A DNA stretch of 64,000 nucleotides from Candidatus Omnitrophota bacterium. GTDB taxonomy: Bacteria; Omnitrophota; Gorgyraeia; VGKN01. Below the pieces are notes generated by a model. That model searched no databases. It was not told the origin of the DNA and saw only the letters and a program-made list of their open reading frames with translations. The position numbers and the translations under genes were made by a program. The first letter of the stretch is position 1. Each line of letters starts with the position of its first letter. The stretch spans positions 27,340 through 91,339 of the forward strand of contig JAZDNB010000009.1 in the NCBI GenBank assembly GCA_043800345.1, given 5' to 3'. This document shows positions 1 to 64,000 of this stretch, piece by piece.

Positions 1-245
1 TAGGGGTAAACATAGATACGAGGGCACCGCCAACGAGGCAAGCCATCGTAAAGCTCCTCGGACCTCTTTCTAACATCATCCTCCTTAGCCTATCCTCATA
101 CCTCCTTGCCAATACCCAGCTCTCAGGGTTCCTCGGCGCTCTCACTATCTGGGTGGTTATCTCTTCAGCGTTCAGCATCGTTGCCTCAGTACGCGGCTAT
201 ACTACCTATAAGACAGGCGACCTCTACGAGGCGGTAGAGCTGCTC
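1..245 (+). repeat. Copy 1 (3' portion only) of the hydrophobic module. The window opens inside this repeat.
   Basis: Encodes GVNIDTRAPPTRQAIVKLLGPLSNIILLSLSSYLLANTQLSGFLGALTIWVVISSAFSIVASVRGYTTYKTGDLYEA. Aligns to 12328-12575 and 14455-14700. Confidence 0.85.
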
Positions 246-3200
246 AGTCAGAAAGACATATCTCCACCAGAAGACACGGTATCAAAACTCGAAAAACTAC
301 CGGAAGTTTTGGTTTCTGCCCAGGATTTTATTAGCGGTGAACATGATGATAATATAGCGAATGATGTTAACACATTATTAGAATCGTATAAGTCTTTTCC
401 GGTATTGGCTGTTATAAGCCTTGTATTGGTACATCTACGTGCACAAGGGCTTAATAAAACAGAATTTTTAAAATCACCCATCGGAAGAAAATTATTATTG
501 AGCAACAGCCAGTTAGATTTCATTTTAGAAATAGCCCGCTTGGGTCTCATAGATAACCTTGAGCAAAAACTTGCCCCGGAGAATGAGAATGCCTTGCTTG
601 AGGCATTACAAAGGCTTTCTGCTATGACAGGAGGCCAAATTTCTATAAATGAGATTTTTGAAAGCATAATTATAGCTTTTAAAATTGAACAGATGAATTT
701 TGGTATTGAAAAAGGTAATTACCGTTCTTCTTTGATAAAAAGGTCAAGGTCTAAAGATAGACATGTTGAAATACCTCTTGCAACAAAGGGGTATTACAAG
801 TTTTTAAAGCGTCTAAGGAGAGAGAAGGTAAATAATATCGTTACCGAGAGATATGTAGCGATGATGGTAGATTTTGATGACACGATAACGCTCGATATGA
901 TAGCAGAGGAATTGAGAAAAGGACATAGGCTTGCCGTTAATACGGCACGAACGGCAGTAAATCTGTATTTGTTCCAGGCGTTACTTGATAAATATGGACT
1001 TACCGAGGAACAGAAAGGGTATCTCACCATATATATGGATATGGGAGCACGGAAATTTACTTATTCGAACAAACAATTTATTGAATCAGAAGAATTTAGG
1101 GCATATTGGTCTGATCATGAGCTACTGGGATACGGAGAAATTTGGGTTGCCCTGCAGAGTACCCTGGAAATGAACGGTTACTCAGGTGATCTTATTACGC
1201 AAACAGCTCCTTATAAATTATATGTTGATATAGGAAAAGATACACCAGGTTCTGTTGCAGAGTTAACCAAAAAGTCCGACTCTATCGCTCGGGACCTACA
1301 GAATAATTTAAGGAAACTTGGATATAATCTCACGGTTATAAGGGCAGGAGATTCAAAGATTATTATTTATCCTGCAGGTATAAATAAACAACGCGCAGCA
1401 GTAGACTATGCCTCATCCCTCGGAGTTTCTCAGGATAAAATTCTTAAACTTGATGACCGCGGGGCAAGCTGTTTTAATAACGGCTTCAGCCTGGTGATGA
1501 TGCCGGGTGCAATTTGGCTTGATGCGGATACAAGGACCGATTTTGCCATTGTTATTACCCCTTCTGATTTACAGAATGAACTTGGGGGACTAAAAAGAGG
1601 ATATGAGGCGACATCGTCTATCCTTGGAACATTTATTATCCTTTCACAGTTACCAGCAGGTACGGATTCGCAATTTATCTCTCTTGTTAAGGGGTTATAT
1701 TCGTTGGATAGAGAAGTGCGTGCACGTACCATACATATGTTAGCGCGCTATAATACCGAACTAGCTATCAGGTATTTAATCGCCTCATTATATGATGATA
1801 AGCAAACAAGCCAGGTAGCGCTTGATTATCTTATTAATTTGAATGTCGGCGACGGGACAGTTGAACGGTTATTAGTTGAAGCCGTAAATCAACCGGAAAA
1901 GTTTTTAGAATTACCGTATACTCAATGTGCTATTCAGAAGGCAAAGAAGAGATCAGCCTCCAGGGTGATCCGCGGATTAAGCCTTCAGGCATTAGCGCAA
2001 AGAGGTTTGGAATTTGTTGACAGACGATCGCTAGCAATCGATGTTCGTGAAATAATAGAAAAAACCCTTAAGACCGATCCGTGGACATGTGCCCAGGAAA
2101 TTTTGGTGTATGCGCAGACAGGCGCAGAAGGCGTAAAAGAATTTCTTATTGAACTGGCAGCACAGGAAAATGTAGAGATACGTGATGCAGCCCTACAGGG
2201 CCTCCTTTATTTGTTAACGGTTGATGATAAACCTTTCTTTTATAAGGCATATGAAAAATCACGTAATAAAATAATATTTGCATCTGTTGCGGGAAAAGTT
2301 TTTGCAGATGATTTAGACGGGTTTTTATCTATCTTAAAGAAAGCTGAAGATGCATCTGTGCGCAGTGCGCTCATCCGCTCACTAGTTTATTCAAAAGTAG
2401 ATAGTGAGATTATGGGGCAAATGCTGCTTGAGTGGGTGCAAGAAAACAGAGTTGATGAAAAAGAGATAATCGCCGTTGCTTTTATAGCAGGAGAAAGATG
2501 TTTACCGCAGCTAAGCAAACAACTTTTTTCTTATCTTTCAGCAACAGCAAGCGTCGAAATTCGTCTAGCAGTTACTATTGCCCTGCACCAGATTATATCA
2601 GTCTTGCCCGTTTCCCAGAATAATCTAAGAGACGACATAATCTCAGGATTATCGCTCGAAGCAGCTAAGACATTAAGTATTAATCCAGAGTTAAGCTCTT
2701 TTATTACCAGAAGTATCACCGGTTTGTTGGGATATCCTGATGTTTCTACTTTTCCCATAGAGAATTATTCCGAGAAGATGGTGAGAGATATAGAAAAGTT
2801 GTGCAGACAAAACGAATATATACTTTCTGTTCGCCTTGCACCTTCATCGCTGACCAAGGGATATTGGGTACCCGGTTCAGACATAGACCATATTAAAGTA
2901 TATCTTGACGCCCGTGCCGATGTGCAAGAAATTAAAACTTTAAAAGATGCGTTTGTAAGTATATTCAAGAGATACGGGGTATTTTTATCGATTGAACCCG
3001 TGAGAGTTGAAACGGTTACCCCTGATGCAATACCGTCTCCTCAGGATGAAAGTAAAGCCAAATTGGCATTATGGGATAACGGTGTTTTTTATTGGGATTA
3101 TGGAAGTATTTATCAGCTTGGTGAAGATTTTGAGAATTGGCTTTATGAAGGTAGATTTGTAAATCCAAAATTTGAATATCGTATCCTTATGATGTTCTAT

Positions 3201-6200
3201 TTGGGTTATTTAAGCAGGGAAAAAATTGAGCGTATACTCAAAGTCGGCCAGGTTCTTCCGGAAGAACTGGAAATTGTAAGAAGACGTATTCTTAGCACAC
3301 TGGATATACCTATTTCTGCTAACGCGCGCCGTGTATTATCATATCTGCATATTCTGACAATGGCAGGAAGTCTTACTGAAATTTATCCAAAATTGATATT
3401 GCCGGCATATCGTAGAGATTATTTTTTGAAAGGCTTGATTGAATTAGGGAATATCGGGCTGGTAACTTTGGATACCGAATCGGGAATGCTAACCACCCCG
3501 TTTTATCACTATGAAAGTAAGATACAGGTGGTTGATGCGTTACAAGAACCTGGAATCTTGAAATGGTTAAAGGCCCGGATGGAACCGGGGCTCTATGCAC
3601 GGGATATTTGCGTTATGATATCTTCAGTTCAAGAAGCCGACCTTGCTATTAATAAGGCATTAGAAGAAGGTTTACCTCAGGTGCAACTATTTATCTCCCC
3701 GGGTAAGGATTTTGATGCAAAACAGGTCGGACAGATATTAGATTTCATAGATAAACGGCGAGCAGAATTAGAAAATTTCCCAATCCTTGCAGGAATAAAA
3801 CTATCTATTACGCCTGATAGCGATATACTTTCGCTTAGAGAATCGGTAGGAATTGCAAACGGGCCTTTGGTAAAACTCTTGAGGGAAAAACATATGCGCC
3901 TTGACTGTATTTCTTTTTCAAATGTCCGCATCCCGTGGATAGACATTGCTACGCGTACCAATGGGTTGGAAATACTAAGACACAATCTTGACAGCCTCCA
4001 TTTTTTTACGTCCTCTGCCACTATCCATCATCTTGATATCGCGAGGATTGAAATAAGTGCCTCTGAAGTTGAAAAATTAGTTGACTTAATTGATGGGGGA
4101 AAGCTTGAACCTAATAAATTAGAGAAAATATTTGCTATGTTAGCAGAATTCGGTATTCAAGTTGAATTGCCCGAAGCTCGTCTTGGACAAGATAAGGTAA
4201 GTATTTATTTTGAGGAAGTAATCAAAAGTTATAATGCTCGAGCTCCGCCGTCTAGACAGATTCAATTTACGGATTCCTCGCGCCATACAGTAGCACTCCT
4301 CCCTGTAGTAAAACGGCTTGGTGTATTAGAAGAAACCTTGCAGCAGATTTTTGAATCACGTCGGTTGAGCGAACAACTCATAGCATATCTTGATTCATAT
4401 TTAACCGCCCATTATACCCGTTTTGATGGAGATCTCGAGGCCCTTATCACCTCCCTTATCGATTCCTATTCCTTAGAATTAAAAACAGACTTTTCTCAAG
4501 TAATATATACGGGTAGAGAAAAAGGCATAGATCACTCCCTCTGGAACGATATGCCGGAGGAATTACGCAGGGTACTTATAAGGCGTAAATTAGACGGAGC
4601 AGATATAAGTAAAGATATAGCGCATTTCCTCGGAAATATTAAACCGGAAGACATCGAGTGGTTTGACATAGAAGATTTTTCTGTAAGAACACGCCATATC
4701 TATAAAATAAATTATAAAATTCAAGTTAAAATCAAGAATGTTCCAACTCCTATCTCCGTCTTTGTTAAAATCACTACTTCTGCCGAAGAAACATTTTGGG
4801 GTGAAACTGCACAACTATTGGGTTTATCCAACCTAAGGGTCGTTGGCCTCCCCGAGAAAGGAAAAGGTCTCTTGCTTATCGAGGCAGGGCCCGGCAGGAC
4901 TCTTGATGACATTTCAGCCAATGATTTACAAAACCGTGATATTGCCAAGGCAGTATTCTCTGCGTTAGGCTCATATGCGCTCCATGATGTGCTTTCCATA
5001 GGAGATGCCTCTTTAGCCAATAATTTAGTTGGTGAAAATATCAGCAATATCCTCTCAATAGATCATGTTGAGTGCCTGCGTAATGAACTTAATATCGGAG
5101 TCCAGTATAAGGCCGATAGAAGGGGTTTGTATCTGGTTACAAAATTACGCGATACACTTAGCCCTGAAGATATCACAGAATTGCTGGTAGCCTATGAAAA
5201 GTCATATATAGCGTCATATATGCACATTTTAAAGAATGCAGATGATATAGAACGCCTTATCATTAAGTATTTTGGTCAAGATAGCGATGCACTGGGCATA
5301 TTTAGAAAAAATCTTTTGCTCGTAGGATCTGATATTTGCGGATTTTTTGATACAAGCGAGAAAATGATCCTTGCGGATATGCCGATAACCAAGGCAATGG
5401 AACATATCCGAAACAAAGTCACCGATCAGGATCAGGCCCGAATAACAGCGCGGGAGGTTATGAATGAAATGGGACTTACTTCGGAGCTCCATATCAAGTT
5501 AATCAACGATGCATTATTCTCGGAACTATCCATAAAGGATACGCTTAGCCAATTAAGAAGGGTCGATATCTCGCAGCCATCAGGTCAACTGGAAAACTGT
5601 GTTATGAAAATTTTACGTAGGCTTGCAGAAAAACAGCTTTTGCAGGAACCGGAAATAGTGGGGATGTTAGACAACATGATAGCGGAAAATGAGGAGATTG
5701 TGCAACAGCTTAGAGCCGGTAGAAGCACATATGTTCCGCAATTACTCTTAGATCATCAGAGCGTTGAAGATTTAACAAGAGCATTCAATGCTATGGGCAG
5801 TCTTTATGGACGGTTGAGATTTTATAATTGGCGGACCAAAATAGACGAAAGGGGAGGTGTAAATAGAGATTGGGATTTTGAACACGGCAGCATGGAAGAA
5901 TTTGACGAATATCTAAGAGAGAATAATGTCTACTGGGCTTATTATAACAGAACCCATTCCGGTGAACATAAGAGGGATCTGAAAGATCGCGTAAGCGGGC
6001 TTGAAATACCTATTTCCCACCAAAAGGAAGGATTACGCACTATAGCCGATGTTATTAAAAAGACGGTAATAGATTTTATACATCAAAAATACGGCGAAGA
6101 CCTGGACGTTGAAGTAATCAGTATCCGCGTCAACGGAAGCAGATTTTATAAATTATCCACTACTGATAAAGCCGCAGATATAGACAATGTAACGGTAGTG

Positions 6201-9200
6201 ACTGCCAGAAGAGATGGTCAGGAAATTCCGATACGGGATATTATATATGAACTTCCCCTCTCGGCCCGTATACCGGGAATTAATTTAACGGGAATGGCGA
6301 TTACAAGTTCCTATTATGTTAACGGACATTCGCACGATCCTCATACAATGCTTACCTACGTTTCATCTTTGAGATCAGGTATTCCTATAGTAGGTCCCCA
6401 TGCATATCAAAGTACTATGCCCGAAGATATACAACTTTTGGATGTGATTAATCTGATAGGGAGCGGTTCCGATTATCTAAGGAGAGGGCCGGGCTATTAC
6501 CGGAAATGGGTAAATAGAACTGCCGAAGTATATCTAGTACTTTTTAAACTGGGACTGCTGGAGAACTTTGACCTTAACGCCCATACTGCCATGATAGATA
6601 AAATTCATAATGCCATCATTAGTAACGATCAGAAATTCTTAAGTGAATTTCTTGCTTGGGCACAAGGTGAAGAAGAGCATTTGACCGCGCTTGTTATAAA
6701 ACGACTTGAGGAATATTCGCACAGAAGAAAGCTGGTCTTATTAAACGGATTTTATTCAACGGCTGATTCCGAAGAAGCATCTGCCTTACAAGATACCCTA
6801 AGAAGTTTAAATAGCGAGTTTGACGATATACAATCTGCGCACAAAGAGATTCCCGTAACAGAACATTATTGGAGCGGTTGGCATCATAGGTTGCACCGTT
6901 GCTATGATGATACGGCTTCACTCGAATCTCACAAAGAACTTTTGGCCGCAGAAGATAAAACATTTGATATCACTTTAGCGCAGAAAAGTCCATATGGAGA
7001 TATTTTAAATGCCCTTTTTGAACGTTATGCTTTAACAACCGGTATAGCCGGAATTATGTTTTCTTCGCAAGAGGCATGGGCATATTCGATTTATCTTGCA
7101 TTAGCGAAAAATCCACATACCCCCGTTACATTATTAAGACAAATTTATAACGTGGTAGAGGCCATGAAGGAAGGAGGGCGAAATGTGCTCGCGCCTTCCT
7201 CCGTCTTCTACCAGATTGAACTTGCCTTGGCAAACAATGTAAATATTGATACCAAACTGCTTAAAAAAATTGCAAATGCCAATTTACCTGATAGTGAAAT
7301 TGGTATAGCTGCACAAAAGACATTAAAAATTAGAGCAGCAGCCAAAGAATTGGCCAAAAGCAACAATTTGCTAATCGCCTATCGTGCAGCAAAAAAACTG
7401 CAGGATTATGGAAGTGTCGTGTCGCCCCTGCTTGTACGCATGATTAGAAATATAAATCCAAAAGATATGTTTACGCCTTTATTGGCAACCAGGATTTTGG
7501 GTACTGTCGGTGATGTAACGGCAACCAGTACTTTAATCGATTTATTAAACCAAGCGTCAAATCATTATTTGGGGAAAGACCACAAAGAAGCCCTGGGATA
7601 TTTTGCCGCAGAGGCGCTCGGCAATATTGGTGATGATAGAGCAATAACCGTCTTATTCAGTCATCTAGGATTTTTCCGATATGACGATGCAATAAGGAGG
7701 GCGACCCATTCGCCGGTTGCCTTTGCCGCAACGCAATCATTGCTTAAAATGAATAAAGATCCTGAAATGACCTCCGCTATTAATCAAAAAGTAATTAGGT
7801 ATATACACGATATTTTAACGTATGATGGAGATATGAATACAAATAACATGGAATATATAGAATTTTGCTATCGCAGCCAAAATATAGTGTACCTTTTAGC
7901 ACGCCTTGACATGGATAGACAGGAAAAAATAACCCTGTTAAAAAAGGTTATTGAAAAAACATCCGAGGTAATGATGCCGGATCTTCTGATGATAGAGATA
8001 ATGCATGAGGCAATTTCCGCACTCGGTGAGCTTAAGGCCGAAGAATGCGTGCCGCTTTTAATAGCGACTTTCTATGACAAACGTGCTCCTCCGGAAGTCA
8101 GAGCAGAAATTATCGAGGCGCTAGGAGATATTGGAACTACTGTGGCAGCAGAATTTATAAAAAATATTGCAGCGACACATGAAAAGAAACCCAAGCCGCA
8201 AGTAAATGTGGACCCGGAACGACTTGTTTATAATGCACTCAGCAGGACAATGCTTCGTTTAGATGCCCGCCAGCATAAAGTTACCGAAGACCACGGTTTA
8301 AAAATTTGGCATGCAAGTTTTCATGGATTGTATGATAGCGGCATCAGGGGGTTAGGTTTCCCCGATGGTGGCGGACAAATTTATTATCACATCTCAGTTG
8401 CTAAACAACTTGGCATGCTCGATGAAGATTTAGAGGTAAGGTCGCTTGTACGCGCAAGCGGTAGTCAGGATTGGGATATAAATGTTGATTTTGGTGCGCC
8501 TATTGACAGACTAAGTGCCCGTGCCGAATTAGACAGGATACCATTTGGCCCGGACGGCGTTATCAATAGGTATGACCTTTGGCACTTTATGGATGATTTT
8601 GACAGGAATATGACAAGATATATGGAATATGCCGGTATGCCGGATGTACTCCATATACATTCAGCTGATGCAGGAACTCTAGCGCTCGCACGATGGGCAA
8701 AATCCCATAATATCCCTGTCGTATTCGTTGTTCACTCTCCGGGACTCGTTAAACTCGAAGCCCTTACCGCATCGCGCTTACCTATATTACGAACAATAGG
8801 TGAGGATCCGCGCAGAGAATTCTTGGGGCTTAAAGAATCAATGGAATTAATAATGAGAATCGAGGCTGAAAATGAATTCTTGGAACTCTCCGATAAAGTC
8901 GTAACCTATACTGATCATGAAATTCGGGAACAATGGAAAGGCTATCCTGCCTATGAAGCCGCAATTAGAGCAAATAAGTTTTACACAATATACCCGGGTA
9001 TTGACCATGATGTTTTTAAACCCACCTCTGCCTTGACTCCTGAGGAATTGGAACGGACGAAACCTGTCAGAGACAGGATAATCAACGAGATAAGAAGGCA
9101 GATTAAAGAGGCAGGTATAATAGGGCCCGTATTTTCCATAGGGACTCTGGCTCGATTAGTCCAGAGGAAGAATTTTGAAGGTTTGGTTGAATCCTGGACA

Positions 9201-12200
9201 CAGTCAAGCGTACTGGTAAATAATAGCGTTATATTTATAGCGGGTGGTTCTGCGGATGTGCTTATGAAAGGGGAGACAACCGAGGCTCTGCGCGGAACAG
9301 AAAAAGAGATTTACCGCTCAATGGTTGAAAATGCTCGTAGAGTTCAGACCGAAGACGGACAGGACGCATCTAAACGGTTGATATTCTTAGGAAATTTAGA
9401 GCATGAGACCGACGTACCCGAATATATGCGTATTCTTGCCGATGGTATCCCGCAAGAAGGAGTAGAGCACCCGCGGCCCGATCATCCGGAGGATTGGGCG
9501 GTGTATCCTTACGGCGTATTTATCAATCCGGCTTTATATGAACCGTTTGGCTTTACACTTCTTGAATCAGCTGCCTGCGGTGCCATACCGATTATGACCG
9601 CTAACGGTGGCGCTATAGAAGTTATCGATGAAGCTGTAAACGGATTTATCGTCAATCCTTCCGCACCCGAGAGTATCAGAAGAGCATTGCTCACCGTATT
9701 TTTCTCTTCCAATAGACAGACGATGAGTGAGGCGGCTATAACCAATGTAGAGCGTAACTTTTCATGGCCTCGACATGCAAGGGAAACTTTAAAGGTATAT
9801 AGAACCGTTACGGGAGAAGAAACGGAGGTAGCGGAATCCCTTGTCCAAAAAACATTTGATTATTATGATTCTTTTATAGCAGCGCCACAATATGTTGTGT
9901 CAGAAACTACTTTTACTCCGGAAGCGAAGATAGATGTATTGTTGGTTGAACCGCAGGATTTTGTAGACACGGCAGTTGCAATAGGAAAAGATATAATAGG
10001 CAGGTTCTCCGATCGCAGTTTAAGAGAGAAGATAGAAGAATACCGAAAGAGGGAAGTTAGAGAAAGAGTAAATCATGAAATCTTGAGAGCAGAAAGTATT
10101 TTCCAAGAGGCAGAGCGTATCAGGAGTGAAAATCCGGACAGCAGGGGTGCAGAAGAATTTGTTAAGAAAACCATTAGTTTGTATGCCCAAGCAGAAAATA
10201 TATATGCGAAGATCGGCGTGGCATTAAGATCTCCCGATGATATTATATCAAGACAGCAACAAATAGCACGGCTTAGAGAAAGCTATATCGTTACCTCAGG
10301 CTATGAGGATACAAGGCCTGATCAAATATGGTATGTTACCTGCTGCGACAGAGATATCGAGCCTCTTCTAGGGAGTTATCTTGAAGAATTAAAACTGTGG
10401 GGTTTCGGAGGAGACAGGATATATGATCCTATAGAGGGAGGAACTTATTATAAAAAAGTTGAGATAGCCATTTTTGAAGATAGCACTGACGAAACGATTA
10501 TTAACAAAAATTTAGCCATAATTGAAAAATATAGAAGTCTGGGGTTGAAAATCAGGTATTGCGGAATCGAAGATTCTTTAGTGAAAGATGCTCCCGAACT
10601 CGGCCCAAGAGACCGTGTTAGAAAACAGTTATGGTATACAAGCCAGAGAGATATTATCAGGTTTTTTGGTAAAGAGCGTGCATTAAGACTGCTGGGGATG
10701 TCGCCAGAGAAATTTGATCTGCCGGCAGAAAGACAGATTACAGAGACAGGGCGCAGAGGTTATGGCAATGCGAGAGAAGGGGTGCGGTTATGGGCGTTAT
10801 ATGAATATAATCGTATGCCTCATAATGTGCTTTTGGGTAGCATAGACGATGATGAGCCTATCGGTCAAATAATTCAGTCAGCAAGCGGCTACAAGGTACT
10901 AAGGCATGCAACTAACTGGTTTAATAACTATGGGAGAATGTTTGAGCGCTATCCCGACATTTCCATACTCTCCGGTAACGTTACGGGCGATAGCGCAATC
11001 GAAGGCGTTGCCCCAAATATTTTTGTTAAGACCTGCAGCCACTTATTGACATTGCTTGACTTTGCCTCGTTTCGTTCGCCACATGATGCTTGGCCTGCTG
11101 AAGACGATATAAGAGAATTATATAGAGCCCAGGCACCAAATCCTGCTTATGGGCTTAATCCCACAGCGCATGCGCATATTAATGAAAATATGGCAGCGCG
11201 GAAATATGCTCAGGCAACCAAGAAACAGTATCGTTTCCCAATCCCAGAACAAGGGCAACTGACGTTAGGTGAACAATTGAGGATGATTTTAGAAGACATA
11301 AATTCTGTATATTTTGGAAGATGGCTTACGAGGCCTATTCTTTATAGACATGGGGGAGTAGTAATCGGAGCCCAAGATGAGCCCATTCCTTATATAAGAA
11401 AAGCGCCTGAAGGTCCGGTCATGGGCGGCCTTCTTTTAATGCGGAAAGATGCTTTTGTCTCATGGCCTTTGCCAAAAGGCGGTTTTCATGATTTACGTTA
11501 TGCAAGTCCTACACATCTGCGCCTACTCCCGAAGTTCGGATTCCCCGTGCATGGAGTTTTTATGCCTGCGCGTCATCAAAGGACACAGGAATATCGTTTT
11601 GATCTAATGCAGAGCGAGGAAATGCTCGATTTTCAAAAAAAGATAAATTATGGATTGGAAGATGAAATTGGTAACAGGTTATTTTTTGCAATGCTAGATT
11701 TTTATCATATTGATAGCGCTGAAGGTTTACAGACCATGCCGTTTGATGCATCGGTATTTGCTCGAGAACACCCGGAGATTTACGATAGAATTGTGAAAGA
11801 TGCCGTACGCACTCAAATTACAAATATAAAAGAAATTAATCGGCTTGTCGGCTTACTTAAGGCGATGTTTAACCAGCAATATTGGTGGCAACTGGATTCG
11901 AATTTTACGCAGGCCATAACAGAGTTAAAACGATTTGTAGCTATAGCAGAGGCAAATTATGGAACATACGATATTACGGATCTTAACGTACGGATTAGAC
12001 ACTATATGGAAGAAACAGGATTTGCAGCTTTAACCGCATATCTTAACGGAATGCGTGACGGGATTGAGGTAGTGCATTCTGTTATTTCAGAAAAGATTAC
12101 ACTTCCTCCGGTAAAGTCTGTTTCCGAACTACCTATATCGGAACCGCAAACCCAATCCACCCTTGCCAATTTCTTCACCTACGCCCTGAAAGGTAAGTTT

Positions 12201-15200
12201 ACCGTCTTAAACTGGATAACGAGGATACTGGGACTACCCGCCATAGTTATGGAAGAACTCATCTCCCATTATCTTATCGGTAATTTCTTTGCACGGGTAC
12301 ATCTCCAGAGCCCAACCTTGAGCTATGTAGGGGTAAACATCGATACAAGAGCACCTCCTCTGCGTCAAGCCATCGTAAAGCTCCTCGGACCTCTTTCTAA
12401 CATCATTCTCCTTAGCCTATCCGCATACCTCTTATCTTCTACCCATCTTTCCGGGCTCCTTAGCGTAATTACCGCCTGGTCTTTAGTTGCCTCAGTACTC
12501 AGCATCGTTGCCTCAGTGCGCGGCTACGCTACCTATAAGACAGGCGACCTCTATGAGGCGGCGCAGCTCTTAAAAGGGAAATACCCAAGACTTATTTCTT
12601 TCCTGGGAATTGAAGAAAGCCGCCTGCTTAGCACACTTTCTAAAATTTCTATTACGTGTGCAATAGCGGCAGTCGTTACCCTTTATTCATTCTTCCGTGT
12701 TAATATCTTCTCCTCTTATACGCGCCCTATAGTCGGAGCGGATGTTTTTATATCTTTCCTGGCCGTTGCTGCATGGTTAATGTGGGTCCGCGAAATCTTT
12801 AATACTATATTTAACAGGGCATTATACATCTTGCGTAAGGGAATTCCCGAACTTACCAGAAGATCTCTTGTTGTTCTTATTGCTACAGGCATTATTGTTA
12901 TGACAAGCGTACTGGCTCCTTTCACCCCGACACTTAACTCAGACACATCTTATATGGCTAGTACGAGTACCCCCCTGGTTCAAAAAAATAATTTTGCCCA
13001 GCTCCCCAGTCAGCGCCTTCCAATAATTCAGGTGACGCCGGAGCTATATCGTGCGCCCGCAGCGCAAGAAGCACTGAGACAGATCACAAAAGAAGAACAG
13101 ACGACCCTTAACGTTATTTTCTCCGAATATGTTGCCCTAAAGAATACGCTAAGAAATAACGGGATAACACAAGAAGAAATCAATGCGCAGGCCGCCCGTT
13201 TTCTTACATCTCAGCTTAGCGCCAGGTGCCCAAGGCTTTATCCTCTATACCGGGAATTTGAAAGACTGTGTACGCGCTATGGCGAAGAAGGGCGCGTTCT
13301 CTTAGCGCTTGGTGCCGGAAGGGATCCTATTTTTGCCCCCCTTATCTCATTTTTTTCCGGTTATCTCGGATTTGGAAAGTATATCAAAGGCGAAGTTCCT
13401 ACTCATGCGGCATTAGTCTCATTAACAGGAGAGGGTAGTCCCATCATGTATGAGATGATACCGGGAAAAGACGTACGCGCTACCTCATTGATCGAATTTT
13501 TCATGCGGTATCCAACCGCGCAGTTATATCTCTTCCCGAAGACCGATACGACGTTGTTTGACGAATTATCCGTTTATTTACAACAACAGGTGGGGGCTAA
13601 GTCAGCATTCGGATATTTCAGCTGGGTTAACGGAAGATTTTTCGGAGGTTATTGCAGTGAATTTATTTATTCAGTGCTTATCAAGATATTTGGAAGTCAT
13701 TTTTCCATAGCACTTCCCGCATATCCACCTACAAACGGATGGTTGTTTTTTAGTCCTTTTGTGATGGGCTCAAAGATCATCTCGCCTCTGCAGCTGGGAG
13801 GATTAACAATTGACGGTAAGCCGCTCCAGCTTATATTTGAAGGTCCCGGATTTAGCGAGACTGTTGCTGCTGCCTTAGTAAGAAATATAGGTAACCTATT
13901 TATATGGGCAGGAAATCGCCTCATCAATGTAGTTAACAATACTGTCAGTCCGGTCTTCCAGCAGGTCCTGTTGTTTGTAGCAACAGGCGTTATACCTTTA
14001 CTGGTATTAGCAAAGAGAAGATTATTTTCATCCCGCCCCGCGCAAGAAACAACAAATGAGGCAGAAGCCGAAGGGCTAACTCTTCGAGAAAAATTAGAAA
14101 TAATCAGCGGAGTCTCCTTCATAGAGATTTTAGTAATTAAACTTTTATCCAACTATGTCGCCATCCCCCTTGCAATAGCGATACCGCTTTTGGCTTCTTT
14201 CATTTTATATGCAGCAGTAAAAAGAATCCCTCTTGAAACACAGGAAGATGCGCGGGATATTGATAAACGCGATACTACCCAATCCGCCCTTGCCAATTTC
14301 TTCACCTACGCCCTGAAAGGTAAGTTTACCGTCTTAAACTGGATAACGAGGATAGTGGGACTACCCGCCATAGTGATAGAGGAGGTCATCTCCCACTATC
14401 TTATCGGTAATCTCTTCGCACGGGTACGTCTGCAGAGACCGACCTTAGGCTATGTAGGGGTAAGCATCGATACGAGGGCACCGCCAACAAGGCAAGCCAT
14501 CGTAAAGCTTCTCGGTCCTCTTTCTAACATCATCCTCCTTGGCCTCTCCGCATACCTCCTTGCCAATACCCAGCTCTCGGGGCTCTTGAGCGCTCTCACT
14601 ATCTGGGCAGTTATCTCTTCAGCGCTCAGCATCGTTGCCTCACTACGCGGCTACACTACCTATAAGACAGGTGACCTCTATGAGGCGGCGCAGCTACTTA
14701 GGAAGACCAAAAAGCAACTTGAGCTGTCAGCAGATGATGAAATAATGCTAGGTACCATGACTCACGGGTGGGGTACCGGCATAAGATGGATGGTAGAGAA
14801 AGAGTCGATACGAGACCTGTGGACAATATCCAAACAATTTGAATTCCAGTTTGGCAATCTAAAAAAACGTTTTCTAAAAACCGAACATGCAAAACTATCT
14901 CCCTATGAACAGAAAATTTTCGATAAATTGGGAGAGCTCTACGTAGCGCTTACCGCATATAAACCTTCTTCGGTAACAATAGGAAAAGCGCTGGAAGGAA
15001 TTCTCAGCGAAGCAAGACGTCAGGAAGGAATTGACATTGCCGAACTCGGGGCTGCCCTAACAGAACTAGAGCAACGTTACGCAAATATTGAGAATGAATT
15101 TAAGCAACAGAAAACCCATGAAGAAATCGCCGCTAACCTCAAACAGGCAATGGCAGCGGCGCTACGTGCTATGATGCCCGGAACCCTGCAAGAAGAAATC

Positions 15201-18200
15201 ACAAGCCATCCTTTCTGGGGCAGGGCAATAGGATTTATGGTAGAGCATTATATTCCCGTAAGAGATCCTCGATATGTGGGCAGGCCCATCCAGGAACTTT
15301 ACCTCATCCTTCAGGAAACCATTAACACGTTATTTACCGAATACCATTACAAACAAGACGGACAGTATGAAGATAGCTATAAAGAAGTCAAGGCAAGAGC
15401 CAGAGAAAACGCTCTGCTTGCAGTAGGGATTATCCGTCCGATACTGAATGAAGTTTTTCAAAACGGCCCTCAAGTGGTTATCGGCGAAGATGAAAATCTG
15501 CGGCGTATCGTTACAAGTTTAGAAAATCAAAAACGGCATCTTACAGAACTTGACTATCAGGAATATATCGCACTTGCGCCTGAAGAAAGAAAATCAAGGG
15601 AGCCGGTTATCACCCGCATGGTCGAAGAAGAACGCAGCAAAAAAATGCATTGGCTTGCGTGGCCTGGACAGAATGAGTTCATCCATGAATTATTTATGGT
15701 GCGTGCTGAAGTATTAATCGGCGAAGATGCAAATTTGCACCACAGGTTTGCAAACTTAATAAGACAGAAACGGCGTCTTGCAGAACTTGCCTATCAGGAA
15801 TATATCGCACTTGCGCCTGAAGAAAGAAAATCAAGGGAGCCGGTTATCACCCGTATGGTCGAAGAAGAACGTAGCAGAAAAATACTTTGGTTTGCCTGGC
15901 CGGGACAGAATAAATTTATCCATGAATTATTTATGCTGCGCGCCGAACTGGAGACAGTGTATCTGTTAGCAATTGCCGGCAATACGATGGATTTTGGAGA
16001 CCAAAAGTTTGTCGCGCGCATTGAACAGGCACAGAAAGAAGGAAAAAGCAGTTTTGACTTTCTGCTTGAAGATGTGGTGAAGATATTTGAAGACGGCCTG
16101 AGTGCTCCTCATAACGTGGATGAAATGTTGGCAGATTTAGTAAAAGGAAGAAACCTCTTAGGAGCCAGACAAAAAAGAATGGGTGACGATTTTTCAGATG
16201 AATATCGTCCGAAGATTACCGTCCTATACGATAATGCGGGAGAGGATATACTGGAATTACTGCACGTTGAATTTTTATTACGATTAGGATTTAACGTGAA
16301 TATGGCAGGAAGGGCACTTCCCGTAATAAACGATGCTACGGCCGATGAATTACGAGATATAGTTACCTGTGTATCATTCCCCGACTATATGGACCGCGTG
16401 GACAAGGCCCGGAAAGCGCTGGGGATTAAAAATGACGCTGCCTGGCGCCAGCTTACACGGCTCAGAGGCGACTTCAACGTGAATTTTAGGATAAGACAAA
16501 GATGTAAGGCATTATCAAGCGGCTCTCGTCTCTACGGAACCGTTCCTGCGCAAATGAGCGAGGAATGCAAAAAAGAAATAGCAGAGTCCTTTATGGTTAT
16601 CGGTTTTGGCCAGGGGAATTTTGAAAGCGTATGGCCGGTATTATGGACACGGCCGTTTTATCATGTCCTGATGCTTAAGACCGCGGCACGGCTTGGAAAG
16701 ACGTTTTCCGACCATTTTAAGGATATGAGCAGGATTATCCTCTGCAATCCGGCGACAAACCGCGAAGAAGAAGAAAAGGCGGAGCAACAGCTGGCGGTAT
16801 CGGCAGGAGGTCTGAAGGCGTTAAATGCCGACGATCCAAGAGTTATAGCCGTGCTTAACGCAATGCGTGCCCACTTCGGAGAAAGGCTTCCAAGCTCGTT
16901 ATCCAATATATTTATCAGGGTCGAAAATTTTATTCCCGGCGGTGTAGTTGGCGAGACGCAGATAGCTATGGCGGCAGAGCGGGCAGTAAAGAAGATGTTC
17001 GGCAAAAACGTGCTTATCGGCCCTGACGAAGAGCAGCTTAGGCTCTTAGGGCAGGCGGGCAATGAAGATATGTGGTTTGTGGTGCTGAGCGGTAAGTACT
17101 TATATATAGGAGATAATACCCACATAGGACCGAATTCCATAGTGGATAATAGCCGGCTTGGCGCTAATTGTCTCGTGGTAGATTCAATGCTGGATAATAC
17201 CTCGCTAAGCGCCGGTACGACCGCAAGGCGTTTAATAAACCGCAGGGGGATTTTATCAAGAGGCCTGAAACTTGAAGATTATGGGGAGATTATGGAGCAT
17301 GGCAGCATTGAGCCGCTCTCGGCAAGAAAGGTGTTTCTGCGCGAGTTACGCAAAAAAGGAGTTACGATAATTGCCCCCTGGCTTACCTATATTGATTCCT
17401 CTGTCACCGCAGATCAGATAGAAGAAGGCGTAGTGCTGCTTCCCGGCGTAGTTATCAGGCAGGATGATGAGGCCAAAGGAAGCGTCCGCATAGGAAAGGG
17501 ATGCGTTCTTGGTTTGGGCGCAAAGATAACAAATACCGTTATAGAATCTTCCGTAGAAAGGCCTACCGAGGTTATTTCCTCATCATTAATGGATTGCCAT
17601 GTTGGAAGCGGTATTAAGATGACATTGGAAGAGCTAGAAAGAGAATCGATCGTTTCCGGCACTTTAAAACCACAGGAAGAACAATTACCGGTCGGATTAT
17701 TATTTGATGAACAGGGTAGCATAACAGGAAGACGTTACAGGATCAACCCACATTCTGTTTTAGAGACAGTATCTAACGAGGAGTATTACCGCCTAAGCCA
17801 AGCCGCCATGAAGGAATATCGGCAGGACTTAAGAAAAAGGCTTGCCGATAGCAGGGAAAAGGCTGAGGAGCTCGCCAAAGAAAAGGGAAGGCCTGTGACA
17901 GCGCGTAAGAGGAATAATGTAACACGATCAATAGAGTTTGTATTATCGCTTGCGCATCTGCCTCAGATATTGGCAGAGCGGTACGTATATGATTGTTTGT
18001 CAAAGACTACAGCCGTTTCTCCCTTGCAAAGGAGCAAGGAAAGGTATAACCGGGCGGCTTTTTGCGAACATCCCTTTGCAGATGATAATGAGACCACATA
18101 CTATTCATTCTTAAGAAGAGAACTCTATAAGATACCGGATGAATCAAAACGTCTTATATGCGCCTTAAAACTTGTTGCATTGGGTAATTACTTTGACCGG

Positions 18201-21200
18201 GATGAGGTATTAAGGAGCGATGGAAAGTTTGCCCATCTGGTACGCCTTATCAGAGAAGATGGGCTCGAGAAGGCATTAGATGATGAGGATATCAGACGTT
18301 ACTTCAGCGCGACATTTGAAGACTCGCAACAGTTTGTTGACGATTTACTAGCTTCTCAAAAGGGGATAAGGACGATAGATGCAAGGGGCAAGGGAACGGT
18401 TCTTCTGAGCGCAAATGACTGCGGTCTAGAAGCGGCTATGCATATGATTCTTGCAGAAGCGCTGACCGATTGCAACTTTAAAGTCGTTATCACGGCAAAT
18501 AACAGTCCTATGGGGCATGATTTAGACGTACGAGACGTCCATGACTTATTCGGTAAAGACAAAAGCGCGGTAGTAAGGGTTTATGGAAAAGAACAATTGG
18601 TGAGCGAAGAATTGGTGCGCTGTTTCAACGAAGGAAGGGTGAGGGTTATTTCAGACGGTTCCGGCACCCGCGGTATCAATCCTGTCGATGTGAGTAGTGA
18701 TTTATACGATGTTATAATGAATCAGGAAGACGCATTGGCATGGATATTGACAGGCGGTTCAAACCTGTCGAATGTTCTTCCGGTGGGACGTGAAATTCCG
18801 CAGCCGAAACTTTACCTTGCTAACAATGACCGTAAAGTACAGATTGTTGTCGGCAAGGCAAATATGAATGTTGAAGAAGAAAGGGCCCTTATCTATTATC
18901 AGCCATATAAGAAAATCTTAAAAATGGAGAGGGATCTTGAAGAACAGTGGAGCGAAATTAGCGACGAATTAATGATTCAGCCCTCGTTTATGGTATGGAC
19001 GAGAGAATGGCACGATGAGAGAAAAGTGCCCCAATTTGCAAAAAATGCTACCTCTAAGATAAAGGAAGCGTTGAGATTTCTTGAAACAAAAGATGAATCG
19101 CTGATCCGCCGAGCACGGTTGCTTGAAGTTGAACTGGTAGAATCGGGCCCGCATATAAAAACTAGATTCCGCAGTAGTTTTGATAAGGTATTTTTTGTCA
19201 ATCCTAAGACCGGCACCGTCTATATAGACAAGAAATTTTTTGAATCCGTTATTGTAAGAAAAGACAGCGAGCTTATCCTGGCTACTATTTTAGGCAAAGC
19301 CGCTACTATGGTGCAATCCCTGGAGACCTATGAAAGGGAAAATCACATAATTTCAAAAGAAGCGATTAGCAGTTGCAACAGGCTGAGCGAGACAACGGGA
19401 AAAATGATCTATCTGGAATTTGATAATGTAGTCGATGATTTCTTGGCAACCGAAGAAACGAAAGCGGCAAGAAGCAGAACGGAGCGGTTTATTAATATAT
19501 TACCCGCCCGCATAAGGCCGGCAATATCAAGGAGTTTGGAGCAAATAAATACCCTGTTGCTTAAGGCCCTGGACGGGATTCACAAACGGCTCTGCGAGAT
19601 AGTGTTTAACCAAGCGCATCTCTCAAGATTGACAAATGACCTTGAGTTGGTTGCCGATGCGATTAAAGTAAAAGATCTGCGTAACAAGCGCATAAAAAAT
19701 ATCCTTAATGGTCTCGGCGGCTCGTTTGTGCGTTTTAGCACTCTTCGTATGATATATAGGGTTTTGATGTTTGGTAATTATCTTACCTATCGCGGCATAG
19801 GCAGAAACGGAGAGGTAAGAAGCGTAGCGCTTAACCATATAAGCAGCCATGGCGTTTACAATTTCTTACGGGTCATCGATGATTTTCAGAGGGGCAGAAA
19901 CGTTAATTTGGGAGAGCTTAGTGTATATGTCCAAAATTACTCAGAATTATTAAAAGATATCCGCAGCCACCTTGAGTATTTACAAACCGTACATAAACGC
20001 TTAGCGGCTATACCATCCGTAGAATACAGAAACGGTATTCATATAACCTATGAACGTTGGGCAGGAGGAAGTATTTATGAATTTGTCATCAATAACGAAA
20101 ATATATCCATAGGGGAAGTCGTAAAAGTCATAGAAGAAATCGCCTCAGAACAGTCGCATGAGCCCCGGACTCTGGAACCCGTAGGCGTGGTGAGAGAAAT
20201 GCCGACATTCAGGTTGCTTGGCAGGCCCGGCGTAATCGGCGGCTTCTTTAGAGTTCGTGGAGGAAAAATAGATGCAGGGATACAGCAGGTTATACTTAGT
20301 CAGCAGTCAGAGCGTCGCACAAAAGCCCAGGCGTATTTCCCAAAAAGAGAGGTTACCTACGGATATATTGCCCCTGAGGCATTGCATCCTCTTGCGGCTA
20401 CATTTATACAGATGAGAGAATTTTCTGATGACGCTGAGGGGTACAACGAGGCAGAGGATTTTGTAAACGCAATTACAAAAGCAAAAACCCCGAAGGATAT
20501 TCTCTATGCAGCATTTTTCCAGGCAATGACGCCTCACAAACCAAGGGAATTTTCACATAAAAAAACGAAATATATCTTGGACCTTGACCTTATTGAAATC
20601 TTAGGCGAGGTCTTATTCATTCTTGGGCAGTTCAAGGAAAGCGATTTTCCTGAAGGCAGTTACCTATATTGGCATGAGGCTATGAGGGCGCTGAAGGCCT
20701 CAATGCTTTCTCAGGAGGTTGCCTCGCACCAGGTGAGGTTAGATCCAATGGTGAAAGAAGTCGTTATAGATTTATTTAGCAAAATTAAAAAAGCAAACCT
20801 TCATAACCATCTTAGCGGATCGGTACGGCCTGAGCTACTGCTCATTACCCTCTTAAAAAGCTATAAGGCGCGCGAGAGATTTGTAGAAGTGATAGTTGTA
20901 AACGACGAGCAGGTCTACCGCAATAAAAGGAAATATAAGACATTGCAGGAGGCATACGAAGAAGACAAAACTCAGGATCCCCGCATAGAGGCGCTGAGTT
21001 TTAATGAATGGGTTGACCTTAAATTCCGCAGGGCATTTGAACTTCCTTCCGATTCAATGAAGATATTAAGTTCATTCATTTCGCAATATTCTGATACCTA
21101 CGGTTTTGACTGTCTCAGAGAGCTTGATATAAGAGAGCTTCTTAAGTCAGAGCCCGTACTTGTAGAACAATGGCAAAACGCAGTGCGCCATATGTGGTCT

Positions 21201-24200
21201 TTTATAGAGTATAAACCTTTTGAGGCGAGAAATGAAATTGACCTCATGGGATATTTTTATAAGCTTGAGCCTGTCTATTGCGTGCTTAAGAGCGACATCG
21301 GAAACGAGGCCACCCGTCTCTTTGTAAAAGATTTAGCCATAGACCTTTTTACCAAAGACGGGGTTAGAGTTTTTGAGCTTATGACCGCAGGTTCCTCCCA
21401 GACCGCGGTTATGGAAACGGGCGGTGTTATACGTCAAAAAAGCAGAGAAGCTATAGCCATAGAACTTGAAAATAAACTTGTCCCTACGCTTGAAGGATTA
21501 ATAGAGGCGGAAAAAGAACTTAACGGAAAGCTTGCCACGGGACTGCAGGTTCTTTTGCTCAAGGAGGACTATAGAAATTTGGGTGTTGAAAAAATGCGAA
21601 TAGAACAAGAAGCGCTCAGTCGTGCCGGAGATTTAAGCGGCGAAGATATTATTAAATATATATTAGGCCCATACAGACAGAGAACAGGCGTGACTAATGA
21701 AGATTTAGAACTTACTCTGGGAACAAGGGTTTTTAACAGAATGAGGAATGCCATGGGGACCGGAGGGGTGACCAGGCAGATAGCCGATGAAATAGGGCCA
21801 GAGGCACTCCAGAGGATATATGTACGTCTTGAAGTCCTGGCAAGGGTTCAGGAGGTTATCGACGCCCAGGTTGACGGTATTATTGCATTAAAAGAAAGAT
21901 GGCAGACTGAAAAGCCGGAATATGCCCAGCGTTTAGTATCTATTGGTACTGCGGGAGAGGAAATTGATTTTGTCTCTTGGACCCACAGAAGGGCGCTGCG
22001 CAAAGCCTCTCAATATGGTTTTAAAATTACCGCGCATGCTGGTGAAGAAATAAGAGATCCGATTGCGTCGGTGGAAAGGGTTAAGTATGTTGCCAAATCC
22101 GTGGATGACGGCGGCTATCAGGCAAACAGGGTTGACCATGCCACTATTATTTCGGTCCATCCGGAAAGACTGCAGGGTTTCCGTTCTCCCAGAGAGCTAT
22201 TTGAGTTGCGCCAAAAACAAATAGAAGCTACCCAGCTTTTGGTGCAGATGGGGGTTCCCGTTACCAAATGCCTGGTAAGTAACCGTTGGATAAGCAAAGT
22301 ACTCCTGGGGGATGATGAGATGCAAATACACTTTTTGTTAAAGATTATGCCTTCCTTGATTGTCCTCTCCCCGGACAACCGCCAAGTATTCGGCAGGGTT
22401 GATGGTGTATCGGAAGAGCTAATCCGCGCCGATACCTCTCCGACGCTTGAAGAGTTATGGGAGTATAATTGCAATATTCGCTACGGAGAATTGTTGACTA
22501 TTGTCGATAATGGTTTTCGGTCTACATTTGTCCAGCCGGAACGGGTGCAAAGCGTATTAGCTTCTGAGCCCGAAGAAACGTCCCGGCTAGCCGCTACCTC
22601 CGGTGCCGAAGAAGAAGCCATAGGCCCAGAGGAAGGGTTTACCGCGAAATCCCTTATAAGCATGTTTATCGGCATTGGCTTAGGCGCACTGCTTGGTATA
22701 GCCTTCCACAGCGTGCTTGCCGGCGGTATTGTCGGTTTTATTTTCTTTAGCCAGATACTTTCAATAATTATAGCGACTTCAAGGTTGAAACATCCGGTTC
22801 TTATAGAGGATGGTAACGTAAAAGCACTCAAAGAAAGACCTGCGCTTTCCAATTTCTTTAAGCTCGCAGGACATACCGCCGATACCGTATATATTAACCC
22901 TTACCTTCCGGAATTCTTCCAGAGATGGTACCTGTTCCACGAGCAGAATGAACAATTGCTGGAAAAAAGACTGCCCAAGCCCATTACGGAACTCATCGCA
23001 ACCGCCTTAGATGTCAGCTATATTCCTATCTCCGTAGGTAGTCTTATGCTTCAGAAGGCAAAGAGTATCCAGGCAAGAATACCCTCCGGTATTTTTGTAT
23101 GGAAAAAAACGGAAGCGTTTCCTTCCGTCCCAGTATCGTCAGGTCTTGATGAGCAGGTATTTGTAAGCGAAGCATCAAGGAGGGAAATCGTCTTTTTTGG
23201 CTCAGGATACATAGGTTTAGTTGCCGCCGCCTGTCTTGCGGATAAGGGGCACAACGTGACGCTTATCGATGTCAACGAAGATACGATTAGCAAATTGCAA
23301 AAAGGCGAGATCCATATTTATGAGCCCGGGCTTAAAGACCTAATAGCAAGAAATAAAGAACGGTTACACTTTGTGTTAAATAGAGCGGGTACCGATACCC
23401 CCGAAGCAGTAGCTGCCACAGAGAGAGCCGATATTATTTATACCTGTGTCGGAACGCCCCAGTCCGACGACGGTTCGGCAAATCTGACATACGTGAAAGA
23501 AGTCGCTACTACGCTTGGAAAGGTCCTTAAAAACGTCTCACGCGATAAGATAATCATCATGAAGTCCACGGTTCCCATAGGGACAACGGAAGGCGAGAAT
23601 TTCGGGGAGGTTATCTATTCCATTGTAGATGAACAATCGCGGAAGTTTATCCATCTTGTAGATAATCCTGAATTTACACGGGAAGGCCAGGCGGTTTCTG
23701 ATTTTATGAAACCGGATAGAACCGTGATAGGAATAAAAGAAGCCGATGCATATGCGCAAGCAGAGATGCGCCTTTTTTATTCGGCTTTCGAAGGCAAAGG
23801 ATACGGAGAATTCCTGCTCACCGACGTGCGGAGCGCAGAACTTATAAAATACGGTTCAAACGGTTTTCTCGCCCTCAAAATTTCATTTATCAACGAACTT
23901 TCTATTCTTGCCGAAAGGTTCGGATTCGATATAAAGATAATAGCCGATCATATCGGAAAAGACCGTCGCATCGGCAGGGCATTCTTAAATGCCTCCCTGG
24001 GTTTCGGCGGTTCGTGTTTCCCGAAAGATGTCCAGGCATTCTGCCATACCGTTGAGATGGCGGGGGTAAGCGATGAAATACCGCATCAGGTAATAGATGT
24101 AAACGAACGACAGAAGAAACGGTTTGTAAAAAGAATCGCCGATTCCTTAAGGAAAGTTGGCGCGCAGGGTCCGGTGACTGTTTCTGTCTGGGGGCTCGCG

Positions 24201-27200
24201 TTTAAGGATAACACCGACGATATACGGGAATCCTCTTCCCTGTATATCATAAGGGATCTTATTGAATCCGCCAAAGCAGCCGGTATTGATATAACAATCA
24301 GGGCCTATGACCCTAACCCGGGCGCATGTCATAATACGAGCTCAAGAACTATAGCCCAGGGAGGGCTTAAAGAACTTATCGACGAAGGAAGCGTCATAAT
24401 ATGCGACAATATCGAAGAGTCGCTTGAAGGCTCTTATGCGATGGTAATTGCCACGGAATGGAAGAATTGGTCAAGGCAGACAGGCAGACCTTTTGGCTTA
24501 AATGATAAGAAAAATCTAAGATACATAGAGGGACGTTTAAAAGGCAGGCTGATATTTGACGGAAGAAACCTCATCGACAAACCGGCACTGCTGGGGACAG
24601 GTCTTACCTATCACTCTGTAGGTCGGCCCGTCTATTACGGCAATTACATTAAAAATTTTATAAGCTCGTTCATAAATCTTTTTAGGCAATGCACCTTCTA
24701 TGGATATGTAATATACTATTGCCTCTCGACCCCCGGATATCGCAGGTTATTATTCAAGAAGGAAGGTCTTGGCTTTACCCTTTGGGAACTTGGCAGACTT
24801 TCAGCGCTTTATTTGAAAGCAACCTTTGCCTATATCATATATGAAGTTGCCGAGAATAAAGGAGCAAACGGCGACGAAGTGCTTAAGGGAATGGGTTATG
24901 ACAGGCGTATCGGCCCCGAATATTTTAAACCAACTCCGGGTAGAGGAGGCCCCTATCTGCCCACGGCAACGAAACTCCTGGTCCAGATAGGAGAAGATTT
25001 CCTCAAACGAGAAGACATTCCCGACGTTACCGATAAACAAAAGCAGCTTCGAGCCAGGGTAAGAAATCTGGAGTTATTAGCAAGCATCGATAAGGCCAAT
25101 GAAGGCCAGGTTATCAAGGTTATGGCGCGCTTAAGAACAGCCCTCGGCGTTGAAAAGGTTGCCGGCGGAAATATAGCCGTATTAGGTACCGCTTATAAAG
25201 GCGCGGCATCTTCTATAGAAGGTTCTGTCGCCATGCGCATTATCACAGACCACCTTGCCTATTGTAGTAGTATAGTAGTATTTGAGCCTGATCCCGAAGC
25301 AAGGGCCAGGGCAAAGAAGATGCTTAAAAATTCCACCAATGTCATTTTTGCCGAAAACATGGATGACTTAAAGAACAAGGCAAGGGGGGTCGGCGGGTTA
25401 GATGCACTCTTAATTCTCACTGATAATGAGGAATTTAAATTGCTCGATACCTCCGGTATTAGAAAGCGTACCGCCAAGATGGTCGTATATGATACCTGTA
25501 ATGTGACAGATCCGGCGAATTTTACGGACAAACCCCATGTTATTTATATCAGAACGGGAAGACCCATGTTTATGGGAATGGAAGTGCTTCCAAGAAACGG
25601 AAACAGAGGCTCGCCTGTTTTGGCGCGAGCAGCCGAAACCCAGCACTCTCTCTTGGTGTCAACCCTCTATAATAACTTTAATTCTGCCGGCACGATTATC
25701 ACACGGATTGTATGGGGCGTGCTGTGGCTTACTGCATTAGTGACAGTCGGGATAAGCCATGAGTTTACCCATATGATATCCGCCCTTAGCCTGTCCCTGA
25801 AAGTAACAAGAAAACGCGAATTCTACAAAGGCAATATTTCGATTGACGGACCTCCCCAAAGGGTTAATATTGCAAAGGCCCTTGCCCCGCTTGCCGGACC
25901 GTTTATCATCCCGCTTTTCCTAACCGCCGTTTCTTTACTGTTAAATGTTCAAATCGACATACCCAATTGGATAAAAATCCTCTACTTAGGTTTTAGCGTA
26001 GTATCTTTCATATATGACCTGTCGTCCGAAGGAGACCTTGCCGAACTATACCGTCCCCTTAAAGGGAGAGTTCAGAATTTCGCCTCAAAGTTATTCGGGG
26101 CCGATGCGAGCCTATTACCAAAAAAGATAGGATTAGCCGTAGTTATTTTCGGAACTATAGGCCTGCTTAATATTGTTTTAATGTGTATTTTTCTCCCATA
26201 TCCCGATGTATTACTTATTCTCTGGGGTAATTTTGGTTTTGGTGTTTTGCTGTTCATTTTTGCAATATTGGGATGGCTGGATACTCTATCCGAACGCATA
26301 GAAAAATTCTATTACATGCATCTATGGCAAAAAGCGCTCCCCTCATACTATACACACGAGGCTTGGAAGGTGGCAAAGGAAAACAGGGTTATTTTCCCAT
26401 ATCTACACGGAGAGGGAAGCAGGGTATCGGAACCGAATACGTACAAATATTTTACCCTTTTCAAATTCGGCGATCCTGAGGCAATAAGAGAATATTCGGA
26501 ATATATGGCGAGCCATATTCGCTATGACATTTCGTCGGATATAGAACCGGAAGAATCAGAATATTATGATTTTTTTGACCCCGAAAAATGGGTTGTATTA
26601 TCCAAGGTTCACCCGGTTCCACCATTACACTCGACACAAATGCTCGGACGTTTATTAGCAGAACGCCTTAAAGTTAAACTCGTAAGCCTGAACGAGCGCA
26701 GTTCTTTCGGAAACTACTCTAAACTTTCACTGGATGAGCGAGAAAAAGTAGTTTATGGGAATTTGGTTGTAGAAAATCCAGAAGAAGTGCGCGGTAAAAA
26801 TGTCATCATATATGACGATGTGAGTATAAGCGGTTTTACCCTGATGGAAATGGCCCGTGCGGCATTTGCGGCAGGCGCCAGGTCCGTAAGAGCCTATACG
26901 ATGTTTGATCCGAAAAATGACCCGAAGTTTGAAATAGGGGCATATAGATATCTGATGTATGAACATCCTGAACTTGTACTACCTATTTTGCAGAGCGATA
27001 TGTCCATAGCGCAGACAGCCATAAAATATCTGATGCGTTTTGCAAGCGAATCGCCCGATGCCTTTGAAAATTTGATGAGACAGGTGAAAGATGAGCGACT
27101 CAGAGAAATTTTAGATCTCGTTACGTCATACCTGCAAATTACATCAAAGGAAGATACGCTTAATCCTACCCCACTCTTTAACATCATTACATCGTTACTT

Positions 27201-30200
27201 CCTGCTCGTGCCTATGCAGAGCGTCCGGACTCCGAGGTTAAACCTGTCGAGATAGGTTTTGCTGTTACCGTTGATAGAGATGGCAAAACAGAAGTGGATC
27301 ATTCTTTAAATGCAAATGCAATCTTTTCTACGCCTGAGATAATAGAACAAGTCGGTGCTCATTTAGCAAAAGCCGTTGATGATAGTATCGACATAAGCAG
27401 GTTTACGCCAGGTGCATATCCGGCCGGGCTCCATATAGTTGCGCCTAATCGTTCCGGAATGCTGACTGCAATAGCATTAGAGAGACAGTTAGGGTGTTCC
27501 CTGCACCGTTTTGATGAAGATTTTCCATGGTTAAAAAAGGGCGATGCAATAATCATAGCTATAGATAAGCCAACCCGGGAACTTCTTAAGATATTAAAAA
27601 TATGCGAGGCAAAGGGGATTTTTGTAGCAGCGGTTTGTACATTGACAAAAAATAATATCTCTAATGTAGAGAAGTATTTAAAAAGGAAAGGCATTCCTTT
27701 TGTATCTTCACCTCATATTCATACGATGTTCGGGGATTTAAATGTTGATATGCAGGACAGAGAACTCTTAGCACCTTTGTTGACTGGAGAATCTTCTCTC
27801 GGCGAAAGATTACAAGGCCTCAAACAGTTAAAAGACAAATCGTTGCGGGGGACATTGCCAAATGAATTTTGCGATTCCATGTTAACCGCCATGGAGGACT
27901 GGCCGAGTCCTTCGCTTGCGGTATTATACGCTTATCAGATGGGCTATAACTACATTACTTTTACTGATAGGCGGGATATAACGCCTGAAGCAACCAAAGA
28001 GGCGCTCGAGGCCGCGCGAATACTGAAAATTTCCGTATGCAGTCCGTATTATACGACGCTTAAAAGGGCAACGTATTATCCCGAAGAAATTGCTCTGCAA
28101 ACGCAATTGCTTAGCGCCATCCCTGAACTTGATATGTTTCAGAGAAAGGTAAAAGAGTCCCGCGGGGTTCTAAAGAGAGGAATAGAGCACTTAAATAAAG
28201 ACGGTATCACGAGTCCTGATCCATACCTGGCATTATCGGCGCAATATTCAAGACAGATCGAAGAGATTGTGCAAGCCTTATGTCCGGTAGTGCTTGAACA
28301 TTTAAGAAGAACTATCCCCGGATTCAAATTAACAGAACAGGATTTTGCACTCTGCATAGGCGGTTCTGCCGCAGGAAGAACAGCTACATTAGCATCAGAT
28401 TTAGAGGTTGATTTTATTGCACGAGACGAAAAGAGCGCAGATGCCGTTACGGAACATTTTGCACCGCTACTAGCCCAGTGCTTACGAACAATCGGAATTG
28501 AGATAACGCCGCCCGATGACTTATTCCGCGCACAGCTTAGAGAACGCCATCTCATTAAAGTAGATAAGCTATTTGACTATCGGGTTGGGGCGTATTCAGA
28601 GCAGGCAAAAGGTTTAATTCGGGCGTTAAGCTATGAATTTGCGTGGGGCTCAAAAGATGTTTATAGTAATTTTATGGCAAGCGTACCTCCTGAACTTAAA
28701 CCCGATATTCCTCATGACATCATGTCACGTATGACAGAGTTCACCGATGGTTATCTGCGTCTATCCGAAGACGGAGAGGGGGAGTTTGACGGGCGTAATT
28801 TCGTAGTATCTGTTGATAGCGAGCGCGACTTAATAATGAACGTGCAGCGTTCATTAAGAGTATTCCAGATAGGTTTATTTGAGAGCCTGGTAAGGAAGTT
28901 GCCGCAATATCTTATGTCAGGTCTGAATCCATCGCTTACTGAGGATGCAATACCGCGAACTATCCCCGAACTTCTTGTTTTCATGAATGAGAGAGGATTT
29001 TTCGGAGATATTATTCCGCAGCAGGAAATAGAGAAGGTTGTTCTGGCCTGGAAACGTACTATTATGGCGCGCCAGATAAAAGTTGCATTAACAGGTGGGC
29101 TTAATAGTGCAGTCAGCTTAGGACAGTTGCCGCCTACGCTTTTGAATGATTTCGTAATCCTGCACGATTTTATCTTAAGTCATGTGATAACGAGAAGGTC
29201 TATTTTTCAGACTAAGATACAAAGATTATTGGGAGAACTGGCATTTTCCATATTTACACGTCTCATGAGAGATGCAGCGGATACTACTTATGATGAAAAT
29301 AGCAGACATTTTGATATCCGGGGGACTATGCGTCATGCTGTCACGGAACAGTCAAGGCTCTTAGAAGCCGTGCGCTATTTAAGGGAGGCGGCCGCTGCAT
29401 ATGCTGCTGGAGATGCGGAGGCATATGAAAAATCCCTGCGCGCCTACGGCGAATACCAGCGAGCTCTCTATGAAGATTTAAAAATTAATTATAGAAATAC
29501 GGATCCTTCGCTTGAGGTCCTCTGCGAATTCGCTAACAAGCTGCCCAAGGTTCTCGGTGCATCGCATATCCCCGGCTGGGGAGGAAATATCGGTATTTGG
29601 GCAGACGAAAAGGATGTAATCGCAATACGCAGAACAATAACAAACTTTATCCGCTCAGACGGTTATCGTAATGTACTTCAAAAACAATACCCAGATCTTT
29701 CTCCGAAGGAGATAAACGAAAAGGTTATGGCAACCGTTAGGGGAGTTATTATATTTACTCCCGGGCCTGCTGCAAATACCGTGATTGAGGGAGATGTAGA
29801 CAGATTGATAGAAGCCTTAAGGGATCCCAATTCTTCAACAGTTGCTTTATTAAAGAAAATCTACGGAGAAGAAGATACTTACAGGGATGGACAGAAATTC
29901 GCATATTATGAGCTGGCGCGCCAAAGATATCTCAGCTTGCTTGAGGAATTTAAGAGGCTCCATCCTGATGCAAAAAATATTGTCGTATCCCGAAGCGGTG
30001 GCAGGGTTATTTTTGCAGGGACACATTCAGATTATCACTACGGGAGGGTTCTTAATGCACCTACATTATCCGATACTCTGGTTGTGATGGCCATAAATCC
30101 ATTGTCGAATCAGGTTCAGGCAAACACCATGGATGAATTATTCCCGCAAGCCAGTTTTAATCCGGAACGCCTTGATATTATAAACATTCCAAAAGAAGAC

Positions 30201-33200
30201 TTAAACACAACCCAATGGTACCGATATGTCGCATATACGCTTTATTTCCTATCTCAGATGATACGTCGGTCAGAAGGAAGGACTCTCGATCAACCCGGGT
30301 TGTATATCTTAGTTGACGGCAGACCCGAGGATAAGGCACTGCCCGTAGGAGCGGGGCTCAGTTCTTCGGCGGCATTAGACGTTGCAGTTTCAATCGCCTT
30401 CCTTGGGTTAACCGGAAGAAAACTTACCGCAAGCCAGATTACGGCTGCCTGCCAGGAAGCAGAGCATGCCTTAGGTTTCCCCTGCGGAGCACAGGATCCG
30501 TTCGGGGCTATGCGCGGTTGGCTTCCCGGCGCAGAGCCGGATAAAATGTACGGACAGCTTATGGACTGTCTGCCAATGGTGGATGCAGGCGGTAGGCCTG
30601 TTTTTAATGCAGAACTTGTAGAGCTACCACCAGGACTTAATGCCGTATTAATAAATACAGGCGCAAAGAGCCCAAGATGGCCGCTTGAATTTTCCGCAAG
30701 AGTTGCCGAAGGAATGCTGGGTACGTTTATGTTAGCGCATATGTTACGTCAGAGATTCCAGACTCAGTTTGACGGACTTCTCAGAGAAGGCGATATGGAG
30801 GAAAGATACTATAGCGATGAAGCAAGCGGTGTCAGGGTAAAACCCGAAAATGCGGGAACATTCCCCTTATTTTATAAACCTTTCCTTGTTTCTTTTCCGG
30901 AACTAAGAAGACTGGGAATAGATATAAGCGAAAGAGAGCTGGCGCATATGATAGATATGCTGCCAAAAGATATGACCAAGGCGCAACTGGTAAAGATTCT
31001 GGGATGGTTACTGTATAACGATCTTTTTGCTTTAGGCGGGCTTAAAGAAGAAAATGTCGATGCTGTGTTTACGATGCTTGCAAAAGGCATTGAGGCAAGT
31101 TTCGACGGCAAAGACTTCGAAAGAGAACGATTGGAAGAGCTAAAAGCTGCGATTAGAAATGAACTAAAAGCGCAGGTAAGCATGCAGGAATTAGAACCTC
31201 CGTCTGCGTCAGTAACAGTTTTTGAAGAATCAAAAGTAGCGAAAGCCTCAGAAGTAGAAGAGAAAGATATAAGAGGCGTAATAAGGGATGATCACGATAG
31301 GCTTTATTCCGAAGCAATGGGGGAGGCATTGGCATTGAGGGCCGTAACCCAGCCCACCAATGTGGTTATATGTCTTACTACGTATGAAAGCGCGGAGTTT
31401 ATAGAACGAACACTCGATGAAATCATGAAAGAAATAAAATACTTCCCCAATTTTTACCGTGTTCAGATATTTGTGTCTCCAAACGGACCGGGATGTAATG
31501 AGATAACAAGCCGAATACAAGAATTTTTCCGCACCAGGGCGCCCGGTTTTGCTTCCCGTGTTTCTGTCTTGCCGCTTACCTTGGGAGGACAAATGTATGC
31601 ACAGCAGTCGATGGTCAAGACGATTAAGGCGCATCCAAAATTTTTCGGGGAAAATCCGATGTTATTATGGATAGAAGATGATGTAAGATTTCTAGACGGT
31701 TCTCTCTATAAAGTTGCGGAAACGTTAAGGACACAGACGATAGAAAAACGCCAGGCCCTCCTTGTAGGGTGCCGCAAAGTCAGGCTTAATCCGGAATCGG
31801 TAAGACAAAAACCGCAAGGGATTTTAAGAAGAATTATGGGCTCAGTCCTTAACGGCAGCGAAAATGAGGATTCGCTCACCAGGACACAACACCTTTCGCG
31901 GGCTATCCCTTCCATGACAGGTTCGAACCTGGCGTTATGGGCTGATGCATGGCCTCTTCGAACATACGATGCGCTTCTCTATAATAAGGTTGGCATTTAT
32001 CCCGATACCGTGCTGCTCAATCTCTTTCATCACTCGGTTCCCGAAGCGGGCATGCGTACCATACCGGTTGAAGATGCAGTAGTATATCAACTTTCGTCGA
32101 GTTCCTTTAGTGAGCGTTTGAGCCGTGAGACAGCTCCCCGCTCAAGAGAAAATTATTTTCCTGTAAGACACGGAAGGATTCTTATAAGCGGTACTCCTCA
32201 TCCGCTTGACTCACTGAAAACGCGTATAACAGTTTTCCTGCGCTACCTCGTCTATGCATACCTGACCGAGCCAACGAGGCGCCGCATAACAAGATCCGGT
32301 TTGACAAAAAGTATAGAAGAAGCCACCTGGACAAGGGCGCAAGAAACATTGGATTGGTCTGACAAAAATACGGATGTCATTCAAGTCAGAACCCTGGATT
32401 CTCATAGACCCGAACATCGTATCCTGCAAGAAGGGATTACTTTTACACAACAACTGTTAGCATATAAATATGCTAGAGAAGATAGGATGGTGCAGGGAGG
32501 AGAAAGATTTGGCATACGTGCAAAGGAAATAGAAAACTCGCCAGCTGCAACATTAGCTATACGGGTTATGAACAAAACACTTAGCCGCCTTAGGAGGGAA
32601 TATCCTCACTCCCGATATAGTGTCGATGACTATAAGCATCTTTTGGCGTATTCTGTACTTGCGCAAGGCTCGCCAAGCGAGATCAGGGCGTTTAAGGTAT
32701 TTTTATTGTCAGGGATGAGTGCAAAAGCAATGAAAAAACGTATTGTCGAAATGCTGAAAAATGGTTTATATGACCTGGTAGAACGCGAAATTCTAAATAT
32801 AGTGGATGCCGATACTATAGATGATGTTCTTCCTTATACGATAGCATATGATAATACTATTTCGCCCAAAAAACGCATAGAGATACTGCTTACCTATCTT
32901 ACTACGGGACAACTGCTTTATAAGGCGGAAGAATTAATCCCTGAAAGATTAGCGCAATCGTATGCAGATATATATAATCAATATACGAACCCTTCAGGGA
33001 AGTGGTTATTTAAAACTACCGATGCGGTATCGTGCGCGCGGCTCTTTAAAGCAAAGCGGCGTATCGCCAAAGGTAACATGGCAGCGGTTGAAAAGTTAAA
33101 CAGAGAGTTTATCCGAGGGTATTACCAGCTTAACCCAAGACAGCGAGCGCAATTAAGTTTGGCACTTCTTAATGAAGAAAACCCGCAATTGTTAGAGCGG

Positions 33201-34280
33201 CGCGTTGTCCCTTCCCCGGAAGCACTCGGTCTGATTTGCGTAGATACCAAAGTCGGAACCCTTGATATTGTAACCGACCCACAGTATACAGCCGAGCATC
33301 CGGAAGCCTCCTTTGCCATGGAAGCGGGAAGCGAAACTACTAATGCCGCCCTGGCACTTGCGAATCTTGGATATGGTGGAATTACGCTTATTCGTCCTAC
33401 CGGTACCGGATTGGTTGGTCAATATTCCAGAAAAAGCATTGAGCAGTATAAAGGTATAACGCCAGTATTCGTCGATACAAAACATGATGATAGGCCGTAT
33501 ATTGCATTGTCTCCTGCGCCGCAGTCTATTCTAAGTCCCCCGAGGCATACTATTAGTCTAACCGAACGCCGTAGGCTTCTCGCTGCTTTTAATGAAAGCC
33601 TGCAAACATCAAAAGAAGCAAGGATGGTACTTATGAGCGGGACCTCATTTGGCGCCATAGACATTATACCCGAGGTCATCGCAAAAACAAAAGAACGAGG
33701 TCTTAAAAGTGCGCTCATATTAGGAGAGGGTTGGCCAAAAGAGTTGGTACTAGACATTATTGCACATCAACCCGATATAATGACAATGAACAAAGATGAA
33801 TTTAAAGTATTATGCGCATATACGCTTGGAGAGAGGGAAACGGCAGCTATAATGTGGGATACTGTTACAGGAGAAGAGATTGCCGCGCTCGCACAAAAAA
33901 TTGCAGATAAAACCAAAGGTATTATCTGCGTTACTCTTTCCGATAAAGGAGCCGTTGTCGCTACAGCCGAGGAGAGTTTTATAGCAAGCAGCACGCAACA
34001 AGCAACCGCAAAGACTACGTTACGTTGCGGAGATGCTTTTACCGGTTATTTTGTCTTGGAATTATTACGCGGCAATACGTTAGGCGAAGCTTTAAAATTT
34101 GCAGTTTGTGCCTCAAGTGCCAAGGCGCAAATTTCCGGACCACAGTTTCCCGACCGTGCTCAAATTGAACAATTGGCACCTCCCGTGATTGCACGTCCGG
34201 TTATTCATGAAATTAAACCTATGAGTGCTCCGTTCTTAGATGATTTAGAAGCCGAAGAAGCTCTTGCTAGGTGTCTGTAA
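1..34280 (+). CDS. Giant multidomain megaprotein, 5'-partial (more than 11,375 aa in window). Reading frame 3 is open from nt 3, so the gene starts upstream of the window. The ATG at 153 is only the first in-frame Met. Stop is TAA at 34278-34280.
   Basis: No stop codon in frame 3 from nt 3 to 34280. The upstream 150 nt encode GVNIDTRAPPTRQAIVKLLGPLSNIILL..., which matches repeat modules inside the ORF. All antisense ORFs across this span are under 160 aa. Many conserved enzyme motifs occur in this frame (see domain features). Confidence 0.9.
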   Translation, partial: GVNIDTRAPPTRQAIVKLLGPLSNIILLSLSSYLLANTQLSGFLGALTIWVVISSAFSIVASVRGYTTYKTGDLYEAVELLSQKDISPPEDTVSKLEKLPEVLVSAQDFISGEHDDNIANDVNTLLESYKSFPVLAVISLVLVHLRAQGLNKTEFLKSPIGRKLLLSNSQLDFILEIARLGLIDNLEQKLAPENENALLEALQRLSAMTGGQISINEIFESIIIAFKIEQMNFGIEKGNYRSSLIKRSRSKDRHVEIPLATKGYYKFLKRLRREKVNNIVTERYVAMMVDFDDTITLDMIAEELRKGHRLAVNTARTAVNLYLFQALLDKYGLTEEQKGYLTIYMDMGARKFTYSNKQFIESEEFRAYWSDHELLGYGEIWVALQSTLEMNGYSGDLITQTAPYKLYVDIGKDTPGSVAELTKKSDSIARDLQNNLRKLGYNLTVIRAGDSKIIIYPAGINKQRAAVDYASSLGVSQDKILKLDDRGASCFNNGFSLVMMPGAIWLDADTRTDFAIVITPSDLQNELGGLKRGYEATSSILGTFIILSQLPAGTDSQFISLVKGLYSLDREVRARTIHMLARYNTELAIRYLIASLYDDKQTSQVALDYLINLNVGDGTVERLLVEAVNQPEKFLELPYTQCAIQKAKKRSASRVIRGLSLQALAQRGLEFVDRRSLAIDVREIIEKTLKTDPWTCAQEILVYAQTGAEGVKEFLIELAAQENVEIRDAALQGLLYLLTVDDKPFFYKAYEKSRNKIIFASVAGKVFADDLDGFLSILKKAEDASVRSALIRSLVYSKVDSEIMGQMLLEWVQENRVDEKEIIAVAFIAGERCLPQLSKQLFSYLSATASVEIRLAVTIALHQIISVLPVSQNNLRDDIISGLSLEAAKTLSINPELSSFITRSITGLLGYPDVSTFPIENYSEKMVRDIEKLCRQNEYILSVRLAPSSLTKGYWVPGSDIDHIKVYLDARADVQEIKTLKDAFVSIFKRYGVFLSIEPVRVETVTPDAIPSPQDESKAKLALWDNGVFYWDYGSIYQLGEDFENWLYEGRFVNPKFEYRILMMFYLGYLSREKIERILKVGQVLPEELEIVRRRILSTLDIPISANARRVLSYLHILTMAGSLTEIYPKLILPAYRRDYFLKGLIELGNIGLVTLDTESGMLTTPFYHYESKIQVVDALQEPGILKWLKARMEPGLYARDICVMISSVQEADLAINKALEEGLPQVQLFISPGKDFDAKQVGQILDFIDKRRAELENFPILAGIKLSITPDSDILSLRESVGIANGPLVKLLREKHMRLDCISFSNVRIPWIDIATRTNGLEILRHNLDSLHFFTSSATIHHLDIARIEISASEVEKLVDLIDGGKLEPNKLEKIFAMLAEFGIQVELPEARLGQDKVSIYFEEVIKSYNARAPPSRQIQFTDSSRHTVALLPVVKRLGVLEETLQQIFESRRLSEQLIAYLDSYLTAHYTRFDGDLEALITSLIDSYSLELKTDFSQVIYTGREKGIDHSLWNDMPEELRRVLIRRKLDGADISKDIAHFLGNIKPEDIEWFDIEDFSVRTRHIYKINYKIQVKIKNVPTPISVFVKITTSAEETFWGETAQLLGLSNLRVVGLPEKGKGLLLIEAGPGRTLDDISANDLQNRDIAKAVFSALGSYALHDVLSIGDASLANNLVGENISNILSIDHVECLRNELNIGVQYKADRRGLYLVTKLRDTLSPEDITELLVAYEKSYIASYMHILKNADDIERLIIKYFGQDSDALGIFRKNLLLVGSDICGFFDTSEKMILADMPITKAMEHIRNKVTDQDQARITAREVMNEMGLTSELHIKLINDALFSELSIKDTLSQLRRVDISQPSGQLENCVMKILRRLAEKQLLQEPEIVGMLDNMIAENEEIVQQLRAGRSTYVPQLLLDHQSVEDLTRAFNAMGSLYGRLRFYNWRTKIDERGGVNRDWDFEHGSMEEFDEYLRENNVYWAYYNRTHSGEHKRDLKDRVSGLEIPISHQKEGLRTIADVIKKTVIDFIHQKYGEDLDVEVISIRVNGSRFYKLSTTDKAADIDNVTVVTARRDGQEIPIRDIIYELPLSARIPGINLTGMAITSSYYVNGHSHDPHTMLTYVSSLRSGIPIVGPHAYQSTMPEDIQLLDVINLIGSGSDYLRRGPGYYRKWVNRTAEVYLVLFKLGLLENFDLNAHTAMIDKIHNAIISNDQKFLSEFLAWAQGEEEHLTALVIKRLEEYSHRRKLVLLNGFYSTADSEEASALQDTLRSLNSEFDDIQSAHKEIPVTEHYWSGWHHRLHRCYDDTASLESHKELLAAEDKTFDITLAQKSPYGDILNALFERYALTTGIAGIMFSSQEAWAYSIYLALAKNPHTPVTLLRQIYNVVEAMKEGGRNVLAPSSVFYQIELALANNVNIDTKLLKKIANANLPDSEIGIAAQKTLKIRAAAKELAKSNNLLIAYRAAKKLQDYGSVVSPLLVRMIRNINPKDMFTPLLATRILGTVGDVTATSTLIDLLNQASNHYLGKDHKEALGYFAAEALGNIGDDRAITVLFSHLGFFRYDDAIRRATHSPVAFAATQSLLKMNKDPEMTSAINQKVIRYIHDILTYDGDMNTNNMEYIEFCYRSQNIVYLLARLDMDRQEKITLLKKVIEKTSEVMMPDLLMIEIMHEAISALGELKAEECVPLLIATFYDKRAPPEVRAEIIEALGDIGTTVAAEFIKNIAATHEKKPKPQVNVDPERLVYNALSRTMLRLDARQHKVTEDHGLKIWHASFHGLYDSGIRGLGFPDGGGQIYYHISVAKQLGMLDEDLEVRSLVRASGSQDWDINVDFGAPIDRLSARAELDRIPFGPDGVINRYDLWHFMDDFDRNMTRYMEYAGMPDVLHIHSADAGTLALARWAKSHNIPVVFVVHSPGLVKLEALTASRLPILRTIGEDPRREFLGLKESMELIMRIEAENEFLELSDKVVTYTDHEIREQWKGYPAYEAAIRANKFYTIYPGIDHDVFKPTSALTPEELERTKPVRDRIINEIRRQIKEAGIIGPVFSIGTLARLVQRKNFEGLVESWTQSSVLVNNSVIFIAGGSADVLMKGETTEALRGTEKEIYRSMVENARRVQTEDGQDASKRLIFLGNLEHETDVPEYMRILADGIPQEGVEHPRPDHPEDWAVYPYGVFINPALYEPFGFTLLESAACGAIPIMTANGGAIEVIDEAVNGFIVNPSAPESIRRALLTVFFSSNRQTMSEAAITNVERNFSWPRHARETLKVYRTVTGEETEVAESLVQKTFDYYDSFIAAPQYVVSETTFTPEAKIDVLLVEPQDFVDTAVAIGKDIIGRFSDRSLREKIEEYRKREVRERVNHEILRAESIFQEAERIRSENPDSRGAEEFVKKTISLYAQAENIYAKIGVALRSPDDIISRQQQIARLRESYIVTSGYEDTRPDQIWYVTCCDRDIEPLLGSYLEELKLWGFGGDRIYDPIEGGTYYKKVEIAIFEDSTDETIINKNLAIIEKYRSLGLKIRYCGIEDSLVKDAPELGPRDRVRKQLWYTSQRDIIRFFGKERALRLLGMSPEKFDLPAERQITETGRRGYGNAREGVRLWALYEYNRMPHNVLLGSIDDDEPIGQIIQSASGYKVLRHATNWFNNYGRMFERYPDISILSGNVTGDSAIEGVAPNIFVKTCSHLLTLLDFASFRSPHDAWPAEDDIRELYRAQAPNPAYGLNPTAHAHINENMAARKYAQATKKQYRFPIPEQGQLTLGEQLRMILEDINSVYFGRWLTRPILYRHGGVVIGAQDEPIPYIRKAPEGPVMGGLLLMRKDAFVSWPLPKGGFHDLRYASPTHLRLLPKFGFPVHGVFMPARHQRTQEYRFDLMQSEEMLDFQKKINYGLEDEIGNRLFFAMLDFYHIDSAEGLQTMPFDASVFAREHPEIYDRIVKDAVRTQITNIKEINRLVGLLKAMFNQQYWWQLDSNFTQAITELKRFVAIAEANYGTYDITDLNVRIRHYMEETGFAALTAYLNGMRDGIEVVHSVISEKITLPPVKSVSELPISEPQTQSTLANFFTYALKGKFTVLNWITRILGLPAIVMEELISHYLIGNFFARVHLQSPTLSYVGVNIDTRAPPLRQAIVKLLGPLSNIILLSLSAYLLSSTHLSGLLSVITAWSLVASVLSIVASVRGYATYKTGDLYEAAQLLKGKYPRLISFLGIEESRLLSTLSKISITCAIAAVVTLYSFFRVNIFSSYTRPIVGADVFISFLAVAAWLMWVREIFNTIFNRALYILRKGIPELTRRSLVVLIATGIIVMTSVLAPFTPTLNSDTSYMASTSTPLVQKNNFAQLPSQRLPIIQVTPELYRAPAAQEALRQITKEEQTTLNVIFSEYVALKNTLRNNGITQEEINAQAARFLTSQLSARCPRLYPLYREFERLCTRYGEEGRVLLALGAGRDPIFAPLISFFSGYLGFGKYIKGEVPTHAALVSLTGEGSPIMYEMIPGKDVRATSLIEFFMRYPTAQLYLFPKTDTTLFDELSVYLQQQVGAKSAFGYFSWVNGRFFGGYCSEFIYSVLIKIFGSHFSIALPAYPPTNGWLFFSPFVMGSKIISPLQLGGLTIDGKPLQLIFEGPGFSETVAAALVRNIGNLFIWAGNRLINVVNNTVSPVFQQVLLFVATGVIPLLVLAKRRLFSSRPAQETTNEAEAEGLTLREKLEIISGVSFIEILVIKLLSNYVAIPLAIAIPLLASFILYAAVKRIPLETQEDARDIDKRDTTQSALANFFTYALKGKFTVLNWITRIVGLPAIVIEEVISHYLIGNLFARVRLQRPTLGYVGVSIDTRAPPTRQAIVKLLGPLSNIILLGLSAYLLANTQLSGLLSALTIWAVISSALSIVASLRGYTTYKTGDLYEAAQLLRKTKKQLELSADDEIMLGTMTHGWGTGIRWMVEKESIRDLWTISKQFEFQFGNLKKRFLKTEHAKLSPYEQKIFDKLGELYVALTAYKPSSVTIGKALEGILSEARRQEGIDIAELGAALTELEQRYANIENEFKQQKTHEEIAANLKQAMAAALRAMMPGTLQEEITSHPFWGRAIGFMVEHYIPVRDPRYVGRPIQELYLILQETINTLFTEYHYKQDGQYEDSYKEVKARARENALLAVGIIRPILNEVFQNGPQVVIGEDENLRRIVTSLENQKRHLTELDYQEYIALAPEERKSREPVITRMVEEERSKKMHWLAWPGQNEFIHELFMVRAEVLIGEDANLHHRFANLIRQKRRLAELAYQEYIALAPEERKSREPVITRMVEEERSRKILWFAWPGQNKFIHELFMLRAELETVYLLAIAGNTMDFGDQKFVARIEQAQKEGKSSFDFLLEDVVKIFEDGLSAPHNVDEMLADLVKGRNLLGARQKRMGDDFSDEYRPKITVLYDNAGEDILELLHVEFLLRLGFNVNMAGRALPVINDATADELRDIVTCVSFPDYMDRVDKARKALGIKNDAAWRQLTRLRGDFNVNFRIRQRCKALSSGSRLYGTVPAQMSEECKKEIAESFMVIGFGQGNFESVWPVLWTRPFYHVLMLKTAARLGKTFSDHFKDMSRIILCNPATNREEEEKAEQQLAVSAGGLKALNADDPRVIAVLNAMRAHFGERLPSSLSNIFIRVENFIPGGVVGETQIAMAAERAVKKMFGKNVLIGPDEEQLRLLGQAGNEDMWFVVLSGKYLYIGDNTHIGPNSIVDNSRLGANCLVVDSMLDNTSLSAGTTARRLINRRGILSRGLKLEDYGEIMEHGSIEPLSARKVFLRELRKKGVTIIAPWLTYIDSSVTADQIEEGVVLLPGVVIRQDDEAKGSVRIGKGCVLGLGAKITNTVIESSVERPTEVISSSLMDCHVGSGIKMTLEELERESIVSGTLKPQEEQLPVGLLFDEQGSITGRRYRINPHSVLETVSNEEYYRLSQAAMKEYRQDLRKRLADSREKAEELAKEKGRPVTARKRNNVTRSIEFVLSLAHLPQILAERYVYDCLSKTTAVSPLQRSKERYNRAAFCEHPFADDNETTYYSFLRRELYKIPDESKRLICALKLVALGNYFDRDEVLRSDGKFAHLVRLIREDGLEKALDDEDIRRYFSATFEDSQQFVDDLLASQKGIRTIDARGKGTVLLSANDCGLEAAMHMILAEALTDCNFKVVITANNSPMGHDLDVRDVHDLFGKDKSAVVRVYGKEQLVSEELVRCFNEGRVRVISDGSGTRGINPVDVSSDLYDVIMNQEDALAWILTGGSNLSNVLPVGREIPQPKLYLANNDRKVQIVVGKANMNVEEERALIYYQPYKKILKMERDLEEQWSEISDELMIQPSFMVWTREWHDERKVPQFAKNATSKIKEALRFLETKDESLIRRARLLEVELVESGPHIKTRFRSSFDKVFFVNPKTGTVYIDKKFFESVIVRKDSELILATILGKAATMVQSLETYERENHIISKEAISSCNRLSETTGKMIYLEFDNVVDDFLATEETKAARSRTERFINILPARIRPAISRSLEQINTLLLKALDGIHKRLCEIVFNQAHLSRLTNDLELVADAIKVKDLRNKRIKNILNGLGGSFVRFSTLRMIYRVLMFGNYLTYRGIGRNGEVRSVALNHISSHGVYNFLRVIDDFQRGRNVNLGELSVYVQNYSELLKDIRSHLEYLQTVHKRLAAIPSVEYRNGIHITYERWAGGSIYEFVINNENISIGEVVKVIEEIASEQSHEPRTLEPVGVVREMPTFRLLGRPGVIGGFFRVRGGKIDAGIQQVILSQQSERRTKAQAYFPKREVTYGYIAPEALHPLAATFIQMREFSDDAEGYNEAEDFVNAITKAKTPKDILYAAFFQAMTPHKPREFSHKKTKYILDLDLIEILGEVLFILGQFKESDFPEGSYLYWHEAMRALKASMLSQEVASHQVRLDPMVKEVVIDLFSKIKKANLHNHLSGSVRPELLLITLLKSYKARERFVEVIVVNDEQVYRNKRKYKTLQEAYEEDKTQDPRIEALSFNEWVDLKFRRAFELPSDSMKILSSFISQYSDTYGFDCLRELDIRELLKSEPVLVEQWQNAVRHMWSFIEYKPFEARNEIDLMGYFYKLEPVYCVLKSDIGNEATRLFVKDLAIDLFTKDGVRVFELMTAGSSQTAVMETGGVIRQKSREAIAIELENKLVPTLEGLIEAEKELNGKLATGLQVLLLKEDYRNLGVEKMRIEQEALSRAGDLSGEDIIKYILGPYRQRTGVTNEDLELTLGTRVFNRMRNAMGTGGVTRQIADEIGPEALQRIYVRLEVLARVQEVIDAQVDGIIALKERWQTEKPEYAQRLVSIGTAGEEIDFVSWTHRRALRKASQYGFKITAHAGEEIRDPIASVERVKYVAKSVDDGGYQANRVDHATIISVHPERLQGFRSPRELFELRQKQIEATQLLVQMGVPVTKCLVSNRWISKVLLGDDEMQIHFLLKIMPSLIVLSPDNRQVFGRVDGVSEELIRADTSPTLEELWEYNCNIRYGELLTIVDNGFRSTFVQPERVQSVLASEPEETSRLAATSGAEEEAIGPEEGFTAKSLISMFIGIGLGALLGIAFHSVLAGGIVGFIFFSQILSIIIATSRLKHPVLIEDGNVKALKERPALSNFFKLAGHTADTVYINPYLPEFFQRWYLFHEQNEQLLEKRLPKPITELIATALDVSYIPISVGSLMLQKAKSIQARIPSGIFVWKKTEAFPSVPVSSGLDEQVFVSEASRREIVFFGSGYIGLVAAACLADKGHNVTLIDVNEDTISKLQKGEIHIYEPGLKDLIARNKERLHFVLNRAGTDTPEAVAATERADIIYTCVGTPQSDDGSANLTYVKEVATTLGKVLKNVSRDKIIIMKSTVPIGTTEGENFGEVIYSIVDEQSRKFIHLVDNPEFTREGQAVSDFMKPDRTVIGIKEADAYAQAEMRLFYSAFEGKGYGEFLLTDVRSAELIKYGSNGFLALKISFINELSILAERFGFDIKIIADHIGKDRRIGRAFLNASLGFGGSCFPKDVQAFCHTVEMAGVSDEIPHQVIDVNERQKKRFVKRIADSLRKVGAQGPVTVSVWGLAFKDNTDDIRESSSLYIIRDLIESAKAAGIDITIRAYDPNPGACHNTSSRTIAQGGLKELIDEGSVIICDNIEESLEGSYAMVIATEWKNWSRQTGRPFGLNDKKNLRYIEGRLKGRLIFDGRNLIDKPALLGTGLTYHSVGRPVYYGNYIKNFISSFINLFRQCTFYGYVIYYCLSTPGYRRLLFKKEGLGFTLWELGRLSALYLKATFAYIIYEVAENKGANGDEVLKGMGYDRRIGPEYFKPTPGRGGPYLPTATKLLVQIGEDFLKREDIPDVTDKQKQLRARVRNLELLASIDKANEGQVIKVMARLRTALGVEKVAGGNIAVLGTAYKGAASSIEGSVAMRIITDHLAYCSSIVVFEPDPEARARAKKMLKNSTNVIFAENMDDLKNKARGVGGLDALLILTDNEEFKLLDTSGIRKRTAKMVVYDTCNVTDPANFTDKPHVIYIRTGRPMFMGMEVLPRNGNRGSPVLARAAETQHSLLVSTLYNNFNSAGTIITRIVWGVLWLTALVTVGISHEFTHMISALSLSLKVTRKREFYKGNISIDGPPQRVNIAKALAPLAGPFIIPLFLTAVSLLLNVQIDIPNWIKILYLGFSVVSFIYDLSSEGDLAELYRPLKGRVQNFASKLFGADASLLPKKIGLAVVIFGTIGLLNIVLMCIFLPYPDVLLILWGNFGFGVLLFIFAILGWLDTLSERIEKFYYMHLWQKALPSYYTHEAWKVAKENRVIFPYLHGEGSRVSEPNTYKYFTLFKFGDPEAIREYSEYMASHIRYDISSDIEPEESEYYDFFDPEKWVVLSKVHPVPPLHSTQMLGRLLAERLKVKLVSLNERSSFGNYSKLSLDEREKVVYGNLVVENPEEVRGKNVIIYDDVSISGFTLMEMARAAFAAGARSVRAYTMFDPKNDPKFEIGAYRYLMYEHPELVLPILQSDMSIAQTAIKYLMRFASESPDAFENLMRQVKDERLREILDLVTSYLQITSKEDTLNPTPLFNIITSLLPARAYAERPDSEVKPVEIGFAVTVDRDGKTEVDHSLNANAIFSTPEIIEQVGAHLAKAVDDSIDISRFTPGAYPAGLHIVAPNRSGMLTAIALERQLGCSLHRFDEDFPWLKKGDAIIIAIDKPTRELLKILKICEAKGIFVAAVCTLTKNNISNVEKYLKRKGIPFVSSPHIHTMFGDLNVDMQDRELLAPLLTGESSLGERLQGLKQLKDKSLRGTLPNEFCDSMLTAMEDWPSPSLAVLYAYQMGYNYITFTDRRDITPEATKEALEAARILKISVCSPYYTTLKRATYYPEEIALQTQLLSAIPELDMFQRKVKESRGVLKRGIEHLNKDGITSPDPYLALSAQYSRQIEEIVQALCPVVLEHLRRTIPGFKLTEQDFALCIGGSAAGRTATLASDLEVDFIARDEKSADAVTEHFAPLLAQCLRTIGIEITPPDDLFRAQLRERHLIKVDKLFDYRVGAYSEQAKGLIRALSYEFAWGSKDVYSNFMASVPPELKPDIPHDIMSRMTEFTDGYLRLSEDGEGEFDGRNFVVSVDSERDLIMNVQRSLRVFQIGLFESLVRKLPQYLMSGLNPSLTEDAIPRTIPELLVFMNERGFFGDIIPQQEIEKVVLAWKRTIMARQIKVALTGGLNSAVSLGQLPPTLLNDFVILHDFILSHVITRRSIFQTKIQRLLGELAFSIFTRLMRDAADTTYDENSRHFDIRGTMRHAVTEQSRLLEAVRYLREAAAAYAAGDAEAYEKSLRAYGEYQRALYEDLKINYRNTDPSLEVLCEFANKLPKVLGASHIPGWGGNIGIWADEKDVIAIRRTITNFIRSDGYRNVLQKQYPDLSPKEINEKVMATVRGVIIFTPGPAANTVIEGDVDRLIEALRDPNSSTVALLKKIYGEEDTYRDGQKFAYYELARQRYLSLLEEFKRLHPDAKNIVVSRSGGRVIFAGTHSDYHYGRVLNAPTLSDTLVVMAINPLSNQVQANTMDELFPQASFNPERLDIINIPKEDLNTTQWYRYVAYTLYFLSQMIRRSEGRTLDQPGLYILVDGRPEDKALPVGAGLSSSAALDVAVSIAFLGLTGRKLTASQITAACQEAEHALGFPCGAQDPFGAMRGWLPGAEPDKMYGQLMDCLPMVDAGGRPVFNAELVELPPGLNAVLINTGAKSPRWPLEFSARVAEGMLGTFMLAHMLRQRFQTQFDGLLREGDMEERYYSDEASGVRVKPENAGTFPLFYKPFLVSFPELRRLGIDISERELAHMIDMLPKDMTKAQLVKILGWLLYNDLFALGGLKEENVDAVFTMLAKGIEASFDGKDFERERLEELKAAIRNELKAQVSMQELEPPSASVTVFEESKVAKASEVEEKDIRGVIRDDHDRLYSEAMGEALALRAVTQPTNVVICLTTYESAEFIERTLDEIMKEIKYFPNFYRVQIFVSPNGPGCNEITSRIQEFFRTRAPGFASRVSVLPLTLGGQMYAQQSMVKTIKAHPKFFGENPMLLWIEDDVRFLDGSLYKVAETLRTQTIEKRQALLVGCRKVRLNPESVRQKPQGILRRIMGSVLNGSENEDSLTRTQHLSRAIPSMTGSNLALWADAWPLRTYDALLYNKVGIYPDTVLLNLFHHSVPEAGMRTIPVEDAVVYQLSSSSFSERLSRETAPRSRENYFPVRHGRILISGTPHPLDSLKTRITVFLRYLVYAYLTEPTRRRITRSGLTKSIEEATWTRAQETLDWSDKNTDVIQVRTLDSHRPEHRILQEGITFTQQLLAYKYAREDRMVQGGERFGIRAKEIENSPAATLAIRVMNKTLSRLRREYPHSRYSVDDYKHLLAYSVLAQGSPSEIRAFKVFLLSGMSAKAMKKRIVEMLKNGLYDLVEREILNIVDADTIDDVLPYTIAYDNTISPKKRIEILLTYLTTGQLLYKAEELIPERLAQSYADIYNQYTNPSGKWLFKTTDAVSCARLFKAKRRIAKGNMAAVEKLNREFIRGYYQLNPRQRAQLSLALLNEENPQLLERRVVPSPEALGLICVDTKVGTLDIVTDPQYTAEHPEASFAMEAGSETTNAALALANLGYGGITLIRPTGTGLVGQYSRKSIEQYKGITPVFVDTKHDDRPYIALSPAPQSILSPPRHTISLTERRRLLAAFNESLQTSKEARMVLMSGTSFGAIDIIPEVIAKTKERGLKSALILGEGWPKELVLDIIAHQPDIMTMNKDEFKVLCAYTLGERETAAIMWDTVTGEEIAALAQKIADKTKGIICVTLSDKGAVVATAEESFIASSTQQATAKTTLRCGDAFTGYFVLELLRGNTLGEALKFAVCASSAKAQISGPQFPDRAQIEQLAPPVIARPVIHEIKPMSAPFLDDLEAEEALARCL
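860..1530 (+). other. HAD-superfamily phosphatase-like domain (IIB-like) in giant protein 1. Motif I is intact (FDDTIT); the C-terminal GDxxND motif is degenerate (LDDRGAS).
   Basis: MVDFDDTITLD matches the DxDxT motif I. Downstream ...GINKQRAAVDYASSLGVSQDKILKLDDRGASCFNNG follows the HAD-IIB layout (sucrose-phosphate phosphatase type). Confidence 0.45.
2790..3080 (+). other. Minimal Pol-beta-type nucleotidyltransferase motif (GS-x9-DxD)
   Basis: RLAPSSLTKGYWVPGSDIDHIKVYLDA. Confidence 0.35.
4690..5110 (+). other. Protein-kinase-like (aminoglycoside/choline kinase APH fold) domain, possibly a pseudokinase
   Basis: VKITTSAEE...LPEKGKGLLLIEAGPGRTLDD. SIGDASLANNLV matches HGDxxxxN with I in place of H. 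SIDHVE matches the IDxE (DFG-equivalent) position. Confidence 0.3.
7400..8170 (+). other. HEAT / PBS-lyase-type alpha-helical repeats
   Basis: Repeated xxALGxIGDxxAxxxL units, for example ILGTVGDVTATSTLIDLL, AAEALGNIGDDRAITVLF, AISALGELKAEECVPLLI and EIIEALGDIGTTVAAEFI. Confidence 0.55.
8290..9810 (+). other. GT-B glycosyltransferase domain (GT4), sucrose-phosphate synthase / sucrose synthase-like
   Basis: FHGLYDSGIRGLGFPDGGGQIYY resembles the SPS N-terminal motif HGLIRG...DTGGQVKY. The C-terminal EPFGFTLLESAACGAIPIMTANGGAIEVI is the canonical GT1/GT4 E-x7-E nucleotide-sugar binding motif. Confidence 0.7.
12155..12575 (+). repeat. Copy 2 of a ~420-nt hydrophobic (multi-TM) module: STLANFFTYALKGKFTVLNWITRI...SHYLIGN...VGVNIDTRAPP..RQAIVKLLGPLSNIILL...RGYxTYKTGDLYEA
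   Basis: About 80-90% nucleotide identity to 14280-14700 and (3' half) to window nt 1-245. The first ~70 nt are identical between copies 2 and 3. Confidence 0.85.
14280..14700 (+). repeat. Copy 3 of the hydrophobic module. Its 3' 245 nt are about 90% identical to window nt 1-245.
   Basis: Direct nucleotide alignment: taggggtaagcatcgatacgagggcaccgccaacaaggcaagccatcgtaaagc... versus window start taggggtaaacatagatacgagggcaccgccaacgaggcaagccatcgtaaagc... Confidence 0.85.
15483..15950 (+). repeat. In-frame tandem duplication, 2 x ~237 nt (79 aa); near-identical copies
   Basis: Both copies encode ...L(T/A)EL(D/A)YQEYIALAPEERKSREPVITRMVEEERS(K/R)K..W(L/F)AWPGQN(E/K)FIHELFM(V/L)RAE. Long runs of identical nucleotides between the two copies. 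Confidence 0.85.
15960..16770 (+). other. DUF89 (ARMT1-like damage-control sugar-phosphate phosphatase) -like domain, copy 1
   Basis: KITVLYDNAGEDILELLHVEFLLRLGFNVNMAGRALPVINDATADEL matches the DUF89 core (DNAGxE...D..L...V....K..P..ND.T..E). Confidence 0.4.
17080..17620 (+). other. Left-handed parallel beta-helix (hexapeptide-repeat) domain, nucleotidyl/acyl-transferase C-terminal type
   Basis: IGDNTHIGPNSIVDNSRLGANCLVVDSML and VVLLPGVVIRQDDEAKGSVRIGKGCVLGLGAKITNTVIESS show [LIV]-G-x-x-x-x hexad periodicity. Confidence 0.5.
17930..18860 (+). other. DUF89-like domain, copy 2 (more divergent)
   Basis: GTVLLSANDCGLEAAMHMILAEALTDCNFKVVITANNSPMGHDLDVRDV parallels the DNAGxE...ND.T motif of copy 1. 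Confidence 0.3.
20750..22400 (+). other. Adenosine/AMP-deaminase-like metal-dependent hydrolase domain
   Basis: NLHNHLSGS matches the HxHLDGS metal-binding motif. FKITAHAGEEI matches HAGE. RVDHATII matches the downstream His/Asp region. Confidence 0.55.
22650..22790 (+). other. Transmembrane hairpin (ISMFIGIGLGALLGIAFHSVLAGGIVGFIFFSQILSIIIATS)
   Basis: About 40 consecutive hydrophobic residues with Gly-zipper-like GxxxG spacing. Confidence 0.5.
23185..24640 (+). other. UDP-glucose/GDP-mannose 6-dehydrogenase domain. The N-terminal Rossmann domain, central catalytic domain and C-terminal domain all appear intact.
   Basis: IVFFGSGYIGLVAAACLA matches the NAD-binding GxGYVG. NPEFTREG matches NPEFLREG. 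LGFGGSCFPKD carries the catalytic Cys. GLAFKDNTDDIRESSS matches the FK..TDD.R.S motif. LIFDGRNLI forms the C-terminus. Confidence 0.8.
24780..25570 (+). other. Second, degenerate UDPGDH-like central plus C-terminal domains, with no Rossmann domain and no catalytic Cys
   Basis: LKGMGYDRRIGPEYFKPTPGRGGPYLPTA aligns to GIGLDxRIGxxFLxAGxGFGGSCFPKD with the Cys replaced. VLGTAYKGAASSIEGS parallels GLAFKxxTDDxRxS. MVVYDTCNVTD parallels FDGRNxxD. Confidence 0.5.
25690..26300 (+). other. Polytopic membrane module with HExxH in a predicted TM helix (GISHEFTHMISAL), resembling M50/site-2 proteases
   Basis: HEFTH lies inside a hydrophobic stretch and is followed by four or more further hydrophobic helices. 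Confidence 0.3.
26600..26910 (+). other. Type I phosphoribosyltransferase (PRTase) domain
   Basis: GKNVIIYDDVSISGFTLMEMA matches the PRPP-binding motif (hydrophobic x4 - DD - hydrophobic - x - SG - x - T). Confidence 0.6.
27420..27660 (+). other. Second, degenerate PRTase-like segment
   Basis: GLHIVAPNRSGMLTAIALERQLG...GDAIIIAIDKPTRELL. Confidence 0.25.
28150..28900 (+). other. GlnD/GlnE-type nucleotidyltransferase motif region
   Basis: FALCIGGSAAGRTATLASDLEVDFIA matches the G[GS]-x9-10-[DE]-h-[DE] Pol-beta NTase signature as seen in GlnE/GlnD. Confidence 0.4.
29950..31100 (+). other. GHMP kinase domain, galactokinase-like
   Basis: GRVIFAGTHSDYHYG matches the galactokinase signature GRxNLIGEHTDY. 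LPVGAGLSSSAALDVAVSIAF matches the GHMP ATP-binding motif PxGSGLSSSAAL. Confidence 0.7.
31340..32100 (+). other. GT-A (GT2-like) glycosyltransferase domain
   Basis: NVVICLTTYESAEFIERTL resembles the GT2 N-terminal ...IPTYN..E.L...L motif. LWIEDDVRF supplies the DxD-type acidic motif. Confidence 0.4.
33220..34160 (+). other. pfkB-family (ribokinase-like) carbohydrate/nucleoside kinase domain at the C-terminus
   Basis: EAGSETTNAALALANLGYGGITLI resembles the ribokinase GG.G.N.A.A.A.LG motif. C-terminal TTLRCGDAFTGYFV resembles the pfkB DTxGAGDxF signature. Confidence 0.5.
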
Positions 34281-34297
34281 TTTTATATTGCGAAATA

Positions 34298-34326
34298 TTG
34301 AAAGTTATAGCAAAATAAGGTATAAT
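34298..34326 (+). promoter_or_regulatory. Sigma70-type promoter for giant gene 2: TTGAAA (34298-34303), 17-nt spacer, TATAAT (34321-34326)
   Basis: Consensus hexamers with optimal 17-nt spacing in a 146-bp AT-rich intergenic region. The ATG is at 34427. Confidence 0.55.
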
Positions 34327-34426
34327 TTAAGTATAACATATTTTAAACATTACTATTATGTAGTTTTAATTAACTTTTATAATTGCATAAATAATTATAC
34401 ATAAATTTAAAAGGTTAATCCTAGAT

Positions 34427-37400
34427 ATGATAGACTGGCAAACAGGAAATAAAAAATTTTGGATTCGCATAATAGCCATTATAATAGCCGAGGTTTTCTT
34501 TTTCACCGGTTTTGACCTTCCATGGGAAACTAATAGCCTGGCATACGCGGCCAGCGAAAAACTAGTTCCCCCCCTTAAGACCGATAAGGAAGGAACGGAT
34601 AGCAGAGAGGAAAATAGGGCAAATGTAATTAGTGCGTCTCTCCTTGTCTATTCGGAACTTTTCCCTCAATTATCCCCCCGCGAGATAATGCAGAAAGTTT
34701 CTAATGAACTGTGTTTTCCCATCACCTGGTACAATGCAATGGGTACCTTTCTGGAAGAGGAAAATGTTAACCCCCGCCATTATATTTTTGAAATTGGAAA
34801 TAAATATTATGAAGTAAAACTGGACATAGTAGAAAAAACCGTGATACAGCATCTAAGAGAGGTGCAACAAATAGTTATGGCACAAAAAATACAGCAAGGT
34901 GAATTTGTGTGTTTAGCTGATATTGTGCCTCAGGGATTGTTGACCGAAGCCAACCAAGGTAAGGCCAACATGAACATTTCCGAAGTAACCCTTCCGGAGG
35001 GAGTACACACTGTATTTAAAGTTGATGACGAAGGAAACATGAATATGGTATCGCAAGATGCGTTGCTAGAAGAAGCCAGAGAGGGCGTAGAATATAACAG
35101 CCTGTTTTTAAAAGTAGGTACGGTTGCCTATATAGTTTTATTAAGGGTCGGACTAGGTGCCGTAGGACCGGAGAATTTACCAAAAGAATTAGTAGAGATT
35201 ATCGGCACTAAAGCAGTAGAAGAATTATTGGCGTTAGATATGGCAAGACATGAAGAGCTTGGTTCGCTCGATGCTCCTTTCGTGCTTCGGTTCATGGATG
35301 TAACTGCTGCCTCTGAAACTCATTTTATGCTTGTAGAGAGCAAGGGAGGAGCGCTCCTGGATAATGAAGCGCGAAATATAACGGTGCTTGAAGTTGAAGC
35401 GGCGAATGTTGATTTTCCAGAATGGATGTGGCCGCGGCCTCACTCACCTCCGCAAGAGAACTCTTTTTTAGTCGCAGTTCTTCCTATCAAGCTTTCTATT
35501 GCCTCTACTACTACGGTAGCGGGTCTATCTGAAGATAAAGATTCAAGAAGAGAAACTGCGGGATTTCCTTCTCAAGATGAGGCCCTTCAACTTGTACAAG
35601 AAGCAAGTCAACATTTAAAAAGGGATGGTATAGTAGCGATTGGAAGTGACCCTTCCAGCATGACTTTTTTGGCGCCACAAGCTGTTGACTCAAAAGCCTC
35701 ACCGCTTCAAACCATACATCCTCAACAAACAAGCAGTGCTATTGTTAATGTTTCAAACACTGCGGCAGCAACTCCTGAGTTGCAGATAATAACCAGTACA
35801 ATAACGCCATCTCAGGAATTTACACCACCCACAGCCACCACAGCAGCCGTTTTCCCTGCAGGAACCACAACTCTTTCTTCTCGACTACCCACGGACATAG
35901 CCGGCACAGTAACATCATCGCAGGAATTTACAGAACCTGTCACTACAGTTCTATCTGCAATATCTCCTGAGGCATCAGTAGCTTCTCCCAAACCGCAAGT
36001 AGCAGTCACTTCAGTAACGCCGTCGCAGGAATTTGCAGCACCCATAGCCGTCGCAGGAGCTGTTATATCTGCAGAAACCACAACTATTTCTCCTGAACCG
36101 CGAGTAGTAGCTAGTACAATAGTACCATCGCAAGAATTTGCGAAGCCCACTGCTACAGTAGAAACCGTTATATCTCACACTATTCCTGTTCAAGCAATAT
36201 CTGTACCTCTAGGAGAAGGGGTAAGAGAGAGAGCTCAAAGAGCAATTACACCTTTAGCCGAGCGATATAGACGAGAGTCGCTAAAGATGCGCGAAAAATT
36301 GAATACATATACACCGCTTGAAAAGGTGTTGTCCGAAGAAATCCTGCCCGAACTAAAAAGATTATTTACACAATATCTTGAACATCCTGAGACTAGCAGG
36401 GAAAGTGGGCCTATTGCGGCGTTTCTTGTTTCTGGAGAAAGCGGAAGCGGGAAGACAACAAGTGTGAAACTAGCCAAAGAATTGTTTATTAAGGAATTAA
36501 CTGCTCTTGCCCTTAAAAAAGGCCGACAAATCGTAGAACCCGTTCTGCACTTACTTTTTGATGACTATATGTTACAGCAAGAAGATAGACCTATTGATCC
36601 CGCGACAGACAAAACTACAGAAAATCCACTTGAGAAATTTCAGATAGAAAGATTCCTGAAAGATTTGACAGCCCTCTTAAAAGGAAAAACAATCTATAAG
36701 CCCGTGTTTGATTCTGATACCAGAGGCCGTGTTAAGTTTGGATTAGATGATAGGGGGATATATGTGGTAAGCGGCTATGTTAAATTTGGTGATGAACGGA
36801 AAGAACTTAAATGTTATATAGAAGTAGATAGTCACACGCAAGTACCTTATCTTGTATTCGAAGGTAAACGATATACAGAGATGCCTTTTAGCTCAATCCC
36901 GATATCCGTTCGAAGGAATGAAAAAGGGAATATCGTTGTCAATATCAGGGGGAGCGATAATGTGATTATTAGTAATGAAGCAGGAGATATTTTTGTTTCT
37001 GCGGGTGATGTCAAGAGAACTCTCGAAAAAGAGAAACAATTAGAGGCGCTTGAAATAATATCACCCCAGGACAAGGTATTGATTATAGAGGGAATTTTGA
37101 CACTTTTTGATAAGGATTTGTGTGACAGATGCCTCACTATGGCGGTGAGAGGAGATTTTGATGCGCGCATACTACGCCAGCTTATCAGAGCGAGTAAAGA
37201 AACAGGACGTAAAACAAGTGACGAGGAATTTATTCGGCATCGTATCGAACTGGTAAATCAGGAAGAGGTTCCCTATGTTATTCCTACACTGAAAAATGCA
37301 CAATGGACTGTTACTACTCTCTCCCGCTCGGAGGCTATTTATGTTTTGTATAGGCATGGACAGCTAGAAAATCCTACTGCCAAGGTTCGCGGTGTCCTTA

Positions 37401-40400
37401 GACAATTAAGAATAGATCCTGCCGATTTAATGAAAGATTTACGGGATGTATATTTTGATGTGATTAAGGCCAGGTTAAGAACCGGGGGCGGTATAGAAAG
37501 CGAAACCACTGGCACTTCATTCAAGGTATTTATTGATACCGCAGGTCTGGTAATCAAGGTTCCTTTGGCGTCGTTTAGAAAAAAATTTGAAGATGAATTT
37601 ACCTCATTTTTCAATACCATTCTTAAAAAGAGGTTGGGCGGTATTATGGTACCGGGAGCTATAGTTAATTTAGGCACTGGCGGTTTGGGGCTTCATGTAA
37701 AACGATATGTAGGAAATGAAGAGAGGGAGCTGGAATGGGTTCTTATTCAGAATAGAGTAGAGCCACTGCGTACAAGGATTACAAGACTGGTTGCTCATGG
37801 TAACATAACCAAAGCCAAGCGGTTAATAGACCAGTATTTTGCACTTCAAAAAGAAATGTGGGCGCGGGGAGTTTTAGACACAGATCCAAAATTTATGGAA
37901 AAATACGGGCTCATGATTATTAACGGAGAAGAACGCTTGGTAGTGATCGGGGTAGACGGTTTGACTGCCAATGCCGATTTGTATGATCAGGAATTATATA
38001 GAAAAGATACTATACGTCCTGTTCATAAGAATCTCCCCTCTGTTGAACTTTTACAATATTATTACAAACAAGCAAACCAAATGCCATCTAAGGAAGATTT
38101 TATAGCGCGTCATTTTGAAACAAGAGAAGGAATGAAAAGAGCGCATACAGTGCCCGACATATCGGATATTGAAATAGCAAAGGAGCAAATGGGCCTTATT
38201 GTCTCAAGAGTAAAAGATGCTAAGATAAAAAGATTAAGAGAACTTTTTAGGACCATACGTTACGGCGCTGACAATCCATTTATTTACTGGGTGAAATTAT
38301 ATCTGGATACTATGTACGCCGATGCACCCCAATATAAAGTTGTAAATTCCCTCTACGAACAACTATTAAAATCTCCGAGTCTGATAGGGGCAGGACGTAT
38401 TGACGTTACATCGATAAGCGACTTAATTAAGGCTATGCCTCAGGCTGCTGAGTTGACCGCTTCTGAAATATACAATATTGCTGATGATATAAGTTCTTAC
38501 ACTCTGCTTCCAACAACAGAAAGTAAATCGGTAGCAAGCGCTCCTTCGTCCATCACAGCCGTCTCATGGCCTAATTTTATTGCGGGGGCATTAGCGGCAG
38601 GAATTATAATCATCCTGCAATATATGAATGTACTCCCTTACCAATATCTCGGCCTTATAAGCTTTATTTATTTTATTTCATTTTTGATTATCCACGAGCT
38701 TGGCCACTGGAAAGATACCGGATTTAGGAAATTTCCTCTCGGGGAACTTTTCAGTAAAGAAGGTATCTCCATACCGGGCTCGGAGGGCCTTTCGGGTATC
38801 AGGATTTCTTTTGCTTTCTTTATCGCCTCCATAGCGTTATTTGCGCTCTCTGCGATTTTCTTACCCCATTACGCAATATATCTTCTGCCCGCCGTTATCA
38901 TAAATTTTATCTATGCTGCTTCAATAGGAGATTGGAAAGATACACTGGCTAAAGTTCGGTTATCAGAACTCCAAAAGGGTACGGTAACCGCAGAAGAAGA
39001 TATTACCTTTTCAATAACAAGGGATTTTGCACAGAAATTTGTGCAAGGTGTCTATGATAATCTTGTGCCCGATGTTCTTAAACGCGTACGGGAAGGCGCA
39101 AGATTAAAACCGAGCATAAAAGAGGACGTGTTTAGTATCAATCCGATGGATGTCTCGGAGAATAGGCGTCTTATGAACAAGGCGCTTGATGATCTAATTG
39201 AGCATGAAGGGGACAGTGTTGAATTTACCATCCTTATGGGAGGACTGGCATCCCGCATGAGGAAAGAGCCTCCCGGAGAGCCTACTCAGGCATTGTTGCG
39301 GGATTATGTAACATGGTTATATAGCCAAGGGTTTGACCCCTTCGCATGGCTTCAGGAACGTTTGGGTATCTCGATAGATAAAAACGATATTAATGCACTG
39401 GCCTTAAATTATCCCACGAAAGGCATAATGCCTGTCGGCGTAGACGGGGAAGGCAGGTTTATCACCAAGGTCGGGGAATTTGCTATCGGTATTCGCAGGT
39501 TACAGGAACTTGTGAATGAAGAACGCAGAAGGCGCGGTAAGGCCGGGAACCCTATTAAATTCAAGATTATTTTAGCCGGAAACGAAGAGGCATATGATGC
39601 GGTTATGGATTGGGACCTTAGGGTCAATAATTACTATGGCCTTGAGCCCGGTCAATTTGAGCCTGCCAATGAGGTATTAGGGCGTTCTTTCGTATCCACG
39701 CCGGAATATGTGATGCGATATGCAGAAAATTTTGGCGGCCGTGACAGCGAAAGGTTTAAAAAAGCCATGCAGGCCGCAGAAGAGAGAAAAGGGGAGGTAC
39801 TTCCGGAGCTGACACCCTGGGGTCATGCTGAGTTTTTAATTCAGACCATCTCAAGCGGCCGCATTATAGAAAAAGCGAGGCGCGGTGCCTTTGCAAACTT
39901 TGTGCGCAATGTTGATAATAGCGGTGCAAAGATTGACTGGATGTGGCTTGTGGAATACGGAAAGGCCCTTGAGGCTCGCGAGCAGGGCAAGGAAATCGGC
40001 TTGGCCCTTGAAGTGAGCCAGCGTCCGCAGGGCGCAAGCGGAAAAGGCGGAGGATATTTTAAACTCGAAAAAGATGGGGAAACCCGCGATATTGTCCTTG
40101 AAGATTCGATATTGCAGATGGTGCGGAAGAATATCCGTCAGAGCGATTGTGCGCAGCTTGAAGAGAGAGGGTTTCATGTTGTTGTCGTTAGGGAGTATGA
40201 TTCAAAAATTATACCGAAGCTTGAGACACAAAAAGCTATGGTGCTTGATGCTTCCCAAGAACTTATTGACCTTCTTCCGGAAGAGATTATAACTACTCGC
40301 GGTACGCGATTAACTAAAGATAAAGTTTTAGAATGGATAAAAGAATACGGGAACACGCTCCCGCTCAACAAACGGCTTGAGATTTATTATAACCCGCAGA

Positions 40401-43400
40401 CAAAAGAAGTTGTGGCATATGAACAGCTGGTAGACCGCAGCTCATATTATGTAAATAATGCGGTAGGCACACTCTTCTGGGATGTTATATTAAAAGATAT
40501 TTTTGGATCATCGGTTGAAGAAATACTTGCGCTGGAGTCTCTTCCTGCGCAAAAGCAAAGGGAAGAGCTGCACAGAATAGCGGAACAGGGCCGTGTTAAA
40601 GCAAATCTTATTTTTGAACCCAAACCGCGCGTTACCGAAGACGAGGTAATCCCCATTATCCGCCCGGAAGGCAATATGTGGGACCTCTTAAAAGCAGTGC
40701 GGACGCTGGTGATAGGAGTAGAGTCGACCGAATCAGCGGCGCGCTCTATTGCTATGGATCCGGAAAATTCCAGGAGTTATGAAGAACAGACCCGTTTTGC
40801 GCCTGTCAAAAGCTGGCTGGATTCTGACCTGTATGCAAAAGATCTCAATAAGACCATCCTTGATTATATGCTTTACGGAGATATTTTCAATCCTGCTTCG
40901 GCCCTGCCCTATCCCCGTAAGGCTCAGGAAATGAGCATAGCGGAACTTTTAGTGGAATATCTTCACAAGGTTCCAGGTTCGGAACATTATTTTGATCACC
41001 CTCTTATGCGCGAAAATTTAATCTCTTATTTAGACGGCAGTCCGCACATCGCCGTTCCTTTAGCGTCTACTTCTGAAAAAATCAAGGTATATGCGGTTCG
41101 TGCAGACATGGGGGTTATTCTTATTGCGCTCAATCTCGGAGAATTTACATATCCGGATCCGCGCGACGGCCGCCAGAAGGCATGGACCTCGCTTTACGGA
41201 AGGAAGAGCATTGAAACAGTGTTGGGCAGAGAGTCATTGGATGAATTGGGAAGCGTTTACCAGGCACAGGATGTTGTTACCTCAGAGGTTTATAGAAGGT
41301 ATACCGTCGCCGATTTAGTAAGAGACGGTCTTGATATCGGAATACCGGAACCCGGTATTCATATAGTACGTTTGACTCCCACAGGCCAGATCAATGAAGG
41401 CGTTGTTCAACCGGTTCCCAGCGAAGATTTTTCTGATATCCTTGCCCTTGCCGTAAAAGGGGCAGTAGCCGGAGAGTTGACGGCAGCCGAGAAGATAGGC
41501 CAAGAAATTTTGAGATTATCCGAAGAAAATCCCGCTCTGCTTAAGACAAAACTGCAGGAGATTACCCGCCTTAGCCCGGAACGTGCGCAGGAAAAATTCG
41601 GATCTGACGGAATATGTGCGGTTATGGCATTAATAGCCACAGTTATACCCGACTTATTGATTGATATGAAGGATTGGAATAGAGAAACATATGATGCCCT
41701 GAGCGATATAGTTACCTATAAAGACAATGCCGATTTATTCAGAGAAGGAAAACTTACTATCCACCTGACAGATCGCAAAACTGCCCTTGTGATTTCCAAG
41801 TCATTTAAAGACAGGCGTCTTTTTATCCCCATACACTTTGCATCGCGTCCTTATCGCCTTACTGACGGTAAAGCATGGTTTAGGATATTGGATCTGGACT
41901 CGGTAGGCGTGTATTCAGACAGGACGTGTTACAGGGTCTATGATTATACGCTTATGCACGAAGAAGGGAAAAGAGGCGGTTTTTATGCTACAGAACATGT
42001 CGGTGAAGATCTTGTCGAGAACGGCTGGGCAATAGGAGTTCCCGTGATTAATGTCGGGACAAAGACAGAGCAGAATGCCCCGCTTCGTTTCCAGATTTTA
42101 GAACTTTACAGGGTGAGTATTGATACGACGTTGACTGGTCCTAGAATTATGGCCGAGATAGTATCTTCTGCTAGCATGCTTACACAAGGGAGAACGTTAA
42201 GAGATGTATTACACAAAATCTCTTCCGTTATTTCCAGATTACAAGTTAGTATCAGTAATCCAAAGACATTACGTAAGCTCTTCTTCTTGCTGGTAATAAG
42301 TGGTTTTGTTTTATTCTTATTAACGGGATGTGCTCCGACCCCGACCGTTAGCGAGAAACCGTTTCTTTTAACACTCATGGAAAATACTGTTAAACTAGCG
42401 CTGTATCTTATTGCAATTGCTGTCGCTGTCTTTGCCGTGATTATTTATGCTATTAGCGGGTTAATAAGCGAAATTATACGTCTCTTTGTAAGAAGAATTA
42501 TGCCCCTATTGCGATCTAGCATTAAAAAACAATCTCCCCATATAGATGTTACAGGACCTCCGCTTCCTTCAGGCCCATTATTTGAAAGATTGTGGGAAGG
42601 AATAGGAGAGTTAACCCCTGACTGGGAAAGAATGACTCTCGTAGCCAATGTGGTACTTGAGCTTATGCAGGCTCGGGAAGAACCGGTGGCACTCGATGAT
42701 CTTTTAGGCCCGTGCCTTGCCCTCCTTAGTGCACATGGTTTTTTTGACACCCCTGTTAAGGTCAGTGAATTATTACATCGCCTGGTAGCGTGCGGTGCGC
42801 TCAGGGAAGAAGGCGGAAGATATGCACTGGCATTACCGGCGCGCATAGTTGCGGTTAAGACAGATAATGTGTATTACATACTAAAAGATATTAAAACTGC
42901 ATTGGACAATATACGAGGCAGAAAACAGGAGGCCTCGGTTAATTTAGAAAATATTATCAGAGAGTATGCGCAGGCAGCTGAATTATGGCCTATGTATCCG
43001 CTAGAGAATCGTTGGCCTATTTTAAGAGCGGTGGCCCTGCTTGATAAAGCTGACCAAAAGCTTTTGATACGCTTCCTTAAATCAAAACCGTCATTACAGA
43101 AATATTACCTTGTCGATTCAATACTGCTTATGTGTAAGGAATTGTCGAAAAATTGGCTTAAGACCCAGGCTTCTCATTTGATAGGACGTACTGTTTACTA
43201 TATAACCAGCGAGTGCTGGCATCTTGCAGGGGGGCTTGGCCGCGTATCGCAATATCATACTGCGGCAATGAAGCAATTGGTCGGAAACAATGCACAAGTT
43301 GCCACAATAGAGCCGTACTATCGTTATAGGCTTAATAAGAGCGGTGAATTAGAAGAAATTGATTACGGTAGTTTACCAATACCCGTTGAGGATCTTCGAG

Positions 43401-46400
43401 CAGAGCCTATTTTTGAATATGAAGTAACCGTCAAAGGAAAACAGGTTACTGCGCAGGTTTTTAAGGGAAAAAATAAGTTAGGTCTAGAGGTTTATTTGAT
43501 AAGAGACAAGGAAGACTATTATACGCGGATGCTCTATAGATATAGTCAATATGGTACGGCAAGCTGGGAAGAATTTTCCGAGTTCATATCCAGAGCCTCG
43601 CTGGAACTAGTAGAGCGGTTAGAATCCGAAAACAAAAAGAAAATGGGAAACAACTGGAAGGCGCCCGTGGTCATTGCAAACGACGGACAACTGGGGGTCT
43701 TTCCTCTTTTCAGGCGTATGCATTATGCCGCAAGCGAGATATTTGGCAATATCCTCGTTTGGTTTGTTACGCATACGTATAAAAATAGGGGTGTTTTTGA
43801 AGGCCGTGATGCAACCGGCCTGGGCTTAAATAATGCGGATAGGGCAAGTACGGTGAGTGCCGTAATCAGAGATGATGTTGCGCCGCGCGATCCGCAGGTA
43901 GCATTAACAGCAGTAACAAACGGCGATAATAGGGAATATTCGGCAAAGGTATTCAGGGAGATATTGCTTGGTTTATTCCCCGATGCGGATGTAGAAGAGC
44001 CTACTATAGAACAGATAATAGCCGCAAAACAGGAAGCCAAGCGCAGGTTAAATCTAAATCCCGACCAGATTGTAATCTCGTATTCCGGCAGGCTTGTTGA
44101 AGAAAAGGCGGGACGTAAAAGGGCATTTACAGATTCCAATATACTGGATTGGGTCAAAGCAGGGGCGCAGGTGATTATCTATGGTAATGTGCAGGCGCAC
44201 ACACAGGCTATGTACGATGATCTGAAAGCACTTGAGGCAAGATTAAATACAGCAGGTTATCCCGGGAAACTTATCGTAATGACGGGTTGGGGCATTACCG
44301 AACAGCTTGATTTATTAGCGGCAACCGATATCCAGGTCCAGGATTCTGACCGTGCGACAGGGGCCTCTGAATATACCGAGGCAGATATCTCGGCTAACGG
44401 AGGACTGCAATTTGGTCCGCCCTGGCTTGAGGGAATCATACAGCGCCAGGGTGTTGTCTTAAACCGGAATGTTGCCGGTTGGGGTAACACGATAATTCCG
44501 AGGGATTATTCACCCGAAGCATATTTGGAAGCGCTTATGTGGGCAGTGAGCACTTTTAAAGAAAATCGTGAAAAATTTGCCGCATACCAGGCTACCTCGG
44601 TAAGGTTAAGCCGCATATTGGAGGCATTATTAACGGGCGCGGAATATCTAAGACAGTGTGATAGGGCAGTGCGCCTAAAAGAAAACCCGCTTGAGCTCTT
44701 GACAGATTTTATTAAAGGAGACAGGGATGTTGAAAGGTATTTAGGGACCGAACGTACAAAAGCAGATTTAGTGGGCTATTTAGACGCTAATGCCTCGGCA
44801 ACACCCAGGGAATTTCATGAAAAAGAAACTGCGATTTTCCCGCTCAAATCCATGGCAGAAAAAATCAAACTATATGCCGTGAAACTTTCGGGAGAAGTTT
44901 TTATCGTTGCCGTTAATACGGGAGAATTCCAATATCAGGGTCAGAAGATAAAAAAGGCATGGAGCCTACTTTATTCTACGCAGAGCCTTGAAGCACTCTT
45001 AGGAGGGGAGGATATCTATGAGCTCTTTAACGTATATCAGGTCGAAGATGCGGTATCTACCGTAGGCGAGCTTTATGGGCGCTATGCGGTATGGGAATTA
45101 TTAGACCGCGGCCTGTCTATCGGTGTACCTGAGCCGGGGCTGCAGATTCTGAGGCTAAGAAGAACCGAAGAAGTAAGAAAAATGCCGAAAAAAGAAATTG
45201 TAAAACAGAATATCCCGAATATGATAGCAGCCGCAATCAACGAAGAGATTATAGAAGGAACCAGCTCGCCTGCGGAATTGTTAACCCATATCATCCCGCA
45301 GTATGTCAACCGTCCGGATGAACTAAAAGATATACTGAGAGAAATTTCCGGCCTTGCCCTTGATGATGCGCGTGCGATGTTTTCCGAAGAGGGGATTCCC
45401 GCAGTTATGGCATTTGTCGGTTTTCTCGTTCCGGAACTTCTTGAGGAGATGAAGGACTGGAATAGCGAGGTCTATAGTATGCTTGATTCGGCGATAAATA
45501 ACGGATTAAACCGGGATTTATTCAGGGAAGGAGAAATCGGATTTCACAAGGCAGACAGAAACACTGCCCTTGTGCTTTCGAGGACTCTTAACGGCCGTCG
45601 CATATTTGTCCCCATCCATTTTGCGAAAAAACCGTATGATGAAGCAGAAGGCAAGGTGCGCTTTAAAGTAGACGGAATGGGTGCGTTGGGTTATGAAGGG
45701 CAAGCTACCCATACGATATTTGACCATATCATGCGATCCTTTTATCCTCCACTATATACCGGTGATGATTTAGCGCGCGGATGGAGGATAGATATTCCCG
45801 TGGTTTCAGGCAAGAAAGATACCAATGGTTTTATTCAGCACGGATGGCGTTTTCAGATTTTGGAAATAGACGCACCCGTGAGTGCGTGGGATATTGTTGA
45901 TCAATTAGGCGAGAGTGCCGCGTCAGCATTAGAATATTTCATTACACCAAGGCAGGCGAAAGACAATAAAACTATTTGTCAGATTGCAACGAGGTTTGTC
46001 GGGCCGTGGGATGAAATAGAGACAAAGATACTTTCCGAGGTAGAAACATTGGGGCTGCCTAAAAATGCCCTTGTACATCTTGTGGGCGCGCTTCCCGTTG
46101 GAATGATGAGCCACAAGTTGAATGATTTCCAGATACCTCATGATGGCAGGGCGACAGGTTTATATTGGTTGGACGTAGAGGGTAAAGGCAAGGTCGTTAT
46201 TAAAAATCCGTATAACGGCCAAAACGGCATGACTGCTTCAATGTTTTCCATTACTGATCCGGCAGGGAACAAGGGTAAGATAGCGTCCATCGCTGCAAAA
46301 TTACATGAGGCAGGGTATCGGGCAGTAATTGATTTTGCCGGTCATGTGGCGGTTGACAGTCCGATTGTTTTCGAACATCCGGATTGGTTTAAGCCATATT

Positions 46401-49400
46401 TACTTGGAGGCAGCCAGGATATTGATCCTGAGCTTATTGACGCCGAAATATTAACAGCATCTAACGGCGAGGCATTCTTATTGTATCTTGATGATAGAGA
46501 CGACAGATGGGCGGATATTTTTAGACGGAATCAGAGTCTGAGCTGGGGGCATGTAAAAGGCCAGCCTCATAAAATCAGGGTTTTGTTAAGGCATCATACG
46601 GGTATCGGCCCCATGAGCGATACCGCAAGCCTCAACTGGGATTTGCCCGAAGTAAGAAATTGGGCGATAGGTATCCTTCGCGGGTGGCACGATGCGGGGA
46701 TTGACGGTTTTCGATGTGACCTTGCGCAAAATGTCCCCGATATATTCTGGAGAGAAGCAAGAGCCGCTTTATCTGGGGCAGTCTTTTTGCATGAAGATTA
46801 TGCTTCGAGCGAGCAAAAAAGAATAAGGCAGACAGTAACGGGCGTAGATGGTTTTTATAACCATGAGCTTTATAATGCCATGCGCGAAAAAAATCCTCAG
46901 CGTATCCGAGATTTACTCGCTCAGCAGGCTTCTTACCTGCGGCATTTAGTCAATTATATGGGCAATCATGATGAGAAATTGGCATTAGCGATTTGCGGAG
47001 GGAACAGAGACCGCCTTATGGCGGCCGAGACAATTATCCAGACCTTGCCCGGTTATAGTATGTATTACTGGGTGCAGGCAAAGGGATGGCAGTGGCAGGG
47101 AGAAGAAATCAAAAGAGAGCTTACCTATGAATCTTTTATGGCACTCTCGGAAAAAGAGAAAGAAGACCCCGCGGTTTTAAGCGGATATAGAAAATTAGAG
47201 AAAATAACGGATCAGCCCTTGTTTAAGGATAGTGCCGAGATTACCGTTCTTGAGTCAGATAACCCTTCTTTTGTAGCATATAGAAGACATTGCCTAAGCG
47301 AAGAGTTCCAGGATGAAAACGCCGTAGTTATTGTTAATTATTCTGACAGCGCAAATATCGGAACGGTTAAATTAGTCCCTGAACAATTGGGCGCTCCCGG
47401 GGGGGCAGAAGAGCGATATTTTTTCCTTTACGATACTATCCAGGATAAGTTGTACCTCTATACTGACAGTGAACTAAGAGATTTCAAACAGAATCTGGTG
47501 CCATGGGAAAGCAGGGTATATCTTGTAAGAGAGATTCATAACCCAAGCGAGGTACTTAAATCGTATAAACGCGGTTTAGGAGATATTAAACTGTTGAATA
47601 TAGAAAAATTATCAGAGCAATCCCTTCCGGTTAGCCAGAGACTGTTACTTCAGGCTGAGATTGGGAGGTTCGTAAAAGATGTCGGGACGGGAAACGGTAG
47701 TTTTTTACAAAAGATGGAAGAAGTTTTTGGTTGGGAAAAAATTGATTGTGACGAGGCTTCCAATATCTTTGCACTTTTATTGCAGGAAAAATTCAGAGAA
47801 CTCGGCTATGAAATTCCGATTTCAGCAACAGGTTCAGAGAGAATACAGTTTATCAATATGGAGGTCCAATCGGTTGCAGTACGCCCCTGGCCGCATTATT
47901 GCATTGTTGTATATTGGGATAATAAACCATGGCTCTATATCGACTCATCTTTTTCCAGATTCTTCAGGTATGACAGAGAACATACCTATGAGGTTTTATG
48001 TGAACCTCTTGACTCGGTAAGTGCATCTCGGATAGAACAAATCATAAGACAAAAAGGTGTCGAGGTGGGTATACTTACGGTTAATGCGGATGAGAAATGG
48101 CATGTACCCTCTTTTGATTCTGCCGCTGTCAGGGATACGGTGATGAAAAATGCGAAGATGCGAGCCGTACTTATGTGGTTTTTACACTCTGCACCAAGAG
48201 ATGAAGAAGAGGTAGCGCCCGCGCAAGCGCGTACCGAGAGAAAAGAAGAAAAAGCGCGTTCTGCCGTATCCTGGGTCAACATTGGCGTTGCAAGCCTTGT
48301 AGTGGGCGTCATTGCTATTCTGCAATATATGAATGTACTCCCTTACCAATATCTCGGCCTTATAAGCTTTATTTATTTTATTTCATTTTTGATTATCCAT
48401 GAGCTTGGCCACTGGAAAGACGCCGGTTTTAGAAAATTTTCCTTCGGTGAACTCTTTACCAGAGAAGGTATCTCAATTCCCGACTCGGAAGGCCTGCCGG
48501 GGATTGTTACAAGTTTAGGCCTCGTCTTCTGTTTATCAACCCTCTTTGTGGTGTCATCTTTATTCCTGTCGCACTATTCAGCGTATCTTATTCCCGCAAT
48601 TGTCATAAATTTAATTTTTGCCTTATCGGTAGGGGACTGGAAAAAAGCACTCATAGAGACAAAGATTGACCGTCCCCTGCGTATACTCACCCCTCTTGGA
48701 AAACGTGCGCGGTTAATAATAAACGAATATGCCCCGTTCCTGCGCAGGGCGGTTACTCATCTTAACGATAACCAGATAGGGCTTATCAGTTTAGCTGCGC
48801 TGGCCGTACTTGGTGCGCTCGTTATAGTGTTGAGAGTTGACGTGTATGCGGTGCCCTTAGCAGGTCTTAGTATACGCAAGGTTTCAACTAACGGCCCCGG
48901 CGGCGATACCGATAGTTCTTCCGCAAATGCCTTGGCCGCTCATATAAGGCAGGAATTCGGAAAACCAGAGCTATATCTTAATAAGCCCGCATTTACAAAG
49001 CAGGAAATACGCCAGCTTCTTAGTTTGCTTCCGAGCATGAAGAGCCGCATGAGGTATATAGACCAGATAGTAGAACGTATCGTGTATGCGCGTAGAATAA
49101 AAGAATTTGAATCGCTTGACGATTTGCGGGTAAGGGCGCGCCTGCCTTACCGAGTAATGAGAGATTTTGAGCTTTTAATTACCGGCGGCGTGCTTATGGA
49201 TGTCCCCTTGGGGGAAAGAAGGCTTGTGCATAAGAGGGCCGTAAGAGAGCCGTTAAGCGAAGAGGTTATTAGTACGGGCCAGATAGTTTCAGAAAGACTT
49301 TCTCAAGAGACAGAGCGGTTGCGCGACATATTCAAGCTTTTATCCGCCGTCGGTAAATCCGAGGATCTTCCTCGCGGTATAAGAGATGAATTGGAACGCA

Positions 49401-52400
49401 GGGGGTATCACGCATTATTTAATCTCTCGCCGGCGTACCAAGAGGCATTATTGCTGCTTCTTGAAATAAAATTTCTCTATAGCATTAGGTTCACCGCGCG
49501 GGAGCGAACCAGATATCTTTTGTATGTAGAGGCTCATGATAAACGTAAATACGAATTATTTATGCGGTTGTCAGCCAAAGATCAGGATTCGGCTGCTATG
49601 GTACGCAGGAAATGGTTTAAAGGTATTGATATTGCACTGCTCGCCGAAGAGATAGCGCTCTATCTTAAGGGGGAGCATCCTCGCGACAAGGCATTTGCCG
49701 ATTTTATTAAGGTTGCAAGAAGAGGCAAGGGCAGGTTGCTGCTCAATGAGCTTATAAAAATACTCTCCCCGCTTTCGCAAAACGCTCTCTCCCTTAATTT
49801 TTCAAAACGAAATTTAAGGCTCGCCTATCTTCTTAAAACATGCAAAGAAATTCTAGGAGAGGTTACAAAAGAAGATAAGGCCGGATTATTGCAGTCTCTT
49901 AATATTCCCTCGGAAGACGACCTTTTGGCTATAGATATCGGGATACTTAAAGAGAGCATTTATAGGCTTAGACAATATGGGCTTACCGTTACCGCAGAAA
50001 GGCTAAGGCTTGACGAAGGCGAGATAGCGGGAGAGTTTCAAAAAGAAATTGCCGGTTTTATAGGAATGCTTGCAGGAAGCGATGAAGAGCAAATACGAAA
50101 TGCGGTGCAGAGACTTAAGCTTATGTATATGCTGCAACCAAAGCTTTTCATGAAGGGTACCTCCGATGGAAAAGACCTGGGTAGTCATAGGTCTTCCATC
50201 GTCCCGGTAAAGAGCGCGGTAAAACTTACTTATTTCGGAGGGGATGAAATAAACTGCGGTGGAATACTCATAGAAGACGGCCGGGAAAAATTAAAAACGA
50301 GCCTGCTCATTGACCCCGGTATAAGCATGGATAGAGAAGCGGAACTCTATTCTAAGATATATATGCGCGACAGGGTAGTGCACCTGGGGATAAGAGACCG
50401 GCTTATTAACGGTCTTATGCCAAGACTTAAGGGCTTATACAGGCCGGACCTTACCGAACCAAGCATGAAAATATCGGCTGCTACGCCTCCCGTAGACGGT
50501 ATTTTGGTAACACACGCTCATATAGACCACATAGGAAATATTGCGTATATCAGGAATGATATCCCCATATGGGTAAGCCCCGAGACGCGTGCGGTTTTAC
50601 GCACATTGGATAAAACAGGCGCAGACATAAAAAATGAATATTTTGATTTTGTAGACAGAGAAACCGGAAGAATGATCCGCAGAAAGATAAATGTGTTTGA
50701 ATATGATGTGCCCTTTATGGTAGGCAAACTTAAGGTTATAGCTAAGCGCGTTGATCATTCGGCAGTAGGTGCGTGTGCGTTTTTTGTAGAAACATCCCAG
50801 GGCTGGGTTTCATATGTCGGGGATATGAGGATGAACTATTCAAGAGATACCGCGGGTACGCTACGGTCGTTTAAGAACCGGACAGAGGATTATATCGAGG
50901 CGGCGCGTCAGCTGTCTCCCGTGGTGCTCTATATAGACGGAACAAATTTTGAGAAACCTCATACCAAAGATACCGAAGAGGATATCGGCAAAAGAACAGA
51001 TGAGCTGTTACAAGGCGATGAAGTAAAAAGAAAACCCGTAGTAGTGAGTTTTAGTTATTTAAATCTGGAAAGGATGAAAATCTTTCTTGAGGCTGCGAAA
51101 AGAAACGCAAGAAAGCTTGTCATCTCCATGAAAGAGGCATATCTGCTTGAATCTCTTAAAGAGATTTTCCTTAGAATGTACTTGGCAAAAAATGGATTTG
51201 AAGAGTTGATTATAATCGTCGATAGGGCAGATATGGCGGCGAGGGTATTACTCCACAGGAAAGAAGAGGGGGCGTTACGCGATGTCATGCTTTGCGGAGT
51301 TATGGTACATATGGAGAACTATTATGCAAGTGGGCTTCTACAGGCTTGTATGGGTTCCGTTGATGCACAACAAGCACAATTAATAGCCTTGGCGCTCGGT
51401 TACAGCAAAGGCAAGCCCCCTAAAACCGACAAGGGCATACCCGAAGCCCGAATAGAGGAATTATTTACCGGCGAAACCGCAGAGGCCATTGCGGCGCGTG
51501 CCGTATTTTTCAAGTGGTTGCATGGTGTGCAAGAAGTTAAGGCGCCGGATGAAATAATGGAGCAGATAGCCGGGCGTTATGTGATTGAGCAGGGCATGGT
51601 GAATGCTGAGGCGGAAAAAGTAAAAACCGAGGGCCACGAGATGCAAAAGTTACTTAAAGAAACCTTTGCGGTATTAGAAAAAACTAACCTGGAAGATCTC
51701 TCCGAGAAAATAGAAAAATTTAGCATGGAAGATTACGGCTATCCCGATCTTGAAAAGGAAGAAGGGTTGCTCGTATATCAGGCCAGAAAAAAAACCGGCA
51801 CATATGACGAAACAAAAGATTACCGCAGGTTTGAAAGGTCCATTCTTGCCAACCCGCGCATACGACGGATAAGAAAAGAAGAAGCCGCTCAACAAAAAAG
51901 CGAACTAATGATTTGTCTTAATACCTACGAGATATCCGAGATACTTGGTATTTTTAAATACGGAGAAGGCGGGGTACATATATATTCTCAATCGCCTCCG
52001 TTTAACGTTGAAACCGAGATAGCCGAAGATAAACTGGATGAATGGCTGGCTGATTATAAAATGACCAAGCGCTATATCCATGCCTCCGGCCATCTTACGG
52101 CAGAACAGATTCCCGATGCGGTGCGCACGATACAACCCGCAAGCGTTTATGTAGTCCATTCCAAAAACAGGGGGTCGCTTGCGCGGATGCTGAGAGAAAA
52201 TGTCATGGCGCAGGGACAAACTACTGTAGTGCTCTACGCCAAGCAATATTCCCTGCTTGAAGGTGAGAGCCGATTTGAATCCCTTCCGGAAGATGTTGCA
52301 AAGATGCTCCCTGAAGCCTCAAGGATATTTTTAAGCCGTCTTACCAAGGACCAGATAGCGGGCATTGTCGAGGAACTGAGCGTTGTCAAAAAGGACGTTA

Positions 52401-55400
52401 CCATCCAGGAGGAAATAAGCGCTATCTTCAGGGATGCGAAACGAAGAGCGAGAATTTTTACGTATGCAGAAAGGCCGGATTCAAAAAACATCGATGATAT
52501 TGCCGATAAAATAGAAGAGCTGCGGCTGTACTTTAAAAGTCAGCTTATAAGGATCCAGATGCAGGAAATGCTCGGTGTGGTCTCCGGTGAAGAACTAAAA
52601 AATGCGAGGTTGGTTCTTTCTGACCGTATCTTCAATGCGCTTGTTGATGAAATAGCAATGCCAAGCCTGATAGCGAGGCTTACCGATAGCATAAAAGAGA
52701 ATACCGGCATATCAATGACAGCGGCGCGAAAAGAAGCGAGAAACATATTTGTATACAGAATAAAGAGAAAATCCGCCGCATTGCTTTTCCATCACTGGGA
52801 AGAGACTAGGGGACCGCTTCGCTTTATGATGATATTTAAGGAAGGCATGAAACCGCTCTATGCCAAACTTGTTACCGGGATAGTTTATGATACCGTAGCG
52901 GAATTTTTTAAAGGATTAGAAGGCGAATTCGAACTTCCCGTACCCGTTGGCGGCAGCATAGATGCCGCAATACGAATAATGGCAAAAGGAGAGCAGGTAC
53001 TCCGTGAGGATGAAAAGGAATATGCGAAAGATATCATCGACGGCCTTGTAATGGCGGTAGCGGACAAAGATCTTATGAAGCAGTTAAAGACAATGGCTCT
53101 TCTATATGCAAGCAGGGGCGTGAGCAGATTACGCAGACGTCCCGAGCAAGGACCAACGCCTGTCGACAGGACCTATGAGGCTATAGTCAATATTATAACA
53201 GAGCTTATTCAAACTATAGCAAGCGGTGATGTCGTGCTTTCCGAAAAACAAGTGAGCGCTTTTTCCTCATTGATAGCCACGAGGATTCTTTCGGAGGTAG
53301 CAAGACAGTTGACGTCGGGAGAAATTACGCTGTCTGAGTTGGCGCGTATTTTAAGGAGCCTCGGTGCCTTAACCGCCTCCCCCCGTAAATCATCACCCGG
53401 ACAGAAAGAACAAGACACAGGTATAAGTATTTCTTCTCCGATAAAAGATATCATCGTTTCGGTAATAACGCGACCTCCTGCAGTTTTAATTGGCATGGAA
53501 TTAATACTGGATATCGGTAACCGTAGTGCGCTCTTTAATTCCATCACTCAATTTTTAATGTACGGCGGGAAAATTATTATGAGCGTGGAGGCAGACAATT
53601 CACAAGTTACCTATGAATTCAGAAAGGCCTTGGTGACATATATCAGGGGTCTTTATCCGTTGGGCGCGCCGGAAGATATGACAGGCGGAATAATTTTAGA
53701 GGATAGCGGAAGGTATTATAATCTGGATAATATATCTTTAAAAGACATTCCCAGGACAGATGTTACCCTATCAGATGATAAACCCCTCAAAGAACAGCTT
53801 GAGGAGCTCATAAAGATCATACGAAAGCAGACCAATGAGATGAGTTTAACCGAGGAAACCGAATGGTATAAAACAAACATAGCTTTGCTTGCGCAGCATG
53901 GTTTAGCGGACAAAGGTGATAAACTTGCACGGGATAGATTTTTACCCCACAAAATTAAACTTTTGAAAGAATTCTCTCTTGACCTGGGGATGATTGATAG
54001 GTATGCACTTTCGACTCTCCAGAGGCGTATCGCAAATCTTAAAGCATACGGTAGCGAGGTAACCGCCAGCAATCTTAGATTGACAAAAGAGCAGTTAGTC
54101 AGGACATACCGCACGACAGTATTACAGTTGCTTCAGAAAGAGCCTGCCGAAGATGTGATCGTGCGCCTTAAAGAACTTTTTAAACTTCAACCCGCTTTAT
54201 TTATGTCAGTGACTGCGGGAGGACGTTTGCTCGGGCAAAGAAGAAAAGATGTAATACCCGAGGCAGTAGGAGGTATTACCTTCTATGGTTCCGTAGGCAA
54301 GATAGGTGGCAATATCATAATGGTTCGGGATGTGGACAGTAAAATAGTTTTAGATATGGGTGCCGCAGGGCACAGTTGGGGAGAATATTTTTCCGGGTGG
54401 AGTAGTTTTAAAGTTCATGAGATGGTAGACGGAAGTCTTGAAGTTGGAATATTGCCGTGGTTGCCTGATGCCATGAGGGAGGATATGTTAAAAGGTAAAA
54501 GCGGCATGATTCCTATCGAGAGCCAAGGCGTAAAGGCGGTTCTTCTTACCCACGCACATCTTGACCATGTTGAGAGCCTTTATGCTCTTGATCCGGATGT
54601 GCTGGTTATTTGCTCCGAAGAAACAAAAGCGACGCTGGAAACGCTTCAGTGGCAGACGCCGGGGAGCATTAGGACGGAGTTAGTTGAGGTAAAAGACAGA
54701 ACCGATATGACTACCATTCCTTATCCGAGATTACCGCGTAACATGGTTACCTTCAGGAGGGATACCCCGTTTCAGGTAGGTTCTTTTAAAATAACGCCTG
54801 TGAGGGTGGGGCATTCCGTACCTTCCGATGCCTTTGTAGTAGAGACTTCTATGGGTAAGATCGTATATACCGGTGATCTCACCGTGCAGAGTCATGACGG
54901 GGCCCGTACGAGAGAATTTTTTGATATGCTTGCTAAAGAACATAATATCCTTGCGCTTATCACGGAAGGCGTTAATGTGCGTTATGAAAAACCCGCTACC
55001 ATCGCAACCGAAGAGGAATATGCACAACGCACAGACCAGATTATCAAGGCGTCAAAAGGAAAGCCTGTTTTTACAAGTTTTTCCTGGATGTATGTGAATA
55101 GGCTTAAAACGTATTATGCACTTGCCAAGGCAAATAAGAGGAAATTAGTAGTACCTCTTAGGAGTCTCTATTATGCGATGAAATTACGCGAACTCGGTTA
55201 TGATATACCCGACCTTTTAAGCGATCCGGATGTGCTCGTTCATGTTCCGGAGAGAAAATGGCAGTACACTATACATCAGTTTATCTATCAGTTGTTCGGA
55301 AAGGTGGCCGACGTAAGAGGAACAAAGGTCAGGCAAAAATTGCCCACCCAGACTAAGATATACGGCGAACTTCCCGACGAAAGAATGGTTAATTCGGAAT

Positions 55401-58400
55401 GGTTATCCAAGGCGCGCAATTACCGCGACCTTATCGTGATCTTGCCGCTTCCTCAGCTTAACGAATGGGATACTATTTTACCCCATTACGATTCGCCTTT
55501 TATATATTCATTAGGAGCGGTATTTAATAAGGACATGGAACAGCTCCAGGAAAAAATACGTCAATGGACAGATAAATACGAATTGGTCTGGGAGAATCTG
55601 TATGTATCTCCCCATATAGAAGAAGCGGACCTGGTCGAGGCAATACGTAGGGCGGTTGATGCCGGTTCTAAGTACGTACTCCCCATTCATACGGAATTTC
55701 CCGAGAGGTTCGGACAGCTTCTTCCGTCATCTGACGCATTCATGTTGTCTGAACCGCTGAGAGAATATACGCTCTTAAAAAGCGAGGATAGGGTCCGTAT
55801 TGCGCATTCCATGCTTCAGATTGAGGGCTTAGAGGGCCCCTTAGTTGATTTTATTAACAACGCTACGGATGCTGATAGTATCAGCCTGCTGGAAGATGTA
55901 CATAGTACGAAAGATAAGACTCGGTTTGATTCGGAAATAAAAAGTTTGATTACGGATTTTGAATCAAAGGTTATGCGGGTTTCGGAGGAAGATTTTGTTC
56001 GTATTGTCCGCGCATATGTTACGGGCCAGACTCTCAGATTAAGGATACGCGCCGAATATTCGCTTGCCTCTGCGGATGAAATAGCCAGAGAATATGCAGC
56101 GCTTTATTCGGCACTGCTTGAGACTGTGGTAGGATTTAACAGATTAAATAATCCTTTACCGGATTTACGTATGTTTGTCGCAGTAGTCGTAGGGGATTTC
56201 TCGAACATCGGAAAAAATCTTAAAGACGCGCAGATTATCTTCACGTATGATGCCCCAAGGGAAAGTAAGGGCGCGCGGAGTGCGGTAATCCTCAGCCGCC
56301 TTACCTCGGAAATGATGTACAAAATAACGGGCGTAGTAGGCATCGATCCCGCAAACGATTTTGATAAAAGGTTATCTTTCGTAAGAGAAAGAATAAATGC
56401 CCTGAATTTCTGGACGGTCAAAAGAAACCGCGATAAAGCAAAGCTTGCGTACGCACCTGCCTATGCAGGAGGCGGCGATGCCACCCTGGTGCAGGAATTA
56501 GCAACGATTCTTAAGACCGCACGTGTCATACAGGAGAGAGAAGTTATAGCAGAACTGCCTGATGGCCTAAAGGAGATATTTGAACCCTTGCGCGGAAAGC
56601 TCTCCAGGAATTCCGAAAGGCTTTTGGGTAGATTAAAAACAGCCGACGCCGTGAGACTTTTGAATTCGCTCTCAAGAGTAAAAAGCCGTGCCGATATGGA
56701 GACGGAACTCGCCCAGTATGAAAGGATAAAAGCTACCGGTAATGCGGCGTTATATTACTACCAGGCTCAGATGTTGCGCCTTGAGGTCGCCGGTATATAC
56801 CATGCGGTAAGCGACGATGAGTTAAGAAGTCAGAAGATTATCCTTGCCGGGTTATGCAAGATAGAGACCTCGGTCGCAGAAACTAAGCCTCAAGCAGAAC
56901 CGCCTGTTATGGTAAGCGCTCAGATGTCTATCCAGCAACAGGTGGAACGTGCATGGCAGGATGAGAACGGGCAGTTAAACCAGATAAAAAGGCGCCTTGA
57001 AGGTTTAATAGAAGAGATAGCGCAGGGCTATTCCCTTGTAGTTATTGCCCCTCATAATCTTGTTGGCTTGCCCATAGATGCCGATTCTTTCACTTTTGCC
57101 ACAACCGTATATCACAGGTTAAGCAGTGAGGCGGAAAAAATAGGAAGAAAGGTAGTTGTTATTACCGATCCTTCCGAGGCAAAAGATGCCGCGAATACGC
57201 TTTATATTTGTATTTTTCCGATATCTCATCAAAACGAAGGTTATGTGGATGCCGATAAACAAATGCTTCGCCTGCCGGAGGTAAAAGGAAAACGGGCCCT
57301 ATTCGTAGGAGACGTTCGCTTTTATCAGCCCGACGCATACAAGCGGAAGGATTCCTTCGGTTTTGATACGATGGTCGTTCAGGATCATCATCAATGGAAC
57401 GATGAATTTATAGAGAAAATGGATGCTTTTTCCGACGAACACACGCTTTTTGTTAACAACCATCTCATACTTAAAGATGAAAAGGCCGATACCTATGCTA
57501 CCGGCGCATTCTGTGCAGACCTCATGGGGACGGAACTTGATCCCTGGTATCTCTTTGCAAAACAATTATCCCTTTTTGGCGATAAGTATCACTTGCATTT
57601 TTCAAAGTTTACTCAAGGGCTTGATGTAAAAGAGGCTGAATATGTCGCTGAAATGCTCACCCTATGCGGTACATATCTGCAAGGTTGGAGCGCAACCACT
57701 GTCCAAAAAAACAAGGTTGTGGCAGAGATTATTGAAACGGTTTCTTCAAGCGATTCTTTCGGCCAATTAAAAGAGAACCTTGAACGAATTACCTCCCTCA
57801 AATTCGGAGCTGATTTTACAAAATGGCACAGGGGCATTATGCAAGACGTGGAAGATTCTATAAGAGATTTTCTTGTCTCTGACGACAAGATTTATTTTTA
57901 TCGCATACAATCAAAAGATAACATAGCGCTTCTTGTTCATAGGATAGTATTCGGCCGTCTTAACGCACTGGGTGAATTTAAAGACAGGATACTCATACAT
58001 TATTATGTCAGAGAAGACGGCAATCTGGATGTGCTTTTAGCGCGGGGGTCTGATTTTACCGCAATCGATGTAAGCGATGTATGTCTGCACGGTCCTGAGG
58101 GAAAATCCTGGGGAGGTGGACATAAAGACCGGGCAGGTTTTAGTACGGCAAGTGTAAAGGAATGGATGGGTGAGGACGCAGAGCAGGGCCAGGAAAAAGT
58201 GCTGGATTTCATTCTTTCCAACCTCAAGGAACAATACGTCCGTTACTATGGGCCAATACGTTATATAAGCGATGTTCATGGTAGCCCTGAGTTGGTAGAA
58301 CAGCAACTTATAGATGCACTTACATGGGCGGGTAATGGCGGCATAGTGATATGCGAACAACTTACCGAAAAGGATCTTGACATATACAGAAGAGTGGCGC

Positions 58401-59404
58401 AGGGAGAACTTTCTCCTTCGCGGCTAGACGATAACCGGGAAATCAAAAAACACTTAAGAGAGAGCGGTTCGCTGCATCCGGAAACGGAGTTTATGATTTT
58501 GAGGGTGTTAAACGGCCTCCGCGGGATGGGAACAGAGCTTCGTGTTGAAACGGCGCCCGAATTGACGCTTACTGCGGAATCGGATACCGATGCTTACCTG
58601 GGATATTTGGATTATGCATCGCTGCGGTTTATTGACGGAAACAGCGAGGAAGCGCTTCAGAACATGAATTTAGCTCTTACGTACTTTGCAAGACATTTGT
58701 CCGAACGCGATAAGATACTCGAAACATTTATAAAAGAATTGCGCAGAAAAAATCCTGCCCAACGGATAGTGGTAGTAAGGGGATACTGGCATACGGGAAT
58801 AGCAATAAAGCTGGCACAAGAACAGACTTCAGGAACGGTTGAAATAAAAAGGCTTACGCCGCGAAGAAAGGGCATTGTTTTTAATCAACTCTCCGAGCTT
58901 ATAAGGAGGGACTGGATGAGTGCAAACCTAAGCACAGAAGACAGGGATAAATTTGCTCTACCTGAAGAGCAAAAAGAACTTATGCTGCTACGTCAACTGA
59001 TAAGCGCGTTTCTAGAAACGGCATATCAGGGAGAAAGGGAACGTTTCATGCTTGATATGACATTAAGAAAAGTCACCGATAGAATGAACCGGCAGGATAT
59101 GGAAAATTTATGCAAATTTGTCAAAGAAAGCATGAGGCAAAATGCACTTGTTACGGCTATGTTTGAGGACCTAGATAAGACAACAAGTGCGGCAAAAGAC
59201 AGAAAGCTTGATGAAGAAATAAAGGCAATCGCAACGGGATATATTTTACGTTGGATGCGCGATAACGGGAAAATAAAAGATGAAGAGCTAAAGTATTTTC
59301 CGGACATAAATATGTTTATGCTTAATGCAACTACTGCTAGTTCCGGAGAACCTGAGCTAGGTACTCTCCCGGACACCCTCCGCAAAACAGAAACTACTTT
59401 ATAG
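34427..59404 (+). CDS. Giant multidomain megaprotein (8,325 aa) with an N-terminal signal-anchor (MIDWQTGNKKFWIRIIAIIIAEVFFFTGF)
   Basis: Uninterrupted 24,978-nt ORF with an ATG start. It is preceded by a consensus promoter and an AAAGG Shine-Dalgarno about 13 nt upstream. Conserved enzyme motifs occur along its length. Stop is TAG at 59402-59404. Confidence 0.9.
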   Translation: MIDWQTGNKKFWIRIIAIIIAEVFFFTGFDLPWETNSLAYAASEKLVPPLKTDKEGTDSREENRANVISASLLVYSELFPQLSPREIMQKVSNELCFPITWYNAMGTFLEEENVNPRHYIFEIGNKYYEVKLDIVEKTVIQHLREVQQIVMAQKIQQGEFVCLADIVPQGLLTEANQGKANMNISEVTLPEGVHTVFKVDDEGNMNMVSQDALLEEAREGVEYNSLFLKVGTVAYIVLLRVGLGAVGPENLPKELVEIIGTKAVEELLALDMARHEELGSLDAPFVLRFMDVTAASETHFMLVESKGGALLDNEARNITVLEVEAANVDFPEWMWPRPHSPPQENSFLVAVLPIKLSIASTTTVAGLSEDKDSRRETAGFPSQDEALQLVQEASQHLKRDGIVAIGSDPSSMTFLAPQAVDSKASPLQTIHPQQTSSAIVNVSNTAAATPELQIITSTITPSQEFTPPTATTAAVFPAGTTTLSSRLPTDIAGTVTSSQEFTEPVTTVLSAISPEASVASPKPQVAVTSVTPSQEFAAPIAVAGAVISAETTTISPEPRVVASTIVPSQEFAKPTATVETVISHTIPVQAISVPLGEGVRERAQRAITPLAERYRRESLKMREKLNTYTPLEKVLSEEILPELKRLFTQYLEHPETSRESGPIAAFLVSGESGSGKTTSVKLAKELFIKELTALALKKGRQIVEPVLHLLFDDYMLQQEDRPIDPATDKTTENPLEKFQIERFLKDLTALLKGKTIYKPVFDSDTRGRVKFGLDDRGIYVVSGYVKFGDERKELKCYIEVDSHTQVPYLVFEGKRYTEMPFSSIPISVRRNEKGNIVVNIRGSDNVIISNEAGDIFVSAGDVKRTLEKEKQLEALEIISPQDKVLIIEGILTLFDKDLCDRCLTMAVRGDFDARILRQLIRASKETGRKTSDEEFIRHRIELVNQEEVPYVIPTLKNAQWTVTTLSRSEAIYVLYRHGQLENPTAKVRGVLRQLRIDPADLMKDLRDVYFDVIKARLRTGGGIESETTGTSFKVFIDTAGLVIKVPLASFRKKFEDEFTSFFNTILKKRLGGIMVPGAIVNLGTGGLGLHVKRYVGNEERELEWVLIQNRVEPLRTRITRLVAHGNITKAKRLIDQYFALQKEMWARGVLDTDPKFMEKYGLMIINGEERLVVIGVDGLTANADLYDQELYRKDTIRPVHKNLPSVELLQYYYKQANQMPSKEDFIARHFETREGMKRAHTVPDISDIEIAKEQMGLIVSRVKDAKIKRLRELFRTIRYGADNPFIYWVKLYLDTMYADAPQYKVVNSLYEQLLKSPSLIGAGRIDVTSISDLIKAMPQAAELTASEIYNIADDISSYTLLPTTESKSVASAPSSITAVSWPNFIAGALAAGIIIILQYMNVLPYQYLGLISFIYFISFLIIHELGHWKDTGFRKFPLGELFSKEGISIPGSEGLSGIRISFAFFIASIALFALSAIFLPHYAIYLLPAVIINFIYAASIGDWKDTLAKVRLSELQKGTVTAEEDITFSITRDFAQKFVQGVYDNLVPDVLKRVREGARLKPSIKEDVFSINPMDVSENRRLMNKALDDLIEHEGDSVEFTILMGGLASRMRKEPPGEPTQALLRDYVTWLYSQGFDPFAWLQERLGISIDKNDINALALNYPTKGIMPVGVDGEGRFITKVGEFAIGIRRLQELVNEERRRRGKAGNPIKFKIILAGNEEAYDAVMDWDLRVNNYYGLEPGQFEPANEVLGRSFVSTPEYVMRYAENFGGRDSERFKKAMQAAEERKGEVLPELTPWGHAEFLIQTISSGRIIEKARRGAFANFVRNVDNSGAKIDWMWLVEYGKALEAREQGKEIGLALEVSQRPQGASGKGGGYFKLEKDGETRDIVLEDSILQMVRKNIRQSDCAQLEERGFHVVVVREYDSKIIPKLETQKAMVLDASQELIDLLPEEIITTRGTRLTKDKVLEWIKEYGNTLPLNKRLEIYYNPQTKEVVAYEQLVDRSSYYVNNAVGTLFWDVILKDIFGSSVEEILALESLPAQKQREELHRIAEQGRVKANLIFEPKPRVTEDEVIPIIRPEGNMWDLLKAVRTLVIGVESTESAARSIAMDPENSRSYEEQTRFAPVKSWLDSDLYAKDLNKTILDYMLYGDIFNPASALPYPRKAQEMSIAELLVEYLHKVPGSEHYFDHPLMRENLISYLDGSPHIAVPLASTSEKIKVYAVRADMGVILIALNLGEFTYPDPRDGRQKAWTSLYGRKSIETVLGRESLDELGSVYQAQDVVTSEVYRRYTVADLVRDGLDIGIPEPGIHIVRLTPTGQINEGVVQPVPSEDFSDILALAVKGAVAGELTAAEKIGQEILRLSEENPALLKTKLQEITRLSPERAQEKFGSDGICAVMALIATVIPDLLIDMKDWNRETYDALSDIVTYKDNADLFREGKLTIHLTDRKTALVISKSFKDRRLFIPIHFASRPYRLTDGKAWFRILDLDSVGVYSDRTCYRVYDYTLMHEEGKRGGFYATEHVGEDLVENGWAIGVPVINVGTKTEQNAPLRFQILELYRVSIDTTLTGPRIMAEIVSSASMLTQGRTLRDVLHKISSVISRLQVSISNPKTLRKLFFLLVISGFVLFLLTGCAPTPTVSEKPFLLTLMENTVKLALYLIAIAVAVFAVIIYAISGLISEIIRLFVRRIMPLLRSSIKKQSPHIDVTGPPLPSGPLFERLWEGIGELTPDWERMTLVANVVLELMQAREEPVALDDLLGPCLALLSAHGFFDTPVKVSELLHRLVACGALREEGGRYALALPARIVAVKTDNVYYILKDIKTALDNIRGRKQEASVNLENIIREYAQAAELWPMYPLENRWPILRAVALLDKADQKLLIRFLKSKPSLQKYYLVDSILLMCKELSKNWLKTQASHLIGRTVYYITSECWHLAGGLGRVSQYHTAAMKQLVGNNAQVATIEPYYRYRLNKSGELEEIDYGSLPIPVEDLRAEPIFEYEVTVKGKQVTAQVFKGKNKLGLEVYLIRDKEDYYTRMLYRYSQYGTASWEEFSEFISRASLELVERLESENKKKMGNNWKAPVVIANDGQLGVFPLFRRMHYAASEIFGNILVWFVTHTYKNRGVFEGRDATGLGLNNADRASTVSAVIRDDVAPRDPQVALTAVTNGDNREYSAKVFREILLGLFPDADVEEPTIEQIIAAKQEAKRRLNLNPDQIVISYSGRLVEEKAGRKRAFTDSNILDWVKAGAQVIIYGNVQAHTQAMYDDLKALEARLNTAGYPGKLIVMTGWGITEQLDLLAATDIQVQDSDRATGASEYTEADISANGGLQFGPPWLEGIIQRQGVVLNRNVAGWGNTIIPRDYSPEAYLEALMWAVSTFKENREKFAAYQATSVRLSRILEALLTGAEYLRQCDRAVRLKENPLELLTDFIKGDRDVERYLGTERTKADLVGYLDANASATPREFHEKETAIFPLKSMAEKIKLYAVKLSGEVFIVAVNTGEFQYQGQKIKKAWSLLYSTQSLEALLGGEDIYELFNVYQVEDAVSTVGELYGRYAVWELLDRGLSIGVPEPGLQILRLRRTEEVRKMPKKEIVKQNIPNMIAAAINEEIIEGTSSPAELLTHIIPQYVNRPDELKDILREISGLALDDARAMFSEEGIPAVMAFVGFLVPELLEEMKDWNSEVYSMLDSAINNGLNRDLFREGEIGFHKADRNTALVLSRTLNGRRIFVPIHFAKKPYDEAEGKVRFKVDGMGALGYEGQATHTIFDHIMRSFYPPLYTGDDLARGWRIDIPVVSGKKDTNGFIQHGWRFQILEIDAPVSAWDIVDQLGESAASALEYFITPRQAKDNKTICQIATRFVGPWDEIETKILSEVETLGLPKNALVHLVGALPVGMMSHKLNDFQIPHDGRATGLYWLDVEGKGKVVIKNPYNGQNGMTASMFSITDPAGNKGKIASIAAKLHEAGYRAVIDFAGHVAVDSPIVFEHPDWFKPYLLGGSQDIDPELIDAEILTASNGEAFLLYLDDRDDRWADIFRRNQSLSWGHVKGQPHKIRVLLRHHTGIGPMSDTASLNWDLPEVRNWAIGILRGWHDAGIDGFRCDLAQNVPDIFWREARAALSGAVFLHEDYASSEQKRIRQTVTGVDGFYNHELYNAMREKNPQRIRDLLAQQASYLRHLVNYMGNHDEKLALAICGGNRDRLMAAETIIQTLPGYSMYYWVQAKGWQWQGEEIKRELTYESFMALSEKEKEDPAVLSGYRKLEKITDQPLFKDSAEITVLESDNPSFVAYRRHCLSEEFQDENAVVIVNYSDSANIGTVKLVPEQLGAPGGAEERYFFLYDTIQDKLYLYTDSELRDFKQNLVPWESRVYLVREIHNPSEVLKSYKRGLGDIKLLNIEKLSEQSLPVSQRLLLQAEIGRFVKDVGTGNGSFLQKMEEVFGWEKIDCDEASNIFALLLQEKFRELGYEIPISATGSERIQFINMEVQSVAVRPWPHYCIVVYWDNKPWLYIDSSFSRFFRYDREHTYEVLCEPLDSVSASRIEQIIRQKGVEVGILTVNADEKWHVPSFDSAAVRDTVMKNAKMRAVLMWFLHSAPRDEEEVAPAQARTERKEEKARSAVSWVNIGVASLVVGVIAILQYMNVLPYQYLGLISFIYFISFLIIHELGHWKDAGFRKFSFGELFTREGISIPDSEGLPGIVTSLGLVFCLSTLFVVSSLFLSHYSAYLIPAIVINLIFALSVGDWKKALIETKIDRPLRILTPLGKRARLIINEYAPFLRRAVTHLNDNQIGLISLAALAVLGALVIVLRVDVYAVPLAGLSIRKVSTNGPGGDTDSSSANALAAHIRQEFGKPELYLNKPAFTKQEIRQLLSLLPSMKSRMRYIDQIVERIVYARRIKEFESLDDLRVRARLPYRVMRDFELLITGGVLMDVPLGERRLVHKRAVREPLSEEVISTGQIVSERLSQETERLRDIFKLLSAVGKSEDLPRGIRDELERRGYHALFNLSPAYQEALLLLLEIKFLYSIRFTARERTRYLLYVEAHDKRKYELFMRLSAKDQDSAAMVRRKWFKGIDIALLAEEIALYLKGEHPRDKAFADFIKVARRGKGRLLLNELIKILSPLSQNALSLNFSKRNLRLAYLLKTCKEILGEVTKEDKAGLLQSLNIPSEDDLLAIDIGILKESIYRLRQYGLTVTAERLRLDEGEIAGEFQKEIAGFIGMLAGSDEEQIRNAVQRLKLMYMLQPKLFMKGTSDGKDLGSHRSSIVPVKSAVKLTYFGGDEINCGGILIEDGREKLKTSLLIDPGISMDREAELYSKIYMRDRVVHLGIRDRLINGLMPRLKGLYRPDLTEPSMKISAATPPVDGILVTHAHIDHIGNIAYIRNDIPIWVSPETRAVLRTLDKTGADIKNEYFDFVDRETGRMIRRKINVFEYDVPFMVGKLKVIAKRVDHSAVGACAFFVETSQGWVSYVGDMRMNYSRDTAGTLRSFKNRTEDYIEAARQLSPVVLYIDGTNFEKPHTKDTEEDIGKRTDELLQGDEVKRKPVVVSFSYLNLERMKIFLEAAKRNARKLVISMKEAYLLESLKEIFLRMYLAKNGFEELIIIVDRADMAARVLLHRKEEGALRDVMLCGVMVHMENYYASGLLQACMGSVDAQQAQLIALALGYSKGKPPKTDKGIPEARIEELFTGETAEAIAARAVFFKWLHGVQEVKAPDEIMEQIAGRYVIEQGMVNAEAEKVKTEGHEMQKLLKETFAVLEKTNLEDLSEKIEKFSMEDYGYPDLEKEEGLLVYQARKKTGTYDETKDYRRFERSILANPRIRRIRKEEAAQQKSELMICLNTYEISEILGIFKYGEGGVHIYSQSPPFNVETEIAEDKLDEWLADYKMTKRYIHASGHLTAEQIPDAVRTIQPASVYVVHSKNRGSLARMLRENVMAQGQTTVVLYAKQYSLLEGESRFESLPEDVAKMLPEASRIFLSRLTKDQIAGIVEELSVVKKDVTIQEEISAIFRDAKRRARIFTYAERPDSKNIDDIADKIEELRLYFKSQLIRIQMQEMLGVVSGEELKNARLVLSDRIFNALVDEIAMPSLIARLTDSIKENTGISMTAARKEARNIFVYRIKRKSAALLFHHWEETRGPLRFMMIFKEGMKPLYAKLVTGIVYDTVAEFFKGLEGEFELPVPVGGSIDAAIRIMAKGEQVLREDEKEYAKDIIDGLVMAVADKDLMKQLKTMALLYASRGVSRLRRRPEQGPTPVDRTYEAIVNIITELIQTIASGDVVLSEKQVSAFSSLIATRILSEVARQLTSGEITLSELARILRSLGALTASPRKSSPGQKEQDTGISISSPIKDIIVSVITRPPAVLIGMELILDIGNRSALFNSITQFLMYGGKIIMSVEADNSQVTYEFRKALVTYIRGLYPLGAPEDMTGGIILEDSGRYYNLDNISLKDIPRTDVTLSDDKPLKEQLEELIKIIRKQTNEMSLTEETEWYKTNIALLAQHGLADKGDKLARDRFLPHKIKLLKEFSLDLGMIDRYALSTLQRRIANLKAYGSEVTASNLRLTKEQLVRTYRTTVLQLLQKEPAEDVIVRLKELFKLQPALFMSVTAGGRLLGQRRKDVIPEAVGGITFYGSVGKIGGNIIMVRDVDSKIVLDMGAAGHSWGEYFSGWSSFKVHEMVDGSLEVGILPWLPDAMREDMLKGKSGMIPIESQGVKAVLLTHAHLDHVESLYALDPDVLVICSEETKATLETLQWQTPGSIRTELVEVKDRTDMTTIPYPRLPRNMVTFRRDTPFQVGSFKITPVRVGHSVPSDAFVVETSMGKIVYTGDLTVQSHDGARTREFFDMLAKEHNILALITEGVNVRYEKPATIATEEEYAQRTDQIIKASKGKPVFTSFSWMYVNRLKTYYALAKANKRKLVVPLRSLYYAMKLRELGYDIPDLLSDPDVLVHVPERKWQYTIHQFIYQLFGKVADVRGTKVRQKLPTQTKIYGELPDERMVNSEWLSKARNYRDLIVILPLPQLNEWDTILPHYDSPFIYSLGAVFNKDMEQLQEKIRQWTDKYELVWENLYVSPHIEEADLVEAIRRAVDAGSKYVLPIHTEFPERFGQLLPSSDAFMLSEPLREYTLLKSEDRVRIAHSMLQIEGLEGPLVDFINNATDADSISLLEDVHSTKDKTRFDSEIKSLITDFESKVMRVSEEDFVRIVRAYVTGQTLRLRIRAEYSLASADEIAREYAALYSALLETVVGFNRLNNPLPDLRMFVAVVVGDFSNIGKNLKDAQIIFTYDAPRESKGARSAVILSRLTSEMMYKITGVVGIDPANDFDKRLSFVRERINALNFWTVKRNRDKAKLAYAPAYAGGGDATLVQELATILKTARVIQEREVIAELPDGLKEIFEPLRGKLSRNSERLLGRLKTADAVRLLNSLSRVKSRADMETELAQYERIKATGNAALYYYQAQMLRLEVAGIYHAVSDDELRSQKIILAGLCKIETSVAETKPQAEPPVMVSAQMSIQQQVERAWQDENGQLNQIKRRLEGLIEEIAQGYSLVVIAPHNLVGLPIDADSFTFATTVYHRLSSEAEKIGRKVVVITDPSEAKDAANTLYICIFPISHQNEGYVDADKQMLRLPEVKGKRALFVGDVRFYQPDAYKRKDSFGFDTMVVQDHHQWNDEFIEKMDAFSDEHTLFVNNHLILKDEKADTYATGAFCADLMGTELDPWYLFAKQLSLFGDKYHLHFSKFTQGLDVKEAEYVAEMLTLCGTYLQGWSATTVQKNKVVAEIIETVSSSDSFGQLKENLERITSLKFGADFTKWHRGIMQDVEDSIRDFLVSDDKIYFYRIQSKDNIALLVHRIVFGRLNALGEFKDRILIHYYVREDGNLDVLLARGSDFTAIDVSDVCLHGPEGKSWGGGHKDRAGFSTASVKEWMGEDAEQGQEKVLDFILSNLKEQYVRYYGPIRYISDVHGSPELVEQQLIDALTWAGNGGIVICEQLTEKDLDIYRRVAQGELSPSRLDDNREIKKHLRESGSLHPETEFMILRVLNGLRGMGTELRVETAPELTLTAESDTDAYLGYLDYASLRFIDGNSEEALQNMNLALTYFARHLSERDKILETFIKELRRKNPAQRIVVVRGYWHTGIAIKLAQEQTSGTVEIKRLTPRRKGIVFNQLSELIRRDWMSANLSTEDRDKFALPEEQKELMLLRQLISAFLETAYQGERERFMLDMTLRKVTDRMNRQDMENLCKFVKESMRQNALVTAMFEDLDKTTSAAKDRKLDEEIKAIATGYILRWMRDNGKIKDEELKYFPDINMFMLNATTASSGEPELGTLPDTLRKTETTL
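35770..36200 (+). repeat. Thr/Ser/Pro-rich tandem repeats (~38 aa x 4) each anchored on PSQEF
   Basis: TPSQEFTPPTATTAAVFPAGTTT.., SSQEFTEPVTTVLSAISPEAS.., TPSQEFAAPIAVAGAVISAETT.., VPSQEFAKPTATVETVISH. Confidence 0.7.
36380..36960 (+). other. Uridine kinase / phosphoribulokinase-family P-loop kinase-like domain
   Basis: Walker A AAFLVSGESGSGKTTSVKLAKELF matches the UK/PRK pattern G.SGSGKTT. Confidence 0.45.
38560..38950 (+). other. M50 (site-2 protease)-like intramembrane HExxH module A
   Basis: ILQYMNVLPYQYLGLISFIYFISFLIIHELGHW has HELGH inside a TM helix. Three further hydrophobic helices follow, then SIGDWKDT. Confidence 0.4.
39100..40350 (+). other. UDPGP-family nucleotide-sugar pyrophosphorylase domain (UDP-glucose / UDP-GlcNAc pyrophosphorylase type)
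   Basis: FTILMGGLASRMRKEPPGEP parallels L(N/A)GGLGT(S/R)MG..GPK. FVRNVDNSGAKIDWMWL parallels NIDNLGA.VD. Confidence 0.5.
41050..42130 (+). repeat. Diverged internal duplication, copy A (~350 aa) of protein 2
   Basis: SEKIKVYAVRADMGVILIALNLGEFTY...GIPEPGIHIVRL...GICAVMALIATVIPDLLIDMKDWNRETY...DLFREGKLTIHLTDRKTALVISKSFKDRRLFIPIHFASRPY...WRFQILE aligns residue by residue with copy B. Confidence 0.7.
43180..44480 (+). other. GT-B glycosyltransferase domain, glycogen/starch synthase-like (GT5/GT4)
   Basis: YYITSECWHLAGGLGRVSQ parallels KTGGLGDV. VVIANDGQLGVFPLF parallels HAHDWQTAL.P. ISYSGRLVEEKAG parallels GRL..QKG. AQVIIYGNV matches the downstream block. Confidence 0.45.
44830..45880 (+). repeat. 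Diverged internal duplication, copy B
   Basis: AEKIKLYAVKLSGEVFIVAVNTGEFQY...GVPEPGLQILRL...GIPAVMAFVGFLVPELLEEMKDWNSEVY...DLFREGEIGFHKADRNTALVLSRTLNGRRIFVPIHFAKKPY...WRFQILE. Confidence 0.7.
46150..47130 (+). other. GH13 (alpha-amylase family) catalytic domain
   Basis: Region I-like AVIDFAGHVAVD. Region II AGIDGFRCDLAQNV (GxDGFRxDaa, nucleophile Asp). Region III FLHEDYA (catalytic Glu). Region IV YMGNHDEK (NHD). Confidence 0.55.
48300..48670 (+). other. M50-like intramembrane HExxH module B. About 115 nt are near-identical at the DNA level to module A.
   Basis: ILQYMNVLPYQYLGLISFIYFISFLIIHELGHWKDAGFRKF. Nucleotides 48308-48430 versus 38600-38720 differ at only a few positions. Hydrophobic helices and SVGDWKKA follow. 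Confidence 0.45.
50200..52180 (+). other. RNase J-like metallo-beta-lactamase + beta-CASP module 1
   Basis: LTYFGGDEINCGGILIEDG parallels the RNase J start (LGG..EIG.N). ILVTHAHIDHIGNIAYI matches HxHxDH. VDHSAVGACAFFVETSQGWVSYVGDMRM parallels HS.PDS.G..IET..G.IV.TGDFK. YIHASGHLTAEQIPDAVRTIQPASVYVVHSKNR parallels HVSGHA...E......KP...IPVHGE. Confidence 0.6.
54260..55710 (+). other. RNase J-like metallo-beta-lactamase + beta-CASP module 2
   Basis: ITFYGSVGKIGGNIIMVRDVDSKIVLDMGA, VLLTHAHLDHVESL, VGHSVPSDAFVVETSMGKIVYTGDL, YVSPHIEEADLVEAIRRAVDAGSKYVLPIHTEF. Confidence 0.6.
57020..58200 (+). other. DHH/DHHA1 phosphoesterase domain (NrnA/RecJ-like nanoRNase / pAp phosphatase family)
   Basis: LVVIAPHNLVGLPIDADSF resembles DHH motifs I/II. 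MVVQDHHQWN carries the DHH motif. WGGGHKDRAGFS matches the DHHA1 GGGH motif. Confidence 0.5.
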
Positions 59405-59541
59405 TCACCTAAACGTAATCTTGCCCCATAGTATAATTCGATAATGATGCAATATCCTTAAGAGAAACCCGTATATTTCCACTTTTTAAAACAGATTAAA
59501 TAAGTTGATATGGTATTGAATTTTTTTGTAATTATGCAAAA

Positions 59542-59563
59542 AAACTGTATCAAAACTGTATCA
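59542..59563 (+). promoter_or_regulatory. Tandem 11-bp direct repeat AAACTGTATCA x2, 17 nt upstream of the -35 element; candidate transcription-factor site
   Basis: aaactgtatca aaactgtatca lies directly in front of the promoter at 59580. Confidence 0.35.
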
Positions 59564-59579
59564 TGAACGGAGAATTTCC

Positions 59580-59608
59580 TTGACAAAATGAAAGGAGGTG
59601 CATATAAT
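59580..59608 (+). promoter_or_regulatory. Sigma70-type promoter for the efflux-like operon: TTGACA (59580-59585), 17-nt spacer, TATAAT (59603-59608)
   Basis: Perfect consensus hexamers with 17-nt spacing, about 150 nt upstream of the TTG start at 59755. Confidence 0.6.
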
Positions 59609-59635
59609 AATAAAAAATTTTAATCCCACACTACG

Positions 59636-59686
59636 CCCCGCGTTGCGGAATGGGTGTGACTGTGCTCTATGAACCTGCGTTCATAG
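59636..59686 (+). promoter_or_regulatory. Two small hairpins in the 5' leader: CCGC-gtt-GCGG (59636-59648) and CTATGAAC-ctgc-GTTCATAG (59667-59686)
   Basis: Perfect inverted repeats with 4- and 8-bp stems. No T-tract follows, so they are not intrinsic terminators. Possible leader structure or operator. Confidence 0.35.
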
Positions 59687-59754
59687 GCGCGAGATTGGAA
59701 AAATAGAAACCACGGGTATTAACCCATGGAGCTTCATAAAAAGGATTCAAATTA

Positions 59755-62454
59755 TTGAGCAAAAAATGCTCCTTCCTTTTAAGAATTCTTTCCTTCCTTT
59801 TTGTTTTATCTTTATATAGCGCAGATTCGTTTTCTGTTGAATTTCATTCCTTACAAGTTAGAGATATAAACGTAAAAATCCTCAAAGATATAACCCGAAT
59901 AACCGTTACTGCCGATAAACCCATTGTGTATTATGAAACAGACGAGTTTGAGGAACCCTATACCCTCATAATAAGCATTCCGGAAGCCACACTTTCTTTT
60001 TCTGACGAACCGCATATGATCATGCCGCTTAAAACTCCATATGTGAGCGAGGTGAGATTACACCAGTTATACGACCGTCTTGCCTATCCTCCCAGGATCC
60101 TCAGAATAATCATTGAATGTAAACAAAAACCGGAATATACAATAGATACGACAGCAAATAATATAACGATGAATATTGACATAGGCGCGTCAAAGGCTCT
60201 CTCGCCACAGAAAGACAAAGAAAAAATTAGTCAGGAAGTATCTACAGAGAAATATCAGGCGCGCATAGGAGAAGCAAAAGAAAAAATCTTTGAGGATTCC
60301 CTTAAGCAGGCACAGGAGAAAGAGCTTAGGGTAATGCTTGAGGAAGAGAAAAAGGAACGTCTCTTAGCAAAAGAAGCACAAAGAGTAAAAGAAGAGGCAA
60401 GACAGAGAGAGCTTAAGCAGTTAAAAAATGACCTCCAAAAAGCTATTCAGCAGGAACGCTACGAAGAGGCGGCGCGGCTCCGTGATACAATTAAAAAGCT
60501 AGAAAAAAAAGAGATGCTTGAAGAAGCCCCCTTAAAAGAAGCACCGCAACCTATAGAAAAAAGGCAACCATCAAGGGCGGGGGAGGCGCTTAGTAGGCCG
60601 TTACGAAAAGAGAGTCAGATTGACGCTCTCAAACAGAGACAGAGAGAGGCAGCAAAAGAAAAAGCACTGGAAAAAGCCCTTCAAGATACAATGCGCGAAG
60701 AAGAAGAAAAAACATTCCCGGAGGCCCAGGAAGATACGAGAGAAGAAGAACAAATTGTCCCGGAGGAAGAGGTGCCTCAGGAGGAGTATGCGCCTCCCCC
60801 GGATCAGGAACATAGCTCGGCAATGGAAGAAGAGCTTTTGCGTTTACAGAAGCAAGAAGAAGTATCTAGAGAGCCCATCGAAGAGGTTGTGCAACCCTCT
60901 TTTAAAGAGGAGCCAGAGAAAAAATCGGCAAGAAAAAAAATAGAGGAGAAACCGCAGGAAGAGCCGGTAAAGAAAGAATCCGGCAAGACAAAAGGAATTG
61001 AACAGAAACCTCCTACAGTTGAAGAACTCCTCCGGAAAGGGGAAGAAGAAAGTAAAATAGTAGGTGCCGCGCCTAAAAAAGAAGAAAAAAAACCAAAGAA
61101 AAAAATAGCAACATTACAAGAGTGTATTGATATAGGACTTGAAAACCACCTTCCCGCAAAGATAGCGCTTGATGAAGTGAAATTAGCAGAACTCAAGCTA
61201 ACAGAGGCAAAAAGGGCACTGTTTCCTTCGGCACAGTATAGAATTAACCAGACCGAAGGCGATATATATGATATCGGATTTATGGAGCGGGAATATACCC
61301 TTAAGATGGAACAGCCGCTTTATTACGGGGGGAGATTAGGCGATGCGGTAAAGAAAGCCCAGCTTAACCTTGAAATTGCAAAACGTAACTATAATAAGGT
61401 GAAAAGCGACCTTATAGAAAAAATAGAGGCAAATTTCTATAGTTTTGTAGGTGCGCAGATGGTAGTTGCGGCCCAGGAAGAATTAAAAGCTGAGGCAGAG
61501 CATATACTGGGTATTGCAAAGCGAAGGTTTGATATGGCGATGTCGACCGAGGTTGAATACTTAAACCTGCAAAACCTGTATGCACAGATACTCTACCAGA
61601 TCAATGCGGCACAGATGGAGATGGGCTCAGCCAAGGTACAGCTTGAACATACACTGGATTTGGACCCATCATATGAGATCGAAATTAAAGAACCGCTGCA
61701 GTATGCAAAGATAGATATAGACCTTGATAAAAGCCTTGCACTCGCATACCAAAACAGAACTGAATTATTTATCAGTGAATTGACAGTAAGAGTGAATGAA
61801 CTTGAAGAAAAAATCACTAAAAATAAAAATCGTTTTAAGATAGATTTTACCGGTTCTTACGGTGAAGGAGGCGGTGCTTATGAGAGTGAGTCGCTTACCC
61901 TTGGCAATACCTGGTATGCTGGTTTTTTATTTACAAAGCCGTTAGGAGGAAATACTATTAGCTATAATTTTACCAAAGATGCAACCGCACCCAAACTTGG
62001 CCAGAGCTCAAGAACGGGCTCCCAATCTCACATATGGGAATTTAATCTGCTTAACAATATTGGACGCTACTCGGAAGAAAAAAGCGCTCAAATAAACTTG
62101 AAAAAATCCATTAGTGATTTGAATGAGATGAAGAAAACTGTGTCAAGCGAGGTAAGGGAGACATTTTTTAGATATGAAAAAGCCATTATGCAGGTGGACG
62201 GCGCCACGATAAAAATTCAGTTGCGGCAAAAATCGATTGAAGTGAATCAGACGAAAGTCGATTTAGATGAAGCGCTTTTATCCGAGCTTCTTGAAAGCAA
62301 AATAAAACTTACCGACGAGAAAGTTGCATATTTAAATGCGATAAACAGTTACTATAGCGCAATTTCTAGCATTAATAAAGCTATTGGGTTAGTCGGTTTC
62401 TATCAGGTAGAAACTCCGCCGCAGGAAGTAGCCGTGCCGGGAGGAAAAAAATAA
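59755..62454 (+). CDS. Outer-membrane efflux factor (TolC-like) with an N-terminal signal peptide, an AMIN domain and a long K/E-rich coiled coil containing a UVR motif. Predicted TTG start.
   Basis: Signal peptide MSKKCSFLLRILSFLFVLSLYSADS. AMIN-like beta-rich segment FSVEFHSLQVRDINVKILKD...NITMNIDIG. UVR-like motif QQERYEEAARLRDTIKKLE. C-terminal region LQECIDIGLENHLPAKIALDEVKLAELKLTEAKRALFPSAQYRI... is typical of outer-membrane efflux protein (OEP/TolC) repeats. AAAAAGG lies 11 nt upstream of the TTG. Confidence 0.7.
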   Translation: MSKKCSFLLRILSFLFVLSLYSADSFSVEFHSLQVRDINVKILKDITRITVTADKPIVYYETDEFEEPYTLIISIPEATLSFSDEPHMIMPLKTPYVSEVRLHQLYDRLAYPPRILRIIIECKQKPEYTIDTTANNITMNIDIGASKALSPQKDKEKISQEVSTEKYQARIGEAKEKIFEDSLKQAQEKELRVMLEEEKKERLLAKEAQRVKEEARQRELKQLKNDLQKAIQQERYEEAARLRDTIKKLEKKEMLEEAPLKEAPQPIEKRQPSRAGEALSRPLRKESQIDALKQRQREAAKEKALEKALQDTMREEEEKTFPEAQEDTREEEQIVPEEEVPQEEYAPPPDQEHSSAMEEELLRLQKQEEVSREPIEEVVQPSFKEEPEKKSARKKIEEKPQEEPVKKESGKTKGIEQKPPTVEELLRKGEEESKIVGAAPKKEEKKPKKKIATLQECIDIGLENHLPAKIALDEVKLAELKLTEAKRALFPSAQYRINQTEGDIYDIGFMEREYTLKMEQPLYYGGRLGDAVKKAQLNLEIAKRNYNKVKSDLIEKIEANFYSFVGAQMVVAAQEELKAEAEHILGIAKRRFDMAMSTEVEYLNLQNLYAQILYQINAAQMEMGSAKVQLEHTLDLDPSYEIEIKEPLQYAKIDIDLDKSLALAYQNRTELFISELTVRVNELEEKITKNKNRFKIDFTGSYGEGGGAYESESLTLGNTWYAGFLFTKPLGGNTISYNFTKDATAPKLGQSSRTGSQSHIWEFNLLNNIGRYSEEKSAQINLKKSISDLNEMKKTVSSEVRETFFRYEKAIMQVDGATIKIQLRQKSIEVNQTKVDLDEALLSELLESKIKLTDEKVAYLNAINSYYSAISSINKAIGLVGFYQVETPPQEVAVPGGKK
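59833..60185 (+). other. AMIN domain (peptidoglycan-associated beta-sandwich found in AmiC and PilQ N-termini)
   Basis: FSVEFHSLQVRDINVKILKDITRITVTADKPIVYYETDEFEEPYTLIISIPEATLSF...VSEVRLHQL...PRILRIIIECKQKPEYTIDTTANNITMNI shows the alternating-strand pattern typical of AMIN. Confidence 0.5.
60190..61090 (+). other. K/E/Q-rich low-complexity coiled-coil linker containing a UVR-like motif (60448-60506)
   Basis: QQERYEEAARLRDTIKKLE matches the UvrB/UvrC UVR motif. The surrounding sequence is an EEKKER-type charged repeat with poly-A nucleotide runs. Confidence 0.5.
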
Positions 62455-62499
62455 AATTTTGTATAATGATATCTCAATAAAGAATACGAGGAGGTAAAC

Positions 62500-63852
62500 A
62501 TGCCGCTTAAGAAAAAAAAGCTTTTCTTTATGGTGTTTATAGTCATAGCAGGTGTCCTTATTCTCTACGCCTATAACACATTTATAAGAAAACCAAAACC
62601 GCTTAAAGAGGAAGGGGTAAAAAAAGAAGAGGTTCAGAAAGAAGAACAGATTATACCGGTACGAGTCTTTAAGGTTGCAAAACAGGATTTTGTCGATTAT
62701 TTTCCCAGCATGGGTACTGCAAAGGGCGCGGCGGAGGTGAATCTTAAATTTGAAGCCACAGGTGCTATTGAGGCACTGAACTATAAAGAGGGTGATGTAA
62801 TAAAAAGAGGCGATGTGATCGCTACATTAAATCAAAGAGATGCACAGCTTAATATTGAATACAATAAGTCTAAGTTAAAAACAGCCCAGGCAGAGACTCA
62901 GGCAGTTAAGAAACGCCTGGAGGTATATCAAAAGCTCTATGAAGCAGGTTCAATCATAAAAGCAAAATTGGATGAGATAACGCAGGAATTTGAGGTAGCA
63001 AAATCAAAGGTAGAAACGGCGAAGCTCGAGGTGGAACACGCTGAAAATGAGCTGGAGAAACAATCCCTCTTTGCGCCGATAGACGGAGTCCTGACGGCAA
63101 AGGATGTCGAGATCGGAGAACTTGCAAATGCCAATACAAAGGTGGGGACTCTTAGCGATCTCAGTGTTATGTATATAGAAATAGGGCTTACCGAGAGCGA
63201 TATCGAGAAGATAAAGGTAGGACAGACTGCAAAGCTTAATTTTGATACATACCCCAACCAAGAGTTTAATGGTGTTATTGATAACATATTCCCGCAGATA
63301 GAAGGTAAAAGCAGGACCCTTACGGTAAAAATAAAGGTTGATAACAAGGATTTGCTGATTAAGCCGGGGATGTTTTCCAGGGTAGCAATAAAAATATTCG
63401 AAAAAAAAGATGCCTTGCTTATACCGGTTGGCGCCTTACGGGGTAAAGAAGGAAAGTATTTCCTATTTTTAGCAAAACAAGAGGGGGCTGCGCCACAGCA
63501 AGAGGACAAAAAAGAAGAACCGGGAAAATACGTGGCCCTCCAACGGGAAGTGAAGCCGGAATATAGGACAATAGAATCAGCTGTTATCAAAGAAGGCTTA
63601 AGCGAGGGAGATCTGGTGGTTACGGAGTCGCAGGGGGAACTGAAGGACAAAAGCCCCTGTGAAGTATTAGAAATACAAGAATCCGGTTCTAAAGAATCGC
63701 AAAAAACGGAATCGGAAAATGAACAGCCCATGCTAGAAAATCCGGAGTCTGCCCAGCCTCCGTCAAATTTGCTGGACATGCAAAAAATTATGGAAGAAAA
63801 ACTTAAAGATAAAAATGCCGAATCTGAGCAACCGGACGTAAGTCAAGAATAG
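62500..63852 (+). CDS. HlyD-family membrane-fusion (periplasmic adaptor) protein of a tripartite efflux system
   Basis: Strong Shine-Dalgarno GAGGAGG 6-7 nt before the ATG. N-terminal TM anchor MPLKKKKLFFMVFIVIAGVLILYAY. Lipoyl/biotinyl-like segment KEGDVIKRGDVIATL. Coiled-coil hairpin rich in A/E/K. Beta-barrel segment VGQTAKLNFDTYPNQEFNGVIDNIFPQIEGKSRTLTVKIKVDN typical of RND/ABC efflux MFPs. Charged low-complexity C-terminal tail. Confidence 0.75.
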   Translation: MPLKKKKLFFMVFIVIAGVLILYAYNTFIRKPKPLKEEGVKKEEVQKEEQIIPVRVFKVAKQDFVDYFPSMGTAKGAAEVNLKFEATGAIEALNYKEGDVIKRGDVIATLNQRDAQLNIEYNKSKLKTAQAETQAVKKRLEVYQKLYEAGSIIKAKLDEITQEFEVAKSKVETAKLEVEHAENELEKQSLFAPIDGVLTAKDVEIGELANANTKVGTLSDLSVMYIEIGLTESDIEKIKVGQTAKLNFDTYPNQEFNGVIDNIFPQIEGKSRTLTVKIKVDNKDLLIKPGMFSRVAIKIFEKKDALLIPVGALRGKEGKYFLFLAKQEGAAPQQEDKKEEPGKYVALQREVKPEYRTIESAVIKEGLSEGDLVVTESQGELKDKSPCEVLEIQESGSKESQKTESENEQPMLENPESAQPPSNLLDMQKIMEEKLKDKNAESEQPDVSQE

Positions 63853-63874
63853 CCACCATACACACTATAGGCCT

Positions 63875-64000
63875 ATGAAGTATCGTGTAATGTTAGTCAC
63901 AATACTAGGGTTCATTTCTTTTTACTATCGGTTTTCTTTTGCCGATACGGTAGTTTTAACTAGCGGTGTTGAAGAAAAAGGTATAGTTGTCGAAGAATAT
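63875..64000 (+). CDS. Start of a secreted or membrane protein (MKYRVMLVTILGFISFYYRFSFADTVV...), 3'-partial at the window end
   Basis: ATG 22 nt after the previous stop. Hydrophobic signal-peptide-like N-terminus. The frame is open to the end of the window. The RBS is weak. Confidence 0.3.
   Translation, partial: MKYRVMLVTILGFISFYYRFSFADTVVLTSGVEEKGIVVEEY

Follow-up and report, generated by a model that had tools for sequence, protein, structure and literature searches.

The 64,000-nt stretch of Candidatus Omnitrophota DNA analysed here (the window) encodes a giant protein, P2, in which sugar and nucleotide enzymes are fused to a block of three predicted nuclease domains whose catalytic motifs are intact and conserved across relatives. 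On balance, we favour the view that P2 is a fused multi-enzyme giant whose nuclease unit would serve nucleic-acid scavenging in a host-dependent bacterium, its modules being ordered as a Udk/PRK kinase, a probable UDPGP enzyme, a GT5-X-GH13 block and a nuclease unit of ~3,500 aa.

P2 is a single uninterrupted ORF of 8,325 aa, and an AT-rich gap of 146 nt separates its start ATG, with AAAGG 10 nt upstream, from the end of the preceding giant protein (P1). A sequence-only reading of this DNA had described most of the module types discussed below between positions 36380 and 58200 (P2 aa ~652-7925); its observation is real, and all the motifs it quoted lie where it had placed them (GESGSGKTT at aa 670, HAHIDH at aa 5363, HASGH at aa 5885, HAHLDH at aa 6709, QDHHQ at aa 7652 and GGGHKDRAG at aa 7896). 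It was also correct in calling the protein membrane-anchored: a hydropathy scan gives ~12 predicted helices or hydrophobic segments, and P2 is predicted to be a multi-pass membrane protein. The features of the window are the following.

1..34280 (+), context: giant protein 1 (P1), at least 11,375 aa, running off the left edge
34427..59404 (+), giant protein 2 (P2), complete ORF, 8,325 aa
34457..34513 (+), N-terminal hydrophobic segment, signal or anchor, aa 11-29 (Kyte-Doolittle scan)
36344..37396 (+), uridine-kinase/PRK-family P-loop kinase with a ~160-aa insertion, aa ~640-990 (Pfam, NCBIfam)
38519..38962 (+), copy 1 of a four-helix membrane module that carries a HELGH motif, aa 1365-1512
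39017..40906 (+), probable UDPGP-family nucleotidyltransferase, aa 1531-2160 (weak HMM, motifs)
40943..42175 (+), domain X, copy 1, aa 2173-2583 (repeat comparison)
42278..42472 (+), transmembrane hairpin, aa 2618-2682 (hydropathy)
42566..44686 (+), GT5 (glycogen/starch-synthase-type) unit with conserved N-terminal extension, aa 2714-3420 (Pfam)
44693..45922 (+), domain X, copy 2, aa 3423-3832 (repeat comparison)
45974..47566 (+), GH13 alpha-amylase-family catalytic domain, aa 3850-4380 (Pfam, NCBIfam, PDB)
48224..48667 (+), copy 2 of the four-helix membrane module with HELGH, aa 4600-4747
48776..48838 (+), single transmembrane helix preceding the nuclease unit, aa 4784-4804 (hydropathy)
48977..50173 (+), conserved pre-MBL region, aa 4851-5249 (alignment with relatives)
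50174..52336 (+), MBL/beta-CASP nuclease module 1, aa 5250-5970 (HMM, PDB, motifs)
52337..54223 (+), conserved inter-MBL linker region, aa 5971-6599 (alignment with relatives)
54224..55846 (+), MBL/beta-CASP nuclease module 2, aa 6600-7140 (HMM, PDB, motifs)
56996..58240 (+), DHH-DHHA1 phosphoesterase domain with helical insert, aa 7524-7938
58286..59320 (+), conserved C-terminal domain of the nuclease unit, aa 7954-8298 (alignment with relatives)
59755..63852 (+), context: TolC-like outer-membrane factor (899 aa, AMIN and UVR motifs) and HlyD-type membrane-fusion protein (450 aa)

The nuclease unit is a conserved block that comprises two MBL/beta-CASP modules, a DHH/DHHA1 domain and a C-terminal domain. 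Module 1, which carries a ~250-aa insert within its beta-CASP part, matches the profiles Lactamase_B_2 (E 6.7e-13), RMMBL (E 0.02) and TIGR00649 (1.9e-11) and, in the PDB, EF2904 (8.7e-14) and RNase J (8e-7); module 2 matches Lactamase_B_2 (E 8.3e-11), TIGR00649 (2.3e-18) and the T. thermophilus RNase J 3bk1 (4.8e-10). Relatives keep the motifs D, HAHIDH, DHS, GD, IDGTN, HASGH and VHS of the former and HAHLDH, GHS, GD, TEG, VSPH and IHT of the latter, and the catalytic sets are complete and conserved across 5-13 relatives. Both modules share MBL motifs 1-4 and beta-CASP motifs A-C with RNase J and the uncharacterised EF2904 (PDB 2az4), which are their best PDB and NCBIfam matches, TIGR00649 (RNase J beta-CASP) being the best named family for both. 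However, they reach 43 and 66 bits where the family cut-off is 400, have no recognised RNase J C-terminal domain and, unlike RNase J, lie in tandem inside a 3,500-aa unit. By these profiles and motifs they belong to the beta-CASP nucleases, with RNase J/EF2904 as their nearest relatives, and are not RNase J in the strict sense, so that the earlier "RNase J-like" holds for the two modules and their complete ligands and overstates the family assignment; since they fall so far below the RNase J cut-off, we can only infer that RNA is the substrate.

The label "NrnA-like" for the DHH domain likewise proved right as to the DHH-DHHA1 architecture and too specific as to NrnA. The domain shares its fold and the motifs DxD, D, DHH, D and GGGH with the NrnA/TM1595/Rv2837c nanoRNases and pAp phosphatases, but it differs from them by a helical insert of ~110 residues between DHH and DHHA1 and by giving no match to the NrnA HMM; searched alone, it matched nothing in Pfam or NCBIfam. 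Its structure model comes nearest to structures of the archaeal RecJ/PF0399 type, and the domain is more like the RecJ/GAN-type proteins of archaea than like NrnA. As for the remaining parts of the unit, the final ~85 residues of the pre-MBL region recur ahead of module 2, and a family search with this region gave only a weak HHH_6 match (E 0.013); the inter-MBL linker (35-43% identity in alignment to P0001, P0010 and P0009) and the C-terminal domain (25-32% identical to the matching parts of P0003 and P0010) had no match in family profile searches.

Relatives of this nuclease unit are few: 1.84 billion representatives yielded 12. P0010, a complete gene of 4,091 aa that stands by itself and starts with a signal-like segment, spans P2 aa 4952-8296 (MBL-MBL-DHH-CTD); the closest relative, on a contig labelled as an Endomicrobiales MAG, is split by apparent frameshifts, and this contig has only the back half of P2, together with a deaminase, HD_4, ASCH and YunG; P0013 combines a DHH-like domain with adenylate kinase, and P0009 sits directly after a giant ORF with TIM, HAD and PHP domains. 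The order of units within the block is the same in P2, P0010 and the Endomicrobiales-labelled contig.

According to the scavenging hypothesis that we prefer, the two beta-CASP modules would cut RNA and/or single-stranded DNA, the DHH module would then trim short oligonucleotides to mononucleotides, and the freed nucleotides would feed the host-dependent cell. Such a salvage role fits the recurrent neighbours that the nuclease unit has in relatives (dCMP/cytidine deaminase, HD_4, ASCH, YunG and adenylate kinase), and it also fits the Udk of P2 and the phosphoribosyltransferase, the PfkB kinase and the weak adenosine-deaminase (A_deaminase) match of P1. The other domains of P1 are HEAT, GT4/GT1, ARMT1-like, UDP-glucose dehydrogenase and galactokinase, and it bears a membrane-embedded HEFTH motif.

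A tentative alternative, which we consider rather doubtful, is that the nuclease unit targets DNA (ssDNA resection, uptake/degradation, or repair) in the manner of SNM1/Artemis plus RecJ. Against this, the best matches of both MBL modules fall among RNA enzymes (RNase J, EF2904 and the CPSF/Integrator type) and not with SNM1/Artemis, and the RMMBL "RNA specificity" match, weak in P2, is above threshold in P0009. The ASCH domain of one relative, annotated in Pfam as "ASCH domain" only, points the same way, this domain being RNA-associated. There is a precedent for the scavenging hypothesis: a beta-CASP enzyme of RNase J type and an archaeal RecJ-type DHH protein are physically associated in Haloferax volcanii, whose RecJ3/4-aRNase J complex degrades RNA and ssDNA and is tied to ubiquitin-like modification and DNA-damage recovery (PMC10470531); the Haloferax partners, however, are separate small cytoplasmic proteins held together non-covalently, whereas those of P2 are fused in a bacterial-type membrane giant.

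Over the whole protein, six of the seven domain calls of the sequence-only reading are confirmed, three of them in the front half of P2. The uridine-kinase-like P-loop (Walker A GESGSGKTT) matches Pfam PRK (E 1e-8, 35.7 bits, cut-off 22) and NCBIfam uridine kinase (E 1.4e-14, yet 54 bits against a cut-off of 180). The glycogen-synthase-like GT-B is backed by Glyco_transf_5 (E 1.9e-14) and by 82 relatives of the unit, the best named ones being annotated "glycogen/starch synthase [Ca. Omnitrophica]" at ~50% identity, and the top-scoring relatives that bear organism names carry mostly Ca. Omnitrophica/Omnitrophota labels. The GH13 domain, which has regions I-IV, matches Alpha-amylase (Pfam, E 4.4e-7), MalA (NCBIfam, E 2.4e-11) and the alpha-amylase 4e2o (PDB, E 2e-11); the alignment with the last takes in regions I, II and IV (DFAGH, GIDGFRCD, GNHD). 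The seventh call, a UDPGP pyrophosphorylase, is only probable, its basis being HMM hits near or below threshold (Pfam UDPGP E 0.066 for P2; E 1.2e-4, 21.4 bits against a cut-off of 22, for the 49% identical homologue P0014) and collinear motifs (MGGLASRM and KGGG by eye; PWGH..SG..NVDNSGAKID and RFAPVK in a profile alignment with Leishmania UGPase, E 0.13); the AF2 model is unusable (pLDDT 43.6). The two copies of domain X share ~35% identity; copy 1 had no Pfam or PDB sequence match, and copy 2 is partly kept downstream of GT5 in P0016, P0017 and P0029.

These enzymes, too, occur elsewhere on their own. Standalone "glycogen/starch synthase" proteins of ~830 aa from uncultured bacteria and archaea match P2 aa 2714-3420 end-to-end at 40-50% identity, and proteins of ~1,750 aa (P0017, P0088) have GT5, X and GH13 in the same order as P2; they are separate, mostly soluble-looking and without nucleases, the standalone GT5 units having neither signal peptide nor membrane helix. 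The glucan unit of P2, by contrast, sits between membrane modules and shares one chain with the kinase, UDPGP-like and nuclease units. At the sequence level, P2 thus proves to be a mosaic, an end-to-end fusion of units that are separate elsewhere (UDPGP-like; GT5-X-GH13; MBL-MBL-DHH-CTD). Because they occur alone, the joining of sugar and nuclease enzymes is not a conserved coupling, and it appears to be specific to the P2 lineage.

This bears directly on the idea of one integrated line, in which the C-terminal modules degrade RNA to mononucleotides, the kinase re-phosphorylates uridine, the UDPGP module turns UTP into UDP-glucose, and GT5 and GH13 make or remodel alpha-glucan from it, with channelling along a single polypeptide. 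In its favour, all the module types needed are present in one ORF with intact catalytic motifs, P1 next door adds UDP-glucose dehydrogenase, galactokinase, phosphoribosyltransferase and PfkB kinase, and one could also invoke the giant ORF ahead of P0009. We nevertheless think it unlikely, and an obligatory pipeline from RNA through UDP-glucose to glucan is not supported: Udk, UDPGP, GT5 and GH13 are absent from every nuclease-unit relative found (P0010, the Endomicrobiales-labelled contig, P0009, P0013), which leaves the coupling proposed by the sequence-only reading without support from conservation; GT5 and GT5-X-GH13 proteins do without nucleases; and P2 yielded neither the 5'-nucleotidase (NMP to nucleoside) nor the NMP/NDP kinases that the linkage would need. 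Moreover, with an odd number of helices the two halves are predicted to face opposite sides of the membrane. Most simply, though with uncertainty, the sugar enzymes would lie on the inner side of the cytoplasmic membrane and the nuclease unit beyond it, in view of the five predicted helices between the nuclease and glucan units, of the basic flanks, of the standalone glucan unit without signal peptide or helix and of the signal-like start of P0010. This topology was derived solely by applying the positive-inside rule to a hydropathy scan, and some clues conflict with it: the N-terminal anchor predicts that the front half is outside unless aa 226-244 form a helix, P0014 has a signal-like N-terminal segment ahead of its UDPGP-like unit, and the Endomicrobiales-labelled relative has a signal-like peptide and one clear helix before its nuclease unit.

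Less probable still is that P2 is a polyprotein, a delivery or co-expression vehicle cut into independent enzymes, possibly by its own HELGH (HExxH) modules. These modules (58% identical to each other) do lie at unit boundaries, HExxH-type motifs also occur in P1 (HEFTH) and ~90 aa before the UDPGP-like unit of P0014 (HELSH), the units of P2 are found elsewhere as separate proteins, and published work has proposed that giant proteins are processed proteolytically. However, the modules match no peptidase family, their sole hit being a weak Rhomboid_2 (E 0.011), and neither a third zinc ligand nor a cleavage site was identified in P2.

It is very improbable that we are dealing with a chimeric or mis-assembled contig, or with functionless, degenerate pseudo-domains. 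A near-identical direct repeat of ~102 nt (38614-38715, and 48319-48420 in the core of HELGH copy 2) could mislead an assembler, and the closest relative is broken; but a stop-free ORF of 24,978 nt is impossible by chance, both repeat copies lie on one contig with a single consistent path, the order of the nuclease block recurs in P0010 and the Endomicrobiales-labelled contig, and catalytic residues are kept at 28-56% overall identity, which indicates purifying selection. An anti-phage defence module is hardly credible either: some defence systems contain MBL/beta-CASP nucleases and there is a weak Cas14 MBL-CASP match (E 7e-6), but no PADLOC family matches aa 4830-8325 at E <= 0.01 and the neighbouring genes are metabolic or transport genes.

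P2 is best explained as a genuine member of the "multi-enzyme metabolic" class of giants of Omnitrophota and related uncultured bacteria. Membrane giants with several enzyme domains have been described from Omnitrophota as "Archaeovorins" (West-Roberts et al. 2023, bioRxiv 10.1101/2023.11.21.568195) and a "multi-enzyme metabolic cluster" class has been defined (Nielsen & Lui 2026, bioRxiv 10.64898/2026.06.07.730766), GT5 (PF08323) being among the commonest domains of published giants. The Omnitrophota giants share with P2 a very long ORF, many transmembrane helices, diverse divergent enzyme domains and prominent GT5 starch-synthase domains, and with P1 also HEAT repeats and GT1/GT4. The claim that such a fusion had not been described therefore holds only in part: GT5-rich membrane multi-enzyme giants are published, whereas the main text of neither report mentions MBL, beta-CASP, DHH or nuclease content. 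P2 also differs in its size (8.3 kaa, below the 10-kaa cut-off of the published catalogues), in having no detected SecA-DEAD domain, and in its TolC/HlyD-type flanks as opposed to type II/IV secretion genes. Most published Omnitrophota giants are sequence-unique, in which P2 resembles them. Two smaller features of its membrane segments may be added: the N-terminal segment is preceded by KK and followed by an acidic flank, with a possible cleavage site between AYA and AS, and the hairpin at aa 2618-2682 has strongly basic outer flanks and a lipobox-like LLTGC. The helix at aa 4784-4804 has a hydrophobic counterpart at the equivalent position in P0001 and P0010.

The coding sequences of the window that matter here, two giant open reading frames and the pair of genes behind them, are as follows.

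153..34280, + strand, giant protein 1 (P1), at least 11,375 aa
34427..59404, + strand, giant protein 2 (P2), 8,325 aa
59755..62454, + strand, TolC-like outer-membrane factor, downstream of P2
62500..63852, + strand, HlyD-type membrane-fusion protein, after the TolC-like gene

The P2 reading frame is unbroken, and its start is preceded by a 146-nt AT-rich gap. The span 36380-58200, in which the sequence-only reading had seen RNA-degrading modules joined to sugar enzymes, corresponds to P2 aa ~652-7925, and every motif quoted in that reading lies at the expected P2 residues. The degrading part is a block of about 3,500 residues (the nuclease unit), made of two MBL/beta-CASP modules (aa 5250-5970 and 6600-7140), a DHH/DHHA1 region (aa 7524-7938) and a C-terminal domain.

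Both MBL modules match Lactamase_B_2 above its cut-off of 27 bits (module 1, aa 5345-5468, E 6.7e-13, 49.1 bits; module 2, aa ~6700-6830, E 8.3e-11, 42.3 bits), and both have the MBL profile, the inserted beta-CASP part and the C-terminal RMMBL-type segment by which the beta-CASP subgroup is recognised. RMMBL itself reaches 15.3 bits in P2 module 1 (threshold 21.6) and passes the threshold, at 22.3 bits, in the orthologous module of the related protein P0009. The best PDB sequence matches of both modules are EF2904 (2az4) and RNase J structures, with alignments that reach the beta-CASP part and the C-terminal H-x-S-G-H / H motifs. We aligned the metal ligands of the two modules with those of their counterparts in P0001/P0003, P0009 and P0010: MBL motifs 1-4 (D, HxHxDH, H, D) and beta-CASP motifs A (D/E), B (H) and C (H) are kept at 28-56% overall identity, the sole exception being a change of GD to GN in module 1 of P0009. 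The HxHxDH/H/D/H set is thus complete in both P2 modules (LIDPG, HAHIDH, DHS, GD, IDGTN, HASGH, VHS in module 1; LDMG, HAHLDH, GHS, GD, TEG, VSPH, IHT in module 2) and conserved in the relatives, a pattern to be expected of active enzymes, and from these residues the catalytic machinery of P2 looks functional. The description of the modules as RNase J-like holds for the full ligand set, but not at the level of the named families: NCBIfam calls both modules "RNase J family beta-CASP ribonuclease" (TIGR00649, E 1.9e-11 and 2.3e-18) at 43.1 and 65.9 bits against a cut-off of 400, and NF047419 gives 43.6 and 44.5 bits against 820. The modules are duplicated together with their leader regions (aa 5165-5580 versus 6519-6923, ~30% identity).

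The DHH region gave no match in single-sequence searches of Pfam (E <= 1), NCBIfam and PDB, and HMMER, run exhaustively over 1.84 billion representatives, returned only 12 relatives. Its IDADS, FVGD, QDHH, GAFCAD and GGGHKDRAG correspond to motifs I-IV (DxD, D, DHH, D) and to the GGGH of DHHA1, and the elements DxD, D, DHH, D and GGGH..R.G are invariant or almost so across 13 aligned family members, while a weak match to Pfam DHH (PF01368) is seen in 3 of 10 members (best E 0.055). An AlphaFold2 model built from the family alignment has a pLDDT of 91.4 and a pTM of 0.90, and the top 29 Foldseek matches to it in the PDB are all DHH/DHHA1 enzymes (PAP phosphatase, RecJ, TM1595, DhhP, GdpP, Rv2837c). 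Together, the conserved motifs and the predicted two-domain structure confirm the DHH/DHHA1 fold and its catalytic motifs, as had been proposed. The further proposal of an NrnA-like enzyme goes too far, because in place of the compact, short-linker NrnA form of ~310-330 aa we find a helical insert of ~110 residues; on the predicted structure, the likeness to the archaeal RecJ/GAN type seems closer than that to NrnA. In the C-terminal domain that follows, we rejected SDVHG as a metallophosphatase motif, since a relative has NDIPS at that position.

Where else is this unit found? The related protein P0010 is a complete, separate protein of 4,091 aa that matches P2 aa 4952-8296 throughout. The nearest relative of the unit lies on a contig of a MAG with an Endomicrobiales label (CAWCFT010000006.1), which carries the equivalent of P2 aa 4851-8298 in the same order, without any sugar module, and has a dCMP/cytidine deaminase ahead of the DHH module and, behind the C-terminal domain, HD_4, ASCH and YunG domains. 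This giant gene (related loci L001, 8380-16357, and L002, 4157-20192) is split into four overlapping ORFs of 534, 2,202, 4,083 and 1,278 aa by apparent frameshifts that may be assembly errors; joined, it would encode about 8,000 aa. In P0009 the DHH-like domain is followed by a further MBL-MBL unit, and the gene stands directly behind an ORF of 3,238 aa with TIM, HAD, HEAT and PHP domains; in P0013 the DHH-like domain is fused to adenylate kinase. The unit is rare. A word-indexed search with P2 aa 6600-8325 gave one relative only, the Endomicrobiales-labelled contig was the only return of a genome-collection scan, and in JGI metagenome contigs the pattern scans with the DHH-region alignment and with that of MBL module 1 both came back empty. 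The nuclease block moves between giant proteins and accompanies nucleotide-salvage enzymes.

The sugar and kinase modules were evaluated by Pfam scans of the whole of P2 and of its pieces. The P-loop at aa ~640-990, announced as uridine-kinase-like, belongs by its profile match to the PRK family (PRK/uridine kinase, E 1e-8, 35.7 bits against a cut-off of 22), and the narrower assignment is tentative: uridine kinase is the best NCBIfam match (NF004018 / TIGR00235, E 1.4e-14), at 54 bits against a cut-off of 180, and the profile match is interrupted by an insert of ~160 aa. For the UDPGP pyrophosphorylase, PF01704 (the UTP-glucose-1-phosphate uridylyltransferase family) gives only E 0.066 and 12.3 bits against a cut-off of 22. 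The sole homologue found for this region, P0014 (49% identical there), comes nearer in the same part of the profile (E 1.2e-4, 21.4 bits), and a profile of the two sequences finds the Leishmania UGPase in the PDB at E 0.13. The UGPase alignment covers PWGH..SG..NVDNSGAKID (pattern GH..SG..N.DN.GA..D) and, separately, RFAPVK, and by eye MGGLASRM and KGGG follow in the expected order. An AlphaFold2 model from the two-sequence alignment was unusable (pLDDT 43.6). Taken together, the profile and motif matches make membership of the UDPGP family probable. An HExxH motif precedes the UDPGP-like unit by some 90-110 residues, HELGH at aa 1423 in P2 (membrane-embedded) and HELSH at aa 351 in P0014; because both proteins have it, this adjacency seems to be conserved.

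The glycogen-synthase-like glycosyltransferase is supported at the level of the GT5 profile: PF08323 (Glyco_transf_5) matches aa 2923-3137 with E 1.9e-14 and 54.4 bits, above the gathering score of 22.7. The GlgA equivalogs reach at most 28.6 bits against cut-offs of at least 560 bits, the equivalent of the KxGGL motif is LAGGLG, without the lysine, and the region has no match among PDB sequences at E <= 0.1. By sequence this GT5 is a member of a distinct and widespread GT5-like clade. For the unit (aa 2714-3420) there are 82 relatives, many of them ~830 aa long and free of membrane helices; the named, best-scoring ones mostly carry Ca. Omnitrophica/Omnitrophota labels, at ~50% identity. The GH13 domain also stands (Pfam Alpha-amylase, E 4.4e-7, 29.9 bits, cut-off 22). 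In the alignment with the PDB alpha-amylase 4e2o (2e-11), DFAGH (region I), GIDGFRCD (II), FLHED (III) and GNHD (IV) are all in place with the catalytic Asp/Glu/Asp, the acid/base residue in region III being ambiguous by one position; the NCBIfam name for this part, alpha-amylase MalA/cyclomaltodextrinase, scores far below its curated cut-off. Two copies of a domain of ~410 residues (domain X; aa 2173-2583, 40943-42175, and aa 3423-3832, 44693-45922; ~35% identity) sit after the UDPGP-like unit and after the GT5 unit. The relatives keep part of the copy behind GT5, and the order GT5-X-GH13 is preserved in P0017 (a stand-alone gene) and P0088, both of ~1,750 aa. Domain X has no Pfam match and its two-copy profile no PDB sequence match; a likeness to the C-terminal beta-sandwich of alpha-amylases was a by-eye impression that we do not claim.

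P2 is, as its relatives show, a mosaic, and among the relatives found the fusion of sugar enzymes with the nuclease block is seen in P2 only. Two four-helix HELGH membrane modules (aa 1365-1512, 38519-38962, and aa 4600-4747, 48224-48667) are 58% identical in protein, and within them lies a direct repeat of ~102 nt (38614-38715 / 48319-48420) in which only 2 of 34 codons differ, both synonymously; in the flanks, 30 of the 49 codons that encode identical amino acids differ. This contrast indicates, at the nucleotide level, recent gene conversion of the core. The spacing of the copies, 9,705 nt, keeps the frame, so that recombination between them would excise the UDPGP, GT5 and GH13 units cleanly. 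The locus shows giants built from cassettes that exist elsewhere as ordinary proteins, separated by repeated membrane modules, and such modules with gene conversion offer a concrete, testable model for the growth and variation of giant genes. Another part of P2, at aa ~430-590 (35714-36196), is rich in Pro/Thr/Ser/Ala, with four repeats of ~34 residues around "(T/V)(P/S)SQEF"; it is probably a flexible linker. No tandem DNA repeats were detected in P2, this stretch included.

On which side of the membrane do the modules lie? A hydropathy scan gives helices at aa 11-29, four in 1383-1500, a hairpin at 2618-2682, four in 4618-4737 and one at 4784-4804. The outer flanks of the hairpin are strongly basic, which, together with stand-alone GT5 units that have no signal peptides, makes a cytoplasmic glucan section the simplest assumption; with five helices between this section and the nuclease unit, the latter is predicted on the opposite side, in agreement with the signal-like N-terminus of P0010 at the equivalent position. 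Other clues conflict: the N-terminal anchor puts the front half of P2 outside unless aa 226-244 also form a helix, the N-terminus of P0014 is signal-like, and in the Endomicrobiales-labelled relative a signal-like peptide and one clear helix precede the nuclease unit. Nuclease outside and sugar enzymes inside is accordingly the leading but unproven layout, one of three mutually inconsistent layouts that hydropathy leaves, a difficulty likewise reported in published work on such giant proteins. The first arm of the hairpin, before GT5, is formed by an internal lipoprotein-signal-like sequence (KTLRK-LFFLLVISGFVLFLL-TGC; 42317-42331, P2 aa 2631-2635).

As to function, we prefer the reading that the C-terminal nuclease unit would degrade RNA and/or ssDNA stepwise to mononucleotides for salvage. 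It fits the nucleotide-metabolism domains that accompany the unit in its relatives, the Udk of P2, and the phosphoribosyltransferase, PfkB kinase and weak adenosine-deaminase match of P1. The pairing of beta-CASP and DHH enzymes has a precedent in the RecJ3/4-aRNase J complex of Haloferax (PMC10470531), which is non-covalent and degrades RNA and ssDNA. A single-polypeptide pipeline from RNA through UDP-sugar to glucan is possible, but conservation gives it no support; the sugar/nuclease fusion was seen in P2 only. Larger, and in our opinion unlikely, is the idea of a trans-membrane machine by which a host-dependent or predatory bacterium digests outside and assimilates inside. Here RNA/DNA from the host or prey would be broken down at the cell surface to mononucleotides by an extracytoplasmic array of two beta-CASP modules and a RecJ-like DHH domain; the kinase, UDPGP, GT5 and GH13 modules of this one polypeptide, lying in the cytoplasm, would capture what is released and store the carbon as glucan. 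A double role would fall to the repeated HExxH membrane modules, as processing or gating elements and as junctions, homogenised by gene conversion, for in-frame shuffling or deletion of enzyme cassettes. A defence system can be set aside, as no PADLOC family matches any part of the nuclease unit (aa 4830-8325) at E <= 0.01.

The claim that such a fusion has not been described has to be divided. Giant multi-enzyme, GT5-rich membrane proteins are published: West-Roberts et al. 2023 (bioRxiv 10.1101/2023.11.21.568195) report, for Omnitrophota, giant proteins that have many membrane helices and whose second commonest domain is the glycogen-synthase-like GT5, and very large genes in Elusimicrobiota too, and Nielsen & Lui 2026 (bioRxiv 10.64898/2026.06.07.730766) define a "multi-enzyme metabolic cluster" class, with PF08323 in 153 long proteins. 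These analyses emphasise adhesion, cell-wall attack and sugar metabolism, and metallo-beta-lactamase, DHH or nuclease content is absent from both main texts, in agreement with the other part of the claim. P2, with 8,325 aa, about 12 TM segments, at least six enzyme families and Omnitrophota-labelled GT5 relatives, resembles the Omnitrophota giants. The published class also features type II/IV secretion or pilus genes and SecA-DEAD, whereas the downstream flank of P2 has only TolC/HlyD (the upstream flank is outside the window), and no SecA domain was found in the scanned ORFs of the window. P2 fits the multi-enzyme metabolic class of giant membrane proteins, and the conserved nuclease cassette is the new part. 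Multi-enzyme giants of bacteria that are ultra-small and host-dependent came to light only recently and are poorly understood; to what is known of them this locus contributes a conserved, rare block of ~3,500 residues (two beta-CASP modules and a RecJ-like DHH domain). If the block is active, nucleic-acid scavenging would be a further task of giant proteins, and it offers three compact domains fit for expression and assay.

The TolC/HlyD pair is not kept beside the nuclease unit in the relatives L002, L003 and L004. Its TolC-like factor (in the pair at 59755-63852) has unusual AMIN and UvrB/C (UVR) motifs, and any inner-membrane partner (ABC or RND) would lie beyond the window. P1 is a second multi-enzyme giant, with HEAT repeats, GT4/GT1, an ARMT1-like phosphatase, UDP-glucose dehydrogenase (apparently in more than one copy), a galactokinase (GHMP) and a DUF294 nucleotidyltransferase besides the salvage-type domains already named. 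Its membrane-module DNA is repeated in an analogous way: a module (GVNIDTRAPP.RQAIVKLLGPLSNIILLSLS...) occurs in three copies with 78-89% DNA identity (1-252, 12328-12579, 14455-14706), and repeated module DNA is also seen at 12150-12449 / 14277-14576. Because the copy with which the window opens has no in-frame stop, P1 extends past the left edge, and its length exceeds 11,375 aa. P1 also has a membrane-embedded HEFTH motif, at aa 8536.

Follow-up and report, generated by a model that had tools for sequence, protein, structure and literature searches.

The operon that begins near the end of the analysed DNA (hereafter the window, the whole stretch of 64,000 nucleotides from Candidatus Omnitrophota) probably encodes a tripartite RND efflux pump that resembles MdtABC and MuxABC-OpmB and whose exit duct is tethered to peptidoglycan via an AMIN domain. 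Judged from sequence, the region holds the promoter, genes 1 and 2 and the start of gene 3 of a conserved envelope operon in an Omnitrophota MAG. This reading builds on the domain identities, the gene order of relatives and the conservation of the promoter, which were observed directly. With an AMIN domain joined to its exit duct by a long charged tether, the pump would be a rare and uncharacterised version of a familiar efflux system. The coordinates given earlier for the first two ORFs, an outer-membrane factor (OMF) and a periplasmic adaptor (MFP), were exact, and the following features were identified:

59541-59562, plus strand: tandem direct repeat of 2 x 11 nt (AAAACTGTATC AAAACTGTATC) from a repeat search, candidate regulator-binding site
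59580-59608, plus strand: sigma-70-type promoter, TTGACA - 17 nt - TATAAT, 12/12 match
59612-59754, plus strand: leader of ~140 nt with three hairpins (RNA fold -44.4 kcal/mol, z = -3.3)
59755-62454, plus strand: OMF gene, TTG start, 899 aa (ORF list)
59755-59823, plus strand: signal peptide, residues 1-23, with K-rich n-region and hydrophobic core (from sequence)
59824-60192, plus strand: AMIN domain, residues 24-146 (Pfam, phmmer, AF2, Foldseek)
60193-61110, plus strand: charged linker, residues 147-452, 306 aa (composition, AF2, alignment)
60406-60510, plus strand: UVR-like motif, residues 218-252 (Pfam UVR 32.5 bits, E 6.7e-8, GA 21.5)
61111-62451, plus strand: TolC-type domain, residues 453-899, two OEP repeats (Pfam OEP)
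62488-62494, plus strand: ribosome binding site GAGGAGG, 5 nt before the adaptor ATG (from sequence)
62500-63852, plus strand: adaptor gene, RND type, ATG start, 450 aa (ORF list)
63875-64000, plus strand: third operon gene, secreted TPR + 2xPDZ protein, first 42 codons; the window end cuts the gene

The operon and its control region

The preliminary description had placed the operon under a consensus promoter of its own, and this promoter is real and kept in relatives. Both hexamers are invariant in an alignment of the window with the orthologous loci L001 and L002, and they are also present in a third locus, L010. The 11-nt tandem repeat ends 17 nt 5' of the -35 hexamer and occurs only once in the window (chance expectation 0.02 matches). 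It is kept 5' of the orthologous OMF genes in all three loci, and the more distant operon L007 carries a related repeat copy at the same position; together, promoter and direct repeat are conserved in five loci. Conservation in three loci was also found for the TTG start of the OMF gene with its AAAGGA RBS-like element. The strong GGAGG element described ahead of the adaptor gene is likewise real. The leader gave no Rfam match and no tRNA, and no other copies of it were found in the window or the compared loci. L002 and L010 have short leaders, while L001 carries an unrelated insert of ~400 nt at the same place. The leader is thus lineage-specific and lies outside the conserved system.

The third ORF had been said to start like a secreted protein, and we found it to be an ortholog of the secreted TPR-PDZ protein of the related operons: its 42 codons align with the TPR-PDZ N-termini of L001 (E 8e-12), L010 (2e-11) and L002 (6e-7).

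The adaptor and the pump genes of related loci

The adaptor scored 217.8 bits against the RND adaptor family TIGR01730 RND_mfp (cutoff 94.9). A membrane anchor helix lies at its N-terminus and an acidic tail of low complexity at its C-terminus, and the protein shares about 66% identity with its counterparts in L001, L002 and L010. Its best named equivalog-type match was the MdtA/MuxA family (E 2.5e-29, below cutoff); no match reached an NCBIfam equivalog cutoff. The gene had been called an HlyD adaptor, and both the adaptor assignment and the expected Pfam HlyD_D23 domain (E 2.4e-29) stood, but the protein is of the RND type. An assignment as type I HlyD was rejected, with 39.2 bits against a type_I_hlyD cutoff of 208.65.

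Inspection of the ORFs revealed no pump gene within the 64-kb window. It had been anticipated that the pump would lie beyond position 64000, and synteny agrees: its genes appear to be located there, with an RND permease following the TPR-PDZ and HAMP genes as in the orthologs, a placement that we infer from loci whose OMFs are 56-59% identical. L001 and L002 share the gene order OMF-MFP-TPR/PDZ-HAMP-ACR_tran, in which gene 4 is a small membrane HAMP protein. L001 continues with a second ACR_tran permease, L002 has a single permease followed by a short UPF0758 gene, and L010 shows OMF-MFP-TPR/PDZ up to the contig end. Permease 1 of L001 matched ACR_tran with 770 bits, and its best NCBIfam matches were multidrug RND families, MdtB and MdtC among them. 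All three more distant operons (L005, L007 and L008) read OMF-MFP-(small gene)-RND-RND. ACR_tran genes were present in 6/6 related loci that reach past the adaptor, and no ABC exporter was found in any related locus.

MdtABC-TolC of E. coli and MuxABC-OpmB of P. aeruginosa are the two-permease RND systems to which the adaptor's best named match points. With both, the relatives share tandem ACR_tran permeases, whose best matches include MdtB and MdtC, and the OMF is encoded inside the operon as in MuxABC-OpmB. Unlike in these systems, the OMF gene comes first and its product bears an AMIN domain and a 306-aa tether, TPR-PDZ and HAMP genes are inserted between adaptor and permeases, and permease 1 of the relatives extends into a long C-terminal tail. 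This tail is cytoplasmic, and a wHTH forms its C-terminal end. None of the scores comes near the equivalog cutoffs.

In pumps of this kind, substrate enters the RND trimer from the periplasm or from the outer leaflet of the inner membrane; the adaptor spans the periplasm, and a TolC-type trimer serves as the exit duct. The pump proposed here would be driven by proton-motive force and, in the two-permease loci, would resemble MdtABC-TolC or MuxABC-OpmB. Its substrates are most likely small amphiphilic or toxic molecules and not proteins. The N-terminus of the duct, which in TolC lies at the equatorial and peptidoglycan level, would continue into the 306-aa tether that ends in the AMIN domain. 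With a trimeric duct, three AMIN domains could bind peptidoglycan and would either fix the duct to the wall or direct it to particular wall regions, for instance septal or polar sites, as for AmiC and PilQ.

The AMIN domain and the charged tether of the duct

The OMF is 100% identical to an NCBI entry named 'TolC family protein [Candidatus Omnitrophota bacterium]', and its modules follow the order described before: signal peptide, AMIN domain, charged linker and TolC domain. The signal peptide is modelled by AF2 as a helix at residues 2-20, and no lipobox cysteine follows its hydrophobic core. A TolC-type domain had been proposed, and Pfam OEP was indeed detected in that region in two stretches, the two repeats (109.3 bits, E 2.7e-31, GA 22). 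A family profile matched the solved structures of TolC, OprM and CmeC (E 2e-15 to 3e-8); the domain stayed below the cutoffs of the subfamilies TIGR01844 and TIGR01845. Its start at residue ~453 (motif L-x-E-C-I-D-I-G-L) presumably corresponds to the N-terminus of mature TolC. The TolC N-terminal helix is located at the equatorial domain, and peptidoglycan lies at the TolC-AcrA interface (PMC13082787).

Residues 24-146 are best assigned as an AMIN domain, on the evidence of sequence matches and a predicted fold. The Pfam match is marginal (21.7 bits, GA 20.5). A phmmer search with residues 23-150 against 1.84 billion representatives matched 7 proteins, namely the ortholog, AMIN-bearing PilQ-type secretins, an AmiC-type amidase and an AMIN-only protein, with matches that fall on or overlap their Pfam AMIN regions. 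A further match, P0006, carries no Pfam AMIN. The AF2 model of the domain shows an all-beta fold (pLDDT 85.5), and its best Foldseek matches in the PDB were AmiC (4bin, E 4e-4, TMq 0.67) and PilQ (4aqz/3jc8/4av2). An ortholog-only profile found no match among solved structures at the sequence level, and the case for homology therefore stands on intermediate sequences and the predicted fold. Taken together, the Pfam score, the reciprocal phmmer matches to PilQ and AmiC AMIN regions and the 4bin-like model bear out the AMIN domain of the preliminary description. AMIN domains bind peptidoglycan and localise envelope proteins (literature including PMC2572700).

The linker is dominated by charged residues (48%; E 22.5%, K 16%, P 6.9%, net charge -7). 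It is helical at about residues 166-254 and 281-320 and predicted to be disordered at about 321-421; about half of the linker contains Pro and has predicted disorder. For the full-length OMF, the AF2 model is poor (pLDDT 50.5). A K/E-rich coiled coil with a UVR motif had been described here. The composition and the UVR match hold, but a canonical coiled coil was rejected, since the linker lacks a heptad hydrophobic pattern: its best a/d hydrophobic occupancy is 0.25-0.32, versus 0.47-0.70 in the TolC helices of the same protein. The UVR-like motif also gave a partial McsA match (26.4 bits) and is modelled within a single continuous helix. It is absent from all three orthologs (P0004, P0003 and P0002) and is an insertion specific to this genome.

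The N-terminal extension could be a neutral decoration, a lineage-specific domain accretion and low-complexity expansion of little use to the pump. The linkers of the window OMF and three orthologs differ widely in sequence and length (about 306, 231, 197 and 238 aa), the UVR motif is a private insertion, and charged low-complexity extensions are also found on the adaptor and RND permease 1; with such variation (197-306 aa) and such similar tails, the linker could be lineage-typical low-complexity expansion that is hardly constrained in any specific way. Against this, the AMIN domain is 50-52% identical to those of the orthologs with many invariant positions across four genomes, the linker keeps two conserved islands at about residues 176-213 and 418-452, and the 13 nearest relatives of the TolC domain keep, without exception, some N-terminal extension of 120-300 aa. 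These three observations argue for selection on the extension, and we give little credence to a neutral origin. N-terminal extensions are the rule in this OMF clade.

OmpM and SlpA combine an SLH domain, a coiled-coil stalk and a trimeric barrel, and follow a dual tether-and-channel logic. The OMF would share with them an N-terminal domain that binds the wall, an elongated spacer and a trimeric channel in the outer membrane; they differ in using SLH in place of AMIN and another channel fold, and they have a genuine trimeric coiled coil as stalk, unlike the linker without heptad pattern. By analogy, the AMIN-tether-TolC trimer might serve as a structural staple between outer membrane and peptidoglycan, with efflux as a second role. 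In favour of this speak the shared layout and the sister OMFs of the clade, whose N-termini bear other periplasmic domains, for example TonB_C and TPR, which makes N-terminal anchoring modules a clade-wide theme. However, the gene sits in, and is co-transcribed with, a complete pump operon, and a flexible, partly disordered tether of 200-300 aa is a poor rigid staple. We regard a primarily structural role as unlikely and favour the tethered efflux pump.

The earlier statement that AMIN-TolC fusions are unusual holds as to their rarity, but the combination is not new: de Souza et al. (2008) listed 'at least one instance' of a fusion between AMIN and two OEP domains and, as a separate case, AMIN joined to a charged, TolA-like helical region (PMC2572700). 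Here, one Omnitrophota protein joins AMIN to a charged helical region and to two OEP repeats, and the OMF lies within a conserved operon. In the literature consulted we found no experimental study of the AMIN+OEP or AMIN+TolA-like architecture. Other AMIN-bearing outer-membrane machines are the PilQ secretins and the AMIN-TonB-dependent transporters (TBDTs) of cyanobacteria, in which AMIN is believed to hold the machine at the wall or to position it there (bioRxiv 10.64898/2026.07.30.741596). They likewise place a single AMIN domain between signal peptide and outer-membrane channel module, and the AMIN domains of PilQ and AmiC are the nearest sequence and fold relatives of the one found here. 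In contrast, the OMF has a TolC-type alpha/beta duct instead of a secretin or a 22-strand TBDT barrel, and its spacer is far longer. TolC-YbjP (eLife 2026, PMC13082787) similarly has an added element at the equatorial domain and N-terminal helix, near peptidoglycan. YbjP is a separate outer-membrane-anchored lipoprotein without firm peptidoglycan binding, whereas the element added here is fused in cis and is probably a domain of the wall-binding type.

The giant genes next door

The OMF operon lies directly downstream of the second giant gene (34427-59404), and a giant gene also adjoins it in L001 and L002, the closest loci with visible upstream sequence. The preliminary description had suggested that the operon may export products of the megaproteins or proteolytic fragments of them. 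Such type I-like secretion, in which OMF and adaptor work with an unseen ABC exporter on giant proteins or proteolytic fragments, could draw on this adjacency in three loci and on the 'HlyD' in the Pfam names of the adaptor domains. However, the adaptor passes the RND_mfp cutoff and falls well short of the type I HlyD one, and related loci encode ACR_tran pumps instead of an ABC exporter. The giant proteins contain membrane-spanning modules and therefore do not qualify as soluble type I substrates. The giant genes upstream of the orthologous operons are largely unrelated to those of the window, with a single ~140-aa module as the exception. No copy of the operator-like repeat was found ahead of the second giant gene; the upstream region of the first lies outside the window. 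Gene content and cis-elements thus give no sign that giant proteins or their products are exported. We consider protein export highly improbable, and the suggestion is not supported.

A coupling without protein export is conceivable, in which enzyme modules of the giant proteins make a small molecule, lipid or glycan that the pump then removes or delivers. The second giant protein carries a starch-synthase-type glycosyltransferase, a kinase-like module and metallo-beta-lactamase-fold modules, and the adjacency is conserved in the three closest loci with visible upstream. Moreover, no plus-strand terminator-like site was found between the giant-gene stop (59404) and the operon promoter, and read-through from the giant gene is thus possible. 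Against a coupling, the operon has its own conserved promoter, the second giant gene lacks the operator-like repeat, and giant-gene content varies by locus. Among the distant versions of the operon, L005 has no adjacent giant gene, and L008 has no more than a gene of >2,500 aa at a distance of 3 kb; the contig of L007 begins 412 nt upstream of the OMF gene, with the upstream neighbour out of view. We judge such coupling improbable. Only the closest relatives preserve the adjacency. Large genes are frequent in the phylum, and adjacency by chance is therefore plausible.

The outer-membrane factor and its domains

The last part of the window holds two complete genes that follow each other closely.

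59755-62454, plus strand, outer-membrane factor (OMF), 899 aa
62500-63852, plus strand, adaptor (MFP), 450 aa

We read this region as the opening of an efflux operon of the RND type, with an exit duct that is probably tethered to the wall, an uncommon and uncharacterised arrangement. What the preliminary description observed is confirmed by sequence comparison and modelling, and its interpretation is supported in part. A protein search showed that the OMF is 100% identical to the NCBI entry 'TolC family protein [Candidatus Omnitrophota bacterium]', which comes from a MAG contig of 127,549 bp. The preliminary description had proposed a signal peptide, an AMIN domain, a charged linker and a TolC-type domain, and this architecture was recovered using Pfam, phmmer, AF2 modelling and fold searches. 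Inspection of the N-terminus revealed a Sec signal peptide (MSKK, a hydrophobic core and SFS/VEF), and no lipobox cysteine was seen after the hydrophobic core. As had been expected for the stretch 61100-62450, the profile search detected Pfam OEP (PF02321) in two stretches, that is as tandem repeats, at 109.3 bits (E 2.7e-31, Pfam gathering threshold (GA) 22). By these two repeats above GA, the OMF is, on profile evidence, a member of the outer membrane factor / TolC superfamily. A profile built from the TolC part and its relatives matched the solved TolC, OprM and CmeC structures (E 2e-15 to 3e-8), in two stretches for TolC and OprM. The AF2 model of the TolC part, which was made for the monomer only, was poor (pLDDT about 25-70). 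Assignment to a named subfamily failed both for type I secretion TolC proteins (TIGR01844, 62.7 bits against a curated cutoff of 225.15) and for NodT/OprM lipoproteins (TIGR01845, 18.9 bits against 210.05).

Pfam AMIN (PF11741) matched the N-terminal domain only marginally and partially (21.7 bits against GA 20.5). When residues 23-150 were searched with phmmer, 1.84 billion representative proteins yielded seven matches, namely an ortholog, three secretins, one Amidase_3 enzyme, one AMIN-only protein and one protein without Pfam AMIN. In all five that carry Pfam AMIN (secretins, amidase and AMIN-only protein) the match lay on or overlapped this domain (E 5e-10 to 6e-4 for the secretins and the amidase). 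AF2 modelled the domain as all-beta with 10 strands (pLDDT 85.5), and the best Foldseek match of the model was AmiC (4bin, E 4e-4, TMq 0.67), followed by the AMIN/B2 domains of PilQ (4aqz, 3jc8, 4av2); known AMIN sequences were part of the modelling alignment, which is a caveat on this fold result. A profile of the orthologs alone gave zero matches against PDB sequences, and the PilQ and AmiC structures were matched only once intermediate AMIN sequences had been added. Since this profile route is partly circular, the identity was rested on phmmer, the Pfam domains of its matches and the fold search. Taken on these three, the N-terminal domain is an AMIN domain, predicted to fold as the two-sheet beta sandwich of AmiC (4BIN).

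By cluster counts this AMIN subtype is rare: the same phmmer search yielded only one 50%-identity cluster at E < 1e-30, and the search with the full-length OMF only four 90%-identity clusters. The full-length search was dominated by K/E-rich low-complexity candidates (4 matches), and the TolC part alone was then used. An AMIN alignment profile run against a word-indexed protein database gave a single, irrelevant match. AMIN-TolC fusions had been called unusual in the preliminary description. Such a fusion was already listed in 2008: de Souza et al. (2008, PMC2572700) report AMIN fused to two OEP domains in 'at least one instance' and also AMIN with a TolA-like charged helix. The OMF of the window combines both. 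An analogous AMIN fusion is described for cyanobacterial TonB-dependent transporters (bioRxiv 10.64898/2026.07.30.741596), and our literature search did not find an experimental study of an AMIN-TolC duct.

Of the residues in the linker between the two domains (147-452), 48% are charged (E 22.5%, K 16%), 6.9% are proline and only 18.6% are hydrophobic. In the AF2 model, residues 166-254 and 281-320 are helical, at modest confidence, and 321-421 are disordered. The linker had been described as a coiled coil. In a simple count of hydrophobic a/d positions, the two linker helices reached best-register occupancies of 0.32 and 0.25, compared with 0.47-0.70 for the TolC helices of the OMF. This low occupancy argues for a charged helical-plus-disordered tether and against a canonical coiled coil. 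Linker length varies among the four orthologs (about 306, 231, 197 and 238 aa), and ortholog comparison revealed two conserved islands at about residues 176-213 and 418-452. Of the UVR-like helix-hairpin claimed for the linker, the motif itself is well matched (PF02151, 32.5 bits against GA 21.5, residues 218-252). The hairpin is not, since AF2 places the segment inside one continuous helix, and it is no conserved part of the family either: it is missing from all three orthologs and is an insertion found only in the genome of the window.

In RND systems, permease trimers driven by the proton-motive force work together with an adaptor that bridges the periplasm and a TolC-type trimer as exit duct. 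Members of the TolC superfamily are homotrimers in which 12 strands make up the barrel and helices form a tunnel through the periplasm. In our own reading, the TolC domain of the OMF starts, at residue ~453, where mature TolC has its N-terminus. In TolC, the N-terminal helix extends from the equatorial domain, which is proposed to contact peptidoglycan, the latter sitting at the TolC-AcrA interface (PMC13082787). Tether and AMIN domain would thus emerge at the level of the wall in the periplasm. AMIN domains are reported to bind peptidoglycan and to localise AmiC and PilQ (de Souza et al. 2008, PMC2572700; bioRxiv 10.64898/2026.07.30.741596), and we infer that the AMIN domain of the OMF would likewise bind peptidoglycan and direct the protein to its place in the envelope. 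A trimeric duct would have three such domains, which would fix it to the wall or gather it in certain wall regions; the tether, being long and flexible, would provide reach and not rigidity.

Related operons and the predicted pump

The second gene encodes an RND-type adaptor as judged by its profile match: it scores 217.8 bits against TIGR01730 (RND-type MFP, cutoff 94.9), residues 54-387 covering profile positions 1-319 of 322. Type I secretion HlyD was rejected (TIGR01843, 39.2 bits against a curated cutoff of 208.65). The strong GGAGG ribosome binding site noted before this gene is indeed present as GAGGAGG, 5 nt upstream of the ATG. The C-terminal tail of the adaptor (63670-63849, ~60 aa) is acidic, S/E/Q/P-rich and of low complexity, and is longer than in the orthologs. 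Charged low-complexity extensions occur on all three pump components in this lineage, OMF, MFP and the first RND permease.

Orthologous operons were found at the following loci.

L001 (GCA_964506845.1, OMF 59% identical): MFP, TPR+2xPDZ protein of 317 aa, two-TM HAMP protein of 196 aa, ACR_tran permease of 1,519 aa, second ACR_tran permease
L002 (GCA_020052955.1, OMF 56% identical): MFP, TPR+2xPDZ protein of 339 aa, HAMP protein of 196 aa, ACR_tran permease of 1,657 aa
L010 (JGI metagenome): MFP, TPR/PDZ protein, then contig end

L002 is without a second permease and has a short UPF0758 gene after ACR_tran. The last 42 codons of the window (63875-64000) match the N-termini of the orthologous TPR-PDZ proteins (E 8e-12, 2e-11 and 6e-7), and the adaptor is ~66% identical to those of the three loci; synteny thus reaches the edge of the window. 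The preliminary description had noted that the next reading frame starts like that of a secreted protein, which is correct and fits the TPR-PDZ member of the operon, but its use as a sign that the pump is encoded elsewhere does not hold. An ACR_tran permease gene is present in six of the six related loci that reach past the adaptor, the window itself ending in the third gene, and no ABC exporter gene was found within 10 kb downstream in L001, L002, L005, L007 and L008. From this synteny we consider it very probable that genes for the RND permeases follow, beginning about 2.3 kb beyond the end of the window.

The accessory TPR-PDZ and HAMP genes stand between adaptor and permeases. In L001, the product of the first (14284-15237) is a secreted protein in which a Leptospira-type N-domain is combined with one TPR and two PDZ domains, without a protease domain. 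That of the second (15385-15975) has 196 aa, two TM segments and a HAMP domain, without an output domain. More distant operons (L005/L006, L007 and L008/L009) always read OMF-MFP-(small gene)-ACR_tran-ACR_tran, a two-permease layout like that of MdtABC and MuxABC-OpmB. MdtA/MuxA, MdtB and MdtC were among the best named family matches, all of them far below the cutoffs. One orthologous operon (L003, contig CAZDNS010000010.1) lies in a record labelled 'uncultured Planctomycetia bacterium', while its orthologs are in Omnitrophota-labelled MAGs; this label is possibly wrong.

The closest relatives of the TolC part alone share 24-44% identity with it and are all 572-764 aa long, a length that implies an N-terminal extension of 120-300 aa in each. 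By Pfam, three of them have TonB_C, one (P0015) has a weak AMIN match and others have TPR-like matches. In this lineage, TolC-type ducts seem as a rule to carry N-terminal periplasmic modules. Three of these sister OMFs (P0013, P0014 and P0016, the last being L007 413-2242) carry a TonB_C-like N-domain where AMIN sits in the window. An AMIN identity was not accepted for the N-domains of two further next-closest OMFs, P0011 and P0012 (hhalign E 0.14), and that of P0015 received weak support (E 4.7e-5).

Few envelope machines have been studied as thoroughly as tripartite efflux pumps. The position of the exit duct relative to the cell wall is still debated, as seen from the proposed contact of the TolC equatorial domain with peptidoglycan and from YbjP, a partner found recently. 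In the OMF of the window, a presumed wall-binding domain is naturally fused to the duct in cis. Such a protein lends itself to testing whether anchoring to the wall affects pump assembly, localisation or envelope integrity, to which the sister ducts with TonB_C or TPR modules in the same place would add. With it, TolC-type ducts join the AMIN-fitted outer-membrane channels, namely secretins and cyanobacterial TonB-dependent transporters.

Promoter region and a permease-borne winged helix

The region upstream of the OMF gene contains three elements.

59541-59562, direct repeat, two tandem 11-nt copies of AAAACTGTATC spaced one helical turn apart (repeat search)
59580-59608, promoter, TTGACA-17-TATAAT
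59612-59754, GC-rich leader of ~140 nt

That the operon has its own consensus promoter is fully in line with our data: the match to consensus is 12/12, and the promoter is conserved in four loci. The direct repeat is conserved in L001 (~9553-9574), L010 (~78-98) and L007 (321-342). Direct repeats, 17-19 nt, TTGACA, 17 nt and the -10 element follow each other in this layout, which recurs even in L007, where the OMF is only 39% identical; the repeat is thus kept across operons whose OMFs are 39-59% identical. It looks like a candidate site for a winged-helix-type regulator.

In related operons a winged-helix domain is matched on the pump itself. The first permease (permease 1) carries a C-terminal extension at four loci.

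L001 16099-20658, permease 1 with extension
L002 15861-20834, permease 1 with extension
L005 9030-12743, permease 1 with extension
L007 3578-7165, permease 1 with extension

In each of these the protein ends in a DeoR-like winged helix-turn-helix (wHTH) domain. Against a GA of 21, its score is 33 bits in L007 and 19-21 bits at the other three loci. The domain is preceded by a cytoplasmic, P/E/K-rich low-complexity tail of roughly 80-600 aa. A pump-borne DNA-binding domain was not found described in our literature search. Together with the recurring repeat and promoter layout, the wHTH on permease 1 suggests, but does not show, that the pump regulates its own expression. On a more far-reaching reading, this operon would encode an efflux machine peculiar to Omnitrophota that is anchored to the wall and regulates itself. 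Its AMIN-tether-TolC trimer would double as an outer membrane-peptidoglycan tether (a functional analogue of OmpM/SlpA), and the tethered wHTH of permease 1 would bind the 11-nt repeat pair upstream of the -35 element, so reporting the state of the pump to the promoter. We regard this as a long shot.

The leader of the window is structured (z = -3.3) with three hairpins. It gave no Rfam match and no tRNA, and no other copy was found in the window or the loci. A role as riboswitch or sRNA was therefore dismissed, as the leader is neither matched nor repeated nor conserved in relatives: L001 has an unrelated ~400-nt insert rich in GC-rich palindromes at this position (~9620-9985), and L002 and L010 have short leaders. 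The stretch from the -10 element to the ribosome binding site is an insertion hot spot among these operons.

The adjoining giant genes

Two giant reading frames fill 92% of the window, with the OMF and adaptor genes downstream on the same strand.

153-34280, plus strand, giant ORF 1, 11,375 aa
34427-59404, plus strand, giant ORF 2, 8,325 aa

The operon adjoins them on their downstream side, as had been stated, the OMF reading frame starting at 59755 after the giant one ends at 59404. A giant gene also lies directly upstream of the operon in L002, and in L001 a 962-aa HD-domain gene stands between the two. The 3' parts of the upstream giant genes of L001 and L002 have only a ~140-aa membrane module in common with giant gene 2 of the window and nothing in common with giant gene 1. 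As only this module is shared, orthology of the upstream giant genes across loci was rejected. Between L001 (2-6547) and L002 (1-9849) the modules of these 3' parts occur in shuffled order, and residues 1-420 of the L001 protein match residues 2857-3265 of that of L002 with 49% identity. Giant-gene content turns over much faster than the adjoining operon. The more distant operons are without an adjacent giant gene (L005) or, as in L008, have their only gene of >2,500 aa 3 kb upstream; the contig of L007 begins 412 nt before the OMF, so that its upstream neighbours lie outside it.

The preliminary description had suggested that the operon exports the megaproteins, their fragments or their products. 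We found no positive evidence for this, and the pump type argues against protein export: the adjoining operon very probably codes for an RND pump rather than for protein secretion, and hence would provide no export route for the megaproteins. In the literature that our search covered on Omnitrophota giant genes, there is no mention of TolC, efflux or RND near such genes. For the giant-gene question in Omnitrophota our result is mainly negative. Co-regulation of the operon with giant gene 2 by a shared operator was likewise discarded, since the direct repeat occurs once in the window and is absent upstream of giant gene 2. A plus-strand terminator-like site was not detected between giant gene 2 and the operon promoter, so that read-through from the giant gene is possible. 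Pfam matches on giant protein 2 are sparse and comprise a starch-synthase GT5 domain, a PRK/uridine-kinase-like domain and two metallo-beta-lactamase-fold modules. A membrane module with the motif HELGHWKD is present twice in this protein in near-identical form, at about residues 1377-1509 and 4593-4739.
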